This document shows, piece by piece, positions 1 to 64,000 of a DNA stretch of 64,000 bases. The DNA comes from a virus. Location of the stretch: positions 37,203-101,202 of IMG/VR virus record IMGVR_UViG_3300050821_006485. One strand, written 5' to 3'. Numbering within the stretch: position 1 is the stretch's first letter; each line of letters opens with the position of its first letter. The notes under the pieces were generated by a model. It saw only the letters and a list, made by a program, of their open reading frames with translations. It ran no database searches and was not told where the DNA came from. The position numbers were made by a program, and so were the translations under genes.

Positions 1-295
1 AGACCAATCCGTAAACGGCCAAGTGTTTATTGATGGACAGGGAACACAGTTTGTGAATACTCGCCGGGAAGGTACCGAGGATGGTACTTGGCATTGGCCT
101 GTGCATAAACAAGACCCAACGCTTTATAACCATGTAGAAATTACATCCGGCGCAGGCAATTCCCCGCTTTATGGGGATAATTCAGAGAAGATAGCCACTA
201 CTTTTGAAGTCCTAGCAGACAAATTAAAGGAGACTCAACATGCCAGCAAAAAAGAACAAAACCAAGAAAGTTGCCAGGCAATCGCCCAGAAGTAG
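1..295 (+). CDS. Hypothetical phage protein, 5' end outside window
   Basis: Frame open from position 2 (DQSVNGQVFIDG...EGTEDGTWHWP); stop at 295. Confidence 0.6.
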   Translation, partial: DQSVNGQVFIDGQGTQFVNTRREGTEDGTWHWPVHKQDPTLYNHVEITSGAGNSPLYGDNSEKIATTFEVLADKLKETQHASKKEQNQESCQAIAQK

Positions 296-572
296 CGTAG
301 GTTCAACCCGTACTCCTTGCACCTGCCAGTATAACCATAGAATCTCCAAGGCATTTGATGAGAGTTTCGATAAGCTAATTGGCGTGGAAGGTTTGGAAGA
401 ATACCACACGGCCTTGGTTCACTCCGATAAATTTGACGACATTATGGAAGCCTTGGGAGAAGATGATAACGATCCGTATTTGGTGATAGCAGACGCCGTG
501 CGTATCGGTTTTGACGCAGGAAAAAGAATGAACGAGTGCGATAAGCTCGAAGCGATGGTCGGCTATAAATGA
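240..572 (+). CDS. Hypothetical protein
   Basis: GGAG RBS upstream; stop overlaps next ATG (ATGA). Confidence 0.65.
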   Translation: MPAKKNKTKKVARQSPRSSVGSTRTPCTCQYNHRISKAFDESFDKLIGVEGLEEYHTALVHSDKFDDIMEALGEDDNDPYLVIADAVRIGFDAGKRMNECDKLEAMVGYK

Positions 573-1300
573 AGTTTCCAATTAGTTTCATAAACCATAG
601 TACGGTAGTTTCCGACGCGGAAGCGAAGATTGTAATGGGCCATTTGCAGACCCAGGTAAGCCGGGATTTCGCTCCGATTTGGGGTGTAGACGCCCAGTTG
701 TTTTTTGTTTCTGCTTCGGGAACTCCTAACCCCGCGTATTGGCAACTCGTGCTCCTAGACGACGCAGACGCGGCGAACGCTCTGGGATACCATGAACTAA
801 CTTCAGCGGGATTACCCCTTGGCAAAGTGTTTGTGAAGACCACGGCGCAAGCTAAGGGCAAGTGGTCGGTAACCGCATCTCACGAATTATTGGAGATGCT
901 GATTGATCCCGATATCAACCTCACGGTGTTCGTTCAGGACTCTAATACTTCGGGCCGTATATACGCCTACGAAGTTTGCGATGCGGTTGAAGACGACAGC
1001 TTGGGCTACAATATATATTCGGCTACGGTGTCCGATTTCGTCACCCCAGCATGGTTCGAAGCGCAGGGCTCGTCTTTAAGTCCTAAGTTTGATTTCATGG
1101 GCCACCTCACTAAACCTTTTGCTCTCGCCTTGAACGGCTACATAGGAATCTTCGACGCGACCGCAGGTACCGGCTGGCAGCAGCTTATGGGTATGCAAGG
1201 CAAGGTCGGGAAGTTCGGAGAGAATAGCAAAGGTGGAGAGGAAGCTAGAAACAAGACGCGTACCATTGGTATGCAGGATCGACGCAGGAGTAAGAAATAA
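569..1300 (+). CDS. Putative zinc metallopeptidase-like protein
   Basis: ALGYH and SHELLEML (HExxE) motifs plus YEVCDAVE; coupled to the endolysin gene. Confidence 0.6.
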   Translation: MKFPISFINHSTVVSDAEAKIVMGHLQTQVSRDFAPIWGVDAQLFFVSASGTPNPAYWQLVLLDDADAANALGYHELTSAGLPLGKVFVKTTAQAKGKWSVTASHELLEMLIDPDINLTVFVQDSNTSGRIYAYEVCDAVEDDSLGYNIYSATVSDFVTPAWFEAQGSSLSPKFDFMGHLTKPFALALNGYIGIFDATAGTGWQQLMGMQGKVGKFGENSKGGEEARNKTRTIGMQDRRRSKK

Positions 1301-1746
1301 TGGGGGCTATCACAAACACCCCAGACCAACTAAAAAGAGACGAAGGGCTACGTTTACAAGTTTACATCGACAGTACCGGCCACCGCAGCATTGGCTACGG
1401 CCACAATATCGACGCTTCGCCGCTTCCCTTTGATGTGTCCAACGGTATAACTTTACAGCAGGCCTACAATATCCTTGACAATGATATAAACGTTACAAGG
1501 GCGGCTATTTATGCCGCGTTGCCTTGGGTACGATCTTTGTCCGAACCTAGATTCGGAGTGGTGGTGAACATGGGCTTTAATCTAGGCGTGCCGGGTTTGC
1601 TAAAATTTCACCACACGTTGGCGGCGCTACAAGCCAGAGATTATGCACTAACCGCAGAGGGTATGAGAAATTCTCTGTGGTACCGACAAGTAGGAGACCG
1701 AGCAAGGAGACTCGTGATACAAATGGAGACAGATAGATGGCAGTAA
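1300..1746 (+). CDS. Endolysin, T4-lysozyme-like (GH24)
   Basis: DEGLRLQVYIDSTGHRSIGYGH catalytic region, NMGFNLG, SLWYRQVGDRA. Confidence 0.92.
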   Translation: MGAITNTPDQLKRDEGLRLQVYIDSTGHRSIGYGHNIDASPLPFDVSNGITLQQAYNILDNDINVTRAAIYAALPWVRSLSEPRFGVVVNMGFNLGVPGLLKFHHTLAALQARDYALTAEGMRNSLWYRQVGDRARRLVIQMETDRWQ

Positions 1747-2117
1747 TACTTGTACCACCTGATCCCACAACTGTAAACGCATGGATAACGATCCTTACAC
1801 CGATAGCCATTGCAATATCAACCATAGTAACCTCATTAGGAATTAAATGGGCACAGCAGGCCGCCGAAAGGGCTAATTTGGCAGCTATAAATGCTAAAGC
1901 AGCCGCCGATGCTTCCAGAATAGCTGAAGCAAAATCCTCAGTTAAACTAGATGAAATTCATACGGCAGTAAACTCCGGGTATAGTGAGTCCTTAAACATA
2001 GGAGCAACCGCCCTGGAAAAGGTTGCCGAATTGACAAATAAACCGGAAGACGCCGAGTTGGCTAAGGCAGCCAGGATTGTATCGGATACTCATGCTGCTG
2101 GAGGAAATAAAAAGTGA
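1737..2117 (+). CDS. Putative holin / membrane protein
   Basis: Single N-terminal TM helix, directly after the endolysin. Confidence 0.5.
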   Translation: MAVILVPPDPTTVNAWITILTPIAIAISTIVTSLGIKWAQQAAERANLAAINAKAAADASRIAEAKSSVKLDEIHTAVNSGYSESLNIGATALEKVAELTNKPEDAELAKAARIVSDTHAAGGNKK

Positions 2118-2371
2118 GGAGAAAAGTTTTAGCACTAGTTTTTTGCGTAGCCTTGGCATCGGAAGCCTTGGCAGTTGACAGTAAATCGCTCTTTATAGGC
2201 ATCGGAATAGGCCTAGGTCTTTATACCTACCAAGGCACCCGTACACACGTGTTTCTACCCGCAGCACACGCCGTACAGCGTACGATTAGACCGGTTCCTC
2301 AGGATAAGATTGATAAGGCGAATCGAAAAGCAGCAAAACTTGCAAGGAAACAAAACAAGGAGAAGGATTAA
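2114..2371 (+). CDS. Small membrane protein of the lysis module (possible spanin component)
   Basis: Signal-like N-terminus, second hydrophobic stretch, basic C-terminus. Confidence 0.45.
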   Translation: MRRKVLALVFCVALASEALAVDSKSLFIGIGIGLGLYTYQGTRTHVFLPAAHAVQRTIRPVPQDKIDKANRKAAKLARKQNKEKD

Positions 2372-2967
2372 TGAAGCAGTCACTTTTAGCACTGGTTTTA
2401 TGTTTTACCATGCTGTTTACTAGTTGTAGTCCGACCTGGTTAACTACCGTGGACACTATCTTAGCTGTTGCCGCCCCAGCCCTAGTTAATATTTTGCAGA
2501 TTGTAGCTATTGCTGAAGGACAGCCGGTAAACACCGGGTTGCAGGCAAAGATTAAGGCGGATGTAGACAACCTTGAAAAATTAGCGCATGATTTTTCTGT
2601 TGCTTCTGCCGCTGCTAGTCCCGGAGCGTGTCAGCAATTAAAAGCCGGTATCGAGGTATATAGCCAAGACATTCAGTTGGTCTTAAGTGTGGCCCAGGTA
2701 AACAATCCTAATACACAGGCAAAGATTGCCGTTTTATCGGCGTTAGTTGTAGGTACTGTAGAAGCTATTATAGCTCTTATTCCGCAATGCCAAACTGTGG
2801 CAAGAACGGCAAGAACCTCCGTTCCGTTTAATGCGAAGAAGTTTGTTAGCGATTACAATGCTGCTTTAGTGGTTCCAACTGGAGATGTGGCGGTAGATTC
2901 TTTGACGCCCAAACTTAAACTAAAGGCGCATAGTAAGACTTATCGTTACACCGTAGGGCTGTTCTAA
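2371..2967 (+). CDS. Putative lipoprotein
   Basis: MKQSLLALVLCFTMLFTSC lipobox-like signal. Confidence 0.55.
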   Translation: MKQSLLALVLCFTMLFTSCSPTWLTTVDTILAVAAPALVNILQIVAIAEGQPVNTGLQAKIKADVDNLEKLAHDFSVASAAASPGACQQLKAGIEVYSQDIQLVLSVAQVNNPNTQAKIAVLSALVVGTVEAIIALIPQCQTVARTARTSVPFNAKKFVSDYNAALVVPTGDVAVDSLTPKLKLKAHSKTYRYTVGLF

Positions 2968-2995
2968 ACAAATTAGTGAAAGTAGGAATAAAAAT

Positions 2996-4021
2996 ATGCC
3001 CAAAAAAGTACTTTTTTTGGCAAAATTAGGACCAGGTTATTCTTATTCTGACAATACAACTTACCATGAGCCGAGCGGATTGCTAAATTCTTCTCGGCTT
3101 ATCGTAAGAATGTTAAATAAACATGGGGTAAACGCTAAGTTCGTGCAAGTAGTTGACAGCAATTCCATCGACAAGGAAGTAGCAAGCTTTTCTCCTGACA
3201 TTGTGATAATCGAGGCGCTCTGGGTTGTGCCGGAGAAGTTCACGGAACTTGCCAAGCTTCACCCAAATGTGCAGTGGTTCGTCCGCATCCATAGCGAAGT
3301 GCCCTTCTTATCACAAGAAGGCATAGCGATACAGTGGATAAGGTCCTATATTAGACAACCGAATGTGCACGTTGCGTTTAATAGTTCCAATACGTTGCGA
3401 GATTTCCTGTGGGTGTTTCCTTCTTCCAAGTATTTGTACCTGCCGAATTATTTCCCGGAGTTCGAGCAAGAGGATTCTATCAGTACTGTTAGACCAAGTG
3501 AACGCTATGTGGACATCGGCAGTTTTGGAGCAATCCGCCCACTTAAGAACCAGCTAATCCAAGCGATGGCGGCTATTTCTTACGCAGATTCCGTGAGAAA
3601 GATGTTGGCGTTCCATATAAATGCCACGCGTGTAGAAGGCGGGGAACAGATTCTAAAAAACCTAAGGGCGCTCTTTGCGAACTCCAAGCACAACTTGGTG
3701 GAACACGATTGGTTATCCGTTGAGGGTTTCGAAAACCTGCTGGCCCGTATGGACGTGGCTTCTTGTGTGTCCTTCAGCGAATCGTTTTGTATAGCGGCAG
3801 CCGAGGCGGTGAGCCTAGGCGTTCCGCTGGTTTGTTCGCCGCAAATTAAGTGGGCGTATTCGGCTTCTTATGCGGACCCCACTAATATGGCAGATATCGT
3901 GCAGACGATTACTAGAGTTAAGGACTCCTGGCAGAGCGGTCTTATAAAGAAGTTAAACCGCAGAGGTTTAAAGGAGTACGACAGGAGATCGGTTAAATTT
4001 TGGCTGGAGTTCGTGAAGTAA
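2996..4021 (+). CDS. Glycosyltransferase, GT-B / GT4-like
   Basis: FGAIRPLKNQ and SFSESFCIAAAEAVSLGVP (E-x7-E) motifs. Confidence 0.85.
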   Translation: MPKKVLFLAKLGPGYSYSDNTTYHEPSGLLNSSRLIVRMLNKHGVNAKFVQVVDSNSIDKEVASFSPDIVIIEALWVVPEKFTELAKLHPNVQWFVRIHSEVPFLSQEGIAIQWIRSYIRQPNVHVAFNSSNTLRDFLWVFPSSKYLYLPNYFPEFEQEDSISTVRPSERYVDIGSFGAIRPLKNQLIQAMAAISYADSVRKMLAFHINATRVEGGEQILKNLRALFANSKHNLVEHDWLSVEGFENLLARMDVASCVSFSESFCIAAAEAVSLGVPLVCSPQIKWAYSASYADPTNMADIVQTITRVKDSWQSGLIKKLNRRGLKEYDRRSVKFWLEFVK

Positions 4022-4029
4022 ATTAAACT

Positions 4030-4114
4030 TTGCTTGGGATATCCGAAGTAATACCCGAGCAACCGCCGGGATTGGCTTGCTTGCCACTTCGGAGAGCTAA
4101 GCAAGTCCCCGGCG
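4030..4114 (+). ncRNA. Two-hairpin kissing-loop RNA element upstream of the GroES-like gene
   Basis: Stem TTGCTTGGG/CCCGAGCAA with loop TCCGAAGT (4042-4049); stem CGCCGGG..GCTTGCTT/AAGCAAGT..CCCGGCG with loop ACTTCGGA (4086-4093); the loops are exact reverse complements. Confidence 0.6.
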
Positions 4115-4147
4115 TCAATCTTAGTAAATAACTCAGGAGACTCAGAA

Positions 4148-4882
4148 ATGACATTATCAGGTGGAGACCGGCTTGCGTCCGGCCAAAAGACGGCGCAATT
4201 TGGTGGAGCTGGCAATTTTGTAACCGAATTCGAAAGCGATTTTATCTTCAAATCTCCGGCAGAAGTTTGTAAGAAGTACGGTATTACCGGTCACGAATAC
4301 CAACAGTATGATTCGGAAAGACAGAGGGGCGATAGTTTGCCGGATTTGCAGCCCGTGGGGGCAGAACAGGTAAAACCGAGTTTTACTGTTACGGATAGGC
4401 GCAGTCAATTTCTTCCCAATGCCGGGGTGGTGGAAGCTAAGGTTTCTAAGTATCCAATTAGGGAATATAGACCTTTTTCTGCTATTCTTGACAGGATTTT
4501 GGTGAAGAGAATAGAGACCGACCCAGATTTAGAAGAACTAGAAGACGGCTCTGCACGAAGTAAGAGAACGGGCTTGGTTATAGCGGCCCGTTATAGACAG
4601 CATAACAATAAAGGCATTGTTTTATCGGTTGGAAATTATATTGGTATTGGGGGACAGTGTATACCTCTTTCTAACTTTGTAAGTGCAGGCGATTTAGTAA
4701 CGTTCGGGAGCTATAACACGGAAAAATTTGAGATGAATTTTAAACAAGCCAAAGATTTATGTCATTCCTTAGGTATAGATCATGAAGAGGGGGATGAACC
4801 ATTTCAAATTTTAAGACTACAAGACGTGAGAGGCGTTGAGAAATTTATAGTTCGAGTAAAGTTGGTAACAAATGAAAGCTGA
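4148..4882 (+). CDS. groES: GroES/Cpn10-like co-chaperonin with N-terminal extension
   Basis: AILDRILVKRIE, TGLVI, KGIVLSVG, VSAGDLVTFGSY, ILRLQDVRG; AGGAG RBS. Confidence 0.75.
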   Translation: MTLSGGDRLASGQKTAQFGGAGNFVTEFESDFIFKSPAEVCKKYGITGHEYQQYDSERQRGDSLPDLQPVGAEQVKPSFTVTDRRSQFLPNAGVVEAKVSKYPIREYRPFSAILDRILVKRIETDPDLEELEDGSARSKRTGLVIAARYRQHNNKGIVLSVGNYIGIGGQCIPLSNFVSAGDLVTFGSYNTEKFEMNFKQAKDLCHSLGIDHEEGDEPFQILRLQDVRGVEKFIVRVKLVTNES

Positions 4883-5459
4883 AACTCTCATTGGAAATAG
4901 ATACGGAAGGGTAATTATTCTTGGAAGGGACCCGACTAAGTACAAATCAAACTATGCCATAATAAGGTGCGATTGCGGAAAAAAGAAATCAGTACTAACA
5001 AGAGACTTACTTTTAGGAAAAACTAAAAGTTGTGGATGCTTAAGAGAAGAGATCATAGCAAAAGGAAGAGACAATACCAATAGAAACGCCAATAGCCGCG
5101 CTTACAACACCAATATTAAAACGGAAGTATTGGGACATTATAGTCCTAATGGAATTTTGAAGTGCTCTGACAACGATTGTTGTATAAATGATATCGACAT
5201 GTTGACTTTGGATCATGTTAATAATGACGGGGCTAAAGACCGACAAGAAGGTAGAAAACAAACCGGAGTAGCTTTATACGGAATGTTAAAAAGAGCGGGT
5301 TATCCAGAAGGATTTTCTACTCTTTGCTGCAATCATCAGATGAAAAAGGATTTAAATCTTAGAAGAAACTTGGCATGTAAAAAAGCTATATTTTCTTATA
5401 TCATACCGATGATGCTCATAGGTTCTTATGGAAAGGACCTTCAAACATGCCCAGTTTAG
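4872..5459 (+). CDS. HNH-type homing endonuclease
   Basis: CDCG...SCGC N-domain; LTLDHVNNDG...LCCNH; paralog of 41999-42610. Confidence 0.75.
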   Translation: MKAETLIGNRYGRVIILGRDPTKYKSNYAIIRCDCGKKKSVLTRDLLLGKTKSCGCLREEIIAKGRDNTNRNANSRAYNTNIKTEVLGHYSPNGILKCSDNDCCINDIDMLTLDHVNNDGAKDRQEGRKQTGVALYGMLKRAGYPEGFSTLCCNHQMKKDLNLRRNLACKKAIFSYIIPMMLIGSYGKDLQTCPV

Positions 5460-5710
5460 TAAAGAAGCCACATGATCCCTTTTGGGATGGACCATTAACC
5501 AGAAAAGAAGCCCAAGCGGCTTTTGATAAGTTGGGAAGAAACGATGCGGAACTATCGGCCATGGCGGATACGGCCTCGATTTTGATAAATTATCTCTGTG
5601 AAAAGGCTGGTGTAAAGCGAGAAGACGTAGACGCATACGTAGAAGAGAAGAAAGTTTTGATGGCAGTAGAACGGGAACGTTTGCGGCAGGAAGCAGCGGC
5701 TAATGCTTAG
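5447..5710 (+). CDS. Hypothetical protein
   Basis: AAGGA RBS, overlaps its neighbours. Confidence 0.65.
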   Translation: MPSLVKKPHDPFWDGPLTRKEAQAAFDKLGRNDAELSAMADTASILINYLCEKAGVKREDVDAYVEEKKVLMAVERERLRQEAAANA

Positions 5711-6428
5711 GGAAGATTACGAGTGCTACGTATGTCCCCAGGAATTCCAAGATAGGTTGACGGAGTTGGGCGGTATAAATAGATATGACAAACCTAACTT
5801 CCTTTGCGTGTGGGGCCAAGGTGGCCAAGACGAGTGCTTATATCGCTCGGGGGGTGCTTGGCATGTGCCAGGCGAGCCCTCGTATTACGGCTACCGTGAC
5901 CTTCTGATTGGCGGGGGTGTGCCGGGGTGGTGCTTGCTTCAGTGGCAGGATGCTATTTGCTTTGGTACGCCCGAGAGTTACTACGTGCAAAATCTGGACG
6001 AAGAAACGCAGTTGCAGGACCTAGGCGAGTATCCATACCAAGGAAAATACGTTTTGCTATACTCCATGGTGTGGAGAGACATGAGTTCTGGCAAGATGAA
6101 ACTCGAATCTATGCCACTGAATTCGTTTATTTTGGATACGGTGGTGCCAATCATAATGGAGGCCAAAGAAATTTCTTGGCTTAAGACCAAAGCTGCCCTT
6201 CAAGATATAAAATCTCGTGAGGACAAGCTAGACTGTGACATGATCGAAGATTGTATGCGAGACGCGGCAGTTCCTTTTAAAGGTTCGCCAGTGTCTTATG
6301 CACGCCAAGGTTGTCGCACAAATTTAATTGACAAAAAAGTAGAATCGCTTACAAGAAATTGGAACAAAATGATCCACAACGCCAAATCATTGGGTAGAGG
6401 CTTAACTCAACGGGGCGTTGCACCATAA
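5703..6428 (+). CDS. Hypothetical protein
   Basis: 241-aa ORF, coupled to the upstream gene. Confidence 0.75.
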   Translation: MLREDYECYVCPQEFQDRLTELGGINRYDKPNFLCVWGQGGQDECLYRSGGAWHVPGEPSYYGYRDLLIGGGVPGWCLLQWQDAICFGTPESYYVQNLDEETQLQDLGEYPYQGKYVLLYSMVWRDMSSGKMKLESMPLNSFILDTVVPIIMEAKEISWLKTKAALQDIKSREDKLDCDMIEDCMRDAAVPFKGSPVSYARQGCRTNLIDKKVESLTRNWNKMIHNAKSLGRGLTQRGVAP

Positions 6429-6448
6429 TAGACTTAGGAGAAACAAAA

Positions 6449-7369
6449 ATGGAAGCAACAGTAAGTGCGCCACAGCACAGAGCAGACCTTAGTGCAGGAA
6501 TGTCTAAGGCTAATAATCAGGAATTTAATTTTTTTGGAAACCAGTTCCTTAGTAACAGAGAGCCCGAATACTTTGTGTATTTATACAACGTATCGGAAAC
6601 AAAATTTGAAGTGAACCGCACACCCATTGTTGATAGGCTAATCATTGGTCCAAAAAAGTCTGGAGAGGAGTATACACTTGTCGGAAAATTTCCTCAACCG
6701 CTTTTAATCCCAGTGGGCAATATTGATTCTAACGAAATTGAATTGAAGCCCATGGACGCTCGGCGTTTTGCCATGGATATTTGTAACCCAGATAATTTTG
6801 GGTTAGATCAGAACGCGGTGATTGATCCTAAGCAGGGGACTAGTGCTGGGACTAATAACATTGGCAAGAAGGGCGTGTTCTGGTCTATTAATAACCCGCC
6901 AAAGCCCGAGGAAGTTAAGGCTGCAATTAAACGTATGGAAGCCTTCTATCTAAGCAAATTAGAGGAAGCCCGTACGGTTGAAGTTTCCGCGCCCGCTACT
7001 TTGAAAGACGTGCTTGGCCCCGAACATCATCAGGCCGCCGATTATTACGCAGAATCATTCAGTTGGCACGGAAAACGTTCAAAGCCCGCCGATTGTCCTA
7101 ACTGCGGTTCTCGTATCATAGCAGGAGCAGCGTTCCACAGAACTGATGAAGGTGGGATGTGTATTATTTCTTGGCCAAAGGCCGTTGCTGCCGGTGTGAG
7201 AACTCGTGCACAAGCGTACGAAGCCACGGGAGATGAGCAGTTTGCTCCGAAGGCTCCTCAGCCGCTTGCCCAAGTAGTCTCCCAGACCACCGAGACCGCT
7301 CCCAAGGCGAACGCTAGGCAAGCACAAGCGGGTACCCAGGCGGGTGCCAAGCAAGAGACCCAAGTTTAA
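6449..7369 (+). CDS. Hypothetical protein with CxxC motif
   Basis: AGGAG RBS; CPNCG...H...C; low-complexity C-terminus. Confidence 0.75.
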   Translation: MEATVSAPQHRADLSAGMSKANNQEFNFFGNQFLSNREPEYFVYLYNVSETKFEVNRTPIVDRLIIGPKKSGEEYTLVGKFPQPLLIPVGNIDSNEIELKPMDARRFAMDICNPDNFGLDQNAVIDPKQGTSAGTNNIGKKGVFWSINNPPKPEEVKAAIKRMEAFYLSKLEEARTVEVSAPATLKDVLGPEHHQAADYYAESFSWHGKRSKPADCPNCGSRIIAGAAFHRTDEGGMCIISWPKAVAAGVRTRAQAYEATGDEQFAPKAPQPLAQVVSQTTETAPKANARQAQAGTQAGAKQETQV

Positions 7370-7378
7370 CCACAACCT

Positions 7379-7450
7379 TGGCATCCAAAAGGTCCGCCGA
7401 ATAGGTGCGTCCTGAGTCCGTGCTGAAAAGCAGTGGCTTTGAGGGTGCCA
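7379..7450 (+). ncRNA. Candidate structured RNA (multi-stem junction)
   Basis: Closing stem TGGCATCC/GGGTGCCA, AAAG/CTTT, inner hairpins CGCC-GAATA-GGTG and TGCT-GAAA-AGCA. Confidence 0.45.
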
Positions 7451-7469
7451 TGTTTCACCAGTAGTTGCA

Positions 7470-7505
7470 AGGCCCGCTCAGGGAACACCTGGGCGGGTCT
7501 TTTTT
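7470..7505 (+). terminator. Rho-independent terminator
   Basis: AGGCCCGCTCAGG-GAACA-CCTGGGCGGGTCT followed by a T run. Confidence 0.8.
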
Positions 7506-7524
7506 AATTTCTAAGGAGGTTTCA

Positions 7525-8352
7525 TTGAGTAGCCCAACAATTGCATTAGGACCGTACCCGTCCCTTGCTACCATAATGGACCTTACGCGCAGTCTCGTGA
7601 ATGATGCCCAGGCAGGTGCTACGGGTACACCAGGCGAAGGCCAGATTTTAACAAATAATCCAGTTATCTCCCCGTTTACACAACCTTTTTTGAATTCAGC
7701 AATTCGCCAATTGTACAGGGAGTTAAGAAACATTGGCCAGGCGACCTTGATAAAAGATAATGTTGTTATTTTAAATATTCCCCCTTTAACTAGTCCTACT
7801 TATGGGCTCGGAATGGCGGACGCCGCTGTACAAACGTTTTTAGGCTTTGGCGGTTATTTCGACGGCTTTCAAATGAATTCCAACATTGTTCTTCCTAGTG
7901 ATGTTTTATTCGTAGAAAAGGTTTGGGAACGGCAGAGCAACACACCTAATGATTTTATACCAATGATTCAGCCGCAGTCTGGCCTACGTTCCCGACGACA
8001 AACTCCGGCACTCTACGAGTGGGAATGGAGAAATGATTCTGTATGGATGGTGGGCAGTACGCAAACGCGTGACTTGAGGTTGCGCTACATGGCTTCTCTC
8101 CCGCAATTTTTTAGTCCCACATTAGACCTCACGGCTACGTATGTTCCAGTTATGGACAGTGAAGATGTTTTGGCCTACAAAACTGCGGTTCTCTATGCGA
8201 GAATGTTAGGATCACCCGGTTTGCCTGATTTAATCGCAGAAGCTAAGGAGCAAACATTTCAGTTGAAGAATCAAAATACCCGTAGGGGTCAATCGGTCGA
8301 TTATCATAGAATCCCCCACGGTTCTCATCAAGACTACCACGGAAGGTACTAA
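7525..8352 (+). CDS. Putative head-tail adaptor / head completion protein
   Basis: TTG start at 7525 after AAGGAGG; helical N-terminus (FLNSAIRQLYREL), LRLRY beta core, helical C-terminus. Confidence 0.55.
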   Translation: MSSPTIALGPYPSLATIMDLTRSLVNDAQAGATGTPGEGQILTNNPVISPFTQPFLNSAIRQLYRELRNIGQATLIKDNVVILNIPPLTSPTYGLGMADAAVQTFLGFGGYFDGFQMNSNIVLPSDVLFVEKVWERQSNTPNDFIPMIQPQSGLRSRRQTPALYEWEWRNDSVWMVGSTQTRDLRLRYMASLPQFFSPTLDLTATYVPVMDSEDVLAYKTAVLYARMLGSPGLPDLIAEAKEQTFQLKNQNTRRGQSVDYHRIPHGSHQDYHGRY

Positions 8353-8355
8353 GTA

Positions 8356-11300
8356 ATGGCATTACTTCGCTACGATGGTTTTGTAAAGAGCGCTTTGGGA
8401 CAAGCCATAGCTGGCGCACAGATTTATGCATGTACTCAGCCTGCCAATACCGCTTTTATACCGCCTTCTCCCTTACTATCAATTTTTTCAGACATTAATG
8501 GGAACTCGTTAATTACCCAACCTCTTCGGGCCGATGGTTTTGGTCATTTTGATTTTTATATCCCCAGCACCACATTCACCCTTGTTATTGTTAACGGGGG
8601 GAAAGTACAACAGGTATACGCAGACCAGGCCCCAATGGGCAGCTTCGGGAGTGGCGGAGGAAGCATTGATTTAGGGGACCTTGCTAGTACCGACCCGGCA
8701 TCTGCCTTGAGCCCTTATGTCGCAAACGACGCAAACCCAAACATTGCTTTGAATCAGATTGTAATGATTAATAGGGGCTCCATCCCGGTAGATACTAAGC
8801 GTAAAGTCCTTAATGTTTATTTGGAGGTTAATGGGCAGCAATCCGGGGCAAATTACGATGGATTTCAATCTAACGTAGGGGTTACGATAGATGCAAACAC
8901 ATCCCCCTCCGCAGGGGCAGCCGAAGCCGGAGAATTTTCTACCTCCGTGTTTGGACCGGGTCCCTTTAGTCAGATAAATGCTCTAAAAACAAGAACCAGC
9001 ATACTAAACGGGGCTAACTTAACTAATGTAATAGGTTATTCACAGTACCTTCCGCAATTTGATTCTGGAACTACAACTTCTAATTATTTCGGAATTTTCC
9101 AAGATAACCCATCTGGTGGTGGAAACGTTACGAATTGGGTGGGAGCCTCTTTGCAGGCCCCGATTAGCGGGGTTAATGTTACCAATGGCTACGGAATTCT
9201 ATGCAGCGGTGGAACGGCAGCCCTTGTAGCAAACGATGCTACGCCTTCGCATGGTTTCATAGGGCACGGTTCCACCCCTGGGGGCTCGCCTGGCACTCTC
9301 CACGATGGCTGGTATGGCATTACGGGGTCTCCCGAGGGCGTGCTTACTGCTAACATAGGCTCCATAGCTTCTCGCCAAGACGGTGGGCCTGGTACAGCCC
9401 TATACGTAAAGGAAACCGGCTCTGGTAACGTTGGGTGGACGGCGGTGACCTCTACGTCTAACGCAACCAATTTGCAAGGCACCCCAATAAGTACCGTAGG
9501 ACCTACTTCTCTTCAAGTTTTGCAGTTCGTAGGGGGGAAGTGGACCCCGGAAACTGTGGCCGGAATCTCCACGTATAACGTGGCTCACTCAACGGACTAT
9601 ATTTGGTCTATTGTAGCAGGAGTGGGCTTTGGCGCATTAACTGCGGGAACTCCAGCTACGGTAACCTTTGCTACCGCGCCACAAGGCATTGATTGCAGCG
9701 GCAGGGCGTGTACGCCGTACTGGATTTATATATCTGGAGTTGGCACAGCCGAAGCCGTAAAGGTTACCGGAGGTACTTGTACTTCTGGTGCACTTAATTG
9801 CACTGTACAATTTACCCCGTTTTTTAGTCACAGCACCGGCTACACCCTTGGCACTGCTACAGCAGGAATTCAGGAAGCTCTAAACATTGCTTGTGGTGTT
9901 GATCCTAATCCAATTTTGAATGGATATTGCAAAGTTATTGTTCCTCCATCGGCTATAGGGTTTTCTTATCCCGTGCACGCAACTATTACGATGTGCACTA
10001 CGGAGTCTTCTTTAGAGGGGTATGGAGCAACCCTGGCTTGCGATTCTAGGGGGCCGTGCTTGCAAATTGGGGACTTGGTTCTTTCTACCCATGCCAATTC
10101 TAACACTGTACAGGGCCTTACATTTAGACCGACGCCATTGCTTTCTACTTCCGACTACGTGGGAAACCTAATTACCAGCACTTCTCGTGCTAGTGGGGTT
10201 TCCACGATAAACACCAATGCGTCCCATAATTTTAGAGTGGGCGATCCGGTTACAATTCTTTTTACGGATGACACCCGCTATTGGGGGGATGTTCCGCAGA
10301 TCGCATCGGTACCGTCTTCTACATCCTTTACTTACAATTCTACCGGCAGAGGGGATGCTACACTGCAAACAACTCCCGGACTCGTGGCGCTTACATATGT
10401 CTGCGTTTTAGATAACGCCAATGGTACCGCCCTACGTGACTTAAAAGTAGATTATGAGGCCAGCGCGGGGGCTTTTAATGGCATATTCGATTTGTGGGAC
10501 GATGAGGATTGCACTATTGATAATTTTACAAACAATGGGATCGCATTAAACAGAAATATTAACTGGTCTCCTTCGTTTATTGCTTCTTACGGAGCAAACA
10601 ATTTACCCAGTGCTACACAGCAGTTAGCCGCTGTTCTTAGCTTATCTAACACAAGTATAACCGCACAATCGGCTAACGCTATTACCTTTTTTAATTGCAA
10701 CGGGTTGTATATAGATAACACCGTTTTGCAAGCCACCGGACCTTGGCAGGTAAATTGTTCTAATCAAACGGGCAATTTTCAAGGCGCGTCTATTAGAAAC
10801 CTTTATTCAGAGTCTGGAGCCGGTCTTAATCCGGTTTCTCCGGCTAGAAGTCCTTGGCCCGGCTTGGGAACCGCCGGGCTAATCGCGGGGCCTTCTACCG
10901 GCGCGGCATCCTTTAATATCCGTGGGAATGGTAATGTAGCGGGGGCTTATCCTATAGTTGGAACCGGTTCTACTAATTATATTTATTACGTAGTAGCCCA
11001 TGACACCACCGCAGGAACCTCTACTCCACCGCTGCCAGTTATGTATGCCAAATCTAATGGTGGAGCTGTTACCGTATCTTGGCCTAGAATCGCCAACGGT
11101 ACCGACGCATTTACTTATGATGTATTAAGGGTAGCTTCAGCAAGTGGAACCATAGCAGACCCATTAAGCATTTCGCCCTATACAGGGGGATGCCCAGGCG
11201 GATCAACTTCTGCTATGGGCAGTGTTGTAGTTGGACAAGCGCAGCAGTCTGGGTTTATACAAACATTTTCTGATGACACGACAGTTGCTACTACAAGTTA

Positions 11301-12027
11301 TCCAACAGTTCCTACTGGGAATTATTTAGGGAACATTACTTTTTGGCCGGGGCAATCTATCACTACAAACGCTATTGTACACAGCGATTTTCCTTTGTTT
11401 GTAATGCAAACTGGTATGCTCGGGAACCCAACGAATGATTGTATGTACGCAGCAAATGGAGGGGCACAATCTCCTTCTACCACTACAGCGGTATCAACAT
11501 TTTGGGACGCCGGTAACGGTCTTGTTAATCACCAAGCATTGGTTCTTAATGACGGGCCTAATAATGGTTCTTGGGGTAGTAATAAAAGAGGCCGACTAAA
11601 CTTCGGCACCTCTGGAGGAAGTAGTTTAAATCCGGGACACATTATAACGCTGGTAGATAGCAATCCACTAAAAACCAGAGCGTACTCTTTAAACCGCCCC
11701 CCTAATTCGAGTAACGACACGTTTATCGGCTTAGATAGTGGTAATGTTGGCTTGGCATCCGCTCAGCTCACCCTCGGCGCACCCATAGCTATCTCCCAGT
11801 ATATTTCTAATATCGGTGACGGAGCTTCTTGGTTGGAACGTTTGACTGCCACTAAGAAGCAGTTTGCGGTTCCTGTGCAGTTGGCATCGTATACCTTTGC
11901 GACCCTTCCTAGTTTGCCGGATGGGTCTTCCGCCTATTGCTCTAACTGTACAAGAGGCGGCGCTTGCGGCAGCGGCGGTACCGGAGCTTTAGCGGTGCAT
12001 ATTAACGGAGGATGGGCGTGTTTATAA
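8356..12027 (+). CDS. Large tailspike/fibre-like virion protein
   Basis: 1223 aa, G/S/T/N-rich; GSPEGVLTANIGS...LYVKETGSGNVGW motif; AGIQEAL pre-beta-helix helix; N-domain shared with 12353. Confidence 0.75.
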   Translation: MALLRYDGFVKSALGQAIAGAQIYACTQPANTAFIPPSPLLSIFSDINGNSLITQPLRADGFGHFDFYIPSTTFTLVIVNGGKVQQVYADQAPMGSFGSGGGSIDLGDLASTDPASALSPYVANDANPNIALNQIVMINRGSIPVDTKRKVLNVYLEVNGQQSGANYDGFQSNVGVTIDANTSPSAGAAEAGEFSTSVFGPGPFSQINALKTRTSILNGANLTNVIGYSQYLPQFDSGTTTSNYFGIFQDNPSGGGNVTNWVGASLQAPISGVNVTNGYGILCSGGTAALVANDATPSHGFIGHGSTPGGSPGTLHDGWYGITGSPEGVLTANIGSIASRQDGGPGTALYVKETGSGNVGWTAVTSTSNATNLQGTPISTVGPTSLQVLQFVGGKWTPETVAGISTYNVAHSTDYIWSIVAGVGFGALTAGTPATVTFATAPQGIDCSGRACTPYWIYISGVGTAEAVKVTGGTCTSGALNCTVQFTPFFSHSTGYTLGTATAGIQEALNIACGVDPNPILNGYCKVIVPPSAIGFSYPVHATITMCTTESSLEGYGATLACDSRGPCLQIGDLVLSTHANSNTVQGLTFRPTPLLSTSDYVGNLITSTSRASGVSTINTNASHNFRVGDPVTILFTDDTRYWGDVPQIASVPSSTSFTYNSTGRGDATLQTTPGLVALTYVCVLDNANGTALRDLKVDYEASAGAFNGIFDLWDDEDCTIDNFTNNGIALNRNINWSPSFIASYGANNLPSATQQLAAVLSLSNTSITAQSANAITFFNCNGLYIDNTVLQATGPWQVNCSNQTGNFQGASIRNLYSESGAGLNPVSPARSPWPGLGTAGLIAGPSTGAASFNIRGNGNVAGAYPIVGTGSTNYIYYVVAHDTTAGTSTPPLPVMYAKSNGGAVTVSWPRIANGTDAFTYDVLRVASASGTIADPLSISPYTGGCPGGSTSAMGSVVVGQAQQSGFIQTFSDDTTVATTSYPTVPTGNYLGNITFWPGQSITTNAIVHSDFPLFVMQTGMLGNPTNDCMYAANGGAQSPSTTTAVSTFWDAGNGLVNHQALVLNDGPNNGSWGSNKRGRLNFGTSGGSSLNPGHIITLVDSNPLKTRAYSLNRPPNSSNDTFIGLDSGNVGLASAQLTLGAPIAISQYISNIGDGASWLERLTATKKQFAVPVQLASYTFATLPSLPDGSSAYCSNCTRGGACGSGGTGALAVHINGGWACL

Positions 12028-12353
12028 AACCAAAAATGCCCAAAGCTGTGAGGATTTACACGCAGCTTGGTTGTAATCCGTGCGCAGAAACCGAGAAATA
12101 TTTCGCAGAACACGGGGTATCTACAGAAATAATAATCGTAGATGATTTGCTTAAGCAAGCTATCCCAAAAGAGTTGGGCATGAAGGAAATTCTAACGCCA
12201 ATTACCGTATGCTATACAGGAGAAAATCCTCAGCTTGTAGTTGGGTATAACCCACAAGTCTTTGATGTGTTCATTAATAACTCTAAGAATTTCAAGGAAC
12301 CAAGATATTTAGGACCGCCGGTTATTGAAGGCGCAACGTTGCAGGAGGCATAA
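12012..12353 (+). CDS. Glutaredoxin/NrdH-like redoxin (start may be GTG 12018 or ATG 12036)
   Basis: IYTQLGCNPC (CxxC), cis-Pro motif LTPI, VVGYNP. Confidence 0.75.
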   Translation: MGVFIKPKMPKAVRIYTQLGCNPCAETEKYFAEHGVSTEIIIVDDLLKQAIPKELGMKEILTPITVCYTGENPQLVVGYNPQVFDVFINNSKNFKEPRYLGPPVIEGATLQEA

Positions 12354-13684
12354 TGCCAACTTATTTTCGTTATGATTCCTGGGTCAAGTCGGTTCTTGGT
12401 CAGGCCGTAGCTGGGGCACAGATTTGGGTCTGTACACAACCTGCGAATGTAACGCCGCCAGTTACTCCGCCCAGAACTACTCCGGTACCGTGGGCAGGCC
12501 CTAATCCGCAAGCGCCGATTTTCTCAGACCCTAACGGAGTTTCATTAGTTACTCAGCCTCTCCTGAGTGACGGTTTTGGGCATTATAATTTCTATGCAGC
12601 GCCCGGCATTTACACGGTAGTTGTCTACAACCAGGGTAAACTACAAAATTTCTACCCGGATCAATCCCTTGGTAATATCAGTACGAATACCATTACGGGC
12701 ACTTCTATTTTATTCGAAACGAACGGCGTAGCGGATGCCCAGCAATTACTAAGAAATCTTGTGAGTACGCCAAGCGTGTCCGTGGCAACCGATGGGTCCG
12801 GGAACACCACATTTGGCGTAACGGGGACTGCGTTAACGTTGAAAACCAATGGCGTAGTTAACGGAAACCAGTTTCTTTTGAATTTGCAGGATGGGGCTGG
12901 CGTTCATATTACGCAGGACGGGGCTGGGAATGTAGCAATTATTAATACTGCTATTCCAATTTTTAAAACTAATGGCGTTACAAACGGGAACCAATCACTA
13001 TTAAATTTAGTAAACGGGACCGGAATTAATATTACTCAAGATGGGTCTGGGAATACTACTATTAACAGTACTATTACCCCTTTGCTGCTAAAAACCAATG
13101 GTACTACAAACGGGAGCCAATCTCTCCTAAATCTTTTAGACGGCACCGGTATCCATATTACACAAGATGGGTCTGGGAATACTACAGTTAATTCTACCTT
13201 AGCTTTAAAGACTAATGGGGTTACGAACGGCAGTCAGACTCTTTTAAATTTGGTAGACGGAACCGGAACGCATATTACCCAAGACGGAGTTGGTAACGTT
13301 ACTATTAATAACACCTCTACACTAAGAACTGGTGCAATTATTTACACAATAGACGGCGGTGGATCGGTAATTACTACCGGAGCAAAAGGGCAGTTAGATA
13401 TACCTTTAAATTGCACTGTTACAGGTTGGGTATTAACCGCAGATCAGTCCGGTTCTGCCGTGGTAGATGTTTTGCGTAGTTCTTACGCGGGATTTCCTAG
13501 TACTAGTAGCATAGCTGGTTCTGATAAACCCACGCTTTCTTCAGTACAGAAGAATGAGAATTTATCAATAGGAGCATGGGGTTCTACCGCACTGTTGGCG
13601 GGAGACCAGTTGCAATTTAATGTAAACAGCGCCACCACGGTTCAAAGACTAAATCTAGCTCTTATTGTCACAATGACTGGATAA
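12353..13684 (+). CDS. Fibre/decoration protein with tandem ~40-aa repeats
   Basis: About five copies of LKTNGVTNGxQxLLNLxDGTGIHITQDGSGNTTI; N-domain paralogous to 8356. Confidence 0.75.
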   Translation: MPTYFRYDSWVKSVLGQAVAGAQIWVCTQPANVTPPVTPPRTTPVPWAGPNPQAPIFSDPNGVSLVTQPLLSDGFGHYNFYAAPGIYTVVVYNQGKLQNFYPDQSLGNISTNTITGTSILFETNGVADAQQLLRNLVSTPSVSVATDGSGNTTFGVTGTALTLKTNGVVNGNQFLLNLQDGAGVHITQDGAGNVAIINTAIPIFKTNGVTNGNQSLLNLVNGTGINITQDGSGNTTINSTITPLLLKTNGTTNGSQSLLNLLDGTGIHITQDGSGNTTVNSTLALKTNGVTNGSQTLLNLVDGTGTHITQDGVGNVTINNTSTLRTGAIIYTIDGGGSVITTGAKGQLDIPLNCTVTGWVLTADQSGSAVVDVLRSSYAGFPSTSSIAGSDKPTLSSVQKNENLSIGAWGSTALLAGDQLQFNVNSATTVQRLNLALIVTMTG

Positions 13685-13688
13685 ATAC

Positions 13689-14450
13689 ATGTCTTATGCA
13701 TTAGTGCACAGCGGAAGTTATGGGTTAGGTACTTTTTTTACTACTACAACTAATACTACGACCGGCCATTATTCAGTTACTACACAAGCCGGTAATTTGT
13801 TGATACTTGTTATTGCATTTATTAACCAAGACCCAAATGCGTCAGTCCCATCTATAGGCACACCGTCTACCCCTGGATTTACATGGGTATTGGCCGGAAC
13901 AATTACGAGTGATAATTATTTTGATGGTACATTTAATAATCAGCAGTCAATAGCCGTATATTATATAGATAATGCACCTTCGATGGCGGCCAGCGTAATA
14001 ACTTCTGTTGTAGGAACACTGAGTGTAGCTCCCAATAATCATAATGACACATTGAGCTTTGAATTAAGTGAATGGAGCGGTGAAGTTATTGGAAGTGTAA
14101 TAGATGTAACCGCAACTGCTAAAGGAATAAGTACTGTTCCATCGGCAGGAAGTATTAACACCAATTTTACAGATTTATTACTTGTTAGTGCTACAGATAT
14201 AGGAGGAAATACAGAAGGATCGGGGTTTACAGCGCTGAATAATCATAACCCTCCGCCGCATATTACAGCTATAGCAGGGGCAATTAATCAGTATATTTTG
14301 AATGCAGTTCCGGGGACGTATAATACATCGTTTGTTGCTTCGGCTGGAGTTCCACTATATTGCTGGGGGTGTGTTGCCATTGGATTTAAAGCTACCGGTG
14401 GAGGAGGCGGTGGATTTCCTTACTCACACGGCACTCTCATAGGTTTTTAA
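13689..14450 (+). CDS. Beta-rich virion accessory protein
   Basis: TQAGNLLILVI...ELSEWSG...DLLLV pattern; low GC. Confidence 0.6.
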   Translation: MSYALVHSGSYGLGTFFTTTTNTTTGHYSVTTQAGNLLILVIAFINQDPNASVPSIGTPSTPGFTWVLAGTITSDNYFDGTFNNQQSIAVYYIDNAPSMAASVITSVVGTLSVAPNNHNDTLSFELSEWSGEVIGSVIDVTATAKGISTVPSAGSINTNFTDLLLVSATDIGGNTEGSGFTALNNHNPPPHITAIAGAINQYILNAVPGTYNTSFVASAGVPLYCWGCVAIGFKATGGGGGGFPYSHGTLIGF

Positions 14451-15125
14451 ATGCGCGTCCTTATAGCCGTTCTTAGTTGCTGGGCAATGCGCCACTATGA
14501 AGATAGCATACGCAATACGTGGGCTAAGGAAGTTCCAGAGGGTGTTGATTATCGGTTTTTTCTAGGCGAGCCCCAAGCAAGTGCGGCACCTGATGAAGTG
14601 TTCCTGCCCGTACAAGATACGTTTGACGGGGTGACCCATAAAGTCGTAGCAATGCTTCAGTGGGCGCTAGATCAAGAGTATTCTCATGTTTTTAAGGCAG
14701 ACCTAGACACCCTGATTCGGCCAGCTTCTTTACTACAGAGTGGATTTGAGCAGTATGATTGGGTTGGTGGACAGAACGGATTTTTTCTCAGTGGCGGCGG
14801 GGGCTATTGGTTGAGCAGGAAGGCTATGCAATGCGTGGTAGCTACCCCAATAGAAGGGGGACAGGCTGAGGATGTAAACGTAGCGCGGGTGCTCCTAGCA
14901 AACGGTATAGAACTCCAAGCGGATGCCAGGTATCTATTTTACCCCGGCTCTGTTATGAACGACCAAACGCTTACGATGCATTTATCGAGCGTTAGAGGTT
15001 GGAATGTTAAAGCAACGCCTCAGATGATGTTGGATACGTGGGAAGATCAGAAAAATAGAGTATACAAGAGATATACGTCAGAGCTAGAAGTTAAGTTTAC
15101 TAGGGCACTCAGGAGATTCAGGTGA
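14451..15125 (+). CDS. GT-A glycosyltransferase, GT31 (galactosyltransferase/Fringe)-like
   Basis: IRNTW, FKADLDT (DxD), GGGYWLSRKAM, AEDV. Confidence 0.8.
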   Translation: MRVLIAVLSCWAMRHYEDSIRNTWAKEVPEGVDYRFFLGEPQASAAPDEVFLPVQDTFDGVTHKVVAMLQWALDQEYSHVFKADLDTLIRPASLLQSGFEQYDWVGGQNGFFLSGGGGYWLSRKAMQCVVATPIEGGQAEDVNVARVLLANGIELQADARYLFYPGSVMNDQTLTMHLSSVRGWNVKATPQMMLDTWEDQKNRVYKRYTSELEVKFTRALRRFR

Positions 15126-15997
15126 GTTTAACAATTTTTGGCGGTAGCGGGTTTGTAGGTAGTGAGTACAAACGGCAGTTTTACCATCACGCTGTGGGGA
15201 ACATATACGCATTCAACAAGCGAGACGACTACAGCGTTTTTAGTAAGGACATTCTTTATCTACTTTCTACCGTTCATAATTATCATATTTTTGACGCCCC
15301 CCTTTTAGATGTAGAAACAAATCTAATTATTTTGGTAAAAGTTTTAGAAAGTTGGAGAAAATACCAAGAGGAATCTGGACAAAAGGGTGTGTTCAACTTC
15401 GCGTCTAGTTGGAGCGTTTACGGAGACCAAAAAGAATTGCCAGTCGCAGAGAACGCTATATGTAACCCAAAAGGGTGGTATATTATTACCAAAAGATGTG
15501 CTGAGCAACTTCTTATTGAATATTGCACTACTTTTCATTTGAATTACAAGATTTTACGTTTTGCGAACGTTATAGGATCGCACGACAAGAAGGCTTCGGA
15601 AAAGAAAAACGTTCTTCAGCATTTAGTTAACAAATTGGCCAAAAACGAAGATGTTGAAATATTTGGAGATGGCTCTTTTCTCCGCGATTTTATCCACGTT
15701 AGTGATTGCGTTGCCGCCGTACAGTTAGTAATGGACAAGGGAAAGTCTAACGAAATCTACAACGTTGGGAATGGTCGGACCTGGTATTACAAAGATATTC
15801 TGCTCTATGCCAAACAAAATCTTGGTTCTACCGGGCGGATACTGCATGTAGAGCCAAGCGAATTCCAGGCGAATGTGCCGGTGCAAAATTTTTATATGGA
15901 CAACACTAAGATTCGTAGACTAGGATACTACCCCCGATACACGGGAGAACAACTGTTTAATACGCTTCTGCCCACCGGAAAAGTGGAGTATGAATAA
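15122..15997 (+). CDS. NAD-dependent epimerase/dehydratase (extended SDR)
   Basis: GGSGFVG, SSWSVYG, YIITK (YxxxK), GDGSFLRDFIHVSD. Confidence 0.92.
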   Translation: MSLTIFGGSGFVGSEYKRQFYHHAVGNIYAFNKRDDYSVFSKDILYLLSTVHNYHIFDAPLLDVETNLIILVKVLESWRKYQEESGQKGVFNFASSWSVYGDQKELPVAENAICNPKGWYIITKRCAEQLLIEYCTTFHLNYKILRFANVIGSHDKKASEKKNVLQHLVNKLAKNEDVEIFGDGSFLRDFIHVSDCVAAVQLVMDKGKSNEIYNVGNGRTWYYKDILLYAKQNLGSTGRILHVEPSEFQANVPVQNFYMDNTKIRRLGYYPRYTGEQLFNTLLPTGKVEYE

Positions 15998-17117
15998 AAC
16001 TCAGGATGTTATTCTTGGCGTTCTCTCAGGTCCCAATTATGGTTTTAAGTACCCCGGTGTCGAGTCATACATTGTCAGTATAAATCGCTCGGGATTTGCC
16101 GGGCGTAAAGTAATGATCGTCTGGAATATTCATCCAGAAACGCGTAGGGCGTTGGTTGTACACGGGTTTGAAGTTGTAGATTTATCGCCGTGGCCCCCTG
16201 ACCGCTTCTTCCACGCTAGAATGCGCGTGGCGTGGGAGTACATGCGGGATCATTATAAAGAATTCAGATATTGTTTTTGGCTCGACATTAAGGACCTTTT
16301 GCTGCAATCCGATCCGAGTTTATGGATGGAACAAAACATTGGAAAAGCGCAACTCGTAGGTTCAACCGAGTGTACCGCGCTTGCCGAATGCGAAACAAAC
16401 AACCTTTGGATTCGTACAATTTTTGGGGACAAAGTTTTCAACCAAATTGGTCACGAAGAAACAATAAATGGCGGGACTTGGGCAGGTTATGCTGAGCCCA
16501 TGATGGAAGTATTCCATAGGGTTCATAATTTGATTAAAGACTATGGCGGCCCTTATCCGCCGTGTCAAGCAGGCATAAACGTAGCTCTGCATACAGATTT
16601 TAAAAGTATGCTATACATTCCTAGATGGGAGAAGGGCTTTGCTGCGTGCATGCATCCGTTTTGGAGTCCTTGGCGTGTGCCAATGGCCCCTTATTTACGA
16701 GATAAGCCGCCCGTTCTTGATTTGAGAACGTGTGTACTCTATCCGGGAATAGTTAGCGGCCCTAACAACAAAGCAATCCCATTTAACGGCAATTGGGGGC
16801 AGAATAAGGATTTCAGCATTTGCTCGGCATCCGCCGGGCCTATGCACTGCGTAGAATGCGTGGAAAACTCCCAGAATCGGCCATTTTCTATTTTGCACGG
16901 GTATGATCGTGATTGGAATCTTAAAGAAATGTTTGAGTTCAAGTACCGTTTCGACCAAGGCGATTGGAACTTGCAAAAGTTCAAGGAATATAAGGAGCTG
17001 ATGGTGCCGTCGTACCAAAGGGAATTCAAGAGGGGTCTCAGGAGACCCGAGGCTGTTATGGCAGGTGCTAGGTTGGGAACCCAAGCGAGTGCCAGGCAGT
17101 TGCATAGGAGACCTTAA
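15990..17117 (+). CDS. Putative GT-A glycosyltransferase
   Basis: CFWLDIKDLLLQSDP, INGGTWAG, ILHGYDR. Confidence 0.65.
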   Translation: MNKTQDVILGVLSGPNYGFKYPGVESYIVSINRSGFAGRKVMIVWNIHPETRRALVVHGFEVVDLSPWPPDRFFHARMRVAWEYMRDHYKEFRYCFWLDIKDLLLQSDPSLWMEQNIGKAQLVGSTECTALAECETNNLWIRTIFGDKVFNQIGHEETINGGTWAGYAEPMMEVFHRVHNLIKDYGGPYPPCQAGINVALHTDFKSMLYIPRWEKGFAACMHPFWSPWRVPMAPYLRDKPPVLDLRTCVLYPGIVSGPNNKAIPFNGNWGQNKDFSICSASAGPMHCVECVENSQNRPFSILHGYDRDWNLKEMFEFKYRFDQGDWNLQKFKEYKELMVPSYQREFKRGLRRPEAVMAGARLGTQASARQLHRRP

Positions 17118-17121
17118 ACCT

Positions 17122-17850
17122 ATGAAAGTACTTATAGGGGTGATTACCTGCCATAAGCACTCGGCGTTTCAGCAAGCCATAAGAAACACTTGGCTACCAC
17201 ATACCCCTAAAGAGGTAGACGTAAGGTTTTTCTCGGGGAGGGGAGCTAAGCGAGAACCAAGGGAAGACGAAGTTTTTTTAGAAAATGCGGGTGACGAATA
17301 CCTTGATCTGCCAGAAAAGGTCAAGGCAATGTTCACTTGGGCGTATGAACATGGCTATGATTTTGCCATGAAACTAGATAACGACGTGGTTTTAAAACCA
17401 CAGGAATGGTACAACGGTTTTTATCGGGACGACTTCTCGGGCTATGGTGATGTCAACGTAAAAAATGGGGAAATCAAAACTCCATGGGGATTCGCCTACG
17501 TCCTCAGCAGGAAAGCAATGGAGTTGATAGTGAACGCTCCGCTTCCGGGACAGCCCGGTTCTATGTGGAGTACGTCGCATTCTAACGATGAAGCGTTTGT
17601 AAGCTCAGTTTTGCACTGGAACGGTATTTATTTGCACAACGACTCTAGATACGTGCTATTCAGGGGGAAACCGACTGAGCGAGACCTAAGCAAGGTGCAT
17701 AGACCATTGCGTAGGCCTAGGCCGATGGAAAAAGAGTGCCAGGCGGGTGCATTTGCTACCTGTATTTATTTGAACTGGAACGGATTTCATATGACTCCAG
17801 ACGAAGAGATTCTCAGAGAGTTTCATAGAGTATTTTCTGAGGGTAAGTAG
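17122..17850 (+). CDS. GT31-like glycosyltransferase (paralog of 14451)
   Basis: ATG 17122 after AGGAG; IRNTW, MKLDNDV, GFAYVLSRKAM, NDEAFV. Confidence 0.8.
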   Translation: MKVLIGVITCHKHSAFQQAIRNTWLPHTPKEVDVRFFSGRGAKREPREDEVFLENAGDEYLDLPEKVKAMFTWAYEHGYDFAMKLDNDVVLKPQEWYNGFYRDDFSGYGDVNVKNGEIKTPWGFAYVLSRKAMELIVNAPLPGQPGSMWSTSHSNDEAFVSSVLHWNGIYLHNDSRYVLFRGKPTERDLSKVHRPLRRPRPMEKECQAGAFATCIYLNWNGFHMTPDEEILREFHRVFSEGK

Positions 17851-17856
17851 AACAAA

Positions 17857-18386
17857 AATTAACTAATTGTATCCGACTAGCTCGGGGAGGAAATTAAATT
17901 ATGCCACAAGTACAATTCGAGTTACCAGAGCAGCCTATCGGCTCGGCAACAAGTGCAACATCACAAGTCAGTTTGCTGGAATTAACGTTTCCAGACATTA
18001 CGCAAAAAAGTATACGAGCATGGGGCATCATTACATTTAGTCCGGGCTCTTATGTAAAGGGCGGACTGTTTGTAAACCTCATGCAATTCGCGGATGACCG
18101 AGCAATCGACTTCAACGGATTTTTGCGTTGCAAAGTTTGGAACGAAGACCCGGTTCCGCCGGGTGGAATTAATTATACGTACCACTATGCACCAACTTCG
18201 GACGTTGTTCAAATTTTTAATAACGGAGTGGAGTTAGCTACTGGGACGCAAATTCCTGCGGCTATTCTGAATGACGATACCTTGTTTTTAGCCACCTGGG
18301 ACCGTACTAACGTTCGTGGATAAGATTTTAGAAGTAAATTAACTAATTGTATCCGCCAAAAAGCGCGGGGAAATGGAAAAAAAATT
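17857..18386 (+). repeat. Duplicated leader AATTAACTAATTGTATCCG...CGGGGA...AAATTATGCCA (two copies, ~17857 and ~18337)
   Basis: Identical 19-mer ahead of both 17901 and 18387. Confidence 0.85.
17901..18323 (+). CDS. Stand-alone beta domain, paralog of the C-terminus of 18387 (likely decoration protein)
   Basis: ELTxPDITxKSxRxWG...DFNGFLRC...QIFNNGVELA...WDRTxVRG shared with 18387. Confidence 0.75.
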   Translation: MPQVQFELPEQPIGSATSATSQVSLLELTFPDITQKSIRAWGIITFSPGSYVKGGLFVNLMQFADDRAIDFNGFLRCKVWNEDPVPPGGINYTYHYAPTSDVVQIFNNGVELATGTQIPAAILNDDTLFLATWDRTNVRG

Positions 18387-19439
18387 ATGCCAACACTTGA
18401 TTCATTATTGGGTACCGCATCAAACTTTGATGTACTTGCGGGCTCTACGGTTACAAACTCTGGAGCAACTGTTCTTACTGGAGGTGATCTAGGTCTTTCT
18501 CCTGGTTCATCTGTAACGGGCTTTCCGCCAGGCGTAGTTACTCCTCCTAATGTACAGCACATTACCGATTCTGTCGCAGCCAAGGGTCAATCCGACCTTA
18601 CTGCCGCATATACGTACTTTGCCGGATTAGCCGGAGCTACGCCTATCGTTGGAAACTTAAACGGTCAAACATTTGTTCCCGGTTTGTATAGCGGCGGCGC
18701 GATTGATCTGGCAGTAGGTGGAACCGTAACCCTTAACGGAAACGGCGACCCAACTGCGGAATTTATTTTCCAAGCCGCGTCCACTCTTACCTTCAACAAC
18801 GGTTCTACTGTTGTCCTTACAAATGGTGCAACCGCCAAAAACATTATATGGCAAGTTGGAAGCTCTGCAACCATCGGAACCACGGCGGTTGTTTCTGGGG
18901 ACATCGTGGCGCTGACTTCAATTTCCGTGAACACCGGGGCCACGGTCAACGGCAGATTACTCGCCAGAAACGGCGCGGTGACGTTGAGTGGTAACACTGT
19001 TACTGCCCCGGCAACTGGCGCGGGAACGGGTACGGGAGGTGGCGTAGTAGCGATAGGCACATCCTCAGCGAGTGCCACGGTGACGCTAAGCGAACTCACA
19101 CACCCAGATATTACAGGAAAAAGTTTAAGATCATGGGGAGTGGTGACTATTAATCCTGGAGGTTACACAAGCGGAGGAATTCCGTTCGGATTGATGCAGT
19201 ACGCGGACCAACGTACGGTGGATTTTAATGGGTTCTTGCGTTGTGAGGTCTACGGCGAGGAACCTAAGAACAACATCATATTGGCAACTATTGCATACCG
19301 TTATACCCCAGTCACAGATTCTCTCCAGATTTTTAATAACGGGGTAGAACTTGCCGGGGGCTCTGCTATACCAGTCTCTGTGTTATCTGACACCTTGCTT
19401 TTTGAGGCACAGTGGGATCGCACTAGCGTAAGAGGATAA
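18387..19439 (+). CDS. Ice-binding protein (DUF3494) fused to a C-terminal virion-type domain
   Basis: LGTASNFDVLAGSTVTN, GDLGLSPG, DLTAAY, FIFQAASTL, NIIWQVGSSATIG, GRLLARNGAVTL. Confidence 0.9.
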   Translation: MPTLDSLLGTASNFDVLAGSTVTNSGATVLTGGDLGLSPGSSVTGFPPGVVTPPNVQHITDSVAAKGQSDLTAAYTYFAGLAGATPIVGNLNGQTFVPGLYSGGAIDLAVGGTVTLNGNGDPTAEFIFQAASTLTFNNGSTVVLTNGATAKNIIWQVGSSATIGTTAVVSGDIVALTSISVNTGATVNGRLLARNGAVTLSGNTVTAPATGAGTGTGGGVVAIGTSSASATVTLSELTHPDITGKSLRSWGVVTINPGGYTSGGIPFGLMQYADQRTVDFNGFLRCEVYGEEPKNNIILATIAYRYTPVTDSLQIFNNGVELAGGSAIPVSVLSDTLLFEAQWDRTSVRG

Positions 19440-19453
19440 TTCAACAACAATTT

Positions 19454-19530
19454 CCTGAGATTAATTACCTCAGGCAGCCGTGGGGAATGCCTACCTATGC
19501 ATGGGCATTCTCCGCGCATCTTCATAGGAG
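19454..19530 (+). promoter_or_regulatory. Hairpin plus SD-sequestering pseudoknot leader (copy 1)
   Basis: CCTGAG/CTCAGG hairpin; 15-bp stem with loop CCTATG pairing CATAGG over the SD AGGAG. Confidence 0.7.
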
Positions 19531-19537
19531 AAAAATA

Positions 19538-20191
19538 ATGCCGCATCATAAGAATACACATTGTAAGCATGGACATGAGTACACGGTAGAAAATACAAGG
19601 ATATTACCTAACGGGGCAAGAGTTTGTCGAGCATGTAAGCGTGAATGGGCAAGAGAAAACACGGGATTAGAAGAGGGGGAAGTAAAGCAAAATAAAAATC
19701 AGAACACTGACAAAACCCATTGTCTTCGTGGTCACGAGTTTACATCGGAAAACACATACATGAAGGGCGAACGTAGGATTTGTATAATTTGTAGGAATGC
19801 CGCCCAGCGCGATAGACAAAGGATTGCAGAAGCAAAATACAGAGCGTTAAAGAAATCCAGCCCTGAATTATGGGAAAAAGAAAGACGAAGAAGAAGGGCA
19901 CAACAACTTAAAAGAGTCGGTTGGAATATTGATCTTTTTGAAGAGACCCTAAACCTGCAAGAAAATAAATGCGCCGTTTGTAGAACTGTTCTAGATATTA
20001 ATGCTATAAAGAACGGCGCTACTAACCAGGCTCATGCTGACCATGAGCACGTAGAGCCTCCAAAGCCTAGAGGTATTTTATGTGGCAATTGTAATTTAGG
20101 CATTGGAAATTTAAAAGAAAACCCAGAAATTATGTTGGCAGCAATTGCCTACGTAACTAAATGGAAGGAAGAGAGGTCGTACGGGCCATAA
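19538..20191 (+). CDS. Free-standing homing endonuclease, endonuclease VII family
   Basis: Two THCxxGHExTxENT modules; QENKCAVC...HADHEH...RGILCGNCNLGIG; ATG 19538 after AGGAG. Confidence 0.85.
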   Translation: MPHHKNTHCKHGHEYTVENTRILPNGARVCRACKREWARENTGLEEGEVKQNKNQNTDKTHCLRGHEFTSENTYMKGERRICIICRNAAQRDRQRIAEAKYRALKKSSPELWEKERRRRRAQQLKRVGWNIDLFEETLNLQENKCAVCRTVLDINAIKNGATNQAHADHEHVEPPKPRGILCGNCNLGIGNLKENPEIMLAAIAYVTKWKEERSYGP

Positions 20192-21491
20192 TTTATCGCA
20201 GTTAGGTAAGTAATTGCCTCATCAATCAGCAATGATTGTTTGTAACCTAGAGAATTCGGTGGAACACCCGATAGGGTCAATACCGAGCCGAGCCCAGAAA
20301 TGGGAAGGTGTAACGACTATCTCGAAAGAGAGTAGGGAACAGCGTTCCCGAAGCACTAGGGGTCCTGCAAAGGGATCAAGATATAGTCTGGACTTATTAG
20401 TAATAATAAGAGAGTAAGCGGACGCGGCTTATTTGTAACAATAATCGACAGCATCATTAGACGCCTTTTCTGGATTAATCACCATAGCCGATGCAGTGGA
20501 CCTCCCTGAAGGCGCGAGTCCTAGAAATTGGGACGTTCAGTTTAACGTAGGTAGCGTACGCACCAGGTCCGGTTTATTGAGCGTGTACTCTTACGCGACC
20601 ACATTAATAATCACTTCCTATGTTCTTCATTACGGTATAGCAGTGTTTGGGTATACTGGCGTAGAACCAACGGTTAATGAGGGGTTTTTGTTGTCCGGTT
20701 TTATAAACAACCTTTCATATCTGAATGGCCTCCAGGTATTTGTCGTTTCCGCGACAGCAACAACCTTCTCGGTTTTCTTGCCATTTAAGGACGACGGTCC
20801 ATTTTTCAATCTCACAGGTTCTGCGGTCTCCCTTTCAGGCGCATTCGCTGGGCCTAACCTAGGCAACACCGTAACTTCCACCGGGTGGACCAACCCCAGT
20901 GGAATCCTAGGTAACGTTTCTTACGCCTCGGCAGTCGGTGGCGCAGCCTTATCAGCAACAATGGTTCCTACGGCGGCAGGAAATGAGTCGTCTAGTAATC
21001 CGGCGTGGACCGCCCCTGGCAACGTATACACTACCGGCTCGGCATTCGCCCAAGTTACTCTATCTATCGCCGCAGGTGGTGGCGGAGGGGGCGGTGGTGG
21101 TGGCGGGGGTGGAGGTGGAGGGGGTGGCGGCGGAGGCGGTTGCTTCTCCGCAGCGGTTTCCGTTCGTACCCCAGAAGGTCTTATCGAGCTGGGAAATGCG
21201 CCCGGCACTCTCCAAGTTTCTAACGAAACCGGTACGCATAGTGCGCGGCTTATCGTTCACAAGGATTACAAAGGTTGGATGGTGGTAATCGAAGAGGATA
21301 AGCTTGTCACCATAGATCACGTTATGAGGTCCGGGGATAAATGGGAACCGGCTGGGCTTAAATATCACAATCTACGCCGAGTCTGGTTCGTGGGTACGGT
21401 CTTCGATTTACACGTTATCTCCGATAATGAGGCAGATCATCACTACATACTGTGGAACGGTGACATAGCCCATAACAAACAACTAAAATAG
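20181..21491 (+). CDS. Tail nozzle/stabilisation-like protein, N-terminal part (spliced: 20181-20207 joined to 20448-21491), ending in Gly22 and a Hint domain
   Basis: Spliced frame reads (M)GHNLSQLG|TASLDAFSGLITIADAVDLPEGASPRNWDV; start inferred at ACG after GAGG; ORF caller starts at 20496. Confidence 0.65.
20208..20447 (+). ncRNA. Group I intron (IA-like, no internal ORF)
   Basis: P1 AGGT|AA-GTAA-TTGCCT with U.G at the splice site; P3 CCTAG/CTAGG; P4 TTCGGT/ACCGAG; R GTAACGACTA; P7.1 and P7.2 hairpins; S AAGATATAGTCT; P9; terminal G20447. Confidence 0.9.
21141..21476 (+). other. Hint (intein-like, BIL-type) autoprocessing domain
   Basis: Block A CFSAAVSVRTPEG, block B VTIDH (TxxH), block F VFDLHV, terminal AHN followed by K rather than C/S/T. 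Confidence 0.85.
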
Positions 21492-21503
21492 AAGGGAGTA
21501 ACC

Positions 21504-24500
21504 ATGGCGGTATCCGCATTGCTGCTGGCAAGCAGTATAAACTTTAACATACCCAGTAGCGCTACCGTGCTTGGCATTTCCACGTCGTTCGCAGCGCAAG
21601 CCGTGGGCACCGGAACTCCCTCTATTAACATTGAACTTGCTTTAAACGGGGCACCGATAGGGTCGTATATAAACGTTCCTATCGGCAGCTCCCTGAAGAC
21701 CTATACTCAGGGTTCTTCCGCATTTCAATGGGGAACTACGTTAACACCCGCCATTGTAGATGGCAGTTCGCTTGGCATTCTCCTGCAAGCCGAGTTGGAC
21801 ACCTCCGGGACCTCAGCGGTCAGCTCCACGTTTAGCGTAAACAACCTCTCGGTGTCGGTATACTACACCACGTCTTTGCTTTCTGAAATTTTGCAGGTCG
21901 AGACGTTTTCCTTTGCGGTACCGGCAACATCTGGTATATCCGGCATCGGGGTGAGCTTTGTTGCGTATTCCAGCCTTACTACTAACTTGTCGGTGCAGAT
22001 GATTAAGGCCGAGGTGCCGGTTGGTACGCCGAAAAGCGTAACGCTAAGCAGCACACCTACTATCTACACGATTGGGGCATCGAACGATCTGTGGGGCACC
22101 ACGTGGATTTCTTCTGATATCAACAACACAGGTTTCGGTGTACAGATAACCGGGTCGGGGGTTGGTACTACATTTGCCAAAGATTTAGATATCTTGGCTT
22201 ACCTTACTCCGTCTTTGGCTGATTTTCTGTACGTAAAAACATATGAGCAGAACAACGGGCAAATTACTACTCTTGCCTTAGATGATTCTGGAATCATGTG
22301 GAAGGAGGACGTTAACAATAACCCTAACGTTCTTTCCACGGCCTTGGTTGGTATTATTCCCGGTTCTTATGCCAAGAGCGCCACGGCGGATAACCAAGAG
22401 TACATCATGTTCTCAGACCTCTCCATTGGCACGGAGAGACCCAGAGTTTTAAGCGGTAACACTTTTTATCCCCTGTCTCAAGTAGGACCGGGAGCACCGC
22501 CATCGTTCCAGGCATCAATCGGCTCGATAAGCAATATACTGAGCCTTAGCCATTATTCTCTATCTGGGAATGTAGTTACCTTTACCTATACGGGTACTAT
22601 GCCTACGGTAGGCAGCATTTATATTCTCAGCAATGTTGTTTCCTACCTAAACGGACAGTCGGTTATTGTACTTAGTACCGGATTATCGCCCACCACGTTT
22701 GAGGTGCAATTTCAACACCCTGATGATATTGGCTCAGCAATTAATGGTACGGCCACGCCTACTTTTAGTTATTCCATCCAGTCGATTACGCAACCGGTGC
22801 CCTATTCTGGCATCGCAGAATTTTTGTGGAGCGCGGGTCCGGGACAGACTTCTCCGGGATCAACGGTTACGGTTTATTATAAGCACGATACAACTGGTGG
22901 ACAGGACCCAGGGTTATCTTCCACAACAAACCCTGTTTATGTTAACTTAGCACATGCTACAGGAGGGGCGGCACAGTTTAATGGTACATGGCTTGTTAAT
23001 GGCACGGGATTAGGAAATCCTCCGGGGGTAGGGGGTAATTATTGGTACTTTACGTTTACTTATACGGCATCCGGTAGTTACAGTCAAATTTTTCCTCCAG
23101 GAAATCCTGTTTCATACCAAATTACCCTTGCAACCTTAACCACATCTACGCCCATCCCTAACCTTACAGCGGGTAGTCCGATTACTATTACCGGGGTTAC
23201 ACCCACCGGTTGGAATAGCAACTGGACAATAGTTACACCCCTGACTAGCGGAGTTCTTAATATTAGTGGCACCCAGATGGATGCCTCCGGTAACGCCTCG
23301 TATACGTACAACGTACAAAGCGGGGCCGGTCCTTTAGTCGGGGAAATTGTTACTGTTACGAATTGTACCAATGCGGCTATATTTAATGCCACCGGAGTTA
23401 TTTCTTCTGTGGCAGGCGGAATATTTCAGATTGCCGGATTCCCGCCAAATCATCCCATACCGTTTGCGTTTGAAGCTAATGGCGTGGGTTCTACGTTTGG
23501 TACGCAGTTTACATTTGATCCCGGCGCAGTGGTCGCGGGCACTACCGGCCAATCTATTTTTGGCAACGCTGGTTCTGGTGGAAAGGTTACCATTGTTGGC
23601 AGCTCGATTCAGCCTTTAGGGGCCGGTACTCGCCAAGCGGTAGTGTTCTTTATTACGCAAAGCGGCCTGGAGACTGCCGTGTCGCCGCCGGTAACATTTA
23701 CCACGTCTTCTAACGCCAATGAACTAGAGGTTACTAATATTCCTATCGGCCCTCCAAATGTCATTGCAAGAGGCATAGCGATTACCGAGGCGGGCGCTAA
23801 CGGTGTGCCGGGAGCTAGTTTTTACGTGATCCCTAACAACGTTGTGTTAACCGTGGGAAACACCGTCACTACGTACCCATCCACAATTATTAGGGATAAT
23901 ATTACCACATCTGCTAAGCTTTCGTTTACGGACGCGGTGCTCCTGTCTTCCCAAGAAATAGATGTGCAGGGCAACAACCTGTTTAATCTAATCGAGCTGG
24001 GCAGTTCCGCTTGGTGCCTGCCTTACGCATCCCGCATGTTCTACGGAATGCAGCTAAACAAGGTTGATAACTTTAATAACCTCACGTTCGATGGTGGTTA
24101 CCTACCAAACCCAGGAGGTAACTTATTTCCACTTGGTTGGATTGGAACCGATGTAGCCAATACCAATCTTATTAACAGCCCGGTTACCGGCATGTCTCTA
24201 TACATCAAGAACGCCGGTTCTACGGTAAAGTCCGGGGTTGGTCTAGTTTATCAGACTGCCTACACGGACCCCTACCAAGTTCCAATAATTTTGCCGAATA
24301 CCTTGTATTCCGTTAGAGTGGCAGCAAGCAATCCTTCTGGAAACGCGGTGGGGTCTCTGGTTATCGACTTGACGGACTTCAATACGGGAATCGGATTTGG
24401 CATCACCTACGGAACGTTCTCGGTGCTGTTAGCCAGCATGTCTACGAATACTTCGGTATTTACTGGGGCATTGCTAACCACACCCTTTACACAAGGCGTA

Positions 24501-25769
24501 AGCCCTGCTTTGCAACTAAGGGTGAGCTTAGCGAATGCCGGGCCGGGGGCCGATGTACAGGTGGACAGGATAGAGGTATTCCCGACTTTGGAGCCTTATC
24601 TGCTCACGCAGGTCTATGGCTCGTACATTGATAATTTGGAGGCGATAGATGCCAGCGGTTCCGGGGGGATTATTAATACCGCCTCGGAAAATAGCCAAAC
24701 GTGCACGGGCGGGTTCGTGATGCACGACATCATGTATTTGCTCAAAACGAACTCGCTTTATTCCACGCAAGATATCCCAACGAGCGAACCGGGAGGCTGG
24801 AGCCTCAGAGAGGTGAGTAATAAGGCCGGTTCTATTGGAATACATTCTTATTCCTCAGGCGAAGAGTGGGCAGTGATGGCGTGCCGTGCGGGGATTTATG
24901 GTTTTAACGGCGGGCAACCTGTTCCCATTAATTGGGAAATCAGACAAATTTGGGAAGCAATTAATTGGGACGCTGGTAAGACAATTGTATTGCGCAATGA
25001 TGTAACTAATAAAATGATGTATTGTGCAATCCCTTTGCCGACCGGTACTGACCCAGTTACAGGTATAACTACAAAGTCTATAAAGTGGCTTCCTTTTGCC
25101 CCCTATAACCCGGCTCCTATATCTCCAAATGTTATGTTGGTTCTTAATTACCAAGCAATGGATTCTTTTGAGGAACTAATAGGAGCATCAGGAATTAGGA
25201 CCACGATGTTTGGCACGCTTGCCGCTGTTGATATGAAGCGTAAGTGGACTATTTGGCAGATACCAAGTCCGTACATGGATTTTATTATGAGGCCAAATGG
25301 AATTGATACTCCTCTATTCGTGTGTAACGGAATTGATTCTTCAAAAATTTATGAATTCGAAGACAACCAATTTAGCGATGATGGTACAGCAATTTTCAGC
25401 CTCTATACAACCTATGGGCATGTTAATGCTGCTAAGAGTGCGACCATACCCCTGTTCGGTTATCACGCGAAGAGATACACGGTATTTCAAGTGAACGCAA
25501 AAGGATCGGGTAACATGCAAGTTAGAGTTATACCTAATGTGCTTGAAGCTCGTTACCCTTATACTATACCAGGCGGAATTAATCTTTTTGACCCAGCTAA
25601 TGACGATGCCTTTAGACCTTTAAACATAAAAGGTAATAGAGTGTTTTTGGAATTTTCTACCAATGCCGTTGGTTCATGGTTCCAAGTTTCTAAATCACTG
25701 TTAACTGGCAAGGCCGATCCTTGGTCCAGTTTGAATCCGACCGGAGGATTAAATACCGGCATAAAATAA
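21504..25769 (+). CDS. Tail nozzle/stabilisation-like protein, C-terminal part
   Basis: 1421 aa; beta-propeller-like segments (MYLLKTNSLY, GIYGFNGGQPVPINWEIRQIW) with inserted beta domains; own GGGAG RBS. Confidence 0.65.
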   Translation: MAVSALLLASSINFNIPSSATVLGISTSFAAQAVGTGTPSINIELALNGAPIGSYINVPIGSSLKTYTQGSSAFQWGTTLTPAIVDGSSLGILLQAELDTSGTSAVSSTFSVNNLSVSVYYTTSLLSEILQVETFSFAVPATSGISGIGVSFVAYSSLTTNLSVQMIKAEVPVGTPKSVTLSSTPTIYTIGASNDLWGTTWISSDINNTGFGVQITGSGVGTTFAKDLDILAYLTPSLADFLYVKTYEQNNGQITTLALDDSGIMWKEDVNNNPNVLSTALVGIIPGSYAKSATADNQEYIMFSDLSIGTERPRVLSGNTFYPLSQVGPGAPPSFQASIGSISNILSLSHYSLSGNVVTFTYTGTMPTVGSIYILSNVVSYLNGQSVIVLSTGLSPTTFEVQFQHPDDIGSAINGTATPTFSYSIQSITQPVPYSGIAEFLWSAGPGQTSPGSTVTVYYKHDTTGGQDPGLSSTTNPVYVNLAHATGGAAQFNGTWLVNGTGLGNPPGVGGNYWYFTFTYTASGSYSQIFPPGNPVSYQITLATLTTSTPIPNLTAGSPITITGVTPTGWNSNWTIVTPLTSGVLNISGTQMDASGNASYTYNVQSGAGPLVGEIVTVTNCTNAAIFNATGVISSVAGGIFQIAGFPPNHPIPFAFEANGVGSTFGTQFTFDPGAVVAGTTGQSIFGNAGSGGKVTIVGSSIQPLGAGTRQAVVFFITQSGLETAVSPPVTFTTSSNANELEVTNIPIGPPNVIARGIAITEAGANGVPGASFYVIPNNVVLTVGNTVTTYPSTIIRDNITTSAKLSFTDAVLLSSQEIDVQGNNLFNLIELGSSAWCLPYASRMFYGMQLNKVDNFNNLTFDGGYLPNPGGNLFPLGWIGTDVANTNLINSPVTGMSLYIKNAGSTVKSGVGLVYQTAYTDPYQVPIILPNTLYSVRVAASNPSGNAVGSLVIDLTDFNTGIGFGITYGTFSVLLASMSTNTSVFTGALLTTPFTQGVSPALQLRVSLANAGPGADVQVDRIEVFPTLEPYLLTQVYGSYIDNLEAIDASGSGGIINTASENSQTCTGGFVMHDIMYLLKTNSLYSTQDIPTSEPGGWSLREVSNKAGSIGIHSYSSGEEWAVMACRAGIYGFNGGQPVPINWEIRQIWEAINWDAGKTIVLRNDVTNKMMYCAIPLPTGTDPVTGITTKSIKWLPFAPYNPAPISPNVMLVLNYQAMDSFEELIGASGIRTTMFGTLAAVDMKRKWTIWQIPSPYMDFIMRPNGIDTPLFVCNGIDSSKIYEFEDNQFSDDGTAIFSLYTTYGHVNAAKSATIPLFGYHAKRYTVFQVNAKGSGNMQVRVIPNVLEARYPYTIPGGINLFDPANDDAFRPLNIKGNRVFLEFSTNAVGSWFQVSKSLLTGKADPWSSLNPTGGLNTGIK

Positions 25770-25772
25770 TAT

Positions 25773-25843
25773 CTCATAGCTTAGCGGCTTTGAGCTAGAG
25801 CTGGAACAGCCTGATACTGCTTCCAGCTCGATCTTATCAGGAG
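25773..25843 (+). promoter_or_regulatory. Hairpin plus SD-sequestering pseudoknot leader (copy 2)
   Basis: CTCA..TGAG hairpin; GAGCTGGAA/TTCCAGCTC stem with loop CCTGATA pairing TATCAGG over AGGAG. Confidence 0.72.
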
Positions 25844-25848
25844 AGAAA

Positions 25849-26478
25849 ATGATAGTATATTTAGTAACAAACAAACATAACGGAAAACAATATGTAGGGC
25901 AGACCGTAAAACCTCTTCAAACTAGATGGGCGCAGCATGGGAATGACACTTCTCATGTATCTCTCTTACGCAACGCTTTGAAAAAGTATGGAACAAATTC
26001 TTTCGTAATAGAAATTATCCATGAATGTCTGCATAAAGAAGAAATGGATTTTGTAGAAATATTCTACATTTCATTTTTGAATACTAAATCTCCTAATGGT
26101 TATAATTTAACAGACGGGGGAGAGGGAAGTTTAGGGCATACGCCTACAAAAGAAGCAAGAGTTAAAATGAGTTTGGCTAAGAAAGGATTACTACCGCCAA
26201 AGCCCATAAAAAGGGGACAAAGGTTATCCCCGAGTACAGAAATTAAAAAGGGACAAAGATTATCTCCTAGTACTGAATTTAAAGCCGGATTTATTCCTTG
26301 GAATAAAGGTAAGTCGCATCTAAAAGGGGCGCTTAATCCTTTTTACCACAAAAAACATTCTCCCGAAGCTTTACAAAAAATGCGACTAGCTAAACTCGGT
26401 AGAAAGCAATCTCCAGAACATGTAGCTAAGAGAATGGCCAGTATATTAAAAAGGAAGGAACTAGATGGCTCACGGTGA
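25849..26478 (+). CDS. GIY-YIG homing endonuclease with NUMOD3-like repeats
   Basis: IVYLVTN...YVGQT...RW, E, GYNLTDGGEG; KGQRLSPSTE twice; HSPEALQKM. Confidence 0.9.
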   Translation: MIVYLVTNKHNGKQYVGQTVKPLQTRWAQHGNDTSHVSLLRNALKKYGTNSFVIEIIHECLHKEEMDFVEIFYISFLNTKSPNGYNLTDGGEGSLGHTPTKEARVKMSLAKKGLLPPKPIKRGQRLSPSTEIKKGQRLSPSTEFKAGFIPWNKGKSHLKGALNPFYHKKHSPEALQKMRLAKLGRKQSPEHVAKRMASILKRKELDGSR

Positions 26479-27094
26479 ACATGCAATTCTAGAAGGTGGC
26501 CGTGAACTCCCATTTCTAAGCCAACAAAACACTTATCTAGGTTCTATTCTTCAGCGCATCCTTGACGCCGTGAACCTTACCGCAAAGAACGCCGGTGTTT
26601 CATCCGTGGGCAAAATTGCACCCCCTGATCCGGTGGACAGTGTGAATATACAAGGTACTCAACTTGGTTCTAAATTAATCGCTCCTTCTGAAATATTGCA
26701 TCTGACCTTAACTCATAATGGGCCTGTAAAGAAAAACGTCCAGTACATAACAGAAGTCGCTACGGACAGTAACTTTTCTAATCCGCATATTATAGATCAC
26801 GGATGTAGCCGCTCGGCATTCGTTCATCTTCCTACTTATCTTGACGATGGCGTTACTAAGCAAATCTATTATGTTCGCTCGTATCCGCAATATCCCGGCA
26901 GCGATCCCGCCAGACCGACCGTATTTGGGGGTCTAGCGCAGCCAATACAGGTGCAGATGACCGGTTCATCCGCAGGTACCTTACTACAGTCTACGGGCAG
27001 CGGAACTGCCTCTCCGACCGGTAATCAGGGCGGACACGGCTTGGGCAAGATTCTAGACAGACCGGCTACGGGGCCGAAACGTAATTTGGTGTAA
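26465..27094 (+). CDS. Virion structural protein
   Basis: FnIII-like YITEVATDSNFSN...YYVRSY; lies in the tail module. Confidence 0.6.
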   Translation: MAHGEHAILEGGRELPFLSQQNTYLGSILQRILDAVNLTAKNAGVSSVGKIAPPDPVDSVNIQGTQLGSKLIAPSEILHLTLTHNGPVKKNVQYITEVATDSNFSNPHIIDHGCSRSAFVHLPTYLDDGVTKQIYYVRSYPQYPGSDPARPTVFGGLAQPIQVQMTGSSAGTLLQSTGSGTASPTGNQGGHGLGKILDRPATGPKRNLV

Positions 27095-27096
27095 CT

Positions 27097-27276
27097 ATGG
27101 CAGAGAAAAAACAAACGTTAAACTTGAAGATGTACGCCGGGGTACTATTCCCAGATGACTCCGTGCAAACGAGCGCACTTCTCTCCGGTTCGCCCGGTCA
27201 GCTAACACAGACGCAGATGCCCCCTGTTATTGACCCTACTGGTACCCTGACTCAAATTGATCTAGGTGTTTTCTAA
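27097..27276 (+). CDS. Small 59-aa protein missing from the ORF track
   Basis: MAEKKQTLNLKMYAGVLFPDDSVQTSA...TQIDLGVF; stop overlaps next ATG (TAATG); C-terminus resembles that of 27276. Confidence 0.65.
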   Translation: MAEKKQTLNLKMYAGVLFPDDSVQTSALLSGSPGQLTQTQMPPVIDPTGTLTQIDLGVF

Positions 27277-27917
27277 TGTCAATCGCAATCCAACATAAAC
27301 GAGGCCTAAAAGCCAATCTACCCGCGTCTGGCGCGGCGGGTGAGTTCTTCGTAACAACGGATACCCATGAGATAACCATCGGTACCGGCGCGGGAACAAG
27401 CCCACTCAAGGTCGATGCGTCAAACGTAACTAATTTGCCCGCAGCAACTCAGCCTGTGAATGCGCAGACCGGTACAACGTACGCTATAGTTGGAGGAGAC
27501 GCCGGTAAACTTGTTACGTTGTCTAATGCCTCCCCAGTGGCGGTATCAATTCCCCAAGCTGGAACCGGGTTGTTTACCAGTACTTTCTTTGTTGACCTAC
27601 AAAATCTAGGGGCGGGTGCGGTAACCATTACACCGACCACTTCTACGATTAACGGCGCGGCGACCTTCGTTCTACAGAAGAACCAGGGCATTCGCCTGAA
27701 TTCCGATGGGGCTAATTACCAGGTTCAAACTGGTATGAAGCCGGCGAAGTTCACGGCGGTTGCTAACCAGTTCCTAACTAGCGTGGACGACAGTGGCAAC
27801 TTCTCGGCAGCACAGCCCGCGTTTACGAACATCTCGGGAACTTTGGTTGAAGGACAGTTGCCCAGCACCATTGACGGAGTAACAGGGCTAGCAACTATAG
27901 ATTGCGGCACATTTTAA
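27276..27917 (+). CDS. Fibre-type protein with Mtd-N/hyaluronidase-like N-terminal motif
   Basis: [12 protein letters not shown]...GEFFVTTDT; NAQTGTTY...DAGKLV module; IDCGTF end. Confidence 0.65.
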
Positions 27918-27925
27918 AGGAAATT

Positions 27926-28732
27926 ATGAAACTATCTATTTCTACTTTGTTATTGCTGTTAAGTTCATACGTGGGCGCACAGTGTACGGCTACGGTACCG
28001 CCGCCCGGTACAGATTGCCAAGGGCCGGTTAATGTGGTAGGTAATCCAACAGTTCAATCTGCAACTATTTTGAAAGATAATGGAAAGCCGGTTTCTGACC
28101 CCGCCGCAAATCTTTATATCCAAACAATTTTAAATGGGATCATTCAAGAATCCGATAATGGCGGACCTTACCATTCTCTTGTCGGCCCGCAAGGACCGGC
28201 GGGACCAATAGGTTTAACTGGCGCACAGGGTCCCCAAGGTGCCGCAGGAGCAACCGGTGCTCAAGGCCCAGCAGGCCCGCAGGGACAACCTGGTCCGCAA
28301 GGCTTAGTAGGCCCCACTGGTAATACTGGTCCCGCAGGTCCGCAAGGAAACCCAGGACCAGCGGGCGTAGCCGGAGCAACTGGCCCGCAAGGTTTGCAAG
28401 GCGTACAAGGTAACCCTGGTAACGACGGAGCAGTTGGCCCGGCTGGTCCTCAAGGTGTGCCGGGCGCAACCGGCCCGGCGGGCGCTGATGGTGCCCCTGG
28501 CCCACAAGGTCCTACTGGTCAGACAGGCCCAGCAGGGACAACCGGACCACAGGGTCCGACAGGCGCAACCGGGGCTACGGGGCCGCAAGGACCTCAGGGT
28601 GTGCAAGGCGTACCAGGCATCGTCGTAGGTCAAACCTTTACTGGACTATTAACCTGCGTAGCAGATGCCCACCATTCCGTGGTGTATGGGTTCTCCACTA
28701 CGTGTACCTATAAAATAATGGCGATTAAATAG
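27926..28732 (+). CDS. Collagen-like (Gly-X-Y) protein with predicted signal peptide
   Basis: ~48 GXY triplets (GPQ/GPA/GAT); [20 protein letters not shown]; AAGGA RBS. Confidence 0.85.
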
Positions 28733-29038
28733 ATGCCGATCCAGATACAGGTCAAGAGGGGTTCGCAGGCCAATATGCCTGTATTGGCCTTAGGAGAAAT
28801 GTATTTTTGCAGTGATACTAATAAGTTGTTTTTTGGAACGCCGGGCGTAGGAATTGGAAAAATACAAATTGGGGATATTACTAACGTGAATGAAACACTT
28901 TTACAATTGCTTATGGAAATGCGTAGTATTCGCCTAGCACTCGTTCAGTTAGCCTGTGAGGGTGGCCGAGCGAACCCCAGGGATTTTGATCCACAAATTT
29001 TAGCGGCGGACGCCGAAGTAGCAGTAGACGCTTTATAA
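28733..29038 (+). CDS. Small protein with Mtd-N-like motif and coiled coil
   Basis: IQVKRGSQANMP...GEMYFCSDTNKLFFG. Confidence 0.65.
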   Translation: MPIQIQVKRGSQANMPVLALGEMYFCSDTNKLFFGTPGVGIGKIQIGDITNVNETLLQLLMEMRSIRLALVQLACEGGRANPRDFDPQILAADAEVAVDAL

Positions 29039-29048
29039 GGAGATATAG

Positions 29049-29684
29049 ATGCTGTTCCAACTTAACCAAGGGCAAACGGGCAAGGCAGTTGGCCAAAATC
29101 TTGTTGCTGGGTGCGGGGAGTTTTCCGAAGTTTTAGTGACGGAGCTTCAGCCCCGATATTACGAGAACACTTATCGCGGACAAAAATTTTCCGCCCAAGT
29201 TGCTAATGCAAATCCGACTGGTGTAAGCACCGGAATATTGGGGGCTGCCGGAACACCGCTTTTACTTGTTTGGAATCCGACAGGGACCGGTAAAAATTTA
29301 GTTGTTGTGCAGACATATATCGCCATAAGGAATAACGGCACTGTTTCTCCCGGCAGCTTTGTCTGGTCGGCAGGACCTACAACCCCCGTTACGGCCAATC
29401 TTAGTCAGCCTCTTAATATGCTTACATATCAGGCTTCCGGTTCTGTGGCTAAGTTTGTAGCTAATGCCGCTGCTACTGGATTATCTGCGCTTCTTTACGT
29501 CCGACCTATTATGGGCGTTGGCGCGGCCACCACGGCGACCACTACCGGGTTTCCGCAAGGGTATGAAGAAACGGCGGGCGGACTTATCGTTCCTCCGGGA
29601 TGCGCAGCCGCCATTATTTCCACTGTAACCGGAACAGCCGCAGCCGTGGACGCAGGTATTGTGTGGGACGAAGTGGCGGTGTAA
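29049..29684 (+). CDS. Virion structural protein
   Basis: AAGGAG RBS; ELQPRYYENTYRG, WNPTGTGKNL, WDEV. Confidence 0.65.
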   Translation: MLFQLNQGQTGKAVGQNLVAGCGEFSEVLVTELQPRYYENTYRGQKFSAQVANANPTGVSTGILGAAGTPLLLVWNPTGTGKNLVVVQTYIAIRNNGTVSPGSFVWSAGPTTPVTANLSQPLNMLTYQASGSVAKFVANAAATGLSALLYVRPIMGVGAATTATTTGFPQGYEETAGGLIVPPGCAAAIISTVTGTAAAVDAGIVWDEVAV

Positions 29685-29686
29685 GC

Positions 29687-30112
29687 ATGAATGACTCAGG
29701 GGCAGCGATTAGGGATTATAAGCCAAGCGATTTTTCAGCGATTGCCACGATTCACGAAGAGTCAGGGATTGATTATAAATTGCCCGACTTGGAATCCCCG
29801 CTATTTCTCATAAAACAGGTGGCAGAATACGAAGGAAAAGTTGTGGCGGCGCTCGGAGCCTTGCTCCAAACAGAATTTTATCTTTGGCTTAGTAAAGAAG
29901 AATGGGGAACTCCAGAGCAAAAGTTTTCTGTGCTAAAAGAATTAGATGAAAGTGTGATATCTGAAGTTTGGCTAAAAGGCGTAGATTCCGCCGTACTCTA
30001 TTTACCTCCAAATATGGAACGTTTTAGTAGGAGATTAACAGAAGATTTTGGCTGGTCTACTCCGAGGCCGGGGTGGAAAGCTTTTTCAAAGACAACTGGA
30101 AGGAAGCAATGA
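29687..30112 (+). CDS. GNAT-fold acetyltransferase-like protein
   Basis: IRDYKPSDFSAIATI, VAEYEGKVVA; sits just before the putative ejection genes. Confidence 0.55.
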   Translation: MNDSGAAIRDYKPSDFSAIATIHEESGIDYKLPDLESPLFLIKQVAEYEGKVVAALGALLQTEFYLWLSKEEWGTPEQKFSVLKELDESVISEVWLKGVDSAVLYLPPNMERFSRRLTEDFGWSTPRPGWKAFSKTTGRKQ

Positions 30113-30522
30113 AAAGAGAAAAGATGTCCCCCGAGGAATATAAAATAGCCAGGGATAAGGCCAAGAAAAAGTGGAGAGAAAATAATAACGAAGAGGCGCG
30201 TGCCACCGCTACTAGGGCTAGAAGGAAAATGAGGGCGTTAGCCTATGCAAAGCTTGGGGGAAGATGCAATAGTCCAGAATGTAAATGGGTAAATTCTGAT
30301 GGTACTTTTGGTTGCACGGATGTGCGATGCCTACATATAGACCATGTAAATGGAGATGGGTACTTAGAGATACATGAAAGTGGCTATCAGTTATGTAAAA
30401 GAGCTTTAAATGACACAGAGGGTAGGTACCAACTTCTATGCTCAAATTGTAATTGGATAAAAAGAGTGATTAATGGAGAATTGTGTTTGAGGCATAGAGT
30501 TAAAAAAGTGGAGACAAAGTAA
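30109..30522 (+). CDS. HNH-type endonuclease
   Basis: LGGRC...CLHIDHVNGDG...YQLLCSNCNWIKR. Confidence 0.75.
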   Translation: MKREKMSPEEYKIARDKAKKKWRENNNEEARATATRARRKMRALAYAKLGGRCNSPECKWVNSDGTFGCTDVRCLHIDHVNGDGYLEIHESGYQLCKRALNDTEGRYQLLCSNCNWIKRVINGELCLRHRVKKVETK

Positions 30523-31184
30523 TGAAGGTATATATTGAACTTAAATACCAAATGTTGCCAGACGGCGGCTTGGAGCTTATCTCCGAAAAATCTTATGATT
30601 ATACTGGCCCTATAGCACTTTGCGATAGATGGGGACAGGGCGCGGCTAAGGACGCAGCAAACACTGCCAAGACTACTGCCGTTGGTTACGGACAAGAAGC
30701 GGGCGCAGAAGGTGCAGCACTCAATCCATTTTTTAGACAAGAAATGACGGCTGAGCACGGCTTCGATCCAACGCAGACTAATGAATTGCTAACGGCAGCA
30801 GGCGCTGGCACAGGCGGCGCAACTAGCGCCCTTACCGGCCAAGCGGAACTCGAAGCTGCTCGAACGCGCAATCCTTCAGGATTTACTAAAAGTCTCGACG
30901 AAGTTGCCCGTGACAAACAGAAAGCCTTAGCAGGTTCCTCCGAAGCAATCGCAGTGCAAGACGTATTAGGGGCTAAGCAACTGAACCAAGAAGGTGCTAG
31001 GGGTATGGAAGGGCTGTACGGAACAAATGTAAAGGGACAACTTGATGCGATGGGACAGCAGGCTCAAGATATTAACTCCGAAGTTAATGCTGGAAAATCA
31101 GGATGGTACCAAAATCTTCTGGCTGGTGTAGACGCAGGAGCTAATGTATTTAAGGCGTTATACCCCAAAGGTCTTCAGGGTTAA
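30522..31184 (+). CDS. Putative internal virion / DNA ejection protein
   Basis: YDYTGPIALC motif; A/G/Q-rich helical. Confidence 0.55.
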   Translation: MKVYIELKYQMLPDGGLELISEKSYDYTGPIALCDRWGQGAAKDAANTAKTTAVGYGQEAGAEGAALNPFFRQEMTAEHGFDPTQTNELLTAAGAGTGGATSALTGQAELEAARTRNPSGFTKSLDEVARDKQKALAGSSEAIAVQDVLGAKQLNQEGARGMEGLYGTNVKGQLDAMGQQAQDINSEVNAGKSGWYQNLLAGVDAGANVFKALYPKGLQG

Positions 31185-31193
31185 GGAGAAAAC

Positions 31194-33524
31194 ATGGCAA
31201 CAAGTTTAATGAGAAATCTCGGAGACGACGCCACGGACGCTGCTCCTCAGGACGAGTTCGCAGAAAATCAGCGCCACATAGACGAGTATAATCGGGCGCA
31301 ACTTAAGGAACAAGGTTATCCTAGTGAACAATCCGATCCTAATTTTCCTGTAAACCCTAAGTATGCCCCAGAAGTTCCTAGGATGAACAACGCAAAGATG
31401 GGTGTAGAAAACGCACCCGCTCAGCAATTTCCTGTATCTTCCACTGAGCAGTCCGCAGGGCATCCGCTTGGCACATCCTCAGTTCCTCGCATGTCTCCTC
31501 CCCAATCTTCGGCAATGAAGCCGCTGGGCGGAGAAGACTTACCGCCAGGACAATCGGAGCAATTATCTCCAGAGGAACTTAAGAAACAAGGGTATCCAGA
31601 CGCGCAATCCGATCCAAATTTTGCAGTAAATCCTAAGTACGCCCCAGAAGTTCCTAAAAAAGAAATTCATCCAGATACCAAGGCTATTATAGGGGCGCAG
31701 CGCACGATGTTGGCTAAGGAGGCCACCGATAAGGCCGCTAAGGGCGATCTATTGGGTGCGGGGAACGCCAAGATCGCTATGAATCAGTTAATGGAACACG
31801 TCGATACCGATCCATTTAAAGAAAAAGAGGCCGATCCTTATGTACAGGGCGGTGGACCTATGCGGCCAGAACCAAACGTGGCTGCTCCAGAAGCTAATGC
31901 CGCTTCTGCTCCGAATCCGGCGGATGTTACCCCGGCTTCCACAGCAATGGTACCGTTAGGCCAAGAAAAACCTCCGATGCCCGCATACACAGGTACGCAG
32001 CGCATAGGTAAGGGTACGCCGGGCGAAGCCGAGTTACACAATGATTTAGAGACTCAGCGTGGACATCTTAGAAATATCATTGCTACCGGGAATGAAACCC
32101 AAGCAGCCGAAGCTAGGTTACAACTTGCTCGATTGAACGAGATGAATCCTTATGGGTCTCCCGCAAACCACCCCGGAGCTTTGGGCCGCATTGGCCATAT
32201 TGCTGCGAAAGTTGGTAATGTGGCGGGAAACGTATTAGCCCCAGAAGTCATGGCTAATATCCCCGGTACCGATCTTAATAAACAAATACAGGTAGGACAA
32301 GCAGAGCGGGAGCTTAAGGATGCGGCTGGGCACGACCTAACGGTTGCCGAAACCGCTAAGAACCGGGCGGAAGCAAATAAACCGCCTTCGGCAGAACAAC
32401 AGTTAATTAATGCTCAGGCCGAATTGCGTGCCGCTACAACCCCAGAGGCCAAGGCCGCAGCGCAGGCTAAAGTTAACGATTTGACTGCCGCTATGGGGGC
32501 AGGCAAGGCGGCACCCAAGGATTCTTCCCCGGCGCAGCAAGCTATTGATGCCGAGGCAGCCTTAGTCGCCGCAAAGGCCACGGGTGATCCTGCAAAGATT
32601 ACTGCCGCGCAGTCTGCATTGGATAGCATAGTTAAGGGCGCACACGATGTAACGGCGGTTAAGCCGGAGACGCAGGAACAAAACAAACTTGCGTTTCAGA
32701 ACGCTATAGCCAAGGTGGCAGCAGAGGGACTCCCTACTGGTCCTAATCAACTTACTAAATCCATAAACAGTTCTAAAACACTCAAACCAGAAGAAAAGGC
32801 AGCGGCGGAAGCGTATATGGCCGCCAATCCGACACCGGCTACTAATTTAGAAGTAAAAGTAGACGCCGGAGATGAAGCCAATAAGCACGCCCTTGATAAG
32901 CACTTCCAAGGCAGCGAAGTGGTAGCAACAATGCCGGATGGTAAGCGCGTACAGATGTCTTATGGGCAGGCTAAAGAGTTAGGCCTTGATCCCAATAATT
33001 TGGAAAAGCTGAATTCTAAGCAGGCTCAAGATAACCGTGATAAACACGCTTCCATGGACAGTACTTTTAAAACCTTGGATACGTATCGAACAGATATGAA
33101 GAACGCTAAACTTAGTTCTAAAGATAGGGATGCCCTAAGGGTATTAACCGATCACGCCCCGGAGGCAACCTCTGGATTATTGGCGGGAATGTTTGATGAG
33201 ATTCCTCTTGCTGGTCCTCTGGGTAAATATGGAAATAAGTTGATGAACGGAACAATAACAAGCGATCAGTATAATGCCCTTTCATCGGCGGCACAAAAAC
33301 TTTTAGCTGACTATTACACGGCGGTTGTCGATAATTTTGCTGCTATGAAGGCACGTTTAGGTTCTGTTGGCAGAAACCCAGCTTTGATCCAGGCCGAGAA
33401 TATTACCATTCCTTTACCGTACATAGAGTGGAATGCGGTTGCTCCGGCTTTTGAAGCAAAAAGACAAACTATGTCTGGTTATACATCAGAATGGCCGGAC
33501 CTTTACAAACCTTCGAGTAAATAG
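31194..33524 (+). CDS. Putative internal virion / DNA ejection protein
   Basis: 776 aa, A/P/E/K-rich; 26-aa internal duplication; AMxPLG motifs. Confidence 0.55.
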   Translation: MATSLMRNLGDDATDAAPQDEFAENQRHIDEYNRAQLKEQGYPSEQSDPNFPVNPKYAPEVPRMNNAKMGVENAPAQQFPVSSTEQSAGHPLGTSSVPRMSPPQSSAMKPLGGEDLPPGQSEQLSPEELKKQGYPDAQSDPNFAVNPKYAPEVPKKEIHPDTKAIIGAQRTMLAKEATDKAAKGDLLGAGNAKIAMNQLMEHVDTDPFKEKEADPYVQGGGPMRPEPNVAAPEANAASAPNPADVTPASTAMVPLGQEKPPMPAYTGTQRIGKGTPGEAELHNDLETQRGHLRNIIATGNETQAAEARLQLARLNEMNPYGSPANHPGALGRIGHIAAKVGNVAGNVLAPEVMANIPGTDLNKQIQVGQAERELKDAAGHDLTVAETAKNRAEANKPPSAEQQLINAQAELRAATTPEAKAAAQAKVNDLTAAMGAGKAAPKDSSPAQQAIDAEAALVAAKATGDPAKITAAQSALDSIVKGAHDVTAVKPETQEQNKLAFQNAIAKVAAEGLPTGPNQLTKSINSSKTLKPEEKAAAEAYMAANPTPATNLEVKVDAGDEANKHALDKHFQGSEVVATMPDGKRVQMSYGQAKELGLDPNNLEKLNSKQAQDNRDKHASMDSTFKTLDTYRTDMKNAKLSSKDRDALRVLTDHAPEATSGLLAGMFDEIPLAGPLGKYGNKLMNGTITSDQYNALSSAAQKLLADYYTAVVDNFAAMKARLGSVGRNPALIQAENITIPLPYIEWNAVAPAFEAKRQTMSGYTSEWPDLYKPSSK

Positions 33525-33536
33525 AAAGGACCACCA

Positions 33537-35462
33537 ATGTCTAATGACCGTTTTGCGTGGTCAGATGAGGGGGCGAAGCAGGAAGCGCCCCCGGCTACAA
33601 ACAATATACCCGACCGTTTTACATGGAGCGATACAAAGGAAGGAACTCCTGCTCAGTCCCAGACGGCTGCTCAAGAAGAGCCTAGTTTTTTAGATAAGGC
33701 CGATGCAAATATTAATAAGGCTTTAGCGCCAAACCCTAAAAACTATAGCAGCCTTATGAGGACCAATGCTATAGAGGTTCCCAAAACTTTAGGCAGAGAA
33801 GTGTATTCTACTGCTAAGTCTGCTTTGGGGGTAATCCCCGGCATCTACCACGCATTCGCAGATGAGGCTACGCCCGAAGAAAAAGCTCAGAACGCCTCAT
33901 TTGAACAGGCGCACGGAGAAGAACCCGGAGCGGAAACCTCTGGATTTAAGCGCATCGGCTTGGGAGTCCAGCGTATGTCTGGAATACCCGCCGCTATAGA
34001 CGCGTACAAAACATACGCCAATCCTGCTACCCGCCCCACTTTAGATCAAGCTTTAAGCGTTGCTCCAGAAGCTATAGGACAGGGAGCGGGAACCGTTCTT
34101 GGAGCAGAAGCCGCAGGCAAGGCCGGAATGAAAGTGGCAGAAAAAGCTCCGGCAATATACGACAAGTACCAATTGTATAAGTTTCATGCCGATAAAGTAG
34201 GAGAAGCGAAGAAGGTCTACGATGCGGCTCAAAAAGAGGCCGACTTTTATAAGAATTCCCCAGAAGGTCCTCCAGAGGCGGTAACGAATAAGCTTGCTAA
34301 GGCCCATGCGGATTACGCGGAGGCCGCTAAGCACGCTAATAACGCCCGTAATGGTAGACCCGCACCAGCGCAAGCAAATATTACTGTGCAACCACAAGTA
34401 GATAATGCTGTGCCAACGCAAGTAGAACCTGCCGTACAAGATACGCAAATGCGGCCAGCCGCCCCTGAAACGCCCGGTAGCTTGGGTTCTCTAAAGGCAC
34501 GCGGTGGTAAAGTTGTGGATACCGATCCTCAAGGCCTAAACGAAGCCTTGAAAATGTCATTAGCTCCAGATAAGACCGCTAAGCCATTCGCCATGAAACC
34601 CCTTGGCACACCCCCGGCGGAACCCCAGGCAGTCCCGCCCATAGAAAGCCGGGCAGCGCCCCGTACCGGTGGGTTTATAGATAAGGCAGATGATGCCGTA
34701 GGCAAGGAGTTCAGGAAGAACGGGGTTGCTATGCGTCCACTTGGTTCTGCCGTTCCCGGAGACGTAAAGGAGTTCGGATTCGACTTTAGGCCCGCCGAGG
34801 ACATTGGAAATAAGATAAGGGGTGAGCAGCCGGTTAAACCTAAAGCTGAACCTAAGTCCGAACCTAAGGCGGAAGAAACTAAGCCCGCTACAGTAGAACA
34901 AACTAAAGAAGAACCGAAGAAAGAAGAACCTAGCGAAGGCCAAGAGAGTGCCGAGCAACCAGCACCAAAGGAAAAAGAAGTGGCAGTTAACCCCGAGAAC
35001 AGAACTAGGACTGAAGAAGTGGTTTCTCAACATACCGATCAAGACCTGATTAAGCTAGGAGATAAACTAGGGCTTAAGCACGATCAGTACGATTTCTCTA
35101 GACGAGATTCCCACCGCCATCGGGTTGATCGGGATCAGTATGTAAAAGATGTAATTGCTAAGATGCCGCAGAGCAAGATTGACGATATTGCCGCCAAGGC
35201 CGCCAAATACGACAAGAGCGAGCAAGAAAACAACGAATTTCCCTTCGAAGAGGCATCGAGAAGCAGTTTATCTAAGGCAGAACGAGCCCGAGCTATTATG
35301 AAGGCGCACGAAGCCGGGGAAACCGTGGGCACTAAAGAAGGTGCAACCGCCGATACCAATCACTATGAGAATGCCAAGAAGGAGCTAGGCGAAGGCGCTA
35401 GTACTTCGGACATTCTTAAAAGAGCGCAAGAGATGAAGGACCAAGCAAATAAGAAAGAGTAG
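33537..35462 (+). CDS. Putative internal virion / DNA ejection protein
   Basis: 641 aa, disordered/helical; DRFxWSD twice; AMxPLG twice. Confidence 0.55.
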   Translation: MSNDRFAWSDEGAKQEAPPATNNIPDRFTWSDTKEGTPAQSQTAAQEEPSFLDKADANINKALAPNPKNYSSLMRTNAIEVPKTLGREVYSTAKSALGVIPGIYHAFADEATPEEKAQNASFEQAHGEEPGAETSGFKRIGLGVQRMSGIPAAIDAYKTYANPATRPTLDQALSVAPEAIGQGAGTVLGAEAAGKAGMKVAEKAPAIYDKYQLYKFHADKVGEAKKVYDAAQKEADFYKNSPEGPPEAVTNKLAKAHADYAEAAKHANNARNGRPAPAQANITVQPQVDNAVPTQVEPAVQDTQMRPAAPETPGSLGSLKARGGKVVDTDPQGLNEALKMSLAPDKTAKPFAMKPLGTPPAEPQAVPPIESRAAPRTGGFIDKADDAVGKEFRKNGVAMRPLGSAVPGDVKEFGFDFRPAEDIGNKIRGEQPVKPKAEPKSEPKAEETKPATVEQTKEEPKKEEPSEGQESAEQPAPKEKEVAVNPENRTRTEEVVSQHTDQDLIKLGDKLGLKHDQYDFSRRDSHRHRVDRDQYVKDVIAKMPQSKIDDIAAKAAKYDKSEQENNEFPFEEASRSSLSKAERARAIMKAHEAGETVGTKEGATADTNHYENAKKELGEGASTSDILKRAQEMKDQANKKE

Positions 35463-35499
35463 AAACGCAAACCTGAAAGTCCCGCTTTGATGCGGGGGA

Positions 35500-36291
35500 A
35501 TGAGAATAACCAAAATGAGTCTATATGTAAAGTCTCCGTTTAAGAATAGCCCGGCCCTGATGGTCCAAGGTTCCATGTCTTATCTATTTGGCACATGGAG
35601 CGATAAAGTTGGTCCAACCCTAGGAACGGTTTTATCGGACAGCGGCAACGGTGCAACATCCACTGTTAAATTTCTAATTACGTCTGGGAACGTCCCGGTT
35701 GTAGATTCTTTGGTTACAATCGTTGGCACGGCAAATGCTGCCGGAGCCTATAACGTAACCAACGCTAGTATTTTGTCGGTGACAGCCCTAACAAATCCAG
35801 ACGCTGGTGTATACTCTATTACTTTTTCTGGAACCGGAAATAGCGCCTCGGCCACTGATTCTGGTCAGCTAATTATTCCACAACCGGAGATCGGAGACGT
35901 GCTAACTGTTGGCATTGTTGCAGCTCTACCTGCTTCATCTGCCCCCGTAGTCTCTCCCGTTGCTGGGCCTAATTCGGTTGGTAAATCGCTTAGCGCCACT
36001 GTGAAGTTTCCCGCTAACACCGTTGCTAATCCTAGCACCCTTTCTGGGGTAACTGTTGTTATCCAAGGTAGCAACACTGATTTTGACACAGATTACAACA
36101 CGATTGGCACGGTTACTACTACGGGTGCTGCCGGGCAAACGCTTAGTTGGCAAAGTGGACAAAGCGTCGGAACCGTATCTCCGGGTACCCTTGCCGCAGG
36201 TAGTGTGGACTTAATTAATTTTCGCTTTTATCGCTTTCAGGTTACCGCAGCCACGGGTGCCGGGCCAATAATTGCTAAGCTGATGCAATAA
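35500..36291 (+). CDS. Virion structural protein (start may be 35515)
   Basis: Beta-rich; VVIQGSN...FRFYRFQVT. Confidence 0.6.
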   Translation: MRITKMSLYVKSPFKNSPALMVQGSMSYLFGTWSDKVGPTLGTVLSDSGNGATSTVKFLITSGNVPVVDSLVTIVGTANAAGAYNVTNASILSVTALTNPDAGVYSITFSGTGNSASATDSGQLIIPQPEIGDVLTVGIVAALPASSAPVVSPVAGPNSVGKSLSATVKFPANTVANPSTLSGVTVVIQGSNTDFDTDYNTIGTVTTTGAAGQTLSWQSGQSVGTVSPGTLAAGSVDLINFRFYRFQVTAATGAGPIIAKLMQ

Positions 36292-36304
36292 GGAAGGAAT
36301 TACT

Positions 36305-36943
36305 ATGGCAGATACGTACCCAGAAATAGCAATAACCCCCAACCTACAGATGAGCATTACCGGTATGGCGGTAAACATTGCTCAGGATTTCCTTATCTTA
36401 GACTCCCAGTTTGGGTCTGGAGGCGGCCTGGTCACTTCCGTATTTGGTCGTAATGGAGATATCCTAGCCCTTACCGGGGATTATACCGTAGCTATGATTA
36501 CCGGCGCGGCCCCAATAGATTCCCCTTTGTTCACGGGAACACCATCTGGCCCTACCGCTCCCTTTGGCACCAACACTACGCAGTTAGCCACCACCGCTTA
36601 TGTGCAGGCCAACAAAGGCGGAGGCGGCGGAGGTAGCACGCCGGAGTCAGTTCAAACTAAATCTGCAAACGCAACTATAGGATTTGCCGGAGCTATTAAT
36701 ACCTTAGTTGAAGCCACGGCTGGAGTTGGTGGTATTACATTAACGTTGCCCACCGCCGTGGGTGTTGTTGGGCAAACTATAAGAATTATCATGGTAGATG
36801 CCGGTGCTGGTGGGGTGAATATAGTTACCACATCCAGTCAAACCATAAACGGAGCTACTACTTATAAATTAACAAATCAATGGCAAACTATTTCTATGGA
36901 GTCAGACAATGCGAACTGGGTTATCGTTTCTTCAAACGGCTAA
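36305..36943 (+). CDS. Tail-fibre-like protein
   Basis: VTSVFGRNGDI...GDYT and SPLFTGTPSGPTAPFGTNTTQLATTAYV fibre motifs. Confidence 0.75.
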   Translation: MADTYPEIAITPNLQMSITGMAVNIAQDFLILDSQFGSGGGLVTSVFGRNGDILALTGDYTVAMITGAAPIDSPLFTGTPSGPTAPFGTNTTQLATTAYVQANKGGGGGGSTPESVQTKSANATIGFAGAINTLVEATAGVGGITLTLPTAVGVVGQTIRIIMVDAGAGGVNIVTTSSQTINGATTYKLTNQWQTISMESDNANWVIVSSNG

Positions 36944-37919
36944 GTTTTTTCTACTAGCCTGTGTACTTTCTATATGTGCGGCGGGGCAAACTCCGACGCC
37001 GATTCGTGCCGTTACTACATTGCCCGCAACTTGCAAAGGAGGCAGCGCTACGGCTTCGACCGATGTGGTGTTTTTGATAACCGGAACATCGGGGGAGTTT
37101 TACAGGTGCTGGGCTTCCAATACGTGGGTTGTCATGGGTACCATGCCGTCTGACGGTGTACATGCCGGATCGGTACAACTAGGAGGCAATACTACACCCC
37201 CAGTTTTGAACTCTAATATTTTTGCTTGGATTGGCCCTAATTCCAGTTCTTTTACCTCCTGGGGCATAGAGATGCCAAGTGCTGAGCCCTCCGGCACGGT
37301 TCTTTTGGCTGTAGGCGCGGCGTCTTCTCATGTGTCTCAAGGGTCATTACTTGCGTTGCAGGGCACGGGAGCCAGCGTACAAACCGCCGGAACCGTCGCT
37401 GCCTCACAGCGTGCCGTTTGCACAGACGGAAACGCAGCGACAACTACATCTTGTCCTAAAAATGTTATGGTTTTATTTGTAACCGCCGATCAAGTTATAA
37501 GTACTACGTCCTTAAATTCAATTCCTGGATTAAGCGCAACTATTACTTCTGCTGTCCCTTCTGTTGTCTCTATGGACTGTGACATTATGTACAGCCAGCA
37601 AACATCGGCTGTAGCCGATAATTTTGGGATATCCGATACCTCTGCCCCAACTAACATAAATGCGCAAGCATCAGAAGGTACCAACTTAAACGGAGGCGGT
37701 CGAGTTGAGAGTAACATAATTGGGTTAACAACAACTGTGGCCACCAGCTTTGCTAATTTTACTCCGGCTGCTACTAATGTCGTATACAACACTCAAATTC
37801 ATATTTTGGCTGAACAACCGGCTTCTACGGCGGCCCTTAGTATTCTAGTATCGACCGGGAATGCTTCCGACTCGATTACGATTAAGCGTGGTAGCAAGTG
37901 CGTGGTAAATTTCCAGTAA
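36909..37919 (+). CDS. Fibre-like protein with predicted signal peptide
   Basis: KFFLLACVLSICAAG-QT; TTLPATC...FYRCWASNTW; ITIKRGSKC end. Confidence 0.65.
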   Translation: MRTGLSFLQTAKFFLLACVLSICAAGQTPTPIRAVTTLPATCKGGSATASTDVVFLITGTSGEFYRCWASNTWVVMGTMPSDGVHAGSVQLGGNTTPPVLNSNIFAWIGPNSSSFTSWGIEMPSAEPSGTVLLAVGAASSHVSQGSLLALQGTGASVQTAGTVAASQRAVCTDGNAATTTSCPKNVMVLFVTADQVISTTSLNSIPGLSATITSAVPSVVSMDCDIMYSQQTSAVADNFGISDTSAPTNINAQASEGTNLNGGGRVESNIIGLTTTVATSFANFTPAATNVVYNTQIHILAEQPASTAALSILVSTGNASDSITIKRGSKCVVNFQ

Positions 37920-37929
37920 GAGACTATCT

Positions 37930-40900
37930 ATGAAAAAACTATTATATTTGCTTAGCATTTGCCTAGCCTTTTCCATATCTTCCTATGCTCAGGGACCCTT
38001 GGGGTTCGCCGCGCTTCCCACTCAGTGGGTTGACAACTCTATTTGCAATCCCCCAGGAAACGCCTACGATGTAACCATTGTGCTCGATGGTGTTACCTCC
38101 ACTAACAATGGACCAAATTTAACCAGTGGGGGTATCGGATCAAAGTACCCAAACACCGTTAATGGTTTACTAGACGCCATGAATAATTGGAGAGATAACG
38201 GCGCTAATGCTAATGGTGGTAATAGTTATACAGATGCGTGGTGGCTAATTAAGATTCCGTCTGGATCACTCCTACACGGTAATACACTTGACAGCAATCA
38301 GTCTTTGGTTACGTTACCGGGAAAGCTTAACGGTAGTACGGAACCTACAAAGTGTCTTGTATTGGAATCCACAACGCCTTTGCCTGTAGGGCAGATGGCG
38401 TGCGGTAGAGGTTTGCCCGGTTTTGGCGGGGCACGTAATCCGGGGTGTACTTCTCCAAACGACAAAGCAAACATGTGGCGTTTGCAATTAGATGGTCCTC
38501 TTTCTGGAGTTGGCAAAACAGTTATGACCGCAGGGCAAAGTCTAATTGATCCAGCTAAGTATACCAACCACGTCGTGGTTAGGGATGTTGAACTAACGGT
38601 GCAACCAGGCGCGGCCCAAAGCGCGGCGGGCAGTAAAGCAGTTCGATACTTTGTTGCTTTAAGCGCATTTAGCGGACAATCTGTGTTCGGAGTTGGACCA
38701 ACTTTACGCCCGGAAGCCCACGTAATTGGCTTAGATCGCTATTATGCGCACGGGTGGAATCCGGGCGATCCCGGTCAACCTTCGGGAAGCGGGCCTAATG
38801 GCGCTTGCTCAGCTTGGACTAAATCTGGAACTGTTACTACAACCGACAACCACGATGGTACCTTCTTAATAACGCGTGCTACTGGAAGTTATTTTGGTCT
38901 GACCTTTACTGTAGGGTCTCCGGTTACTATTAACGGAAACGTTTATACAATTACTAATTCTAGCGATATATTAAACGGAGTATCTAATTCTACTTTTACG
39001 GTTTCCGGTCCCGCAATTGCTAATGGAACTTACTCCTACACGGAATCAAACCCACCGGCACAGTACGCCATAGGTTGCGGAGACGACTCCGAAGTAGGCG
39101 TCGTTTTTGACTGCGATTATTGCTGGAGAATGAACGGCTATATTGAAAAAATCCATTGGTGGGCAAACGAATCACACTCTTCGTCCCAAGGTTTTGATAA
39201 CGGGCCTCAGAAGTTTGTTAACAATTGGGAAGAAGGTGGCTCGGCGGGGTGGTTTTCTGGTGGTGGTGCCGTAGATTCAAACGGTGGTCCCGGCGGCAAC
39301 ATGGAAATAAGGAGAAATTATTTTGGCAGGGATTTAAGTTGGAGAAATCTGTCTGCGGGTGCGGGGCAGAGCCCCAGTCCTCCGTGGGGATGCGGCCCAA
39401 TAGATGGCAACGGGTCGCATGATACCTGTCCGTTTAATTACGCTATTAAGAACTCTATAGAACTAAAGTTGGGCCATAATGTGTTAGTTGATGGAAACAT
39501 TATAGAAAATAACTGGTCCGATGCACAACCCGGCTCGGTGGTTGTTATTAATGCCCGTACGTGCTCCGGCGGATCGGTTTGTGGTATCTTCGATCCCAAC
39601 AGTACGCCTCCAGGGCTGCCTAAAACAGGAATTGATAACATACGATTTTCTAATAATTGGATACGTAATTCTCCGAAAACAATTGAGATGGCCAATCGTT
39701 CTGGTATACCGGGAGAAGGGGGCGGTTTAAGTCTTCCCGTAAGGAACAACGATTTTATTAACAATGCACAAACAAACGTCGGTGACACAAATCAGTTTGG
39801 AAATCCGGGAAATGGCTGGCAATTTGTATCTGGCTCCAATTTGTTTAATTGTAATATGTCCAGCGTCGGAACAACGGTAACGGCCTCCTGTTTCCCCGGA
39901 CAAGCAGACATAACCGGCCACATCGGTAAGATTGCGAGTGTAAACAATGTAGTGACCATAACCTATACTCAGGCGCGTCTCGATCCTATGTTGTGTCTTA
40001 CTACTCCGACACTTTGCATAGCTAATGGACAAACTCTTATAATATCTAAGCACCCAGGGTGGAATGGAGTGTTTGCTATGGCAGATTCTGCCGGTAAGTG
40101 GGCAGCCGATGGTACCGGAGGAAATAACATTGTTTACACAGACAATATCAACAACCCCGGAACCGCTACTTTGTGCAGCAATACTACTACGTGCGCGGCT
40201 CTATTAGGTAATGGCGATGTTGTTTACACATCCCTTGGTTACAAGCTGACTGATATATTGGTTAATGATAATGTATACGCTCACAATATAACCAAGGCGG
40301 CGGTAATCACCAGTGTTTCTTCTAACGGTACCACCGCGTCACTTACATTGTCCGACAATACTTATACAGAGACTAACAGCTTGGTTGTCGGTCAATCAAT
40401 TAGCATTTCAAAATTAACGGGTTCTAATAGTGTACTGAACTGCACCGGTTGTATAGTTACTAGTGTGTCGGGCTCTAATCCGCAAGTCGGGTTCACAGTT
40501 AGTTCCTCCGCGAATATAGTACTTAATACAACTGCGGGACAACTAGATGACAATACCTGCACCGCGAGTGGATACGCGGTCGGTTCTTCTTCCGCAAATA
40601 CTACCTATGCCCAGGCCGGTACTCTACCGAACGGTTTAACTGTTGTATATACCGCGCCTTCCCCTACCGGAACCGCTAAGTGCATAATTGAAAACGGGGC
40701 CGGACAACCCAAAAACGTTACTATACAAAACAACACGGTTCTGTCTCCCAGCTTGTTTGCGATTACGTCCTTCGGACAATTTTGGCAGTCTAGCGGCAGC
40801 CGGTTCTTTAAAAACGTATTTATTACCAACGATACTGGGCGGAATTCCGATGTAACCTGTACCAATCAAGGAGGTGGGACCTCTGCTTTTACTTGTTGGG

Positions 40901-41439
40901 ACCCGAACACTTTTGAATATTGGCAAAACGTTATGCCGGGACAGCTCTCAACAGCTTGGAGTACCCCCGATCCATTAGGGTTGTGTCCGGGGTGTCTTAA
41001 TTATTTCCCGCCAAATGGAAGCCCAAGTGGATTTGGTGGTGGAAGCCAGGGAGTAAACTGCGCCACCGGTACCGCTAATCCTAATTGCTTGGGATTCTCC
41101 GGGTTTATGAACGGAGCATCCGCACTGGTTACCTTCCCAACCGGGCCGTGTCCAGACGCCAATGCGCCGTATAATTGCCCGCTGATGTCTTTGCCCTACG
41201 CGGATAATTTAAGGCTGTCCCACCTTTCTTATGTCGGGTCTAGTTCGTATTCGGCATTTGGGGTTAACACGGCGCAGATGACCACGGCTATGACACAGAC
41301 CTTGTATATCTGCCCAATCGGGGCGAACTGCGGTCCCCATGGGCCTTATCCCGATGGCGGTGTTAACACCGGTCTAGGAATTAATGGGGTTATATTGACA
41401 CCGTTTACCATCCTAACATCGGGCGCGGTAGAAAAGTAA
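37930..41439 (+). CDS. Large Cys-rich right-handed beta-helix protein with signal peptide
   Basis: MKKLLYLLSICLAFSISSYA-Q; IKNSIELKLGHNVLVDGNIIENNWSDAQ, NIRFSNNWIRN. Confidence 0.75.
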   Translation: MKKLLYLLSICLAFSISSYAQGPLGFAALPTQWVDNSICNPPGNAYDVTIVLDGVTSTNNGPNLTSGGIGSKYPNTVNGLLDAMNNWRDNGANANGGNSYTDAWWLIKIPSGSLLHGNTLDSNQSLVTLPGKLNGSTEPTKCLVLESTTPLPVGQMACGRGLPGFGGARNPGCTSPNDKANMWRLQLDGPLSGVGKTVMTAGQSLIDPAKYTNHVVVRDVELTVQPGAAQSAAGSKAVRYFVALSAFSGQSVFGVGPTLRPEAHVIGLDRYYAHGWNPGDPGQPSGSGPNGACSAWTKSGTVTTTDNHDGTFLITRATGSYFGLTFTVGSPVTINGNVYTITNSSDILNGVSNSTFTVSGPAIANGTYSYTESNPPAQYAIGCGDDSEVGVVFDCDYCWRMNGYIEKIHWWANESHSSSQGFDNGPQKFVNNWEEGGSAGWFSGGGAVDSNGGPGGNMEIRRNYFGRDLSWRNLSAGAGQSPSPPWGCGPIDGNGSHDTCPFNYAIKNSIELKLGHNVLVDGNIIENNWSDAQPGSVVVINARTCSGGSVCGIFDPNSTPPGLPKTGIDNIRFSNNWIRNSPKTIEMANRSGIPGEGGGLSLPVRNNDFINNAQTNVGDTNQFGNPGNGWQFVSGSNLFNCNMSSVGTTVTASCFPGQADITGHIGKIASVNNVVTITYTQARLDPMLCLTTPTLCIANGQTLIISKHPGWNGVFAMADSAGKWAADGTGGNNIVYTDNINNPGTATLCSNTTTCAALLGNGDVVYTSLGYKLTDILVNDNVYAHNITKAAVITSVSSNGTTASLTLSDNTYTETNSLVVGQSISISKLTGSNSVLNCTGCIVTSVSGSNPQVGFTVSSSANIVLNTTAGQLDDNTCTASGYAVGSSSANTTYAQAGTLPNGLTVVYTAPSPTGTAKCIIENGAGQPKNVTIQNNTVLSPSLFAITSFGQFWQSSGSRFFKNVFITNDTGRNSDVTCTNQGGGTSAFTCWDPNTFEYWQNVMPGQLSTAWSTPDPLGLCPGCLNYFPPNGSPSGFGGGSQGVNCATGTANPNCLGFSGFMNGASALVTFPTGPCPDANAPYNCPLMSLPYADNLRLSHLSYVGSSSYSAFGVNTAQMTTAMTQTLYICPIGANCGPHGPYPDGGVNTGLGINGVILTPFTILTSGAVEK

Positions 41440-41452
41440 AAAGGAGGACTAA

Positions 41453-41911
41453 GTGGGTACAAACTTAAACGACATAGCATTGGCGCTGGAAGAACGTGCA
41501 CAAGAACTAGAACGGCAGAAGGCCAGCGCCGTGCACTCGCATAGAATTGAACTGGCTAAACTTAAGAAGCAAAGGGAAACCGAGCAAGCCCGCCAAGAAG
41601 CCGAGTATAGAACCAAGGTTGCCGAGCACGAGCGTATTAAACGAGAAAAAAAGGAAGCCGCAGAGAGAGAACTACGCGAGGAAGCCGTACGGCGTTCGGA
41701 GAAGGACATGGAGTACGCCAAGAAGCAGGCGGAGATAGACTTGGCGGCTAAGAAGGCGGAGGAGCTTAGGGCGCAGATGGTGGAGCTGGAGAACAACCAG
41801 GCGAAAGCCAAGCAAGCGGAACTGGACTACTTAGAAAGCCTTAAGCCAAAAGTTAACAGCGAGAGAATCATGCCGAACCCAATGCAAAGGTTCTTTCAGG
41901 CCCAAGAATAA
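41453..41911 (+). CDS. Charged coiled-coil protein
   Basis: AAGGAGG RBS, GTG start, E/K/R/A-rich. Confidence 0.7.
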   Translation: MGTNLNDIALALEERAQELERQKASAVHSHRIELAKLKKQRETEQARQEAEYRTKVAEHERIKREKKEAAERELREEAVRRSEKDMEYAKKQAEIDLAAKKAEELRAQMVELENNQAKAKQAELDYLESLKPKVNSERIMPNPMQRFFQAQE

Positions 41912-41922
41912 TTTTAAAAAAT

Positions 41923-41993
41923 CTCAAACTTTGATCGGTTTGAGCCAGGGCCTCGTTGCCCGTAAGCAGCGGGGCTCAACCTACTTACGGAGG
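41923..41993 (+). promoter_or_regulatory. Hairpin plus SD-sequestering pseudoknot leader (copy 3)
   Basis: CTCAAAC/GTTTGAG hairpin; GGGCCTCGTTGC/GCAGCGGGGCTC stem with loop CCGTAA pairing TTACGG over GGAGG. Confidence 0.72.
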
Positions 41994-41998
41994 AATTT

Positions 41999-42610
41999 AT
42001 GAAATTTATAGACATAACTGGTCATACTTATGGAGAATTAACTGTTATAAAAAGAAGGCCGGGAAATAGCAAGAATAAAAGAGCAATGTGGGTTTGTATG
42101 TGTAGTTGCGGCAAAGAGCATATAGTAGACAGTAATAGATTACGCTCTGGGAATACTACAAGTTGCGGCCATTTAATTACCCATTGTTTGCGTGGGCATT
42201 TAAGAATTCCTGAAAACTTATATGATAATGGCGGCTGTAAACAATGTAAAAAAGAAAAGGGCAATTCTTTACACAAAAGAGACCCAGAAGCGCATAGAAT
42301 AGCGTGCCAACGCTGGACGGATAGAACTAAATTAGAAGCCTTAACTCATTATGGTCCGGGTGGAAAATTAGGATGTTGCTGGGAAGGTTGTGTGGTAGAA
42401 GATATAGACATGCTTAGTTTAGATCACATCAAGGATGATGGTAATACACACTGGCAAAAAACTGGAGCAAAGTACGGCGGTGGGGCGCTGTATACTTGGG
42501 CCAGAAAGAATGGTTGGCCAAAAGTATTACAAACTCTATGCTTTAACCACCAATTTAAAAAGAGAATGAATAAAGTCAGGGCAGATAGATTAAAGCCCTT
42601 AGGAGAATAA
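41999..42610 (+). CDS. HNH-type homing endonuclease
   Basis: WVCMCSCG...SCG, THCLRGH, DIDMLSLDHIKDDG...LCFNH. Confidence 0.8.
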   Translation: MKFIDITGHTYGELTVIKRRPGNSKNKRAMWVCMCSCGKEHIVDSNRLRSGNTTSCGHLITHCLRGHLRIPENLYDNGGCKQCKKEKGNSLHKRDPEAHRIACQRWTDRTKLEALTHYGPGGKLGCCWEGCVVEDIDMLSLDHIKDDGNTHWQKTGAKYGGGALYTWARKNGWPKVLQTLCFNHQFKKRMNKVRADRLKPLGE

Positions 42611-42614
42611 AATA

Positions 42615-44693
42615 ATGGCAGTTACTCTTTATCCCGGCGGCGATAACCCTGTCACTGTAAATTTTGGACTGGCTCTTTGGGATATGAGCTTTACAATGGC
42701 TGAAAATTTTGAGATTATAGACCAGTTTCTCGGAGGTGGGGGAGGTTCATCTTCTTTTAGTAGCATTACAAGCGGGACAAATACTAATCATACCCTAACT
42801 GTAGGAAATTTATCTTCCCTAACTTTTACTGGAACCGGAGTTGTGAACGCAAACGAACTTAACGGAATAGGTATCGGCGGTACTTTGACCCATGCCGGGC
42901 AAATCCTTATCAGTCAGCCCGGTAATACCACAGCAGTTTGGGCAGACCCCTTGGTACAAGGTATTCAAGCAGAGGGCACAACCGCGTCCACGGTTAATCC
43001 CGTTCTTATAGCGGGCAAGGACAACTTAGGAAATCTTAGGGATTTAACGCTGGATTCTAGCGGAAACCTTTTAGTTACTGGCTCACTCACAACGACACCC
43101 CCGGCGAATGCGTCTACGAATGTCACACAGTTTGGCAGTAATAACATTGTTACGGGTACCGGAGCGAGTGGCCTAGGAATTCCTCGCTTCACTATTGCCA
43201 ATGATTCTTCCCTTGCGGCCAACCAAAGCGTAAATGTAAATCAAATCGGAGGGTCCGCCATCACAGAAGGGCAGAAAACTATGGCCGCTTCTGTACCCGT
43301 GGTTATTGCCTCGGATCAGACTGCTATACCAGTTTCTTTAGGCTCTATTTCAACCGTAGACATTCAAAAATGGGCCGGTACTTCTCTTGGCACACCTGCT
43401 AATTTTGGTGTTAGTCCCGGTTCAGTTATCTCGGGCTCTGTTAATGCCTCATTGTTTGCCGGTAGTACCGCACTTTCAGCTACAGGATCAAATCTTAATG
43501 TAAATGTTAGTGGAGGAAGCACAAATCCGGCGGCTGGACTTACGGGATCGGCACCCCCAACATCGGCAGACTATAGCGGTATTAACGTTGGCGCGACACT
43601 TCGTGGACGAACCGGGGTTAATCCTACCGGCACAGTATATGCAGCGCAAACCGATCTTACTTCTCTTAACGGTGTCTCTCTTGGTTCTCCTGCCGCATAT
43701 GGTACGTCTCCGGGGGCGGTAAACGCCCTCGGTGTAAACGCGTTTATTACTAATACTCCAGCCGTAACGTTAACTTCAACCACAATAACAGGTACCGTGG
43801 CTGTTACGCAAAGCACTTCTCCTTGGGTTGATAATCTTACACAGGTGGCCGGGACAGTTTTGGGATCAACGGCGGTTGTTAATTTTGGTACCGCTCCCGC
43901 CGCTGCCGCTGTACCTGGAGTCAATGCTTCTTTGTTTTCTGGCACTACAGCATTGACCAATACTGGCGGGGCTTTAAATGTTAATGTTTCAACCGCCCCG
44001 CTTACAACAGTAAACCTAACCCAATGGGCCAGTACTGCCCTTGGTACTCCAACTAACTTTGGCACCACACCTGGAGCTGTAGTTGCTGGAAGTGTTAATT
44101 CATCTCTGTTTCTTGGCACAACGGCAGCGGCGCTGGCGGGAGGCACCGCTGGTGTGCAAAAAGTTGGAATTGTTGGGGGCACAGCCGCTACGATTGATGC
44201 CACAATTGCTGCTGGTACCGCGCCTACTAATGGTCTAGCGGTTTTAACTCAATATAATAGCGCTACTGCCGTACCAACAGCCGCCCAAACTGTAGTTTTA
44301 CAAAGCGATTCCTGGGGCAACCTACTTACTAGGCCTTATAGAAGAGCAAAGATAACCGGACAAGCTACTACAATTACAAATTCTTCTGCGGCTACTACGG
44401 TATTTGCTGCGCAGGGCGTTGGCACATTTGGTGACATCTCCAATTTTGTACTTACGGCGACACCAGCGGCAACCACCGCCGTAGCGTTTACCGCCACCCT
44501 TTCTGATGGCACAGTTAGTTACATTTTTGATATGGATACCGGATCGGTAGCGGCCCCAAGTGTGCCTACAAATATTAATTTCGACCCACCCCTTCCCGGC
44601 ACCACAGCTAATACGGTGTGGACAGTGGCGCTTAGTGTAAATACTATTACGGTTCATATTACCGTTGTGGGAGTTGCACAAAAATCTAGTTAA
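42615..44693 (+). CDS. Fibre/decoration protein with internal repeats
   Basis: About four copies of TQWAGTxLGTPxNFGTxPGAVxAGSVNASLF; N-terminus resembles that of 36305. Confidence 0.7.
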   Translation: MAVTLYPGGDNPVTVNFGLALWDMSFTMAENFEIIDQFLGGGGGSSSFSSITSGTNTNHTLTVGNLSSLTFTGTGVVNANELNGIGIGGTLTHAGQILISQPGNTTAVWADPLVQGIQAEGTTASTVNPVLIAGKDNLGNLRDLTLDSSGNLLVTGSLTTTPPANASTNVTQFGSNNIVTGTGASGLGIPRFTIANDSSLAANQSVNVNQIGGSAITEGQKTMAASVPVVIASDQTAIPVSLGSISTVDIQKWAGTSLGTPANFGVSPGSVISGSVNASLFAGSTALSATGSNLNVNVSGGSTNPAAGLTGSAPPTSADYSGINVGATLRGRTGVNPTGTVYAAQTDLTSLNGVSLGSPAAYGTSPGAVNALGVNAFITNTPAVTLTSTTITGTVAVTQSTSPWVDNLTQVAGTVLGSTAVVNFGTAPAAAAVPGVNASLFSGTTALTNTGGALNVNVSTAPLTTVNLTQWASTALGTPTNFGTTPGAVVAGSVNSSLFLGTTAAALAGGTAGVQKVGIVGGTAATIDATIAAGTAPTNGLAVLTQYNSATAVPTAAQTVVLQSDSWGNLLTRPYRRAKITGQATTITNSSAATTVFAAQGVGTFGDISNFVLTATPAATTAVAFTATLSDGTVSYIFDMDTGSVAAPSVPTNINFDPPLPGTTANTVWTVALSVNTITVHITVVGVAQKSS

Positions 44694-44707
44694 AATTAAG
44701 AAAGTGC

Positions 44708-44736
44708 TTGACACGTAATTTGGTTTATGCTATGCT
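44708..44736 (+). promoter_or_regulatory. Sigma70-type promoter
   Basis: TTGACA-17 bp-TATGCT with extended -10 TG and an A-rich upstream tract. Confidence 0.8.
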
Positions 44737-44788
44737 TTCTGTAGACCAACCTGCTGTAAAATCATAAATTGATTCGGGGAAGGCAATA

Positions 44789-45544
44789 ATGCTATCTAAG
44801 CCAAGGATTTTGCTGTTGGACGTTGAGACTTTTCCAAACGTTGCGTATGTCTGGGGAAAATATGAGCAGAATGTCATTGAATACAAACAAGAGAGTTGCC
44901 TTGCAACCTTTGCTTATAAATGGCTAGACGAAGACAAAGTGTACGTTAGGGGATTGCCGGACTACAGCGGGTATAAAAGGGGCTCCTACAACGACAAAAA
45001 GCTGGTTACCGACTTGTGGAAGCTGTTGGACGCTGCCGATATTGTAGTGGCCCATAACGGGGATGCCTTCGACGTACGGGTGTGCAACTACCGGTTTATT
45101 GTTAACGGGTTAATGCCGCCAAGCCCATACAAGACGGTAGATACCAAGAAGGCCACCAAGCGAGTGGCTCGTTTCAACTCAAACAAGATAGACGACCTTG
45201 GTACCATATTGGGAATGGGGCAGAAAATAAAGACGGACTTCTCGCTCTGGCGTGGGTGTATTGAAGGCGATCCGGCAGAGTGGAAGAAAATGATGGACTA
45301 CAACAAGCAGGATGTTTTGTTGCTGGAGAAGCTGTACCTTCGTATACGCCCGTGGATCAGCAACCATCCTAATTTTACAGTCGAAAATGGGGCGAGTTGC
45401 CCGAAATGTAACGCATTTGATATTCAATACCGGGGCTATGCAATTACTAATACCAGGCGCTACAGACGTTTCCAGTGCAATAGCTGCGGAGGCTGGGGCC
45501 GGGTAGTAAAGAGCGAGGGCAGCGCGAAGGTTACAAATGCTTAG
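44789..45544 (+). CDS. DnaQ/DEDD-family 3'-5' exonuclease with C-terminal zinc ribbon
   Basis: LLDVET, AHNGDAFD, YNKQDV; CPKC...CNSCG. Confidence 0.85.
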   Translation: MLSKPRILLLDVETFPNVAYVWGKYEQNVIEYKQESCLATFAYKWLDEDKVYVRGLPDYSGYKRGSYNDKKLVTDLWKLLDAADIVVAHNGDAFDVRVCNYRFIVNGLMPPSPYKTVDTKKATKRVARFNSNKIDDLGTILGMGQKIKTDFSLWRGCIEGDPAEWKKMMDYNKQDVLLLEKLYLRIRPWISNHPNFTVENGASCPKCNAFDIQYRGYAITNTRRYRRFQCNSCGGWGRVVKSEGSAKVTNA

Positions 45545-45556
45545 GGAGAAAAAGTA

Positions 45557-46195
45557 ATGTTGCAAGACTCAGAGACAATACATTCAATTGTAATAGGACT
45601 AGGGTTTCGCGCACGCAGCGGCAAGGATTCTGCTGCGGCTGCGATTATAGGGACCCATAGTAACCAGTACAGCATCAAAAGATTTGCATTTGCCGACGAA
45701 CTCAAACGCGAAGTTAATGAGATGGCTCAGCAAGCTGGTGGTATGCAAAACTTATTCCTAAAGCATAAAGGAATCTGGCCTTCTTGGGTTGGATACGAAA
45801 AAGATGCTCCTATAGACTACCTTTGTCCTGAAGGAAAGCAGAGGCGGCTCTTACAATATTGGGGAGTATATCGAAGAGAGCAAGATGAAAATTATTGGGT
45901 AGAAAAGGTCGCCAAGAAAATTTCTGAGGATCAGCCAATGGTTGCGCTGGTTAGCGACCTCAGATTTAAGAATGAGAAAAAATGGATTGAACAATACGGG
46001 GACAGTATAAGGGTAGATAGGCCTGGCTTGGATTCCTTAGACAGCCACATTTCAGAACAAGAACTGGCAAAGGTGCCGGATTACGAATGGGGCGCAATCC
46101 TCAAAAACGATTGTAGTTTAGAAGAATTTCAAACTCGCGCAGTAAACGTCTTTGATTATCTAATGGAACGTCCACAAGGAGTGAAAAATGCTTAG
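45557..46195 (+). CDS. Deoxynucleoside monophosphate kinase
   Basis: GFRARSGKDS P-loop, FADELK, RRLLQYWG, VSDLRFKNE, HISE. Confidence 0.88.
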   Translation: MLQDSETIHSIVIGLGFRARSGKDSAAAAIIGTHSNQYSIKRFAFADELKREVNEMAQQAGGMQNLFLKHKGIWPSWVGYEKDAPIDYLCPEGKQRRLLQYWGVYRREQDENYWVEKVAKKISEDQPMVALVSDLRFKNEKKWIEQYGDSIRVDRPGLDSLDSHISEQELAKVPDYEWGAILKNDCSLEEFQTRAVNVFDYLMERPQGVKNA

Positions 46196-46280
46196 CACAC
46201 CCGAGCGTATCCTTATCGTCGTAACCTGTTCAATGTGGCTCATAATTAGTGTGGTTGTTATCTGGCAGGGTCTAATATGA
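46188..46280 (+). CDS. 30-aa single-TM micropeptide missing from the ORF track
   Basis: AAGGAG RBS; MLSTPERILIVVTCSMWLIISVVVIWQGLI; ATGA coupling to the next gene. Confidence 0.55.
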   Translation: MLSTPERILIVVTCSMWLIISVVVIWQGLI

Positions 46281-46975
46281 ACATATCTAGGGATTATCTT
46301 AACAAATTCGTTGTGGTCGTGGGTATAGCTTGGCTCACCCTCGGCATCACCCTTCTGTTCTTAGTAAAGCACTGGCGTCACCAGACGAGTACCCAAGCGA
46401 GCGGCCAAGCGATTTCCTGGCAAAAGCAGCACGCCTCTACGCATCGTATTGGTATATATTCCGTGTTTGAAGCCATTGATGATCTGGGCAAAGCCCATTG
46501 CAGTGGCACGGCGGTTGCCAAGCACGCCCTGCTTACGGCGCAGCACTGCTTTCATAACAGCAACGAAGTCTTGCTAGATGATTCTTGGAGAAAGAATATA
46601 ATCGTGGCCGCATTTCCCGACGGTAATGACCACGTTATTCTACTCCTAGATCACACATTTTACGACTACGCTTCTATTTCTCAGAGGGAGCTGGTACCGG
46701 GAGAAAAAGTAGGTATTTTTGGCAACCCCGGACATAGAAGTGACGTATATCATACGGGTTACTTCGATTCCATGCGGTATTACAAAGATTTTGACCGAAA
46801 TTTTCAGGTGTTTGAGCTACCGGTATTTAGAGGGGACTCCGGCGCTGGTATTTTCGATGAAAAAGGCAGAGTAATTTCGGTAGTATCGCTTTCTAATGAG
46901 TCCTCGGAGGCGGTATCCCTTCCTTTGTCCTTTAGCGAAAACCAGTTAAGGGCTATAGAGCAGGCCGCTCCTTAA
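46277..46975 (+). CDS. Membrane-anchored trypsin-like serine protease
   Basis: N-terminal TM; CSGT, LTAQHC, D, GDSGAG catalytic motifs. Confidence 0.85.
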   Translation: MNISRDYLNKFVVVVGIAWLTLGITLLFLVKHWRHQTSTQASGQAISWQKQHASTHRIGIYSVFEAIDDLGKAHCSGTAVAKHALLTAQHCFHNSNEVLLDDSWRKNIIVAAFPDGNDHVILLLDHTFYDYASISQRELVPGEKVGIFGNPGHRSDVYHTGYFDSMRYYKDFDRNFQVFELPVFRGDSGAGIFDEKGRVISVVSLSNESSEAVSLPLSFSENQLRAIEQAAP

Positions 46976-47750
46976 ACCATTTATCCCAATCTTTTCTCCA
47001 ATCAGTACCGGTAGGAATTTCCCATCCACTTGATGATCCCCCTTTGCTTTCGCTATATACCACTACGGGGTGTCCGAGCTTATCTGCCCATTCTTGCCCA
47101 AGTTTCTTTAGCCTGTTAAACGAACCAATTACAGGCTCGGTATCTGCGTGGAAGATGCCATGAAACTCTTGTACACCTGAGTACGAATTTGGTTTATGCT
47201 TGTAGATTCTATTCTTTGCCACGCAGCCATATGTCCGCGACGTATTACGTACGTCTACACCAGTTGCGGCGTACATTGCGTCTGAACTAGAATGCCAAGG
47301 ACCTTTCGCGGCGTACGTCGTACCGTCTTCTAAGGTAAAGTGCAATGTTGAACCGCCGTAACCATCGGATTTCAAGTCCTTCGGATCGTGGAAGTGTACC
47401 TGCTCTGCCGGAGTCTCGGAGTTAATCGGGTACAGCCACACGTGGCCTTTTTTATCTACCAATTTGCGGTAGATAAATTTTGTTGCTTCCCCGGCCCCAG
47501 AGAACATCTGGTACGGTTTGTCTACGACAAATATATCACCATCTAGGCCAACTTTTGTCGGGGGATCGGGCTTGTCTTTACCAAAGACACTATCTTGGCA
47601 CTTCTGGCACATGCCGCTGATTTCAAACTCCCGTTTGCTTAACGCGTTCCTGAATTTTCCTATAGGTTTACTACAAATTGGGCACCTGCCCATATCAATG
47701 GCTTTTAGTTCTTCTCCAAACCCCGCCGCCTCCATAATCGTCCTATTCAT
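46953..47750 (-). CDS. Hypothetical protein with N-terminal zinc-finger module
   Basis: CPIC...GMCQKCQD; GYGG...GPW C-domain; GGAGG RBS. Confidence 0.7.
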   Translation of the reverse strand: MNRTIMEAAGFGEELKAIDMGRCPICSKPIGKFRNALSKREFEISGMCQKCQDSVFGKDKPDPPTKVGLDGDIFVVDKPYQMFSGAGEATKFIYRKLVDKKGHVWLYPINSETPAEQVHFHDPKDLKSDGYGGSTLHFTLEDGTTYAAKGPWHSSSDAMYAATGVDVRNTSRTYGCVAKNRIYKHKPNSYSGVQEFHGIFHADTEPVIGSFNRLKKLGQEWADKLGHPVVVYSESKGGSSSGWEIPTGTDWRKDWDKWFKERPAL

Positions 47751-48148
47751 TGTCCCTCCACAGGAATAATTTCAACCCAGGCAATTCCTACCTTACGTAT
47801 CCCCAAAATCGTGGCTGCTCGTTCGGATAAATCTAAAATTCGGCCACTTACAGACGGCCCCCTATCGTTTACTCGTACTGTCACGGATGTCCCGCCTTTA
47901 GGGTATTTGACTAACAGCATTGCACCGTATTTATAGTGCCTAGAAGCGCACGTGAGGGCATCCGGGTCGAATACCTCGCCGTACGCCGTACGTTTGCCTT
48001 TGAATTTAACCCCATAATAGCTAGCTACACCCTTGGTACTCGCCTGGCGTCCGCTTGGTTTTCCTAAGCAGAGCGTAGCGAGTGCTAGGAGCGTAGCGAG
48101 GAGAATTGCCAGTGGTATGACTAGGGGAGTGCCAAGCGAGCGCTTCAT
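47747..48148 (-). CDS. RlpA-like (DPBB) lytic transglycosylase with signal sequence
   Basis: GVASYYG, TAYGEVFD, VRVNDRGP, RILDLSERAA; start likely 48148. Confidence 0.88.
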   Translation of the reverse strand: MKRSLGTPLVIPLAILLATLLALATLCLGKPSGRQASTKGVASYYGVKFKGKRTAYGEVFDPDALTCASRHYKYGAMLLVKYPKGGTSVTVRVNDRGPSVSGRILDLSERAATILGIRKVGIAWVEIIPVEGQ

Positions 48149-48291
48149 TGGCTGAATAAATATGCTAAGGCCCAAAGCATAGCGGTCCATGGCCACACTC
48201 TACTTACTGGTACGCCTCCGCATACAGTAATGAGGCCACCAATAAAACAAGTAAACACCCCAACAGTACCAATAACAACTCTAAGTTTCAT
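48145..48291 (-). CDS. 48-aa membrane protein missing from the ORF track
   Basis: AAGGAG RBS; MKLRVVIGTVGVFTCFIGGLITVCGG...WALAYLFSQ; ATGA coupling. Confidence 0.55.
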   Translation of the reverse strand: MKLRVVIGTVGVFTCFIGGLITVCGGVPVSRVWPWTAMLWALAYLFSQ

Positions 48292-48535
48292 TTGAATTCT
48301 CCTTTGGTGGTTCCGGTAATTCATTGATAGTTTTAATATCTGGTTGTGCGTCGTACTCGATGGTTAGATAATACCACAAAAGCTTTATGGCGTGTTCCAA
48401 TTCTACCTTCTGCTGCTCTTCCCCCGATGTTAGTTTTCCTCTGCTCAAAATTTCCAAGCCTGCTGACCAGATGTCGTATAACTCCATGAGGTGGTCCTGC
48501 CTAGTCCCGACATCCGCCATGGAAATTAGGGGCAT
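48281..48535 (-). CDS. Hypothetical protein
   Basis: Coupled ORF. Confidence 0.6.
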   Translation of the reverse strand: MPLISMADVGTRQDHLMELYDIWSAGLEILSRGKLTSGEEQQKVELEHAIKLLWYYLTIEYDAQPDIKTINELPEPPKENSNET

Positions 48536-48738
48536 AATGTGCTTCCCATTTCTCGTAAATCTTTAAGAATTTTTCGAACACGCCGTTCTTTTGCGGCACC
48601 CATTCCCATAGGCATACCGTTAGCGGTATTAAGACAAGGCTGTTTATTCTCCCGAACTACAAGAACTTCTGCTAGTAACCTTTTAAGCAATTTATTTTCG
48701 TAAAACAAGCTTGCGCAGTCGTGACAATAAATTGCCAT
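48526..48738 (-). CDS. Hypothetical protein
   Basis: AAGGAG RBS. Confidence 0.6.
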   Translation of the reverse strand: MAIYCHDCASLFYENKLLKRLLAEVLVVRENKQPCLNTANGMPMGMGAAKERRVRKILKDLREMGSTLCP

Positions 48739-48987
48739 CTATGTCTCCTTTGCGACTTTCTTAACAAGTAGCGTGACGTTTACGCGAAGTTGTTTTAGGA
48801 GGGATTCCAAGAGGTCGTAGCGGTCTTGGAGATGTTGGTGCTCCTCTCGCGCCTGCTTAAGCCTTGATTCTGCTCCTTCATACTGCATCCAGGCGGCGTT
48901 TCTCGATGCTTTTTCCATGTAAAACTGCTTTGCCAATTCGTCCTTTTCTTCATTGGTTACCTTTGCAAGTTTCTTATAGTTGAACAT
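48739..48987 (-). CDS. Hypothetical coiled-coil protein
   Basis: AGGAGG RBS. Confidence 0.6.
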   Translation of the reverse strand: MFNYKKLAKVTNEEKDELAKQFYMEKASRNAAWMQYEGAESRLKQAREEHQHLQDRYDLLESLLKQLRVNVTLLVKKVAKET

Positions 48988-49528
48988 TTGGTACCTCCTG
49001 ATTAACTGACAATCTGTAAAGTTTTAGTGCTGCGGCCATTGCTTTCCATTCCCCATATGTATACCTGGCACCTTTTCCTCCATTACAGTCCTTACAACAT
49101 ACAACACAATTGTCTACTGTGTATCCTATATCATTATCTGTTCTATCAAGGTTATACCTACAACTTTTTGCCCCGTATTCCTTGAAAATCACCGCAGAAT
49201 CACAATAATGACAAATTGGATTAGAAGCAAAATTCACAAAGTCTTCGTACGTTATAGCAACTTCTCTAGTTGAAACTCTTGCGGCTCTAAGAAATAAATT
49301 GTAAAGAGCCTCATAAGGCCTACTGCGAAGATTAATGTTCTTTTTACAACCACAGCTTTTGGTGTCACCGGCCCTTAACGAGCCGCCAGAGACAGTGTGC
49401 TTATTTCCGCATACGCATATTACGTCCCATTTTGTTCTATACCCATCTTTGTTTTTCGCTTCAGATCGCCCAACTACCGTCCAAAATCCGAAGATTTTCC
49501 CTTCAAGTTCAGTGTATTTGCCTTGCAC
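48974..49528 (-). CDS. HNH homing endonuclease
   Basis: CVCG...SCGC; CHYC...LDRTDNDIGYTVDNCVVCCKDCNGGK. Confidence 0.85.
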   Translation of the reverse strand: MQGKYTELEGKIFGFWTVVGRSEAKNKDGYRTKWDVICVCGNKHTVSGGSLRAGDTKSCGCKKNINLRSRPYEALYNLFLRAARVSTREVAITYEDFVNFASNPICHYCDSAVIFKEYGAKSCRYNLDRTDNDIGYTVDNCVVCCKDCNGGKGARYTYGEWKAMAAALKLYRLSVNQEVPNVQL

Positions 49529-49776
49529 TCTTCCGCCTTTCTCACAGTTACTTTACAAAGTTCATTACAATTTGAGCAGCGCCAACCGCCCAAACCCTTC
49601 CATTCCGGCGTCTTGCCGTCCTTACCGTTTCCTACACGCCCGCATGGTTGTTTCGTGGCCTGGACCTTACAACAAACAGATTGGTAGTAGTTCACAGGGC
49701 CGGTTTTGACTTTTACTGGCTTGGGCTTGTTGCTCGATTTTTCTGCGTATCGGCTTTTGCCTTTGGTTTTGCTCAC
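49474..49776 (-). CDS. Small basic Cys-rich protein
   Basis: SVCC...WRCSNCNELC; GAGG RBS. Confidence 0.55.
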   Translation of the reverse strand: MSKTKGKSRYAEKSSNKPKPVKVKTGPVNYYQSVCCKVQATKQPCGRVGNGKDGKTPEWKGLGGWRCSNCNELCKVTVRKAEECKANTLNLKGKSSDFGR

Positions 49777-50357
49777 GCCGCACCTCTAGTAGACAGCCTA
49801 TAGAAAGTCCGGGTATTTGTCAACTCATAAAAACGCATCAAAAATATACGCTTGGCTTCCTCCGGGGTCCACGGCACGATTTTCTCTGGCAAAGGCTCAA
49901 TGTCCATGAACGGTTCACCCCAAAGCAAATCTCTCTGCTCTGTAATAAGAAGCCTGTTGTCTGCATCTTTGACTTCGGCGGGCTCTTCAAATGGCAATTC
50001 GAAGTGCTCCATAATAGCATCTAAGCCCTGCCTTTCATATATACGGTATGTTTCCATACCAACGCTGTGCTTGAGGGGCCGGGAAATATCCCCTAGGAAG
50101 GCCTCCGCGCTATCATGAAGCAAAGCTCGTAACTGGTTTTCTGGAGAACAAAGATAAGACACGCGTACGCTGTGCTCTGCCACGCTATAAAACTTAGAAC
50201 AGTGGCCCGTAAACCTACAAATGTTGCTTAGACTATTTGCAATGTCTTCTATACTTATCTCCTCAGCAAGTGGCCAGCCAAAATAGTACTTTTTACGCCA
50301 AAAAGTATAGATATGGGGCAGAGATTTTCTTGGTGTGTAGGTCACCGCTCTGTCCAA
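49773..50357 (-). CDS. HD-domain nucleotide phosphohydrolase (YfbR/YfdR-like)
   Basis: DIANSLSNICRFTGH, YSVAEHS, LLHDSAEAFLGD, VKDAD. Confidence 0.88.
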   Translation of the reverse strand: MDRAVTYTPRKSLPHIYTFWRKKYYFGWPLAEEISIEDIANSLSNICRFTGHCSKFYSVAEHSVRVSYLCSPENQLRALLHDSAEAFLGDISRPLKHSVGMETYRIYERQGLDAIMEHFELPFEEPAEVKDADNRLLITEQRDLLWGEPFMDIEPLPEKIVPWTPEEAKRIFLMRFYELTNTRTFYRLSTRGAA

Positions 50358-50713
50358 TCTTCTGGATCGGTGTCAATTACAATGTGACCGAATTTTAGCA
50401 CCGAACCGTCTTGCTCGCATTCAAATGGTTTCTTAAAGTCTACCAAATGCACGCCAGTTGGTTTCTTTCGTGTTGCCATACTTACCGGCACTACTCCGAT
50501 TAGCCCAGCATCCACCGGGTACGCATTGCCGTCCTGGTCATAATATTCCCCATCTCCATAAGCTGTACCAAAAGCTACGGCAGTTTTTCCTTTCTTTGTG
50601 TAAGGCTTATTGAAATAATCAGACGCCTCAAGAACCTTCATCCATGCACTTTGTTTGCCTTGAAGAACATAGCAAGGATCGCCTACGTAATACTTTCCCG
50701 CCTTTAATTTCAT
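50342..50713 (-). CDS. Hypothetical phage protein
   Basis: YYVGDPCY, TAYGDGEY, VDAGLIG motifs. Confidence 0.7.
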   Translation of the reverse strand: MKLKAGKYYVGDPCYVLQGKQSAWMKVLEASDYFNKPYTKKGKTAVAFGTAYGDGEYYDQDGNAYPVDAGLIGVVPVSMATRKKPTGVHLVDFKKPFECEQDGSVLKFGHIVIDTDPEDWTER

Positions 50714-51759
50714 ACTGCCTCCATTGGTACTTCTATTAGCCCGCCTTCTTCCTTCTCAAGTGAAGCAATCTTTACTCGCAGCGCCTCGATTATTTCTGGC
50801 CTCTCGCTTAGCACTTCCTTAACTTTCTCTAGGCCTTGCCCTATCCTTTCTCCAGCATAACTATACCATGACCCCGAGACTTCCAGCAATCCTCTTCGTA
50901 TAGCATAAGCAATTAAATCGCCTATCTTATCAAATCCGCTGGGCCTTTCTGTGCCGGGATAGATCAAATCTACCGTGGCCTCGCGGAAGGGCCGACCTGT
51001 TTTGTTTTTGATGCACTTAAGGCGTACTTGGTGGCCTGTAATGTTTTCCTTGCTTCCAATTGCTTCTCTGCGTCTCACATCAATGCGCACACTAGTGTAA
51101 AACTTTAATGCGCGTCCCCCTGTAGTCGTTTCATTTGAACCGTACATCACGCCAATTTTTTCCCTAAGTTGGGAAATAAATATCACAGTTACCTTATTAG
51201 TAGCGGCTTTACCCGTTATCTTACGAAGCGCCTTAGACATCAGTCGAGCCTGTAAGCCTATGCTTGCGTCCTGCATTTCTCCGGCCAATTCCGCTTCTGG
51301 AACAAGGGCAGCAACCGAATCAATGACGATTAGGCTCACGCACTGAGAATCAATGCACTCCTCGGCCACTTGCAAGGCCTCTTCTCCCGAAGAAGGTTGG
51401 TTAATAACTAGGTTATCTATGTCTACACCCAGAGTTTGTGCGTAGGATGGGTCAAGCGAGTGCTCGGCATCTATGAAAACTGCTATGCCTCCTAGGGCTT
51501 GTTCCTGCGCTATTACGTGCAGCGTAAAGCTGGTCTTTCCGCTAGATTCCGGCCCTAGTACTTCAATGATTCTTCCACGAGGGATACCGCCGCATTCCAA
51601 CGCGCCAAAATCGAAGGTAGGCAGACCAGTCGGTATAACCGGAATTGGTGTAATGTTTTTGCTGCCTAGACGCAATAACGAGTTAGCAGTTTCGTGCTTC
51701 TTATCGAGGGCCTTAGATAAGGCAAAAATGGTCTTAAATTTTTCTGTGTTACTCGACAT
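50710..51759 (-). CDS. recA: RecA recombinase
   Basis: GGIPRGRIIEVLGPESSGKT, FIDAEH, IDSVAAL, QLREKIGVMYG, GGRALKFY. Confidence 0.97.
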   Translation of the reverse strand: MSSNTEKFKTIFALSKALDKKHETANSLLRLGSKNITPIPVIPTGLPTFDFGALECGGIPRGRIIEVLGPESSGKTSFTLHVIAQEQALGGIAVFIDAEHSLDPSYAQTLGVDIDNLVINQPSSGEEALQVAEECIDSQCVSLIVIDSVAALVPEAELAGEMQDASIGLQARLMSKALRKITGKAATNKVTVIFISQLREKIGVMYGSNETTTGGRALKFYTSVRIDVRRREAIGSKENITGHQVRLKCIKNKTGRPFREATVDLIYPGTERPSGFDKIGDLIAYAIRRGLLEVSGSWYSYAGERIGQGLEKVKEVLSERPEIIEALRVKIASLEKEEGGLIEVPMEAV

Positions 51760-52381
51760 CTTTTACCTCAAGCTGAGCCACTTCCAATTCATTAAGGCAC
51801 CTGAATTTAGTGCCACGAATATCAATAGTCCAGCTACGATGGTAGTGGCCAAAAACCCAATATTCCGGCTTGTGGATATCCCACATAGCTTGAAGTAATT
51901 TGGCAGTTCTAGATTCGGTTGAACCCCACTTCTCCGGCCTAAATCCACCGTCCCGTAGCAACTGCTCCCCTATTTCCTGCGGGCAATCGTGCGTAGCAAC
52001 AATCCTTGGCTTTTGCTTGGCATACGCCTCGTACGCTTTTTGTCCTTCCTCGGCGGACAGCTCCTCACCGAACCACCAGGATTTTCCGGGCACTCGCCAC
52101 TGCCAATCTATGCTAAATGCTCCGCCTACCACGAACACGCCATTCCACGGCCCGTATTCCCCGGCGTAGTTGCTGTGGCTTTGGCACAGACCGGGATTAT
52201 CGTGGTTGCCACGAATAAAGCCAAAGCACGCGGGTTGCGGCGGCAGATTAACGCCTTGGAACCCGAGGCCCATGTCTCCTACTTGGAGGATGTAATTGGC
52301 GTCTTGCCCTCTACGGGCCAATAGTGGCACAAGACATTCGGTTGTCTTGCCGTGTACATCTCCGATAAATATGTATTTCAT
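51749..52381 (-). CDS. Calcineurin-like metallophosphoesterase
   Basis: GDVHG, GDMG, GNHD, THD, GHYH. Confidence 0.9.
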   Translation of the reverse strand: MKYIFIGDVHGKTTECLVPLLARRGQDANYILQVGDMGLGFQGVNLPPQPACFGFIRGNHDNPGLCQSHSNYAGEYGPWNGVFVVGGAFSIDWQWRVPGKSWWFGEELSAEEGQKAYEAYAKQKPRIVATHDCPQEIGEQLLRDGGFRPEKWGSTESRTAKLLQAMWDIHKPEYWVFGHYHRSWTIDIRGTKFRCLNELEVAQLEVKDVE

Positions 52382-52608
52382 ACGGTCCCTCGATAAAATC
52401 CGAATCTTTGCATAAACCTTCCCACTGCGTCGTCATCCACCAAAGTTCCTATGTGGCCGATTTTGTCTTCCTTATCCACGAGGAAAATTTGTAATTCCTT
52501 GACATCCGCCTGGTGCTCGCTTAGCAACTTTATAACATGCTCAACGGGTTCCATTGGAATACCCCTAGGCTTCTTCACAGGCCGATAGAACTCAATCAAG
52601 ACCCCCAT
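52378..52608 (-). CDS. Hypothetical protein
   Basis: Coupled ORF. Confidence 0.55.
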   Translation of the reverse strand: MGVLIEFYRPVKKPRGIPMEPVEHVIKLLSEHQADVKELQIFLVDKEDKIGHIGTLVDDDAVGRFMQRFGFYRGTV

Positions 52609-52739
52609 TTTAGCGTTCCTATAAATAATGCCGCGAGTATGCTAAACACATATGAGTCTGCCGAAGGAAAGGAAGTATCGTGGATGATTACTCCTACAGA
52701 GAATAAAATAACCCAGTAGCAAAAAATTTTAAATGGCAT
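52596..52739 (-). CDS. 47-aa two-TM membrane protein missing from the ORF track
   Basis: GGAGG RBS; MPFKIFCYWVILFSVGVII...FSILAALFIGTLKWGS. Confidence 0.5.
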   Translation of the reverse strand: MPFKIFCYWVILFSVGVIIHDTSFPSADSYVFSILAALFIGTLKWGS

Positions 52740-53004
52740 CACTTTCCTCCGTACGTAGTACGCTTAGCTTCTTCCCAAGATACGCCTTGAACCGCTTGAC
52801 GTACTTAACCCCGTATTGCTTAATTAGTGCTTGCTCACCGGACATTTGTAAGATACTGTGTAGTGCTGGGATATCTGCGTAGTTCTCCCAATAGGCTTGC
52901 CAGCAATCATCGCAGTTAAGGGCGGGCGGGCACTTGCTTATTTTGTGCTGGCAGGCTACTACCACGTCATGCTTGATCGTTCGATAGCCCCTCATCTGCA
53001 ACAT
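52729..53004 (-). CDS. Hypothetical Cys-containing protein
   Basis: ACQHK...NCDDCWQAYW; ATG ~53004 after AAGGAG. Confidence 0.55.
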   Translation of the reverse strand: MLQMRGYRTIKHDVVVACQHKISKCPPALNCDDCWQAYWENYADIPALHSILQMSGEQALIKQYGVKYVKRFKAYLGKKLSVLRTEESDAI

Positions 53005-53371
53005 GTTCCGGCTCCTTTTTGTTTTTAACTCGGAAGAATAGGGCTCTGTAGTGCCCACCCGCATCTAGCGCATTTTCAAGAAACGCTTTGCCTAAACGTT
53101 GACGCAAATTCTCCGGCAAATTCTCGTAACTTTCTGGGTCTTCTAGGACTAAATTCCATAATTGCTTTTCAATAGGCCAATGTAATTCTCTTGCCGCTTT
53201 CAAAAAAATATCGCAAGTATAGTCCACCGGCTCCGCTCGGCATTGGTCTTGCTTAAGTTCGGCGCGACGAATTTGCATGTTTGCACCGGTCTTAAGCAGG
53301 GCATATAACGCCATCGAATTTTTGTACACCTCATCATACTTTCGTAATTGTTCTTTAGTTGTTTCAACCAT
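52967..53371 (-). CDS. Hypothetical protein
   Basis: 134-aa ORF in the operon. Confidence 0.6.
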   Translation of the reverse strand: MVETTKEQLRKYDEVYKNSMALYALLKTGANMQIRRAELKQDQCRAEPVDYTCDIFLKAARELHWPIEKQLWNLVLEDPESYENLPENLRQRLGKAFLENALDAGGHYRALFFRVKNKKEPEHVADEGLSNDQA

Positions 53372-53373
53372 TC

Positions 53374-53625
53374 TTACCTTTCACACTTATTTGGGCACTT
53401 ATAAAGTTGATGATATGCCCATGGGGTTACATTAGAATAATAAAGTGCTATTGTGTCCAATTCAAGATGACGACCACACTGGGGGCACCAATTTTTACGA
53501 TTCCACACCGGTCCCCAATAAATTGGCCTGTCTTGTTGGCAGCGGTCACACCAGCCGCCCCCGATACACCCCGAGTAATCGCAGCCAAATAACCAGCACC
53601 ATGCTCTAAGCACTTGTACCCCCAT
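53374..53625 (-). CDS. Small Cys-rich (zinc-binding) protein
   Basis: CDRC, CPQC, CPNKC. Confidence 0.5.
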   Translation of the reverse strand: MGVQVLRAWCWLFGCDYSGCIGGGWCDRCQQDRPIYWGPVWNRKNWCPQCGRHLELDTIALYYSNVTPWAYHQLYKCPNKCER

Positions 53626-53989
53626 ATTTCATTTTTTTCTTGACCTTCGCAATACCCAGCAACCCCCAAGTTTTTTTACCTAGCGCTTGCTCGGCGGGCG
53701 GTTTATCGTGGTACTCGGCCAATGCCCTTAGCACATCGGCGGTATTCTTAGGGAACGCTTTTTCTATAAGTCCGTATGCTCGGTTAAGTCTCCACTCTAA
53801 AATTCCCGAGACTAAGCCAGAGGCGTGTCGATGATCGGTGCTCAACCTGTTGCCTAACAATAACCTGTATACCGGGTGTTGGCTCTGGAAGCGCAATATC
53901 TTGTCCCATTCCTCTGGCCTGAGTCTAAACAGTTTCCAGAGCCGCGCCGCTTTCGCGGCGGCTCTCCTTTCTTCTGGAGATTTCTTCAT
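53606..53989 (-). CDS. Endonuclease VII-like protein lacking the zinc cysteines
   Basis: LSTDHRHASGLVSGILEWRLNRAYG aligns to LxVDHxHxTGxVRGLLCxxCNxxLG. Confidence 0.6.
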   Translation of the reverse strand: MKKSPEERRAAAKAARLWKLFRLRPEEWDKILRFQSQHPVYRLLLGNRLSTDHRHASGLVSGILEWRLNRAYGLIEKAFPKNTADVLRALAEYHDKPPAEQALGKKTWGLLGIAKVKKKMKYGGTSA

Positions 53990-54489
53990 TGCTTAACAAC
54001 CCTGTACTTAAGTCCCAGTAGGGACTTTTTAGTACCGTACTTGTCCGCAGCCTCGTTAGCTTCTATTTCTGTGGAAAAAACTTTTTCCTTTAAACCGGTA
54101 TTAATAGAAGGGCTCCACCCGTCTCCTGTATTAACCTCCACAATCCACTTTCCTATCTCAATGTTAGGATGAATTGCAAAAGGAGGTTTGTAATAAATAG
54201 GGACTTCCGTAGCCTCATACTCACCCCTCTTCCTATTAACCACCTTGTAGTTCAACTTCCCGGCCTGCCTAAGCATACGCAGGATACGCTCGGGAGACCC
54301 AGGCGCTACATGTCCTACCGCATCGCGTACATAGTGCAGAAGCTGGGCGGTGGTGAACGTGGGGTCCGAGGAAGCTAACCGGCGTTCTACGAAGTACTGC
54401 ACGGCGGGCGCTAGCCTACTTGCTAAGGTCTTAATGGTCTTATCTGCCTTTGCAAACGGCACTGGTTTATCTCTGAATAGACTAATCAC
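53986..54489 (-). CDS. Hypothetical protein (possible winged helix)
   Basis: APGSPERILRMLRQAGKLNYKVVNR. Confidence 0.6.
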   Translation of the reverse strand: MISLFRDKPVPFAKADKTIKTLASRLAPAVQYFVERRLASSDPTFTTAQLLHYVRDAVGHVAPGSPERILRMLRQAGKLNYKVVNRKRGEYEATEVPIYYKPPFAIHPNIEIGKWIVEVNTGDGWSPSINTGLKEKVFSTEIEANEAADKYGTKKSLLGLKYRVVKQ

Positions 54490-54679
54490 TTAGATGGTCC
54501 TCCTCGTACCACTTCTCTGTCTGCCCTTCAATGTTATCGTGGAAATAATCAAAGGCCCAATCGTCGTCTATCAGCTTCAGTTCCTTGATGGCCTTAGTAT
54601 ATACCTTGTCTCGTTCTTTGTTTAGCCGGGCAATTTGCTTTTTATATTGCTGAGCGGTTGATAGTCTGGTTTTCTTTGC
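54482..54679 (-). CDS. Hypothetical protein
   Basis: Short coupled ORF. Confidence 0.5.
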   Translation of the reverse strand, partial: AKKTRLSTAQQYKKQIARLNKERDKVYTKAIKELKLIDDDWAFDYFHDNIEGQTEKWYEEDHLSD

Positions 54680-55844
54680 CATACGCCACATCCTTCTCTA
54701 GGAATTTATTCGATACTACCTTAAGAATTAGCCGACCGAGCCCGCGCACATACCGCTCGTTTACTGGACGAATTACAATACCTTCTCTTAATCCCTTGGC
54801 CCCCGGCACGGCGGTTTGCCCATCTACTAATTCCCAAGGAATGTCCTTGAAAGCTCCCGTGTAGAGTATGGGTACCCATTTAACCTTTTGTATATTAAAT
54901 AGGGCAGTAAGTTCATTTCTAGCGGCAGCGTGCATCCAGGCCCCATCGGGCGTTCTAATATCAAAGGCAAAAAGTTGAGGTTCAGAACTCCCATATTGGA
55001 AGTTGCTGCCTTGGCTCGGAGTTACTTCGCCGTATAAACCATACCCTAGATATGCCCGGCACCATTCCTCGATCCAAGGTTGGGACTTTAGTACATCCCG
55101 CCAGATACACTTAGCGTTTACCGCCTTCCACTGTGTTCTAGAGCCCGCGTACATATGTTCGTCACGAAATACAAACCTCGCGTTCGACCCGTGAATTTTT
55201 TCCGTAACTTCAACCTGTTCGTTGGGCTCGAATGCATCCTTGTAGTTCTTAAGGGCCTCTACATCGTACACCGGCATATCGACGCCTTCTTCTGTGCCAT
55301 AGTCGTTCGTACCCCGCGTGCGGATGCGAAGGAAGTGGAGGATATAGTAGAACCAACCCTTGAGACTGCGCGGCCATCGCTTAGCCTTCTTGAAGGTCTC
55401 GTTATCCGCAGAAGTTTCCTTGCCCGCGTCGGGGTCGTAGTGGGTGATGCCAAGGCGTTCCGATACGTCTGCGCCTTCAACAATGCCTGGATAAAGCTGG
55501 CCCACTTCTGCATACAAAACATTAAAATCTGTAACCGGCAGAAGCAGGCCTTCCGACCATTCTCCCCTAAAGCGCTTTACAGTAATACGCCTGCGTTTCT
55601 CCGGTACTGTTCCATCAAGCCCTACGTGCGCTTCCCAAATAAAAGCAAAGGGAGGAGTTTGCGGGATCACACTATCAGGTACGATGTAAACGCCCAAATC
55701 TCCCGCTTTGAATTCGCCTTTCTTCACCACTACTTGATAAGTAGTGTTAGGAATGTCCAGTAATTCTAAGGTATCTGCGTTAGGATGCACATGGGCAGCG
55801 CCTAGTCTCACTACAACTGCGCGATGGTTTGCCTTCTTTTCCAT
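54642..55844 (-). CDS. RNA ligase, DRB0094/Rnl5-like
   Basis: HPNADTLE N-domain; TEKIHGSN (KxxG), YGE, FAFDI, REGIVIRP, LKVVS. Confidence 0.9.
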   Translation of the reverse strand: MEKKANHRAVVVRLGAAHVHPNADTLELLDIPNTTYQVVVKKGEFKAGDLGVYIVPDSVIPQTPPFAFIWEAHVGLDGTVPEKRRRITVKRFRGEWSEGLLLPVTDFNVLYAEVGQLYPGIVEGADVSERLGITHYDPDAGKETSADNETFKKAKRWPRSLKGWFYYILHFLRIRTRGTNDYGTEEGVDMPVYDVEALKNYKDAFEPNEQVEVTEKIHGSNARFVFRDEHMYAGSRTQWKAVNAKCIWRDVLKSQPWIEEWCRAYLGYGLYGEVTPSQGSNFQYGSSEPQLFAFDIRTPDGAWMHAAARNELTALFNIQKVKWVPILYTGAFKDIPWELVDGQTAVPGAKGLREGIVIRPVNERYVRGLGRLILKVVSNKFLEKDVAYGKENQTINRSAI

Positions 55845-56966
55845 TTATTCTTCCCTCCTGAAGGGGTCCTGGTCCTTTGTCTTTTCCTTTATCATTCCCC
55901 ATATTACGTCATCGTATGGCCGCTTGTCAAGCATTCTGAATAGCACAGCGCTTACGCTCTTCCTATCCCCTAGCGTAAAGAACTCGGCCAGCGCTTTCCT
56001 AGCTTCCTTGTCCTCCCCGTCTTTCGGTAGTGTACATGATTCGTAAATCGCCTTGGCCTTCTGCTCGATTCTACCGTATTCTGCTTGTAAACCATTCTTC
56101 CAGTAATTAACCCACTCCTGATAATGGCTGGGCGTGTTGTCCAACAATTCCGAGAAACTTTGACCATCTCTGAGCAGTTCCCAGATAGCTTTGGGGCTAA
56201 TAGACGTGAGCAATCGGTGTAGCCTTTGATACTCTAAAAATTTTATTTTGAGCTTTAGCGGCGGTTTTGGGCCTAGATGCCACGTAAGGACATAACCCTC
56301 GGCGTTCTCCGCCTCTTTATCGATCGTATTAAATCTTACGTCCTCCAGCTTCTTGTCAAATTTCTCTACTAGCCTACACCCGTTTAAAGATGCTAAATTT
56401 TCTAACTCGGGGCGACACAATTCTTCGCCGGTCTCAATGTTTATTAGGGTCAGAAGTTCTAGACCTTCCCAATCATATTTAACCACGATTCTGTTGTCTG
56501 GATAAACAATCTCAAACAAAGGCGTCCAACCGCTGGGCCAAATAGCTTTGGACAAATTTTTGTAGTACCACGTAGAAGCCCACGCAGCTTGGTCTGAAAT
56601 AAACGAGCCGCGAGTAGCTATGGCGGGCGTTTCTCCTACACGAAAATATACACCTAAACTTCCATCAGTTTTGGAAGTGACCTCTGGCAACCCTGGGGGC
56701 AAGTTCTCTACTGCCGTCTCTGGCCTATATGCGGTCCCAAGATTAAAGAACTTAGGGAACGGCCTAGCTACAACTTCCTGCGTAGCCGTATTGACAATCA
56801 AGCCCCGGCACTTGCATGTCACATCATCCCAGATACTCTCGAACATCGCCTTCTGCCCATAGTTGTAAATGGTCAGCGGCGCGTAGCGATGGTGCTGGGC
56901 GTTTACCACGCGGTTCTTGACGTGCTCAGCGAGTAGGTCTACGTCTAGGTAATCGGCTAGTTTCAT
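55845..56966 (-). CDS. RNA ligase, T4 Rnl1-like
   Basis: CRGLI, ARPFPKFFN, SKTDGSLG, ATRGSF, FE...NRIVVKY, EGYV, LKIK; start likely 56966. Confidence 0.9.
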   Translation of the reverse strand: MKLADYLDVDLLAEHVKNRVVNAQHHRYAPLTIYNYGQKAMFESIWDDVTCKCRGLIVNTATQEVVARPFPKFFNLGTAYRPETAVENLPPGLPEVTSKTDGSLGVYFRVGETPAIATRGSFISDQAAWASTWYYKNLSKAIWPSGWTPLFEIVYPDNRIVVKYDWEGLELLTLINIETGEELCRPELENLASLNGCRLVEKFDKKLEDVRFNTIDKEAENAEGYVLTWHLGPKPPLKLKIKFLEYQRLHRLLTSISPKAIWELLRDGQSFSELLDNTPSHYQEWVNYWKNGLQAEYGRIEQKAKAIYESCTLPKDGEDKEARKALAEFFTLGDRKSVSAVLFRMLDKRPYDDVIWGMIKEKTKDQDPFRREE

Positions 56967-57220
56967 TTCGCTTTTACCCGCATCAGCTTGTCTTGCTGAA
57001 GCTTTAGGATACCTTCCCAAGCAGCCGTTATGCGTTCTGGCTTAGCATCACCGGGTAACTCCGCCACGGCTTCAAAGTAATTTTCTCCACTGCCGGACTT
57101 GGTAGTAAGTCTGACCTTACCGCCGAACTCTTCACTAAAAGTTTGAAACACTGGGTCCTCCTTTGGATGATTGCGCTTATCAAATTGAAACGGTCTCATT
57201 ATCAGCCTCGGTGGGTACAC
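56963..57220 (-). CDS. Hypothetical protein
   Basis: Coupled ORF between primase-helicase and ligase. Confidence 0.5.
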   Translation of the reverse strand: MYPPRLIMRPFQFDKRNHPKEDPVFQTFSEEFGGKVRLTTKSGSGENYFEAVAELPGDAKPERITAAWEGILKLQQDKLMRVKAK

Positions 57221-59141
57221 CGTTTTGTACTACGATGCCGTTGAAATTACGCGCTTTCAACTCTGCTTTTTGTATTTCGTCATAACTCCGTACTTGTGAT
57301 CTTGCCCCATCAAAGTATAAGAAGCAAGAACCACCAGAAGAATATCGAGATAGTGCTACGTCTACTCTCATTTTTGAGTCAAATGAAGTATCGCTCTCCT
57401 TCATCGCATCGGCTTCTTGGTCATATTCACCTAACTTTAAATCTGAACTAAGAGACTTCCTCCATAGAATTAGCAGGGCATCGCAATCCTTTTCAATGTG
57501 CGAACTACCTTCGGTATCATTGGAATTGATTATGTTGGCTTCGTCTAACTTTTTAGGTTGCAGTATCCGAAATAGTTTTATTCCGTAATCCTTAGCAATC
57601 TTCGCGGACACTTTGCTAATCTGAGAAAGATGCACCGCCCTTAGCCCGGCATTCTTCAGTGTAAGATCGCATAGCAACTGGATGTTGTCCAGTACAATTG
57701 TCTTAACCCCATAACGTCTGATGCAATCTCGCATCAATTTAAAGACATCTTCCGGGTCCCGTACTAACAATGGATACGCAAAGTAAATGTCTCCTTCCCT
57801 ATTTCTCTGTATCTCCTTGGCATCTACCACCGCTAATTTTAGTTCTGCTAACTTCTGCCTAGATTCTTCCGTTCCCGGCTCTGTGATATTGTCTTCGAAA
57901 CCGGTTACCAAACTTACCCATTTCTTAGCTAACCTGGCAGGGCTCATCTCAAGGCAGCACACAAGTACATTCTCGCCATAGCTAGCTGCGAAGTGGTCCG
58001 CGAGATTTAAAGAAAATGTGGTCTTGCCTCGCTTAGAGGGTCCCAAAATATCGCATACATCTCCGTCTTCAAACCCTACTTTACTGTTTAGTTCTTTCCA
58101 AGGAGATACATACTTTGGTGCTAAGTCGTGCTTACCACTTAATTCGTCTTCTAATTGACTTAGCGCATCCTTGGCACTCGTCACGCCTGTTATTTCGAAC
58201 ATCGTGGCGCTTGCTTTGAGTTTCTCAAACTGCTCTAAGGTTCCCCCATTAACAAAGAACTCATTTATGTCTTTGACTCCGGCGGGCAGTATGATCTTCA
58301 AGCACTTATCAATGCCGATCTTACTTGCCATTTCCTGCGCGGCCTTGTTCCCAACTTTGTCACCATCGTAGCATAGGTATATCTTCTCGGGCGCAATGCG
58401 ATCTAGCGTCTCAATCCAAGAATTTTTCTTAACATTAGCACCAGGCACACCCACGGCGTTCTCTATGCCGTTCGACATTGCACTCAGAACATCTTTTTCT
58501 CCTTCCAGAAAAATTATCTCTTGGCAACCTTCGGTGAGCACGCCCGCATTAAATAATCCTGCCTCCCAACCACTAGGGCACGCAAAGTCCTTCTCATTTG
58601 GGGGCATGGTACAGTATTTGGCAAACGTGATGTTTCCTTCCAAACTAAGGTAGGGAATAACCAGTGCCTTCGTTTCCCCTGCCTTCCTGAAGTACACCTT
58701 CTCCTTAAGCCCTAGCTTTTGCCGATCAATGATTTCACGAGTGAACCCGCGTACGTTTAGGAGGTAGTCCATAGCCTCGGCGTCCCCTATGAGGGCTCTA
58801 TGGCACTCGTCTGGGTCGGGCAGTTCATCAGGCTTAGAAGGGCCGCCCGCCCATTCCTTACGGCTATCTATGCCGGGGATTCTGATGCCTAAATGTTCCT
58901 GAAGTGTACGCAGGTTCCCGGTCGCGGCGCAAGAAGCATGATGACAGAAATATAGAGAATCTCTGGTGCTTTCGTCAGTATTTGCTACAGCCATGTAGAA
59001 CTTATAATCTGACTTGTGGCAGAAGGGGCAGGTCTCTATCTGTATCTGCCCTCCAGAAGGTCCTCTGTAATTCCAGCCCTGCTCAGTAACTAACCGCAAC
59101 CCTCGGCTGTTCCGTAAATTCTCTGCACTCGCTTGGCTCAT
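57180..59141 (-). CDS. Primase-helicase (T7 gp4/Twinkle-like)
   Basis: CPFC zinc domain; TOPRIM EGEKD, YDGD, KDINE; SF4 helicase GPSKRGKT, LEMS, GSSHIEKDCD. Confidence 0.92.
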   Translation of the reverse strand: MSQASAENLRNSRGLRLVTEQGWNYRGPSGGQIQIETCPFCHKSDYKFYMAVANTDESTRDSLYFCHHASCAATGNLRTLQEHLGIRIPGIDSRKEWAGGPSKPDELPDPDECHRALIGDAEAMDYLLNVRGFTREIIDRQKLGLKEKVYFRKAGETKALVIPYLSLEGNITFAKYCTMPPNEKDFACPSGWEAGLFNAGVLTEGCQEIIFLEGEKDVLSAMSNGIENAVGVPGANVKKNSWIETLDRIAPEKIYLCYDGDKVGNKAAQEMASKIGIDKCLKIILPAGVKDINEFFVNGGTLEQFEKLKASATMFEITGVTSAKDALSQLEDELSGKHDLAPKYVSPWKELNSKVGFEDGDVCDILGPSKRGKTTFSLNLADHFAASYGENVLVCCLEMSPARLAKKWVSLVTGFEDNITEPGTEESRQKLAELKLAVVDAKEIQRNREGDIYFAYPLLVRDPEDVFKLMRDCIRRYGVKTIVLDNIQLLCDLTLKNAGLRAVHLSQISKVSAKIAKDYGIKLFRILQPKKLDEANIINSNDTEGSSHIEKDCDALLILWRKSLSSDLKLGEYDQEADAMKESDTSFDSKMRVDVALSRYSSGGSCFLYFDGARSQVRSYDEIQKAELKARNFNGIVVQNGVPTEADNETVSI

Positions 59142-59481
59142 CCTTAGCACCTTCCTCGCGTTCGCCGGGCTCTACCGAGCGAACCCAATCTACTAGCTGT
59201 TCTAGGGTCCAATCTTCTAGGCACATTACATGGTGGTCAAATATATGTGCAACCTTTGTCCACGCCGCCTGACTATCAATATTGATATAACTATTAGGAA
59301 AACAATTGCAAGGAAAATCCATGTCAGTTTTCAGCCACGGCCAAAGCTTTTTAATGTTACAATACTGCCGTTTAATACCGCAGGCGTTTGCGGCCATCCC
59401 CAACGCACAATTATTTATGTCTCCGCTTTTTGGGCTGTCAACCGTTACCCTTCCCAACATAATCGCATCGCTTAGTCTCAT
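59083..59481 (-). CDS. Hypothetical protein
   Basis: AGGAG RBS; MRLSDAIMLG...CALG...WTLEQLVDWV. Confidence 0.7.
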   Translation of the reverse strand: MRLSDAIMLGRVTVDSPKSGDINNCALGMAANACGIKRQYCNIKKLWPWLKTDMDFPCNCFPNSYINIDSQAAWTKVAHIFDHHVMCLEDWTLEQLVDWVRSVEPGEREEGAKDEPSECREFTEQPRVAVSY

Positions 59482-59490
59482 TGTTTTCTC

Positions 59491-59802
59491 CTAGTTGATG
59501 TGCGGCGAAGTATACGCCGCAAATAATGCTCTACCTATCGTACTTAGCTCAAACACTTCTAAATCTCTTCCGGTGTTCGCCTTGATATTCTGCAATTGTA
59601 TCCTATAGAATTCCGTGTTGTCAAGGATAAAACCCAGCTTTAAAAGCACAGCCAAGTCTTCCCTAGTTTCCGTGAAGCGCTTAAACTGCTCTGGATTGTC
59701 CTTGCTTGCATCGGGGAGCATGGAGAGTGCCGAGCCTGTTTTCATCATTTCCGAAATACACGCCATCTGGTTGCTGGTTAGTTCGGGAATTACTGTTGTC
59801 AT
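59491..59802 (-). CDS. Hypothetical protein
   Basis: AGGAG RBS just downstream of the tRNA. Confidence 0.65.
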   Translation of the reverse strand: MTTVIPELTSNQMACISEMMKTGSALSMLPDASKDNPEQFKRFTETREDLAVLLKLGFILDNTEFYRIQLQNIKANTGRDLEVFELSTIGRALFAAYTSPHIN

Positions 59803-59816
59803 CTTTCTCCTAATTT

Positions 59817-59892
59817 TGGTGGGCCTGCTTGGACTCGAACCAAGAACCTACGGATTATGAGTCCGCTGCTCTGCCAATTGAGCTACAGGCCC
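59817..59892 (-). tRNA. tRNA with CAU anticodon, most likely tRNA-Ile2 (lysidine type)
   Basis: GGGCCTGTAGCTCAATTGGCAGAGCAGCGGACTCATAATCCGTAGGTTCTTGGTTCGAGTCCAAGCAGGCCCACCA; full cloverleaf, encoded CCA, ileX-like anticodon arm. Confidence 0.92.
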
Positions 59893-60149
59893 GGTCTCCA
59901 GCCACCTACCCTTTCGAACTTGTCCTCAGTTATATGATAGATTAACCTGTGTGAATGTATGGCATCGTGGCAGCACGAACAAAGACAGATTAGGTTCTCT
60001 TCTGTGTCAGGACCTCCGTGACTTCTAAACACGCAATGGTGCGCGGTTAAATTCTCTCTGTAGCCACAATGGCGGCACTTAAAACCGTCTCTTTTAAAGA
60101 CCCTTTGGCAGAGTATCTGGTACTCTCTAGGCTTTAACCGTAGGCTCAT
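59883..60149 (-). CDS. Small HNH endonuclease
   Basis: RDGFKCRHCG...HHCVFRSHGG...NLICLCSCCHDAIH. Confidence 0.85.
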   Translation of the reverse strand: MSLRLKPREYQILCQRVFKRDGFKCRHCGYRENLTAHHCVFRSHGGPDTEENLICLCSCCHDAIHSHRLIYHITEDKFERVGGWRPGL

Positions 60150-60690
60150 ACTTAGCGAATGCCGGGTGTTTTCCTTGTTGTAACTTATCCATTTTGCTTT
60201 TCAGTTCAGCAAAGCTAACCGGTGTGAAGTTCCAATCATCCACGCCGATATCTAGGGACTTGCCATAGGGCGGTAGACCGCCGTGGGAATGGCCGTACAG
60301 GTGCCAAGTGCCTCGTAGGTCGTGGTGCCAGGTTCGTAGTCCGTAATGGAAAAGTACAATCTTATGTCCTTGTTCAGTTATTTCCTTATAATCCGAGATA
60401 GAAGCGAATCTACTCTTCAATTGGTTCTCAGCCAATGCATCGTGATTGCCGCGAATTAGATGGATATGGCCGTGCAGCCGGTCGGCAATGTTTCGTATAT
60501 ACCATGGCTCCGCGTCTCGGCCAAAGGCAAAATCTCCTAGGTGCCAAACAGTATCGCCTTTTCCAACAACCGCGTTCCAGTTTTCCTCCATTGCTCGGTC
60601 CATCTCTCGATAGTCCTTGAATGGCCGGTTGCAGTACCCAATTATGCGGTCGTGTCCGAAGTGGGTATCGGAAATGAAGAAGGTTGCCAT
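60127..60690 (-). CDS. Calcineurin-like metallophosphoesterase
   Basis: SDTHFGH, LGDF, GNHD, YGHSHG, DIGVD. Confidence 0.9.
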   Translation of the reverse strand: MATFFISDTHFGHDRIIGYCNRPFKDYREMDRAMEENWNAVVGKGDTVWHLGDFAFGRDAEPWYIRNIADRLHGHIHLIRGNHDALAENQLKSRFASISDYKEITEQGHKIVLFHYGLRTWHHDLRGTWHLYGHSHGGLPPYGKSLDIGVDDWNFTPVSFAELKSKMDKLQQGKHPAFAKYEPTVKA

Positions 60691-60691
60691 G

Positions 60692-61195
60692 TTATATAAT
60701 CTCCTTCATTGTTCCTAAGGCCGCTTTACGCACCGCAATTGCTTCGGCTTTAGTTTTGAACAGTCCAAGATGTTTTCTTTTCCCAGGTTCTGGATAATAC
60801 CTAGCTCTCCACACACCTTCGGAAAACTCAGTAACTCCGTCGCCTTTAGCGCCCACTTTAACAGCGTGTCTACGGTTCCCTAATTGGCTTCTCCACTCTA
60901 AATTGTCAACAACGCAATTGGCTTTAATAGTGTCCTTATGATTGACTTCTGGCAAATTTAATGGGTTTGGTAAAAAAGCCCCAGCAACCAGTCTGTGCAA
61001 AGATACGGTTTTTCCTTGTAACTTTACACTTAAATACCCGGCCTTATCTGCTGTAGGAGTAAGCAGTCCTCCAGAAGAGCCTTGCCTTCTTTTACTCCAT
61101 ACTCTTCCTAAGCTACTGACCTCATAGTTTTCAAAACCAGCAACCGGTTTCCACAGTTCATTCTTTATTTTCTGTCTCAATTTCAGTTTGCTCAA
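60692..61195 (-). CDS. NUMOD4-HNH-AP2 homing endonuclease
   Basis: WKPVAGFENYEVSSLGRV, HRLVAGAFL..EVNHKD..NLEW, KRKHLGLFKTKAEA. Confidence 0.88.
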   Translation of the reverse strand: MSKLKLRQKIKNELWKPVAGFENYEVSSLGRVWSKRRQGSSGGLLTPTADKAGYLSVKLQGKTVSLHRLVAGAFLPNPLNLPEVNHKDTIKANCVVDNLEWRSQLGNRRHAVKVGAKGDGVTEFSEGVWRARYYPEPGKRKHLGLFKTKAEAIAVRKAALGTMKEII

Positions 61196-61874
61196 CTCTT
61201 TCCTCTTCTGTGTAATTATTTGGATCGCTTAAAAATTCCTGACAAATCATCTCCACACAAACACCGTCTGGGTAATCCTTGGCAGTTCCTTCACTATCCC
61301 TACCCGCGCTCCCTAAGCGCTTACGCGCTAGTTCAAAAGCTTTGCTGACCACATTATCCCACGCAGACTGCGTGACCTTATAAGCTCTTGATACCATCTT
61401 ATTTTCTTCCACTTGGTTTTTTAATCGGCTGACTTCTGCTTCTACTTCTGCGTACGACATACGCAACGCGGCCCGAGTAAGCCGTACAATATGCCTGTCT
61501 AACGGTTCTGATACTTTAGTATCTTCATTCCAAAATGCACCCTTCGGGTCTAAACTAGTTATTTCCCGGAGCTTACTTACGCCTACGGGTTCGTATTCTT
61601 CCCGTAACAACATAACTATACGATACACTTCTACTATCCTTGTTAAGTATTGTGCCTTCCTTTCTTTAATATCTAACTCCTTTACGGCGTAATCCCCGAG
61701 CGATTTAAAGCCCCATTCGCGGCAGTAGTCCTTCGCTTCGTAAAGCAGTTCAGCCAAGTCGAAGGTGTGCCGCTTGAGACTAGAGGCGAGGGTGCTCAGC
61801 GAATGCCGAACCAAGGCGGACCTACCCGCGACTGCTTCACCAACAATCGCGGGGACATTATCTGTTATTTCCAT
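61158..61874 (-). CDS. Hypothetical (possibly DNA-binding) protein
   Basis: ATG 61874 after GGAGG; WGFKSLGDYAVKELDIKERKAQYL helix-turn-helix-like. Confidence 0.65.
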   Translation of the reverse strand: MEITDNVPAIVGEAVAGRSALVRHSLSTLASSLKRHTFDLAELLYEAKDYCREWGFKSLGDYAVKELDIKERKAQYLTRIVEVYRIVMLLREEYEPVGVSKLREITSLDPKGAFWNEDTKVSEPLDRHIVRLTRAALRMSYAEVEAEVSRLKNQVEENKMVSRAYKVTQSAWDNVVSKAFELARKRLGSAGRDSEGTAKDYPDGVCVEMICQEFLSDPNNYTEEERVEQTEIETENKE

Positions 61875-61881
61875 GCGCCTC

Positions 61882-62216
61882 CTATGCGGCCTTCTTGGCT
61901 TTACTAACGATGTAACGTTTGGGAATGCCAAGCGCTTTCACAACAGCATCTTTCAACTTAACACGAAAACTAAAGGGCTTGACGTGTCGCAAGTCATCAA
62001 AGTTTTCTATAAACCTTGTTGCCGTTTTTTGGCAAATCAACTCGTGAATACTCGTAACCCTCTTCGGTTTCATATTCGAAGTCGATGGCATCGACCACAC
62101 TTACGCCGTGGAACCCCACTCTTGTAGCAGCCAAAGCTATGGGGCAAGTTTCACTTTTTGTTTGGCTCCCCGTTTTGTATGTCTTTGCTAGTGACTTTGA
62201 TTTCTATCGTTTTCAT
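61882..62216 (-). pseudogene. ~110-aa gene broken by two +1 frameshifts in A-runs
   Basis: AGGAG RBS then MKTIEIKVTSKDIQNGEPNK / SETCPIALAATR...DLPK / TATRFIENFDD..VKPFSF; extra A at 62155-62159 and 62025-62030. Confidence 0.6.
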
Positions 62217-62250
62217 TTGTTTTGTTTTTCTCCTGAGTTTTATTTTAATC

Positions 62251-62580
62251 GGTAGAGAGGCCTTGCGACCCCTCACCCTTCGACCGCTTTAGGCGGCCAT
62301 AGCTAGCTCGTTAGAGTTGGCTTGTTTTGTTTCGTGTCCTGATTACGCTGGCCACGACATCGCGGGATTGTCCACTGCTGTCTCATCGTCGCCGTCGAAT
62401 CCTTTCACGCCCGTCAAAGCCACCATTCAGTCGAGAATTATAGTTCACTACCCCTGCCGGGGGGTGCTATTCCGCGAGACCCGCTGAAAGGCTCTCGGTA
62501 TTCATCATGGTGGCTATGGTGGACGTGGCGGCATCGAAGCCGCGTCCGACAACCCGGATAACAGTTTCATACAACCATAA
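62251..62580 (-). ncRNA. ssrA: Circularly permuted (two-piece) tmRNA: acceptor piece ~62580-62517, intervening segment 62516-62413, coding piece 62412-~62251
   Basis: 5' end GGGCGTG-AAA-GGATTCGAC; 3' end GGAC-GCGGC-TTCGAT-GCCGC-CACGTCC-ACCA lies upstream of it; 7-bp acceptor stem with G3.U70; tag 62321-62289 ANSNELAMAA*. Confidence 0.9.
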
Positions 62581-62582
62581 CC

Positions 62583-63515
62583 CTAAATTTCCACTGGTGG
62601 TAACACTTCGCTGTCGTACTTACTTGATGATTCTTCCGCAACTGCTTCGTCTACTTCTTCCGCTTCTTGTTGCGCTTGCTTTTGACCATTACGTTGTGCC
62701 ATGTATTCCAGAAAAAGCGCTCCGAACTCCTGCTTATCTTTCTCCTGCATAAGAGCGAACTTCCGGCAAGCCATAACATACGGACCCCCTTTGGTTAACT
62801 GTGTTGAGTAAATTTCGAAGCTAAAGTCGAAGAGGTTGACAGATGGCAATGGCGGTAACTGCCCTCCGGGAGGCGGAACAAACCCCGGAGTAGCATTGAA
62901 TAACCCCGTGGTCTTGTCGAACGTGTACCCCCGTTCTTTGTTTCGTAGGCGTATGTTAGACGTTTCCTTTGCAATCAGACCGTATAAATCGCGCTCCATG
63001 TGGTCCTTGAACGGCTTTACGCTCTTTCCGCCCACGTCTAGGTAATGGAACGTCTGGCTCTCGCGGTCTGCCAGAAACAAATGGTAGAACATCTTGCACT
63101 TGGGCAGAAGATCATTCTTCTGAGAAGCCGGGCGTGGATCATTTCTCCACGCTTCCCACATTAGATCACCAAATTTACAGCTTGCACAATACAACGCGGG
63201 GGGATTCTTTGCCTTTGGGTGTGGCTGAATGTTGTCCAGCGAGAAGCACTCCTTGCCTTGTTTCACATTAGGGTCCCAAGGCGGCCAATAATCGCGCTGT
63301 GTTCTGACATCAAACAGCACAACTTTCAAGGAAGGAACCTGTTCACCAGTTGCGGTATTGCGAAACATCCCCGGCGTCCCCCCTTCTTTCGTCGTGGACT
63401 TCGCTACCAACTCCAAAACGGTAGGCCGGATGTTGCTAAACAGACTCCCGGCGAGTCCCAGGCCGCCCTTAGCGAGCGGTGCCTGGTTGTTCAATACAAC
63501 TAAGTCCTGTCCCAT
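62583..63515 (-). CDS. Putative ssDNA-binding / recombination-associated protein
   Basis: CFSLDNIQP...CASC..W...CK; acidic C-terminal tail. Confidence 0.5.
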   Translation of the reverse strand: MGQDLVVLNNQAPLAKGGLGLAGSLFSNIRPTVLELVAKSTTKEGGTPGMFRNTATGEQVPSLKVVLFDVRTQRDYWPPWDPNVKQGKECFSLDNIQPHPKAKNPPALYCASCKFGDLMWEAWRNDPRPASQKNDLLPKCKMFYHLFLADRESQTFHYLDVGGKSVKPFKDHMERDLYGLIAKETSNIRLRNKERGYTFDKTTGLFNATPGFVPPPGGQLPPLPSVNLFDFSFEIYSTQLTKGGPYVMACRKFALMQEKDKQEFGALFLEYMAQRNGQKQAQQEAEEVDEAVAEESSSKYDSEVLPPVEI

Positions 63516-64000
63516 TATTCTGCTCCGTTTGTGTGAATAAAATGCTCAATGCGCTCGGCGGTTACCTTAGCGCGTGTCTTAGCGGTTTTGGCCCTCTGGT
63601 AACGTCCCGAAAACTTTTCCGGCCAGCCCTCATTAGTGCCAACAGACCGTGAACTAAATACAAATAAACGAAGGGCTTCTTCTTCGGAAAGTCCGAGGAT
63701 TTCAGCCGCTACATCCATTGGCTCTGTTTCGTTTTTTAAATTTATGTTTTCTCCCGCATCTTTTGCATTCTTCAAAAAATCTTTCCACAATTTCAGGTTG
63801 TTTAGAAAGATTGTCCAGCCTGCTACACATCCAGTGGTCCTACAAGCTGGAACCTTATCGTCTTTAATTTCATAACCTGTAGTACCGCCCGCTTCCGAAT
63901 GCACCATGCCCCAAGCTTGCATTGTAAGTCGATGCGGCTCCTCCAAGATGTGCGCCTGGACCTTGCGTAGTATCCTAATCGCTTTCTTGCTTAGCTTCTT
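63515..64000 (-). CDS. Hypothetical protein, 5' end outside window
   Basis: Frame open to the window end; ILEEP..MQAW...CRTTGCVAGW. Confidence 0.65.
   Translation of the reverse strand, partial: KKLSKKAIRILRKVQAHILEEPHRLTMQAWGMVHSEAGGTTGYEIKDDKVPACRTTGCVAGWTIFLNNLKLWKDFLKNAKDAGENINLKNETEPMDVAAEILGLSEEEALRLFVFSSRSVGTNEGWPEKFSGRYQRAKTAKTRAKVTAERIEHFIHTNGAE

Follow-up and report, generated by a model that had tools for sequence, protein, structure and literature searches.

Homing endonucleases are toxic selfish genes that must stay near-silent within highly expressed phage operons. Hairpins that mask the ribosome-binding site (RBS) repress I-TevI, I-TevII, I-TevIII, mobE of Aeh1 and segB of T4 (PMC3014915). 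These T-even elements pair with the nuclease RBS in cis, and translation from read-through transcripts is low (PMC3014915, PMC2988022). Each is a single, local, gene-specific stem-loop in which the Shine-Dalgarno (SD) sequence pairs with one contiguous upstream strand, and in I-TevI a late promoter located within the hairpin gives a transcript that escapes the mask. Published RBS structures for T4-type endonucleases are simple hairpins only. Translational control by a pseudoknot in a phage mRNA leader is known from T4 gene 32 (PMC3014915): this structure is found 67 nt 5' of the start codon, excludes the SD and works through binding of gp32.

Here we describe an mRNA leader that, like the T-even hairpins, pairs with a nuclease RBS in cis, and that would likewise be expected to lower translation of read-through transcripts. 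In contrast to those hairpins, it is one alignable family of ~85 nt that serves three nuclease families from inside a mobile insert. Its SD is split between a helix formed with a distant loop and a second helix of 3-5 bp, and, unlike the gene 32 pseudoknot, the leader contains the SD. Whereas the I-TevI hairpin has its internal promoter, a search of the leaders for sigma-70-type promoters, a consensus that may not be this phage's own type, found none on the coding strand. One-off RBS hairpins in T4-type phages were the only examples before; here one RNA family stands in front of three unrelated nuclease families. A full-text literature search found no pseudoknot or kissing-loop leader described for homing endonucleases.

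Results

A structured leader precedes homing endonuclease genes of three families

We found six copies of the leader in the ~101-kb genome of this uncultured phage, three of them (S1, S2 and S3) inside the window, the whole 64,000-nt stretch that was analysed (Table 1). All six lie 5' of free-standing homing endonuclease genes of the GIY-YIG, EndoVII-type or HNH kind. The window copies had been reported in an earlier note on this DNA, and each is present with the loop and partner pair claimed for it; S2 and S3 also have ATCTCA...TTTGAGCnAGnGC in common, as that note had said. A strict scan of the whole genome for hairpins with a loop complementary to bases downstream returned these three sites and two outside the window, each preceding a nuclease ORF. 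The sixth copy, missed by the strict scan, was supplied by a covariance model. A relaxed hairpin-plus-complement scan was nonspecific (19 matches versus ~12 in shuffles); the strict scan and the model were informative. Plain MAFFT alignment of whole leaders placed the stems wrongly and RNAalifold regained only 8 pairs, so a single-sequence seed model was used instead, followed by a 6-sequence model.

Table 1. Features of the three leader copies in the window and of the nuclease genes that follow them.
Copy	Feature	Position	Strand	Description	Basis
S1	H1	19454..19474	+	hairpin, CCTGAG / CTCAGG, 9-nt loop including palindrome TAATTA	
S1	H2	19477..19517	+	hairpin, 16 bp, one bulge; loop 19494-19501	
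S1	loop helix	19494-19499 / 19523-19528	+	loop CCTATG pairs with partner CATAGG	
S1	H3	19519..19531	+	TCT 19519-19521 / AGA 19529-19531, flanking loop partner 19523-19528	
S1	SD	19527-19530	+	GGAG	
S1	nuclease gene	19538..20191	+	EndoVII-type homing endonuclease, 217 aa, free-standing	Pfam PF02945; PHROGs
S2	H1	25773..25794	+	hairpin, CTCA.AGCT / GGCT.TGAG	
S2	H2	25798..25829	+	hairpin, 12 bp, one bulge; loop CCTGATA 25810-25816	
S2	H3	25832..25844	+	TCT 25832-25834 / AGA 25842-25844, flanking loop partner TATCAGG 25835-25841	
S2	SD	25840-25843	+	GGAG	
S2	nuclease gene	25849..26478	+	GIY-YIG / NUMOD3 homing endonuclease, 209 aa	Pfam PF01541, PF07460
S3	H1	41923..41944	+	hairpin, CTCAAACT / GGTTTGAG	
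S3	H2	41948..41977	+	hairpin, 12 bp with G-U pairs; loop CCGTAA 41960-41965	
S3	H3	41980..41993	+	CCT 41980-41982 / AGG 41991-41993, flanking loop partner TTACGG 41985-41990	
S3	SD	41989-41993	+	GGAGG	
S3	nuclease gene	41999..42610	+	HNH homing endonuclease, 203 aa	phrog_374 (HNH endonuclease); no Pfam hit

The covariance-model search that the earlier note had proposed, run with the model built on the genome copies, gave 68 further leaders, each on the coding strand, among 80 related IMG/VR contigs. We assessed the 51 ORFs of at least 90 aa that follow distinct leaders, our own copies included: Pfam assigned 19 to EndoVII, 15 to GIY-YIG and 5 to HNH, and every ORF that it named is a nuclease, with no other enzyme among them. 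The leader pairing sites are far beyond chance. Together with the covariation described below, these assignments bear out the view that one covarying RNA module is common to nuclease genes of three families. Two HNH-like genes of the window, at 4872-5459 (+) and 48974-49528 (-), have no leader, and both overlap their upstream ORF, as had been observed before.

No Rfam 15 family matched any leader, either at the gathering threshold or at E up to 10. The model of RF02996 (int-alpA), which we take to be an orphan candidate for a structured RNA associated with mobile and phage DNA and in that respect like the leader, matched neither the leaders nor the whole genome at E up to 10; the comparison with Rfam suggested earlier thus sets the leader apart from the described Rfam families. 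Searches by tail proteins, capsid protein or leader DNA found no cultured relatives among GenBank phages, and a search of IMG/VR with the flanking tail genes and with the HNH and EndoVII proteins yielded no syntenic loci in relatives. A search of prokaryote genomes for the host gave only two MAG fragments, one from Acidimicrobiales and one from Terracidiphilus, and was uninformative.

Four covarying helices, two of which share the Shine-Dalgarno sequence

The leader contains four covarying helices: H1, the long H2, a loop helix and H3. Across H1 and H2, 89.7% of cells are paired versus 64% in shuffles, with compensatory change at 19 of 20 pairs. Non-canonical combinations in H2 comprise 48 G-U versus 5 A-C, indicating that selection acts on the coding-strand RNA. 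The loop helix joins the whole H2 loop to the bases that end in the GG of the SD over 6-7 bp in 51 of the 54 distinct copies. We found 35 different H2 loop words, each complementary to its own tail; pairing spans 6-7 nt in those 51 copies, versus a mean of ~3 nt when loops are set against the tails of other copies. In 42 of 51 copies the last two bases of the loop partner are GG, and the start codon is mostly 7-10 nt away from the partner.

H3 (YCU/AGR, 3-5 bp) pairs the remainder of the SD. The SD is therefore divided: the loop helix takes up GG and H3 takes up AGR, and both of these helices covary. In gap-free MAFFT alignments, upper H2, loop helix and H3 jointly were 97-99.5% paired, compared with 76% when shuffled and 48-58% when slid. 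Compensatory change was seen at 5/7 and 5/6 pairs of the loop helix and at up to 3/3 pairs of H3, whose third pair is C-G in 27 cases versus U-A in 20. These data revise the earlier description of the element as a pseudoknot: the pairing of loop and SD is kept, but a simple H-type fold is incomplete, as the H2 loop is paired along its entire length and the covarying H3, which was not in the first reading, closes the loop partner. Since the loop partner is itself closed by H3, the arrangement is loop-to-loop.

A mutual-information scan of all alignment columns revealed no long-range helix, such as an outer closing stem, besides H1, H2 and the loop helix. Conserved bases that are unpaired are few (YUAG between H1 and H2, and RA after H2); the remaining conservation is almost all base pairing. 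Intrinsic termination was considered and rejected: neither H1 nor H2 is a terminator-like site on the + strand, and the tails after H2 read GAUCUU, AACCUAC and alike. The duplex energies of the lock (-5.6 to -7.7 kcal/mol) and of SD:anti-SD pairing (-7.3 to -9.5 kcal/mol) are of comparable size, as expected for an attenuator; the lock is not the stronger of the two, and repression may thus be only partial.

Leader and nuclease ORF are inserted together

In four comparisons of filled and empty sites, leader and ORF formed a single indel, the insertion beginning just past the upstream stop codon. The proposal that the leader travels with its nuclease ORF is therefore supported: one insertion accounts for both. 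The distance from the upstream stop codon to H1 is 0-15 nt (3 nt from the stop codon at 25767-25769 for S2), and near-identical H1 arms occur ahead of nucleases from different families.

Discussion

Masking of the SD for translational control is most likely the natural reading of this fold. We propose, with a probability of roughly 70%, that the leader is a cis-acting translational brake of ~85 nt that forms part of the mobile cassette in which a free-standing homing endonuclease gene moves. This cassette has a late structural gene immediately upstream and no evident promoter of its own, and the nuclease ORF would probably be read through on abundant mRNA. During transcription of the leader, H1 and the long H2 are predicted to fold first; once the RBS has been transcribed, the complete H2 loop would pair with the 6-7 nt whose last two bases are the GG of GGAGR, and the leftover AGR would pair with the YCU triplet just upstream to give H3. 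The entire SD would then be double-stranded and binding of 30S rare. As part of the cassette, the lock would exert its control at any landing site. We infer that translation is dimmed constitutively rather than switched, and that the leader most likely serves to keep the nuclease scarce.

How these helices fit together is constrained by geometry. The full-length H2 has 12-13 bp, and only 0-3 nt separate it from H3; thus a single molecule has no room for full H2, the loop-loop helix and H3 to stack at once. Judged by helix lengths, either lower H2 would melt or the pairing would join two molecules, and this conflict, together with the palindromic H1 loops, hints at dimerisation of the RNA. The H2 loop of one mRNA might pair with the SD loop (H3) of another, with palindromic H1 loops nucleating a homodimer, a possibility that we regard as unlikely but worth setting out. 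All covarying helices can coexist only in trans or with lower H2 melted. Palindromes of 6 nt (TTATAA, TAATTA, TCATGA, TGATCA) occupy 14 of 33 distinct H1 loops versus 4.3 in shuffles, and none of the 54 H2 loops; they fit T-x-A-T-x'-A, in which x and x' covary, two positions that cannot pair within one loop. In addition, loop and partner words differ also among cassettes whose H2 stems are near-identical (SC versus the two L017 copies). However, ~40% of H1 loops are non-palindromic (TTAGCG, GACG and GTTGC types), a normal H1 is missing in some copies (SA; L103), dimerisation of bacterial or phage mRNA leaders has little precedent, and a cis fold with lower H2 opened is just feasible geometrically.

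Kissing-loop complexes such as ColE1 RNA I/RNA II, TAR-TAR* and the HIV-1 DIS join separate RNA molecules and serve antisense control or the dimerisation of genomes. Like the leader, they pair two hairpin loops of 6-7 nt over their full length, and DIS variants resemble the H1 palindromes with their covarying positions 2 and 5; in the leader, by contrast, both loops are on one mRNA, their stem bases 0-3 nt apart, and one loop is the SD. If a homodimer did form, all covarying helices could form at once, and repression would increase with mRNA concentration: translation would stop as cassette mRNA accumulates, capping nuclease output late in infection. The private loop word of each cassette would keep the pairs orthogonal, and this would be a phage mRNA leader that senses concentration and recognises itself. 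The leader therefore raises the question of whether phage mRNA leaders dimerise.

The fold might also be non-repressive, activating translation or positioning ribosomes like the repZ/repA pseudoknot, or acting as a processing or stability element (an RNase III site, or a 5' stabiliser after cleavage). We consider this improbable, even though H2, loop helix and H3 stacked would give ~22 bp, a length that fits an RNase III substrate, and terminating ribosomes would open an H1 so near the stop codon, which could couple expression to the upstream gene. In the repA/repZ mRNAs of IncB and IncI-alpha plasmids, as in the leader, the loop of a hairpin base-pairs with nucleotides at the RBS of the gene that follows, and that RBS-proximal pseudoknot activates translation; given this precedent, the sign of the leader's effect is not proven. 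The plasmid pseudoknot, however, pairs a tract beside the SD and not on it, relies on a leader peptide and can be blocked by an antisense RNA. The leader described here shows none of these traits: the SD itself is always covered, GG by one helix and AGR by the other, and neither an antisense partner nor a leader peptide is evident. Operation by a ligand or protein, as a riboswitch or as an operator for the nuclease itself, had been raised in the earlier note and seems highly improbable. I-TevI does autoregulate, though at the DNA level, according to work cited in PMC3014915, and YUAG and RA are conserved without being paired. Nevertheless, nothing else points towards a switch: conservation is almost wholly base pairing, loops and stems are free to vary, a conserved pocket-like core is absent, and the riboswitch models of Rfam give no match. 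A common protein ligand is moreover unlikely for a leader common to three unrelated nuclease families. The preQ1-II/III, SAM-II/V and guanidine-II riboswitches likewise draw the SD into a pseudoknot or loop-loop helix with an upstream hairpin; they have a conserved ligand pocket and fixed loops, whereas any loop serves in the leader if it matches its own tail.

We give next to no credence to the view that the element is a feature of the DNA, be it a site of homing or recombination, an operator or the 5' part of a group I intron, rather than an mRNA structure. Group I introns abound in the genome, one core lying directly after the S1 nuclease gene, and some copies of H1, palindromic loop included, are near-perfect palindromes as DNA. 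Yet the excess of G-U over A-C in H2 is a strand asymmetry that DNA symmetry cannot yield, and the bases complementary to the loop fall on the SD, with a fixed spacing to the start codon. As for the 5' part (P1-P2) of an intron, that candidate was rejected: a separate P1, with its U-G at T20207, belongs to the window's only core (20198-20410). This intron belongs to the next gene, its 5' splice site being downstream of the S1 nuclease stop codon, and a search with Rfam (E up to 10) found no intron core near S2 or S3.

With its strong covariation, its mobility with the cassette and its association with three nuclease families, the leader deserves its own RNA family entry. A free address of 6-7 nt that matches its own ribosome site makes these leaders a naturally occurring, ready-made collection of orthogonal translational locks. 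The leader also shows where a nuclease cassette begins on its left side and which start codon is the true one, and would thereby help to annotate phage 'intergenic' DNA.

Six leaders of one architecture precede homing endonuclease genes

The earlier note had described, in front of an EndoVII-type, a GIY-YIG and an HNH gene, a small hairpin followed by a long hairpin whose loop pairs with the bases overlapping the Shine-Dalgarno sequence (SD). We found that all three copies (S1, S2 and S3, respectively) fold as claimed: each has a first hairpin, H1, of 6-8 bp, then 2-3 unpaired bases, and then a hairpin, H2, of 12-16 bp, whose 6-8-nt loop complements a 6-7-base tract that ends with the GG of the SD. 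Their fold z-scores range from -2.2 to -3.6. A strict scan of the whole genome for hairpins with a loop complementing downstream bases recovered S1, S3 and two copies outside the window (genome positions 32334 and 35424), with an ATG downstream of every one of these sites; S2 was absent because its bulged stem, and nothing else in it, failed the scan. A looser search for a hairpin plus complement was unspecific, with 19 hits versus about 12 in shuffled sequences, and we therefore used a covariance model. Plain MAFFT put the stems in the wrong places; the model was instead seeded from S3 alone (R1), and then rebuilt from six structurally aligned copies (R2). R2 finds all six copies in the genome, those in the window and three outside it (SA, SB and SC), with scores of 86 bits for S3, 77 for S2, 42 for SC, 24 for S1 and 16 each for SB and SA.

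The genes that follow the six leaders are of the GIY-YIG/NUMOD3 type (SC, SA and S2), the endonuclease VII type (SB and S1) and the HNH type (S3, phrog_374). As the first reading had also stated, nuclease genes that overlap their upstream ORF lack the element: at neither of two such HNH-like paralogues was there a model match (Table). In SA, a GC-rich hairpin of about 60 nt, made of AGCGA-like repeats (TTGGCA...TGCCAA), takes the place of H1 (12260-12320 of L001, the stretch of the genome upstream of the window; genome 32260-32320).

A covarying structure that pairs the Shine-Dalgarno sequence

A covariance-model search of phage metagenomes had been proposed as a check; run on relatives, such a search yielded further leaders, and their pairing covaries. 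With the capsid exon as the query we obtained 80 loci of relatives (55-87% identity), in which R2 detected 68 leaders at E ≤0.01, 68 of 68 on the coding strand. The distinct set, comprising the relatives' and the genome's own copies, contains 56 sequences. On an 11-sequence alignment, which was fitted to the model and is thus biased toward the structure, 89.7% of the cells of H1 and H2 are paired, versus 64% in shuffled alignments and 34-48% with a slid partner, and 19 of 20 pairs show compensatory change. To counter this bias, members of equal length were aligned with MAFFT into two gap-free sets (A11 and A13), on which a third helix, H3, was scored jointly with the loop helix and upper H2: 97.2% and 99.5% of cells are paired, versus 76% shuffled and 48-58% slid, although the loop-helix share of these figures holds by construction, since members were chosen for equal spacing and for loops that match over 6 nt or more. 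Compensatory change is seen at 5/7 and 5/6 pairs of the loop helix, respectively. The unbiased figure for the loop is a perfect 6-7-nt Watson-Crick match to the tail in 51 of 54 distinct model hits. The matching copies use 35 different loop words, and when loops and tails of different copies are combined, only 3.8% reach 6 nt, all from related copies with a common word. Lower H2 covaries too, and H2 as a whole contains 48 G-U versus 5 A-C pairs, an excess that is the expected signature of selection on coding-strand RNA.

H3 had escaped the earlier note. It is formed by the apparent spacer GAYCUU after H2, whose YCU pairs with the AGR behind the loop partner, and it measures 3-5 bp in 49 of 52 copies. 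At its third pair, 27 copies have C-G, 20 have U-A and 2 have U-G, and compensatory change affects every one of the three pairs in A13. The SD (GGAGR) is therefore paired throughout: the loop helix takes up its GG, and H3 its AGR.

Geometry of the closed lock

The H2 loop is paired nearly end to end, with no free 5' base in 47 of 51 copies and no free 3' base in 50 of 51. Of the pseudoknot first proposed, the pairing of the loop with SD bases stands; two fully complementary loops of 6-7 nt, however, are a kissing-loop design rather than a classical H-type pseudoknot. The stems of a kissing complex stack at opposite ends of its loop-loop helix. By general RNA geometry, the stacked complex formed by the leader would span about 22 bp, roughly 60 Angstrom, and could not be bridged by the mere 0-3 nt that lie between the base of H2 and H3; by the same reasoning, 5-7 nt serving as the third loop of an H-type pseudoknot could not cross a stem of 12-13 bp. 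Two ways out present themselves. One is that lower H2 is open in the closed lock, which makes two states of the leader; the other is that two molecules join to form the lock.

We consider the second of these, in which the leader dimerises, unlikely. A 6-nt palindrome is found in 14 of 33 distinct H1 loops, where 4.3 are expected, and in 0 of 54 H2 loops. The four palindrome sequences (TTATAA, TAATTA, TCATGA and TGATCA) fit the pattern T-x-A-T-x'-A, in which x and x' covary yet cannot pair within one loop. These palindromes hint at loop-loop dimerisation, but many H1 loops are non-palindromic, and a few copies have no normal H1. Palindromic H1 loops make up about 40%, as at window 19460-19468 and in copies from the relatives L144, L118, L105 and L130.

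Leader and nuclease gene are inserted together

The earlier note had the module travelling with nuclease ORFs, and comparison of filled with empty sites agrees: in four independent comparisons, leader plus ORF form one insertion (contig L134 versus L145, L131, L126 and L180; L131 versus L158; L130 versus L119, L112 and L131; L164 versus L132 and L133). The left end lies 0-4 nt past the upstream stop codon, at a conserved ATCTC, and the right end is the nuclease stop codon, just 5' of the RBS of the next gene. The displaced spacer is 7-67 nt long and often carries a small GC hairpin. One and the same H1 arm is found in front of GIY-YIG genes (S2 and L010) and also in front of a nuclease of another kind (L134), so leader and ORF have been reshuffled among cassettes. 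SC and the two leaders of the relative L017 have nearly identical H2 stems with different loop and tail words.

Pfam searches of the 51 ORFs of at least 90 aa behind distinct leaders, own copies included, identified 19 Endonuclease_7, 15 GIY-YIG (14 with NUMOD3) and 5 HNH proteins, and named no other enzyme family. Among the GIY-YIG homologues in IMG/VR, all of the closest (60-66% identity) have the leader; distant ones (<40% identity) lack it, and in one of these a plain, long RBS hairpin stands in its place. Two model hits, L108 2071-2154 and L130 376-462, in which both SD (GGAG) and start codon are missing, are probably left over from nuclease cassettes that have decayed.

A predicted ribosome-site lock

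The cassettes lie directly 3' of late structural genes, encoding the terminase large subunit, the capsid protein, and tail or virion proteins, and no promoter-like or terminator-like site was found on the coding strand of the leader (the promoter type sought was sigma-70, which may not be the phage's own). This arrangement makes it probable that the nuclease ORF is read through on an abundant mRNA, on which a built-in mask over the SD would be an obvious means of keeping a toxic nuclease at a low level. Experiments on I-TevI and mobE have demonstrated the same logic for SD masking by simple hairpins (PMC3014915). The sign of the effect, repression, is what the register of the pairing predicts. 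The calculated duplex energies, -5.6 to -7.7 kcal/mol for loop-tail versus -7.3 to -9.5 for SD:anti-SD, suggest that the lock would attenuate rather than block absolutely. For the idea of a ligand- or protein-operated switch we found no support. We conclude that the leader is a self-contained, putative ribosome-site lock and belongs to the mobile cassette that carries free-standing homing endonuclease genes of the GIY-YIG, HNH and EndoVII types.

No model in Rfam 15 matches any leader, whether the gathering threshold or a cutoff of E = 10 is applied, and the int-alpA model RF02996 has no match anywhere in the genome. In full-text literature searches on homing endonuclease leaders we found only the simple RBS hairpins of the T-even phages, whereas the leader described here splits the SD between the loop helix and H3. 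The leaders form a genuine RNA family with strong covariation, for which neither an Rfam match nor a published description was found; it is a new structure for what is probably an already known type of control.

The genome and its mobile elements

The window comprises bases 37203-101202 of a single IMG/VR virus record of 101,202 bp, which is linear, about 91% complete and 46.8% G+C. No relative was found among the cultured phages in GenBank when tail proteins, the capsid protein and leader DNA were compared. The only matches to the capsid protein in prokaryote genomes are two short MAG contigs, from Acidimicrobiales (L183) and Terracidiphilus (L184); they hint weakly at soil or peat as the habitat, and no host assignment follows from them. 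An ice-binding-like domain protein (PF11999) is encoded upstream of S1, and a protein with an Mtd_N domain (major tropism determinant N-terminal domain) and a weak Mom-like match are also encoded.

Positions of features in the window and in the upstream stretch L001
Feature	Position	Strand	Remarks
SC leader	genome 21955-22042		R2 42 bits
HNH-like gene overlapping upstream ORF	window 4872-5459	+	no leader
HNH-like gene overlapping upstream ORF	window 48974-49528	-	no leader
Group I intron core	window 20198-20410		Rfam
ORF-less group I intron	window 20198-20447		directly 3' of S1 nuclease gene; RF00028, 57.8 bits
Four group I intron cores	L001 205-422, 13600-13766, 14483-14698, 14803-15012 (genome 20205-35012)		upstream of window
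Permuted (two-piece) tmRNA, phage-encoded	window 62289-62576	-	RF04321, 82 bits
tRNA-Met gene	window 59817-59892	-
Ice-binding-like, Mtd_N and Mom-like genes (listed jointly)	window 18387-19439, 27276-27917; L001 15980-16534

Mobile elements are abundant in this genome. Besides the single group I intron core that Rfam identifies in the window, four lie just upstream, where one interrupts the gene for the terminase large subunit and the other three interrupt that for the major capsid protein. In the relative L017, a LAGLIDADG ORF lies inside the corresponding capsid intron, without a leader of the H1-H2-H3 kind. We rejected the possibility that the leader is part of the neighbouring group I intron, which has its own P1 and interrupts the next gene. 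The U-G pair of this P1 is at T20207, 16 nt past the stop codon of the S1 nuclease, and places the 5' splice site past that base; a 3' end at G20447 would give an in-frame join to an ORF reaching 21491. The 5' exon is short; its frame is open only from 20157 and offers none of the start codons ATG, GTG and TTG, which makes for an unusual start of that virion gene.

Follow-up and report, generated by a model that had tools for sequence, protein, structure and literature searches.

Collaborative homing of the endonuclease F-CphI and the psbA intron was reportedly described by Zeng, Bonocora and Shub in 2009. In cyanophage S-PM2, the free-standing F-CphI (EndoVII/DHHRN type) is encoded beside a group I intron in psbA that lacks an ORF, and the pair spreads by collaborative homing (PMC6083498, PMC3984707). 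The C-terminal pattern CX2-4C...DHxH...R...CX2C-N was defined for this enzyme (PMC6083498). A comparable case is mobE of phage T4, a free-standing HNH gene between nrdA and nrdB, which brings about trans-homing of the neighbouring nrdB intron, with self-protection by polymorphisms (PMC2790892). In Cluster J mycobacteriophages, structural genes of the virion contain group I introns, and those in capsid and minor tail genes were confirmed by RT-PCR (PMC3706429). Phage introns of subgroup IA2 include the td/nrdB/sunY type of T4 and the DNA polymerase intron of Pf-WMP3 (PMC3428280).

The locus described here is part of a metagenomic virus contig of a soil phage, estimated to be 91% complete by CheckV. 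The window, i.e. the whole stretch of DNA that was analysed, is 64,000 nt in length. Its layout resembles collaborative homing, although cleavage of intron-less alleles and protection by the intron are only putative here. As in the F-CphI/psbA system, an endonuclease with a C-terminal EndoVII motif is encoded outside the intron and adjoins a gene with a small ORF-less group I intron, and among relatives the two elements occur independently. In contrast to that system, the endonuclease gene is located upstream and overlaps the first four codons of its target, the host gene is a putative tail gene, the intron follows only 27 nt after the start and the start codon is near-cognate. T4 mobE/nrdB is similar in that a free-standing nuclease gene is found just upstream of a gene whose intron is without a working nuclease; in T4, the carrier genome is protected by differences in the target sequence. 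However, the nrdB intron harbours the defunct I-TevIII ORF, the target belongs to nucleotide metabolism and no start codon is changed. In the Cluster J phages, which possess numerous free-standing HNH genes as well, structural genes of the virion likewise contain group I introns, but these are located further inside the genes than codon ten, non-canonical starts play no part and splicing was demonstrated, whereas it is predicted for the window. With IA2 introns, the window intron has in common a compact core, P7.1 and P7.2 between P7 and P3', the splice-site U.G, the omega-G and an early in-frame stop; it differs by having no endonuclease ORF in a loop, an almost absent P10 and a tail gene as host.

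Near-cognate initiation in bacteria is represented by the AUU start codon of infC. All 64 codons were surveyed as starts in E. coli. Relative to AUG, initiation reached about 1-2% with AUA, AUC and AUU and 0.1-1% with other codons; with an ACG construct, N-terminal Met was detected by mass spectrometry (bioRxiv 10.1101/063800). ACG ranks among the poorest near-cognate starts of E. coli. As in infC and the E. coli survey, the codon in the window is one base away from AUG, comes after a Shine-Dalgarno (SD) element and marks the probable authentic N-terminus of a conserved protein. Unlike in these cases, the codon varies within the family (ACG, AUC, AUA, AUU), goes together with a mobile endonuclease gene and has no known autoregulatory logic. 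A literature search for ACG start codons in phages yielded no phage or bacterial case.

Intron structure and splice sites

The intron (Table 1) is matched by Rfam family RF00028 at window positions 20198-20410 of the + strand with 57.8 bits (E 4.6e-12, full model 1-253; gathering score 50 bits), and a search of the whole genome returned the same match. P1 is composed of AGGUAA and UUGCCU, with U20207 and G20216 as the U.G pair of the 5' splice site, and the omega-G is G20447, the final base of the intron. P7.1 and P7.2 are situated between P7 and P3', as is characteristic of subgroup IA, with compensatory changes in both hairpins. P10 can form at most one base pair. A TTG frame of 67 aa (20214-20417) overlies the ribozyme core. 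It was rejected as an intron ORF, because it is not kept in seven related introns, in which the longest open stretches range from 33 to 57 aa. The first-pass annotation, which had described a complete IA-like core in 240 nt without an ORF and with weak P10 pairing, thus agrees with the present data. Over 43-155 nt, the core shares 71-93% identity with DNA polymerase-gene sequences of Ralstonia, Vibrio and other phages.

Table 1 Features of the tail gene, its intron and the upstream endonuclease gene (window coordinates; paired strands of helices are separated by a slash)
Feature	Position	Strand	Remarks
Free-standing homing-endonuclease gene	19487..20191	+	234 aa; Pfam and PHROG matches
Shine-Dalgarno-like purine-rich stretch AAGGAAGAGAGGT	20165..20177	+	in the last codons of the endonuclease gene
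ACG, probable near-cognate initiation codon	20181..20183	+	aligned with the family start codon
Exon 1	20181..20207	+	nine codons, (M/T)GHNLSQLG; ends in U20207; homologue alignment
Group I intron, ORF-less, subgroup IA type	20208..20447	+	240 nt; Rfam, same-site alignment, covariation
P1	20204-09/20214-19	+	
TAA in exon-1 frame	20211..20213	+	two codons into the intron; blocks ribosomes on unspliced RNA
P2	20221-28/20233-40	+	
P3	20246-50/20356-60	+	
P4	20256-61/20281-86	+	
P5	20266-69/20274-77	+	
P6	20287-89/20307-09	+	
P6a	20293-95/20302-04	+	
P7	20315-19/20384-88	+	
P7.1	20320-23/20328-31	+	
P7.2	20335-40/20344-49	+	
P8	20361-65/20373-77	+	
P9	20393-99/20404-10	+	
P9.1	20412-21/20425-34	+	
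Exon 2	20448..21491	+	begins TASLDAFSGLITIADAVDLPEGASPRNWDV; ends after Gly run and Hint-like domain
GTG, rival start	20496..20498	+	would be chosen by an ORF finder; judged unlikely

Introns at the identical site were confirmed with Rfam in seven related loci. All seven are preceded by ...GGT, end with a G that is followed by (A/T)CAGC and contain a stop codon within the first two codons. Alignment of these introns with that of the window yielded 13 helices with 98.9% of cells paired. Changes on both sides were found in 36 of the 71 pairs, compared to 3-6 in controls in which the 3' partners of the helix pairs were slid, and none of 500 shuffles reached the observed score. The splice-site U.G pair is kept in all eight introns. 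P1 changes in step with the exon, occurring as AGGU/GCCU, GGGU/GCCC and CGGU/GCCG, with A-U, G-C or C-G as the covarying pair beside the U.G. P7 is invariant across the eight introns and hence uninformative on covariation either way. These data establish the anatomy of the intron together with its covariation; the window intron is probably active in splicing. A search for RNA runs containing window positions 19900-20800 listed none.

Start codon and exon junction

Excision of the intron joins ACG GGC CAT AAT TTA TCG CAG TTA GGT to ACA GCA TCA in frame (predicted junction CAGTTAGGT/ACAGCATCA), and the spliced frame reads TGHNLSQLG + TASLDAFSG across the junction. Homologues P0002, P0003, P0004, P0006, P0008 and dozens of loci begin with M/L/V-G-H-N-L-x-x-L-G-(T/S)-A-S-L-D, encoded as ATG/TTG/GTG-GGN-CAY-AAY, and the window features ACG at the position of the start. 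Locus L006, which is devoid of an intron, reads AAGGAGAACCC ATG GGA CAC AAT CTG. Intron-less homologues begin MGHNL(A/S/Q)xLG(T/S)ASLD, and this homology fixes both the splice junction and 20181 as the start position.

In the exon-1 frame, a TAA at 20154-20156 is followed by no ATG, GTG or TTG up to the ACG. GAGGT is present at 20173-20177, with GAGG (20173-20176) ending 4 nt ahead of the ACG. This spacing is short. The ACG thus aligns with the homologue starts, is followed by conserved sequence from codon 2 onward and has an SD upstream, all of which points to initiation at this codon, presumably resulting in a low protein level. In combination with splicing, the ACG may tightly limit this level, as put forward in the first-pass annotation. 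The N-terminal peptide expected from such a start is (M)GHNLSQLGTASLD.

A C or a T at position 20182 is silent in the endonuclease, since this base occupies the third position in one of its Tyr codons. A Logan contig of 22.9 kb from run X1, the probable source, showed 0 differences over 19400-20332 at a depth of about 21 and has the same C. This assembly probably represents the same sample, which excludes an assembler error, while a low-fitness majority variant could still explain the base. DNA run X2 of another study covers 20250-20477 and stops short of the start codon. The in-frame nine-codon exon 1, the stop without a canonical start behind it, the GAGGT ahead of the ACG and the silent overlap with the endonuclease end had all been listed in the first-pass annotation and stand as described. 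Alignment with intron-less homologues, a check proposed there, and comparison of C20182 with the second assembly returned the same boundaries, start position and base.

Function of the tail gene

A profile of 18 N-termini matched residues 13-77 of 9k09_U ('Tail tubular protein B') in the PDB with a marginal E value of 0.0065, the common motif being FGGL..LA.P..P...SP....D..G.V..R.G. Based on this marginal match, gene size and modularity, the designation as a virion gene made in the first-pass annotation is weakly supported, more specifically as a tail gene with an N-terminus resembling podovirus tail tubular protein B. A confident beta-barrel was predicted for residues 50-130 of the protein encoded by exon 2. 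Foldseek returned no match at E <= 0.001, and for residues 50-130 only generic beta-barrels (E1 FCCH, F1-ATPase N-terminal domain). Searches of Pfam and PHROGs with the window tail protein, its homologues and seven relatives of >1000 aa yielded nothing; tblastn of the tail protein against 50,697 phage records indicated no clear function, a profile built from the longer alignment A1 had no match in the PDB and an Atlas search on the tail protein reached scores <=0.87 with nothing clear. Distant N-terminal relatives are found on contigs binned to Acidobacteriota MAGs, a weak hint at the host.

Endonuclease gene

Residues 152-224 of the upstream gene product match Pfam PF02945 (Endonuclease_7, E 4.9e-12), and comparison with PHROG HNH/endonuclease VII families yielded E values down to 2.9e-21. 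The C-terminal EndoVII/DHHRN motif CAVC...DHEH...R...CGNCN (residues ~162-202 of 234, PRGILCGNCN) conforms to the F-CphI-type pattern, while the N-terminus features two THC-x-GHE(Y/F)T-x-ENT repeats. By analogy, this enzyme may cut intron-less alleles of the neighbouring gene. The ORF ends with TCG TAC GGG CCA TAA. It shares its last 11 nt with exon 1, which is read in a different frame, and its stop codon (20189-20191) is situated within tail-gene codons 3-4. Homologues occupy the equivalent position in 21 related loci. The gene is optional: beside the start of the tail gene it is intact in 22 loci, absent in 46 and present as a remnant in 3.

Near-cognate starts and introns in related loci

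At the exact start position, 12 further distinct alleles feature ATC (L009, L029, L034, L041, L080, L086), ATA (L047, L054), ATT (L060) or ACG (L017, L048, L056). In each of them codons 2-9 are conserved, no canonical start intervenes between codon 2 and the in-frame stop upstream of it, and a strong SD, AAGGAGGG or GGAAGGAAGGG, is located 8-10 nt upstream of the start, where the window has its purine-rich stretch. Including the window, 10 of the 13 near-cognate alleles are located in the 3' flank of an intact free-standing EndoVII-type endonuclease gene and 3 in that of its remnant; in the latter (L029, L034, L048) the endonuclease is cut down to a few C-terminal codons and ATC or ACG is kept. 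The intron is absent from 8 of the 13. The odd start is neither peculiar to the window genome nor tied to the intron. In this respect the interpretation of the first-pass annotation is changed, whereas the intron, its boundaries, exon 1 and the ACG itself hold.

Within the first 40 codons of the tail gene, the introns of relatives occupy at least five sites (behind G9, D14, D27 and D40 and within codon 19), each at most 120 nt away from the end of the endonuclease gene. Of the 22 loci that adjoin an intact endonuclease gene, 10 have a near-cognate start, compared to none of the 46 that lack the gene (Fisher p 2e-6), and introns are likewise commoner beside the endonuclease (9 of 22 versus 3 of 49 loci), with the p value and the counts ignoring kinship among loci that are not phylogenetically independent. 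Near-cognate starts are linked to the endonuclease flank.

Alternative explanations

As an alternative, there may be no independent start at the ACG, and the tail protein may arise solely through re-initiation a few bases upstream of the endonuclease stop after termination there, in which case its output would depend on translation of the endonuclease. In the window, this stop is found 8 nt past the ACG, and in L009, L017, L041, L047, L056, L060 and L080 it precedes the near-cognate codon by 4 nt. For E. coli, re-initiation is an established process that has factor requirements of its own (PMC2268962). However, the three remnant-context alleles retain ATC or ACG despite the loss of nearly the whole endonuclease, and all near-cognate alleles retain a strong, well-spaced SD, which fits de novo initiation. 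Accurate re-initiation in E. coli moreover still needs initiator tRNA, IF2 and IF3 (PMC2268962). Overall, we consider such an exclusive coupling unlikely. It is very improbable that the protein begins at GTG 20496, which would turn the intron and 'exon 1' into an untranslated leader and render splicing irrelevant to the protein. Although no canonical start precedes this GTG in the exon-2 frame, the bases ahead of it (ATCACCATAGCCGATGCA) contain no SD and the codon is not conserved, being aligned with R, Q or K codons in homologues. Starting there would drop 25 family-conserved residues (start position counted), among them the near-invariant L13 and the invariant G18 of the FGGL motif common to Tail tubular protein B. 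Codons 2-9 of exon 1 also represent the exact family consensus, which is unexpected for an untranslated sequence. On grounds of conservation, this codon was ruled out as the start.

The window sequence is a metagenome assembly and a single step, silent in the overlapping endonuclease frame, separates ACG from ATG, so that C20182 might be erroneous, or a recently acquired deleterious mutation of ATG in a defective genome, and lack biological meaning. The agreement of a second assembler at a depth of about 21 and the occurrence of ACG or ATH at the start codon in 12 other alleles from different metagenomes make this explanation highly implausible. A fusion of endonuclease and tail protein via +1 ribosomal frameshifting near the endonuclease stop has a next to negligible probability. 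The tail frame is the endonuclease frame +1 in all loci and GGG TAA C follows an SD-like run in some alleles, but the pre-stop codon is not conserved as slippery (GGG, GGT or GAA; CCA in the window), remnant-only alleles show an unchanged arrangement and TTG/GTG-start alleles have an equal frame relation without the need for a shift. For a -1 shift that would depart from the ATG within AAATGG (20161), as for the +1 shift, a conserved slippery site is absent, and both were rejected for this reason.

Proposed mechanism

We regard it as likely that the endonuclease and the intron form a pair on the tail gene similar to those of collaborative homing and that the weak start belongs to the flank of the endonuclease. 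The tail gene would be transcribed together with or just behind the endonuclease gene. In the transcript, P1 would pair exon AGGU (20204-20207) with the guide GCCU (20216-20219), and guanosine-initiated splicing would ligate U20207 to A20448. The SD stretch would hold ribosomes, permitting inefficient initiation at the ACG by initiator tRNA, to which ribosomes terminating on the endonuclease ORF 8 nt downstream may contribute. The resulting protein would have the family-typical N-terminus MGHNLSQLG-TASLD... The endonuclease and the intron would be separate selfish elements converging on one locus, and the weak start, as part of the endonuclease 3' flank, would spread or persist with the endonuclease.

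A further proposal is considerably more tentative and rather doubtful. It assumes that the conserved first ~40 codons of the tail gene are the recognition site of a clade of free-standing EndoVII-type endonucleases and that carriers are protected by disruptions of the DNA, which are reversed in the RNA or during translation and leave the protein intact. Three kinds of disruption were seen, namely group I introns, ACG/ATC/ATA/ATT starts and one-base insertions, the latter at prfB-like CUU_UGA sites in codon 5/6 or 13/14. The insertions would be read through via +1 frameshifting at CUU_UGA, and the ACG of the window would be an immunity mutation co-converted with the endonuclease instead of an expression-tuning device.

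Conclusions

Capsid and tail-gene introns of phages are documented (PMC3706429), which makes an intron in a tail gene less unusual than was implied in the first-pass annotation. New here are the recurrence of near-cognate starts, their association with the endonuclease flank and the presence of at least five intron sites in the first 40 codons. For annotation, the locus serves as a warning: gene callers choose GTG 20496 or starts in the intron tail (e.g. P0012), and the conserved N-terminus of the tail gene is missed as a consequence.

If the favoured reading is true, an essential virion protein would need ribozyme splicing 27 nt into its message as well as near-cognate initiation, and the weak start would have been inherited with a selfish endonuclease cassette, not evolved for regulation. 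The related loci constitute a comparative panel of alleles with and without endonuclease, with and without intron, with ATG, TTG, GTG, ACG and ATH starts, five intron sites and two frameshift sites. This panel bears on the choice of targets by free-standing homing endonucleases and the escape of carriers from self-cleavage, on the spread of ORF-less introns to new sites and on the tolerance of phage late genes to near-cognate initiation.

Intron and splice junction

The group I intron proposed in the first-pass annotation is recognised by Rfam (RF00028, match at 20198-20410, 57.8 bits, gathering score 50), and Rfam-confirmed introns occupy the same site in seven related loci (L015, L023, L034, L036, L037, L050 and L079). 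The alignment of these seven with the window intron backs 13 helices (P1, P2, P3, P4, P5, P6, P6a, P7, P7.1, P7.2, P8, P9 and P9.1). The presence of P7.1 and P7.2 places the intron in subgroup IA, in line with the IA-like core described before. Across the eight introns, 98.9% of cells are paired and 36 of 71 pairs show changes in both partners. With the 3' partners slid, 3-6 such pairs were left, and none of 500 shuffles reached the observed score. Exon and guide covary in P1, as AGGU/GCCU in the window, GGGU/GCCC in five loci and CGGU/GCCG in two; the U.G pair is invariant. P10 can form one pair at most, as weak as first noted. All eight introns carry an exon-frame stop inside their first two codons, a feature of many bacterial group I introns (PMC3984707). 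A 67-aa frame across the core is not conserved in the related introns, so that the label 'ORF-less' holds. A sibling intron in another gene of the same genome, approximately 17 kb before the window, is 90.6% identical and shares an exact 137-nt block (window 20304-20440), with different P1 and guide bases.

Querying exon 2 against 5.8 billion proteins yielded 11 relatives, five of which start with MGH(N/S/T)L..LG(T/S)A(S/A)LD; scans of viral and metagenome contigs yielded 126 related loci. The DNA of the intron-less locus L006 reads AAGGAGAACCC ATG GGA CAC AAT CTG AAA GCG CTC GGC AGC GCG AGC TTG GAT. The predicted spliced product of the window, (M/T)GHNLSQLG-TASLD, fits the homologue consensus residue by residue; this fixes both the start position 20181 and the junction 20207|20448 without recourse to the RNA model, and is in accord with the in-frame joining claimed previously. 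Also as read before, the exon-1 frame is closed upstream by TAA at 20154-20156 and contains no ATG, GTG or TTG. What the first-pass annotation states about the sequence here is right throughout. A start at GTG 20496, named in the annotation as a possible refutation, was rejected: it would cost 25 conserved residues (start position counted) and is not conserved in relatives. The N-terminus VGNYKRENGNDFLATQL-TASLD of the homologous protein P0012 and of L073:1-60 is false and stems from an intron 3' tail translated by gene callers; database entries for this family can thus contain intron-derived residues.

Coordinates of features in the window and in related loci (L-numbers)
Feature	Position	Details
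Endonuclease gene	19487-20191 (+)	ends TCG TAC GGG CCA TAA
Exon 1	20181-20207	ACG GGC CAT AAT TTA TCG CAG TTA GGT
Intron	20208-20447	last base G
Exon 2	from 20448	ACA GCA TCA TTA GAC; same frame as ORF-finder ORF beginning GTG 20496
Tail ORF end	21066-21491	~22-glycine run, ~110-aa Hint-like domain (starts C-F-S, ends H-N), KQLK-stop
Second free-standing homing endonuclease gene	25849-26478	GIY-YIG + NUMOD3 type; directly 3' of 1421-aa ORF
tRNA	59820-59892 (-)	
Permuted tmRNA, phage-encoded	62289-62576 (-)	82.4 bits
Sibling intron	L002:1516-1748	
Introns after D14	L086:2731-2990, L054:2732-2990	
Intron inside codon 19	L053:1650-1890	
Introns after D27 and after D40	L061:987-1240 and 1264-1515	
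CUU_UGA at codon 5/6	L035:2970-3005, L058:1745-1780, L061:910-960	GTG GGC CAC AAT CTT TGA G/C..
CUU_UGA at codon 13/14	L028:635-690	..GCA CTT TGA CAC..
Endonuclease remnants	L029:2900-2976, L034:2650-2735, L048:1000-1090	last few codons, e.g. ..EYLEKWKEG-stop
ATC start	L009, L029, L034, L041, L080, L086	
ATA start	L047, L054	
ATT start	L060	
ACG start	L017, L048, L056	

Interrupted gene and genome setting

The interrupted gene is likely a tail gene. A profile of 18 N-termini matches residues 13-77 of 'Tail tubular protein B' (PDB 9k09_U; E 0.0065), the common pattern being FGGL..LA.P..P...SP...D..G.V..R.G. For the exon-2 product, AlphaFold2 predicted a confident beta-barrel at residues 50-130 and left the first 48 residues without order. 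Distant relatives on contigs of about 45 kb exceed 1050 aa, and the C-terminal parts differ among homologues. At the tail ORF end, Vint was the sole Pfam match (E 0.09, far under the cut-off); the 1421-aa ORF begins 12 nt further on.

The source record, an IMG/VR virus, is 101,202 bp in length (window: bases 37203-101202), with a CheckV completeness of 91%. In the whole genome five group I introns pass the Rfam threshold, and the one studied here is the sole one within the window. Its neighbourhood contains large ORFs that match no family, glycosyltransferase-like genes and three free-standing endonuclease genes. Distant relatives sharing the N-terminal motif (L133-L136, contigs of 17-63 kb) were found in Acidobacteriota MAG bins (Acidobacteriaceae, Granulicella, Terracidiphilus, Terriglobales), a weak hint at Acidobacteriota as host group.

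Near-cognate start codons

Given the end of the endonuclease ORF (..TAC GGG..), C20182 falls on the wobble base of a Tyr codon and is silent there, as the first-pass annotation had stated. An assembler slip as the source of the C in ACG is ruled out: a second assembly (Logan) of sequencing run X1, which is probably the source sample and hence not an independent one, holds a 22.9-kb contig spanning 19400-20332 with zero differences at a depth of about 21. Repeat copies of the intron's core in the genome cause contigs to end within the intron.

Most loci carry ATG, TTG or GTG after AGGAGG where the start codons align. Twelve further distinct alleles carry a near-cognate codon (ACG, ATC, ATA or ATT), each one base away from ATG. 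In all twelve, codons 2-9 are conserved (G-H/N-x-L-x-x-L/M/V-G), the upstream frame is shut 12-36 nt ahead of the codon without a canonical start, and a strong SD, with the sequence AAGGAGGG or GGAAGGAAGGG, precedes it by 8-10 nt. Eight of the twelve carry no intron, indicating that the odd start does not depend on one.

The near-cognate start is instead tied to the upstream endonuclease gene. Of 22 loci where an intact endonuclease gene adjoins the tail gene, 10 have it, compared to 0 of 46 without such a gene (Fisher values of 2e-6 and 2e-4, relatedness ignored). Where a near-cognate allele has no intron and its endonuclease gene is intact, the end of that gene (..KWKEG-stop) is followed by four bases and then the codon; the window has the same ten bases without the stop, and the ORF continues to the TAA within CAT AAT. 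In L029, L034 and L048 the endonuclease has decayed, yet the flank and the near-cognate codon are kept; these remnants look like scars of lost endonuclease genes.

A tree built from residues 45-200 of the tail protein spreads the near-cognate alleles over at least five clades, beside ATG and TTG alleles. Such a scatter is what co-conversion of the endonuclease flank during homing would give, the alternative being that near-cognate starts arose repeatedly. ATC and ACG are two differences apart and the flanks of L009 and L017 are identical, so direct derivation of one from the other is unlikely.

Initiation of translation

Usual SD-directed initiation at the near-cognate codon is the best-supported reading. 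In E. coli, initiation from AUA, AUC and AUU is approximately 1-2% of that from AUG, with other codons at 0.1-1%; an ACG construct in the same survey yielded N-terminal Met (bioRxiv 10.1101/063800). Coupling to the endonuclease ORF may boost initiation of the tail gene, but cannot explain everything, since alleles with mere endonuclease remnants retain the near-cognate codon. A fusion of endonuclease and tail protein by frameshifting is unlikely, as a conserved slippery codon is absent. A weak start may also aid splicing: a ribosome starting at 20181, or paused at the intron TAA 20211-20213, would cover P1 (20204-20219).

Endonuclease and disruption of its putative target

The endonuclease matches Pfam Endonuclease_7 (E 4.9e-12). 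Its C-terminal pattern, CX2C...DHxH...R...CX2C-N, is like the catalytic pattern of the F-CphI (DHHRN) family (PMC6083498). In cyanophage S-PM2, the free-standing F-CphI adjoins the ORF-less psbA intron and cleaves the intron-less allele, termed 'collaborative homing' (PMC6083498, PMC3984707). Similarly, mobE of T4 mobilises the adjoining nrdB intron, its own genome being spared via polymorphisms (PMC2790892). The relatives studied here include loci with both endonuclease and intron, with either one and with neither, and introns are enriched beside the endonuclease (9 of 22 loci versus 3 of 49).

Four other Rfam-confirmed intron sites lie within the first 40 codons of this gene family. GGAU precedes the D14, D27 and D40 introns and the guide GUCC is common to all, which suggests retargeting to guide-matching sites. 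In four further distinct loci (L091 duplicates L035, and L067 duplicates L058), a +1 shift at a prfB-like CUU_UGA is required for the consensus N-terminus. These alleles come from several different metagenomes, making a one-off homopolymer error unlikely. The endonuclease tree groups, with weak support, the copies beside D14 introns and the one adjoining the codon-13/14 frameshift allele.

Taken together, introns, CUU_UGA alleles and start-codon changes suggest, short of proof, that the endonuclease targets the conserved 5' coding region and that carriers disrupt it in protein-sparing ways. Tail and capsid genes with group I introns are already documented (PMC3706429), and pairs of free-standing endonuclease and intron are likewise known. 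New are the intron within the first ten codons, an endonuclease gene overlapping the start of its putative target, and the recurrence of near-cognate starts in association with the endonuclease flank.

Follow-up and report, generated by a model that had tools for sequence, protein, structure and literature searches.

In a 64,000-nt stretch of viral DNA (IMGVR_UViG_3300050821_006485:37203-101202; the whole stretch is hereafter called the window), we found that the normally continuous gene of a predicted phage virion protein is present as two genes, broken in the middle of a domain. The first gene ends in a run of 22 glycines, a complete Hint domain and a short tail. We put the probability at roughly two in three that this locus is a two-cistron form of a one-chain protein, in which the Hint domain would cleave itself off at the Gly22|Cys junction and the two chains would be held together non-covalently by strand complementation.

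All features of the locus lie on the plus strand. The split gene is preceded by a free-standing EndoVII/HNH-type homing endonuclease gene (19538..20191; Pfam Endonuclease_7, 4.9e-12; PHROG endonuclease VII/HNH match, 2.9e-21), which has a good RBS ahead of its ATG at 19538 and whose stop overlaps exon 1 of the N-fragment gene. This exon (20181..20207) comprises nine codons for (T/M)GHNLSQLG, with an apparent ACG start preceded by GAGAGG, and is collinear with the MGHNLxxLG N-termini of the homologues P0001 and P0002. It is followed by an ORF-less group I intron of 240 nt (20208..20447), detected with Rfam RF00028 over 20198-20410 at 57.8 bits (gathering score 50; E 7.9e-13). Once 20207 is joined to 20448, the N-terminus agrees with that of the homologues, and the exon and intron together rule out GTG 20496 as the start of the upstream gene. 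A search of positions 17000-28000 against Rfam at E<=1 found this 5' intron alone, which excludes removal of the cassette by a second intron or another RNA element. Exon 2 (20448..21074), delimited by alignment to homologues of 43-55% identity and by the ranges of the model of a relative (L002), holds the host part of the N-fragment: a conserved N-terminal region, a small beta domain and the first strands of two sandwiches, the outer (GWTNPSGI..YASA, 20883-20933) and the inner (AWTAPGNV..FAQVTLSIAA, 21003-21074).

The Gly22 tether (21075..21140) is no simple slippage repeat, because all four GGN codons are in use (GGT 9, GGC 6, GGA 4 and GGG 3). The 112-aa Hint domain that follows (21141..21476), identified by sequence, fold and family, runs from Cys1 to Asn112, opening with CFS, including TIDH and closing with IAHN (21465-21476). 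The tail and stop (21477..21491) consist of KQLK (21477-21488) and TAG (21489-21491). In the 12-nt intercistronic spacer (21492..21503), the Shine-Dalgarno sequence AAGGGAG (21492-21498) stands 5 nt upstream of the ATG at 21504, which opens the C-fragment gene (21504..25769). The 1421-aa product of this gene is 47-59% identical to the matching part of continuous relatives of 1600-1860 aa and comprises, in order, the remainder of the inner sandwich (approximately residues 1-125), the remainder of the outer sandwich (approximately 126-235) and ∼1200 aa of conserved structural protein. The upstream ORF 20496-21491 and the ORF at ATG 21504 share a frame, both starts being multiples of 3. Just downstream lies a GIY-YIG/NUMOD3 homing endonuclease gene (25849..26478; Pfam GIY-YIG, 1e-9; NUMOD3, 1.3e-8). 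The sequence-only reading that preceded this analysis had described an upstream ORF ending in Gly22-CFSAA...TIDH...AHN-KQLK with a new RBS and ATG 12 nt on, and all of these elements were recovered in place.

Relatives encode the protein as one continuous chain in 11 IMG/VR loci, in nearly all of ∼45 informative metagenome loci and in 78 of 84 protein clusters. L115, L066, L082 and L084, which appear frameshifted or intron-bearing, were left out of these counts, and the split forms exclude P0003 and P0202, the former a truncated gene call and the latter probably one. When the two products were aligned to the continuous relatives, the end of the upstream ORF and the start of the downstream ORF fell in adjacent columns with no residues missing. 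In the AlphaFold model of the continuous relative L002 (residues 160-450; pLDDT 85-93), residues 184-339 matched whole single-domain jelly-rolls (CBM4-2 4bj0, CBM16 and meprin MAM) with Z of 9.5-11 over ∼130 aligned residues at an rmsd of ∼3 Å, and the point equivalent to the break, at approximately residue 224/225, lies inside this span. A second CBM (4mgs, Z 9.6) matched L002 discontinuously across 145..451, which corresponds to the outer domain. As judged from this model of a relative, rather than from the window's own two chains, the break splits a CBM-type jelly-roll nested in a second, discontinuous sandwich. The earlier proposal of two N-halves upstream and two matching C-halves downstream, with the break inside a nested domain, is thereby borne out by both the alignment and the model, and the continuity of the relatives, which it had named as a check, likewise favors a mid-domain split. 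Since the relatives are continuous and the break falls in a nested beta-sandwich, reassembly of the two chains via strand complementation is a sound inference.

Known Hint domains include inteins, the processing domains of Hedgehog proteins and the BIL domains of bacteria. The AlphaFold2 model of the window Hint (pLDDT 92.9, pTM 0.86) had BIL2 (6y75, 1.3e-5) as its best Foldseek match, with NpuDnaE at 1.4e-5, and structural alignment gave Z of 13.0 for the NpuDnaE intein, 12.5 for the Clostridium thermocellum BIL (2lwy) and 10.8 for HhC (1at0). Cys1 and the terminal Asn of the model superpose on the splice-junction residues of inteins and BIL domains, and all 75 PDB chains with Z of at least 8 were inteins, BIL, Vint or Hog domains. 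By its predicted structure, the 112-aa domain is a real Hint fold of the HINT superfamily. It carries the marks of that superfamily, with the position-1 nucleophile Cys1 and block B T57-I-D-H60, and it keeps C1, F2, T57, H60, H111 and N112, which are all of the positions conserved to at least 90% among 50 family members. There is no endonuclease domain, the +1 residue is Lys, and the stop after four residues leaves no C-extein. The window Hint scored under every Pfam gathering score (Vint PF14623, 13 bits, E 0.09, versus 27 bits needed), the Hint of the relative L015 reached 16.8 bits against Vint, and phmmer and profile searches of the PDB returned sub-threshold intein matches only. The domain had been read as one of the BIL/Hedgehog kind, and Cys1, TxxH and His-Asn were indeed found while a +1 nucleophile was absent.

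The Hog domain removes itself from its N-terminal product domain through a thioester at Gly|Cys-Phe. The window Hint shares with it (1AT0) the C-terminal location and the Gly|Cys-Phe junction, but a Hog domain was rejected because the sterol/adduct-recognition region is lacking, KQLK alone following the Hint, which moreover ends in His-Asn. A canonical class 1 intein was also rejected; the C-terminal His-Asn fits, but +1 is Lys and there is no ligatable C-extein. With its two cistrons broken at an intein-type element and homing endonuclease genes nearby, the locus resembles split inteins and 'fractured genes' (Dassa 2009, PMC2677866). Unlike in those systems, chain 1 carries the complete Hint down to its C-terminal blocks, and chain 2 starts with host residues that align to continuous relatives; canonical trans-splicing is therefore impossible.

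The features of the domain agree with those of type-A BIL domains (Amitai 2003; Dassa 2004, as summarised in PMC7765530), which are defined by an N-terminal Cys and a C-terminal His-Asn without the need for a +1 nucleophile, the His-Asn motif being shared by inteins and type-A BIL domains (PMC7765530). Like the C. thermocellum BIL (109 aa and rmsd 2.1 in the alignment to 2LWY), the window Hint has a mini Hint fold with Cys1, TxxH and His-Asn and lacks both an endonuclease domain and a Cys/Ser/Thr at +1; as for this class, it is located in a variable region of a non-conserved protein. An N-terminal thioester and Asn-driven C-terminal cleavage would be the expected chemistry of both. It differs in that it ends a cistron four residues past His-Asn, behind a 22-Gly tether, and sits on half of a predicted virion gene split inside a domain. 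The best Foldseek match, BIL2 of Tetrahymena thermophila BUBL1 (6Y75/6TMM; Z 11.7), likewise has a Gly-ended N-extein before Cys1, but it is only ∼12% identical, and its ubiquitin-like N-extein has a fragment of a virion protein as its counterpart at this locus. A further parallel is with the Peptidase_S74 chaperones of tail spikes and fibres, as a C-terminal module of a fibre-type phage protein with expected self-removal; the fold and chemistry are unrelated, and Pfam found no Peptidase_S74 match in the window proteins.

The sequence-only reading had treated the cassette as a one-off, which did not hold. At E<=1e-3, we found Hint relatives in 242 clusters, in which Cys1 was present in 140 of 142 domains and a His-Asn end in 135 of 142. 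A Gly-rich linker precedes Cys1 in 87 of 139 domains; the -1 residue is Gly in only 51 of 142. Among the 135 His-Asn domains, 109 are followed by a tail of 3-12 aa and a stop (mode 4 aa, peak 4-5 aa), 108 have Lys within +1 to +3, and only 8 have Cys/Ser/Thr at +1. Pfam matches among 50 members were to Vint (20), Hint_2 (3) and Hint (2), with none to PT-HINT. The window cassette (Gly22, CFS, AHN, KQLK with Lys at +1 and +4, and TAG) follows this pattern of a Gly-rich linker, Cys-Phe-(Ser/Thr), His-Asn, a 3-12-aa tail bearing Lys at +1 to +3 and a stop, and is by its sequence a typical member of this large family of Gly-linker-Hint-Lys-tail modules on phage virion proteins. A literature search returned no description of a large Hint family capping phage virion proteins. 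One further locus (L050) has the module at the C-terminus of an unrelated fibre-like protein, with stop, RBS and an ATG four codons later following in the same way; we found no fused form of this protein with its downstream ORF, a search result that is weak evidence. The conservation of the terminal Asn, and of a Lys within a tail that has no obvious use, suggests that more than simple N-terminal cleavage takes place in the family, which counts against the reading that we prefer below.

At the site of the break itself, Hint carriers are rare, with 3 found versus ∼130 relatives without a Hint. The other two, L015 and P0029, carry the same Hint in frame, with Ile or Glu at +1, and retain a Lys at +3 or +2. 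Another four clusters (P0161, P0170, P0180 and P0191) are split at the same point without a Hint, and among Hint-less N-fragment genes, some end in a Gly-rich tail and others in another domain behind a poly-Pro linker. Judging from these sequences, the loop tolerates a chain break. Because such Hint-less split forms and N-fragments exist, covalent rejoining is not required for a two-chain protein. In the best tree, the window Hint grouped with Hints that terminate other proteins (52-58% identity) and not with those of L015 and P0029 (44%), while a single clade for the three Hints at the site was not rejected by the AU test (p 0.265).

In the reading that we prefer, the spliced first cistron would yield a 356-aa product made up of a host fragment of ∼218 aa, the 22-Gly tether, a Hint resembling type-A BIL domains and a 4-aa Lys-bearing tail, and the second would be translated from its own Shine-Dalgarno sequence and ATG 12 nt downstream. 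The Hint would first shift the Gly22-Cys1 peptide bond to a thioester, which water or a small thiol would, in the simplest case, then resolve, so that the Hint would be released and the N-fragment left with a flexible poly-Gly C-terminus. The N-fragment would supply the first strands of two interleaved jelly-rolls and the C-fragment, opening with the remaining strands, would complete them; with the strands so divided, the chains would lock non-covalently and rebuild the one-chain architecture. The module is widespread, many phage virion proteins bearing it at a free C-terminus; at this locus it sits on a C-terminus that arose through the gene split, in a break-tolerant loop.

Instead, the docked partner chain could capture the thioester with an amine, either its processed N-terminal alpha-amine or that of a Lys, or an amine of another virion or host protein could do so; a covalent (iso)peptide link would form without the use of ATP. 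This trans-ligation, put forward in the sequence-only reading with a glycan as a further possible acceptor, is conceivable but unlikely; that reading had also suggested interference with Bil-type defences, and the analysis lent support to neither. The structural neighbour BIL2 is reported to join a C-terminus to a Lys epsilon-amine by an isopeptide bond and to conjugate a ubiquitin-like domain to other proteins (PMC8616854), an acceptor far away could come within range of the long Gly tether, and a terminal Asn and nearby Lys are conserved family-wide, the Lys being kept even in the in-frame L015 and P0029. These points are to be weighed against the dispensability of covalent rejoining in the four Hint-less split clusters and the Hint-less N-fragments, the presence of the L050 module on an unrelated fibre-like protein for which the weak evidence of a negative search gave no fused form, and the low frequency of Gly at -1 in the family. 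We similarly consider it doubtful that Gly22-Hint is an ATP-independent ligation device in which an amine on the complementing chain or on an adjacent virion protein would capture the thioester at the end of a ∼70-Å Gly tether and the tail assembly would be stitched together covalently, much as BUBL BIL2 conjugates ubiquitin-like domains.

A Lys of the KQLK tail could also attack the thioester, with cyclisation of Asn112 freeing the Hint, in what would be protein splicing with a Lys nucleophile that leaves the N-fragment capped by an isopeptide-linked peptide. The family-wide retention of His-Asn with almost no sequence after it, the frequency of Lys at +1 to +3, the tail length peak and the two Lys residues of the window tail are all in keeping with this route, for which BIL2 again sets a precedent in Lys-directed chemistry (PMC8616854). 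We regard it as rather improbable, given that the case is inferential, the capped product would have no obvious use, the tail Lys may serve the structure or have been left over from internal ancestors, and type-A BIL domains are described as cleaving at the C-terminus via Asn with no ligation of their flanks (PMC7765530).

It is very unlikely that the Hint is a selfish or decaying passenger, inactive or useless to the phage, which entered a permissive loop in frame as in L015 and P0029 and whose C-terminal junction later turned into the stop, RBS and ATG. The shared frame of the two ORFs would agree with such an origin, as would the 13 codons, stop included, from His-Asn to the first host residue, where the in-frame forms have a linker of 11-13 residues, the crowding of the locus with selfish elements (the group I intron and the EndoVII and GIY-YIG endonucleases) and the rarity of the Hint at the site. 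On the other hand, the conserved catalytic positions are all intact, tail length and Lys are typical of the terminal family and not of random decay, the GC content of the Hint (0.49) equals that of its flanks, and the best tree pairs it with terminal Hints, with the reservation that a single clade is compatible with the AU test. An erroneous TAG from sequencing or assembly, in a gene truly continuous in frame as in L015, is scarcely credible: a single stop codon does separate two ORFs in one frame, but a strong Shine-Dalgarno sequence stands 5 nt ahead of the ATG, the tail has the modal family length, the layout of L050 is identical, and the same 1421-aa product is recorded from two contigs. 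Read-through or recoding of TAG was rejected, as no suppressor tRNA is encoded in the 101-kb genome, where 19 of 90 long ORFs stop at TAG.

The host protein was approached through its own sequence and its neighbours. Neither whole ORF matched Pfam or PHROGs, tblastn against GenBank phages gave no match, nor did a PDB search with a profile built from the C-terminal 630 aa, and PHROGs searches with five full-length relatives and nine neighbours of a 44-kb relative returned nothing useful. A look-alike search of the Atlas gave crAss_MUZ_C at 0.85, a weak lead. An Mtd_N protein and a collagen-like tail fibre are encoded near the split gene, and from these neighbours a 'tail' assignment is plausible; the protein is probably a tail or receptor-binding protein with CBM-like sandwiches, of ∼1650 aa as a single chain.

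The locus indicates that a beta-sandwich of a predicted virion protein can be encoded by two genes. It also completes a natural series at one loop, with ∼130 unsplit forms, two with an in-frame Hint, one split with a Hint and four clusters split without one, which allows a clean test of whether the module only cuts itself or also ligates. If ligation does occur, it would open a new way of assembling virions covalently and provide protein engineering with a ready-made tool; if there is none, the series would show how intein-like elements persist without splicing.

The split gene lies in the final 64 kb, the window, of an IMG/VR phage record of 101 kb (91% complete). The upstream ORF (20496-21491, + strand) encodes a host part ending in ...AQVTLSIAA, followed by 22 glycines with all four GGN codons intermixed, a Hint domain of 112 residues that begins with Cys-Phe-Ser, contains Thr-Ile-Asp-His and closes with Ile-Ala-His-Asn, and a four-residue tail, KQLK, before a TAG stop codon. 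The downstream ORF (1421 aa) starts in the same frame from an ATG at 21504 with AAGGGAG 5 nt ahead of it, and read-through of the TAG between the two ORFs is unlikely. This Gly22-Hint ending and the separate downstream ORF were present as the sequence-only reading had described them; the upstream gene it had taken to be the ORF ending in the cassette, however, extends further 5'. Homologues of the upstream ORF start with MGHNLxxLG, and a matching (T)GHNLSQLG is encoded by exon 1 at 20181-20207, after which a group I intron begins (Rfam RF00028, 57.8 bits). When 20207 is joined to 20448, the N-terminus is again collinear with these homologues, and the spliced product is 356 aa long.

The gene has an apparent ACG start, the intron after codon 9 is 240 nt long and ORF-less, and an EndoVII/HNH endonuclease gene (from 19538) stops within exon 1; together with the intron (19538-20447), this endonuclease gene is a candidate for collaborative homing. 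Directly after the downstream ORF comes a GIY-YIG/NUMOD3 homing endonuclease gene (25849-26478; Pfam 1e-9 and 1.3e-8), which puts a selfish nuclease on either side of the split gene.

The sequence-only reading had asked whether relatives encode one continuous protein, and they do. In 11 IMG/VR loci the homologues of the two ORFs formed a single open frame of 1590-1860 aa, nearly all of ~45 informative metagenome loci were likewise continuous across the junction, and the continuous form was found in 78 of the 84 protein clusters covering it. The end of the first window chain and the start of the second occupied adjacent columns in the alignment with continuous relatives. The structure model of one such relative (L002) had a pLDDT of 85-93 across residues 160-450, with strands at 216-220 and 229-232 before and after the point equivalent to the break. 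Residues 184-339 of the model matched whole CBM4, CBM16 and MAM jelly-rolls (Z 9.5-11) and a further CBM matched it discontinuously (145..451); therefore an inner sandwich is predicted to be nested within an outer one, with the gene break falling inside a domain. This model bears out the earlier proposal of a nested split domain in which the first chain gives the first strands of both sandwiches.

For the split host protein, no family match and no PDB sequence match was found. Many of its named BFVD matches were tail proteins, and its gene neighbours encode an Mtd_N protein, a collagen-like fibre and glycosyltransferases; with the CBM-like domains, these support, without proving, a tail or receptor-binding role. 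Window positions 27276-28732, encoding the Mtd_N (major tropism determinant N-terminal) protein (Pfam 2.1e-9) and then the collagen-like tail fibre protein (PHROG 6e-37), are a receptor-binding neighbourhood. The gene at 18387-19439, two places upstream of the split gene, encodes a protein whose ice-binding-like domain is complete (Pfam PF11999, 1.8e-50) and whose C-terminal part is similar to the preceding 140-aa ORF. The N-terminal motif DLPEGASPRNWDVDF..G.V.TR.G is common to the host protein and 1400-2400-aa proteins of related loci (L013-L049) from many uncultured phages of ~40-47 kb, where CBM-type modules directly follow it; this N-terminal end probably anchors to the virion a widespread giant protein that has no PHROG or Pfam family.

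By sequence, the Hint domain reached Pfam Vint only at an E-value of 0.09 and gave nothing significant against the PDB. Its AlphaFold2 model, built from an alignment of 50 family members (pLDDT 92.9, pTM 0.86), matched only Hint-fold proteins by Foldseek and VIA-align: the NpuDnaE intein (Z 13.0, 111 aa, rmsd 2.2), C. thermocellum BIL (Z 12.5), Tetrahymena BIL2 (Z 11.7, with the best Foldseek E-value), Vint (Z 11.2) and Hedgehog HhC (Z 10.8). The Cys and terminal Asn superposed on the junction residues of these proteins. A canonical intein, a split intein and a Hog domain were ruled out because endonuclease domain, +1 nucleophile and C-extein are all absent. The domain agrees with type-A BIL domains as published (PMC7765530), and the window thus presents a type-A-BIL-like Hint in a terminal, gene-splitting context.

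A Hint profile (window plus one relative) was run against 1.84 billion representatives and detected 242 clusters at E<=1e-3, and 134 also passed a cut-off of E<=1e-10; 20 of 50 family members reached Pfam Vint at E<=0.01. Among 142 complete domains taken from the best 150 of the 242 clusters, the first residue is Cys in 140 and the last two are His-Asn in 135. In this group of 135, 109 continue for just 3-12 residues (mode 4) before a stop, 108 have Lys at one of +1 to +3, and 8 have Cys, Ser or Thr at +1. Glycine makes up at least half of the 12 residues ahead of the Cys in 87 of the 139 domains having that full stretch. The window cassette is thus a standard module of this family, of which the papers searched gave no description. 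At another locus (L050) the module caps an unrelated fibre-like protein of ~800 aa and, as in the window, is followed by a stop and then an RBS and ATG four codons on; GIY-YIG-like ORFs also lie just downstream there. A minority of family Hints are internal with long C-terminal sequence, and about a dozen clusters carry tandem double Hints (P0004, P0005, P0007, P0008, P0009, P0016, P0030-32, P0038, P0047, P0065), spaced by only 3-6 residues (e.g. AHN-LKAGGG-CF). In cluster P0054, the Hint is followed by KGGGGGG-Cys and a different domain.

Other states were found at the same site. In L015 (cluster P0006) and P0029 the break loop contains a related, in-frame Hint, preceded by an IPT/TIG domain (Pfam 3.7e-13) and Gly9 in the former, where the host resumes past AHN-ILK... 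within one 1873-aa ORF, and by a Pro-rich linker in the latter, where it resumes past AHN-EKP.... The L015 loop (8400-9053 of IMGVR_UViG_3300021170_000272) runs through a Pro-rich linker, the IPT/TIG domain, Gly9-Ala and the Hint to a +1 Ile; holding the IPT/TIG domain, it shows that the site can display a cargo domain. Four downstream-chain clusters without a Hint (P0161, P0170, P0180, P0191) begin with MST... exactly at the window's split point, a shared start suggesting that recombination or re-fusion may have played a part. In the tree of the downstream chain, split clusters were scattered among continuous relatives and the split label required at least four changes, a pattern suggesting that splitting recurred, that the halves re-fused or that junctions were exchanged. 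An upstream-chain homologue without a Hint (P0001, 240 aa) ends in a Gly-rich run, PRPITIK and a stop, and may either have lost a Hint or represent a precursor state; another (P0002) ends in poly-Pro and an unrelated ~200-aa domain. Terminal Hints on other proteins are closer to the window Hint (52-58% identity) than the Hints in L015 and P0029 are (44%). The best tree parts the window Hint from the latter two, a separation that is not significant (AU test, p 0.27), so either the split or the Hint may have come first.

The best-supported reading, with a probability of about 0.65, is simple self-removal of the Hint. The domain would turn the Gly22-Cys1 bond into a thioester, whose resolution would release the Hint, and the upstream chain with its glycine tail would remain on the downstream chain, completing two interleaved sandwiches. 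The sequence-only reading, sound on the Hint type and the nested mid-domain split, had put forward ligation in trans as a possibility. BIL2, the nearest structural relative, is reported to form Lys isopeptides (PMC8616854), but Hint-less split forms exist, so the two-chain protein can dispense with covalent rejoining and we regard this ligation as unlikely. Self-ligation onto the module's own tail is slightly less likely still. Simple cleavage does not readily account for the conserved terminal Asn and tail Lys. That the module is a functionless passenger is improbable, and that it is an artefact is very improbable. The value of the locus lies in the range of natural states that this one site displays across relatives.

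Follow-up and report, generated by a model that had tools for sequence, protein, structure and literature searches.

The sequence analysed here, hereafter the window, comes from an IMG/VR virus record 101,202 bp long, of which it forms the right-hand 64 kb; the record is estimated to be 91% complete. Positions 62251-62580 of its minus strand hold a circularly permuted (two-piece) tmRNA gene, recognised from the sequence and from an Rfam covariance model (Table 1). The Infernal search with a permuted model that had been proposed in the first-pass annotation gave a match to RF04321 (tmRNA_permuted) above the cut-off, scoring 82.4 bits where the gathering score is 47, with an E-value of 3e-14 over the whole 64 kb window, or 4.7e-16 when the same gene was searched over 1 kb. 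The match runs end to end, from model positions 1 to 213 (62576-62289 on the minus strand of the window), with the codon GCC aligned to the resume codon of the model. The gene order is permuted, the 3' tRNA half lying upstream of the 5' half, as membership of RF04321 requires. In addition, the T arm, the acceptor stem of 7 bp, the terminal hairpin and the outer P2 helix all appear independently in the minimum free energy fold of the 341-nt precursor, together with a 9-bp helix that closes the intervening segment.

Table 1. Parts of the permuted tmRNA gene and neighbouring genes, in window coordinates unless another record is given
Feature	Position	Strand	Basis or remark
Whole permuted tmRNA gene (precursor span)	62251..62580	-	RF04321, beta_tmRNA alignment 62627-62251, fold
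Acceptor piece: outer P2, P2b and P2a 3' strands, GAC, T arm, acceptor 3' strand, A73-CCA	62517..62576	-	Sequence and covariance model
Outer P2 strand GGUUG	62576-62572	-	Sequence; pairs with CAAUCC
P2a 3' strand GUUGUCG	62553-62547	-	Sequence; pairs with CGGCGAC
GAC	62546-62544	-	Sequence
T arm, stem GCGGC/GCCGC (62543-62539 and 62532-62528)	62528..62543	-	Sequence and covariance model
T loop UUCGAU, 6 nt	62538-62533	-	Sequence
Acceptor 3' strand CACGUCC (U70)	62527-62521	-	Sequence
ACCA (A73, encoded CCA)	62520-62517	-	Sequence; predicted mature 3' end 62517
Intervening segment, 104 nt	62413..62516	-	Closed by 9-bp helix, 62515-62507 with 62426-62418 (fold)
Coding piece: acceptor 5' strand, GGAUUCGAC, P2 5' strands, PK1, tag frame, hairpin	62251..62412	-	Sequence, covariance model, fold
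Acceptor 5' strand GGGCGUG	62412-62406	-	Predicted RNase P site before G1, 62412
GGAUUCGAC	62402-62394	-	Sequence
P2a 5' strand CGGCGAC	62394-62388	-	Sequence
ACAG	62381-62378	-	Pairs with CUGU
CAAUCC	62370-62365	-	Pairs with GGUUG
Pseudoknot PK1: stem 1 CGC/GCG, stem 2 UCGUG/CACGA	62332..62364	-	Compensatory changes in relatives
Tag frame GCC AAC UCU AAC GAG CUA GCU AUG GCC GCC UAA (ANSNELAMAA-stop)	62289..62321	-	RF04321/RF01850 tag columns
Terminal hairpin after tag, 11 pairs, one bulge	62251..62277	-	-17.5 kcal/mol, z -2.35
tRNA-Met	59817-59892	-	
257-aa ORF	61158-61931	-	
Small ORF	62216-61997	-	
310-aa ORF	62583-63515	-	
GGQ gene	G000:C1:31363-31701 (locus L015:1483-1821)	+	Upstream of the window

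The set of tRNA-Ala identity elements is complete (G3.U70, discriminator A73 and CCA end). The acceptor stem GGGCGTG/CACGTCC with G3.U70 described in the first-pass annotation is indeed read in the sequence, together with G1-C72, G2-C71 and A73-CCA, and the helix 2 strands that it had matched across the two pieces (CGGCGAC/GTTGTCG and ACAG/CTGT) pair as stated. This long helix joins the tRNA-like domain to the message part in the covariance model alignment, and an anticodon arm is absent. The two stems of PK1 lie just upstream of the resume codon, and the tag frame has an Ala resume codon, an Ala-Ala end and the stop codon UAA. The proposed tag ANSNELAMAA, with its Ala-Ala end, aligns to the tag columns of both RF04321 and RF01850, and the ends predicted at 62517 and 62412 agree with the anatomy of the sequence. 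In the fold, the closing helix of the intervening segment stacks beside the acceptor stem; no gene was found within this segment.

The gene escapes standard annotation. ARAGORN did not report it in its default, -ps and -ps90 modes, whereas the -ps80 mode found the permuted tRNA-like halves but miscalled the tag as ENDRNQSH, so that the ARAGORN check put forward in the first-pass annotation supported the halves and not the tag. The default miss is probably due to the T loop (UUCGAU), whose 6 nt are one base below the canonical 7. With blastn, the gene matched none of 50,697 phage records, and no sigma-70-type promoter or intrinsic terminator was predicted on its strand.

Genes for two RNA ligases, a primase-helicase, HNH endonucleases and a metallophosphoesterase surround the tmRNA, along with a tRNA-Met gene. 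That the locus belongs to a phage is confirmed by the origin of the contig (IMG/VR) and by the RNA ligase, primase-helicase and HNH genes near the site; with the RF04321 score, this bears out the original reading of the locus as a phage-borne permuted tmRNA. The record, at 91% completeness, contains no detectable integrase, and no SmpB was found in it. It does encode a 112-aa GGQ protein with a release-factor domain (PF00472, 45.7 bits) and an intact motif, which is ArfB-like, so that the tmRNA is accompanied in this phage by a rescue or hydrolase factor of protein nature. The two ORFs flanking the tmRNA, of 310 and 257 aa, matched no family in a Pfam search; the former has clustered Cys residues and ends in an acidic tail, in the style of an SSB, and both look more like replication or recombination proteins than like tmRNA partners. 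The tRNA-Met, 2.4 kb from the tmRNA, is the sole tRNA of the window; in the relatives L107, L111, L116, L117, L118 and L123, the tmRNA lies inside or beside clusters of 2-6 tRNA genes. Just downstream of the tmRNA, a small ORF starts with MKTIEIKVTSKDIQNGEPNKK followed by a stop and resumes in another frame as ..SETCPIALAATRVGFHGVSVVD.., across the A-rich run AAACAAAAAG. The frame break reflects either a sequencing error in a homopolymer or a site of frameshifting, and no homologue of the ORF was found in the related tmRNA loci.

The window phage belongs to a clade of soil-type phages of about 90-110 kb, for which a profile built from four primase-helicases brought up 80 viral contigs. A permuted tmRNA was found in 25 of the 50 records scanned and, above the cut-off, in 18 of the 20 relatives that are at least 90% complete; the gene is lacking in the two other near-complete relatives. 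Among members of the subclade whose primase identity is at least 52%, as well as in Tunturi_4, it lies 3-8.5 kb upstream of the primase-helicase and on the same strand. Homologues of the 310-aa ORF are present upstream of the tmRNA in six relatives, and homologues of the 257-aa ORF downstream of it in six relatives including Tunturi_4. The permuted tmRNA is therefore close to a core feature of the clade, with usually conserved synteny. The nearest cultured phages according to the primase-helicase are Tunturi_3 (44% identity) and Tunturi_4 (42%), from Arctic tundra soil, whose hosts are members of Tunturiibacter (Acidobacteriota) (PMC11924767). Both harbor an unannotated permuted tmRNA that exceeds the Rfam cut-off, scoring 63.3 bits in Tunturi_3 (PP885686.1, 88172-88396, minus strand) and 79.2 bits in Tunturi_4 (PP885687.1, 43532-43941, minus strand). 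These copies were found with the covariance model only, being too diverged for a DNA search. The paper describing the two phages, in which tRNAscan-SE was used and 'unknown' tRNAs are listed, never mentions a tmRNA (PMC11924767). In Tunturi_4, the tmRNA starts five bases past a gene with a GGQ release-factor domain; such a gene is present in 4 of 22 complete genomes, and its carriers include Tunturi_3 and two of the 20 complete relatives. SmpB was absent from all 22 complete relatives searched.

tmRNA genes are frequent targets of phage integration, and parts of them often end up in phage genomes (PMC9004378, PMC4131195); the gene could be a passenger, that is a recently captured host tmRNA gene or an attP fragment with no role for the phage. 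Such an origin is very improbable given that both halves are complete, that the 91%-complete genome has no detectable integrase, and that 18 of the 20 complete relatives have the gene, with conserved synteny and the compensatory evolution described below. Moreover, no near-identical bacterial gene was found in 185,579 species genomes, nor any near-identical permuted host tmRNA of the kind that the first-pass annotation had named as reducing the novelty of its claim. An attP remnant in particular was rejected, the gene being complete and an integrase not being found.

Comparison of the clade copies supports the proposed structure. We parsed 23 copies, which share the layout of the acceptor piece; acceptance required a fully paired acceptor stem starting with G and an NCCA end, so the presence of G1-C72, G2-C71, G3.U70 and ACCA in all 23 is a requirement of the parser and not independent evidence. 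That the acceptor and T stems pair at 100% likewise follows in part from the parser, but the diversity of pair types does not: acceptor pairs 4-6 each occur as all four Watson-Crick types without any mispair, and two to four types of pair are seen at each T-stem position. The P2a strands were taken by fixed anchors rather than by pairing, and this helix is 88% paired, against 56% when partners were shuffled among sequences, a value of 88% being reached in none of 2000 shuffles. Stem 2 of PK1 is compensated (UCGUG/CACGA in the window copy, ACGUG/CACGU in L120, AUGUG/CACAU in L133) and stem 1 shows a change from C-G to A-U in L120. Outer helix 2 also covaries, with GGUUG/CAAUCC in the window copy and GGAUG/CAUCC, GCACG/CGUGC or ACACG/CGUGU elsewhere. 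The intervening segment measures 11-219 nt across the clade, and its closing helices in L120 and L133 keep their pairing with sequences unrelated to that of the window copy. In the terminal hairpin of L120, the base of the stem is kept and the interior covaries.

Related tags are kept as frames in the relatives (AETKPLAFAAAA, ..AKPLAMAAAAA, ANTNVLAMSAAAGA and ATEKPMVMAAAAGR). The shortest tag has 10 residues and the longest more than 30, and the tag ends differ between close relatives, being ..AAAGR in L120 and L121, ..AAAGA in L123, poly-Ala in L111 and L133, and ..AMAA in the window copy. These differences in end and length are what would be expected if the phage tag were tuned to a fate other than that of the host tag, giving rescue without degradation or a redirected degradation. 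We consider this improbable for the window copy, which ends in a classical Ala-Ala.

The T arm has a 5-bp stem and, according to both the sequence and the covariance model, a loop of 6 nt where the canonical loop has 7. The same loop size, with a compensated stem, occurs in the nearest relatives L120, L122 and L121, the loop of L124 being UGCGAA, and the variant is therefore not an assembly error. The stems of relatives read CCGGU/ACCGG, UCGGC/GCCGA and GCGGU/ACCGC. A 31-nt pattern of the T arm and acceptor end, taken from the window copy, matched 11 of 185,579 species genomes. The matches include the alpha-type tmRNA of four Mesorhizobium species, at about 260 bits, which in the one genome checked is the only permuted-tmRNA hit, and standard tmRNAs of a Desulfovibrio, Omnitrophota, a Parcubacteria member and a Neomarinimicrobiota MAG. 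By this sequence comparison, the 6-nt loop appears to be a rare variant, yet one compatible with a working tmRNA. Loop size is unusually variable across the clade (6, 7 and 8 nt), which could mean that the constraint is relaxed in some members.

The variable T loops, together with the absence of SmpB from the phage and its relatives, would also suit a decoy, an RNA that mainly titrates host SmpB (or AlaRS or EF-Tu) and shuts down host trans-translation, tagging being irrelevant. The model for such a role is that proposed for the RNA of mycobacteriophage DS6A, which consists of a tRNA-like domain only, and a molecule of this kind is reported to inhibit tmRNA (PMC4131195). A decoy, however, needs no message part, whereas PK1, the resume region, the Ala-Ala tag frame and the stop codon are kept and compensated in the relatives, and we regard it as an improbable explanation of the gene.

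The affiliation of the tmRNA was assessed with the lineage-specific Rfam models. The best one for the window copy is beta_tmRNA (RF01850), with 45.4 bits against a gathering score of 84. Neither the alpha model (RF01849, cut-off 50 bits), which is out-scored by beta within the clan, nor the cyano model (RF01851) reports it at gathering. All 20 clade copies compared pass the generic permuted model; beta is the best lineage model for 13 of them (35-75 bits, none reaching 84), alpha for four, of which three pass 50 bits (L109, L125 and L119), cyano for none, and a partial standard-tmRNA match is best in two. A best match to beta says little, because ordinary alpha-type tmRNAs also receive 40-72 bits from the beta model, as seen in a sample of 151 Pseudomonadota that included no true beta member. 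Betaproteobacterial descent, considered from these best matches, was dropped on account of this cross-scoring. A maximum likelihood tree built on the shared core from 39 sequences and 151 columns leaves 21 of its 34 inner branches without support. A partition of this tree grouping the window copy with alpha and other viral sequences was discarded as biased, those sequences having been fetched with the 31-nt pattern of the window copy itself.

One viral record (G018) carries an alpha-style tmRNA at L119:1501-1797, with the T loop GGCAGAA, the linker ACUCAG and 57.9 bits for the alpha model. This T loop and linker are in the style of the sampled alphaproteobacteria, so the alleles at the tmRNA locus of the clade are heterogeneous, which suggests replacement among phages or from bacteria.

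As a whole, the clade tmRNAs are a divergent group outside the curated lineage models. The first-pass annotation had envisaged an independent permutation; the position outside the alpha, beta and cyano models agrees with this, but a separate event has no positive support, and from the sequences at hand descent from a known lineage appears likewise unsupported.

For the form of the host tmRNA we relied on a published table from a 2025 database (PMC11915505). It lists 1589 standard, no alpha-permuted and five 'beta'-permuted tmRNAs in Acidobacteriota genomes, and 24,380 standard, 18 alpha-permuted and 23 'beta'-permuted ones in Bacteroidota genomes, so that either candidate host phylum uses one-piece tmRNA almost exclusively. 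Bacteroidota enter the comparison through a Bacteroidetes-labelled MAG (G058) that contains two contigs from a phage of the clade (C201 and C34; loci L025/L133 and L147). One bears a tmRNA very like the window copy, flanked by homologues of the phosphoesterase, HNH and virion genes, and the other a clade-type primase-helicase with 42% identity. These contigs are either a mis-binned related phage or a hint about the host. The tmRNA of this phage contig is the only look-alike in the 185,579 species genomes. The sporadic permuted entries in Acidobacteriota and Bacteroidota may well be such phage DNA, as seen for this one MAG, a case from which it follows that permuted tmRNAs of odd lineage in MAGs can flag mis-binned phage contigs.

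The first-pass annotation knew phage tmRNAs as one-piece molecules, which is contradicted by published two-piece ones: a 2021 survey counted 53 of them among 133 unique phage tmRNAs, 50 being from aquatic phages (PMC9004378), and the OM43 myophage Melnitz and related marine myophages carry one (Buchholz et al. 2022, PMC9004378). The kind is thus already known, and the window gene adds to it. It shares with Melnitz and the pelagimyophages the permuted order, a complete tRNA-like domain with a tag frame, a lytic-type phage without integrase, and a presumed role in maintaining or exploiting ribosome rescue. However, the Melnitz-type phages are marine and T4-like, and their tmRNA groups with alphaproteobacterial forms and is accompanied by a glutamine riboswitch, whereas the window phage lies in a soil-type clade of about 100 kb related to podo- and siphoviruses of Acidobacteriota, and its tmRNA falls short of the cut-off of every lineage-specific model, its T loop measures 6 nt, and it possesses only PK1 and one hairpin. 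No riboswitch was matched at the window tmRNA with the Rfam models.

Among bacterial forms, the beta family RF01850 resembles the window copy in the 5' leader AUGGUUGU, in a tag of the type AN..AMAA (consensus ANDEHFAMAA) and in the post-tag hairpin, all of which align; it differs in that four P2 pairs of the window copy are non-canonical and the intervening segment has 104 nt where about 25 are expected. The resemblance is generic, in view of the scores that the beta model gives to alpha-type tmRNAs. The alpha family RF01849 (Caulobacter type) has the same topology, and the four Mesorhizobium species have an identical 6-nt T arm and acceptor end, but the window copy lacks the GGCNGUA-type T loop of the sampled alpha genomes. 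The one-piece tmRNAs of the mycobacteriophage Bxz1 group and of Bacillus phage G are likewise carried by phages and need host factors; unlike the window gene, they have the standard order and four pseudoknots (PMC4131195). What is new here is a near-universal permuted tmRNA in a large phage group that includes two cultured phages of Acidobacteriota.

Taken together, it is likely that the gene encodes a functional two-piece tmRNA of a lytic-type phage, which would use host RNase P, AlaRS, SmpB and EF-Tu for ribosome recycling. Gene structure and conservation were computed, and we infer the processing, charging and tagging steps. The tmRNA would be transcribed within the replication-module transcript, and folding of the intervening segment into a helix would bring the two halves together. 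Host RNase P would then cut before G1 and host 3' processing would halt at the encoded CCA, giving an acceptor piece of about 60 nt and a coding piece of about 160 nt, which the 7-bp acceptor stem and some 16 bp of helix 2 are predicted to keep joined. The molecule could be charged by host AlaRS via G3.U70 and A73. Host SmpB, which is needed since the phage genome and its 22 relatives have none, would deliver it with EF-Tu to ribosomes that have stalled on mRNAs which are broken or lack a stop codon. Translation would resume at GCC, append (A)ANSNELAMAA and terminate, so that ribosomes are recycled and stub proteins marked for host proteases. The phage may thereby sustain translation capacity while host and phage mRNAs are being cut. 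This rescue role fits a genome with two RNA ligases, a phosphoesterase, a tRNA and an ArfB-like GGQ gene. If the host is an acidobacterium or a member of the Bacteroidota, the two-piece tmRNA would need to work with an SmpB that has co-evolved with a one-piece tmRNA.

A further, rather doubtful possibility is that the gene represents a phage-resident lineage distinct from the alpha, beta and cyano forms, long inherited as a near-core gene and working in hosts with one-piece tmRNA (Acidobacteriota, perhaps Bacteroidota). If this were true, permuted tmRNA genes would have their reservoir, and perhaps also their source, in phages, and this would account for the scattered 'permuted' tmRNAs that have been reported across many non-proteobacterial phyla. 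Because standard annotation misses such genes, as did default ARAGORN here and tRNAscan-SE in the Tunturi paper, current counts of phage tmRNAs are underestimates. Finally, Tunturi_3 and Tunturi_4 with their Tunturiibacter hosts are cultured pairs in which a two-piece tmRNA occurs in a phylum with one-piece tmRNA, and offer a laboratory system for asking why phages carry tmRNA and whether the two-piece form works with a heterologous SmpB.
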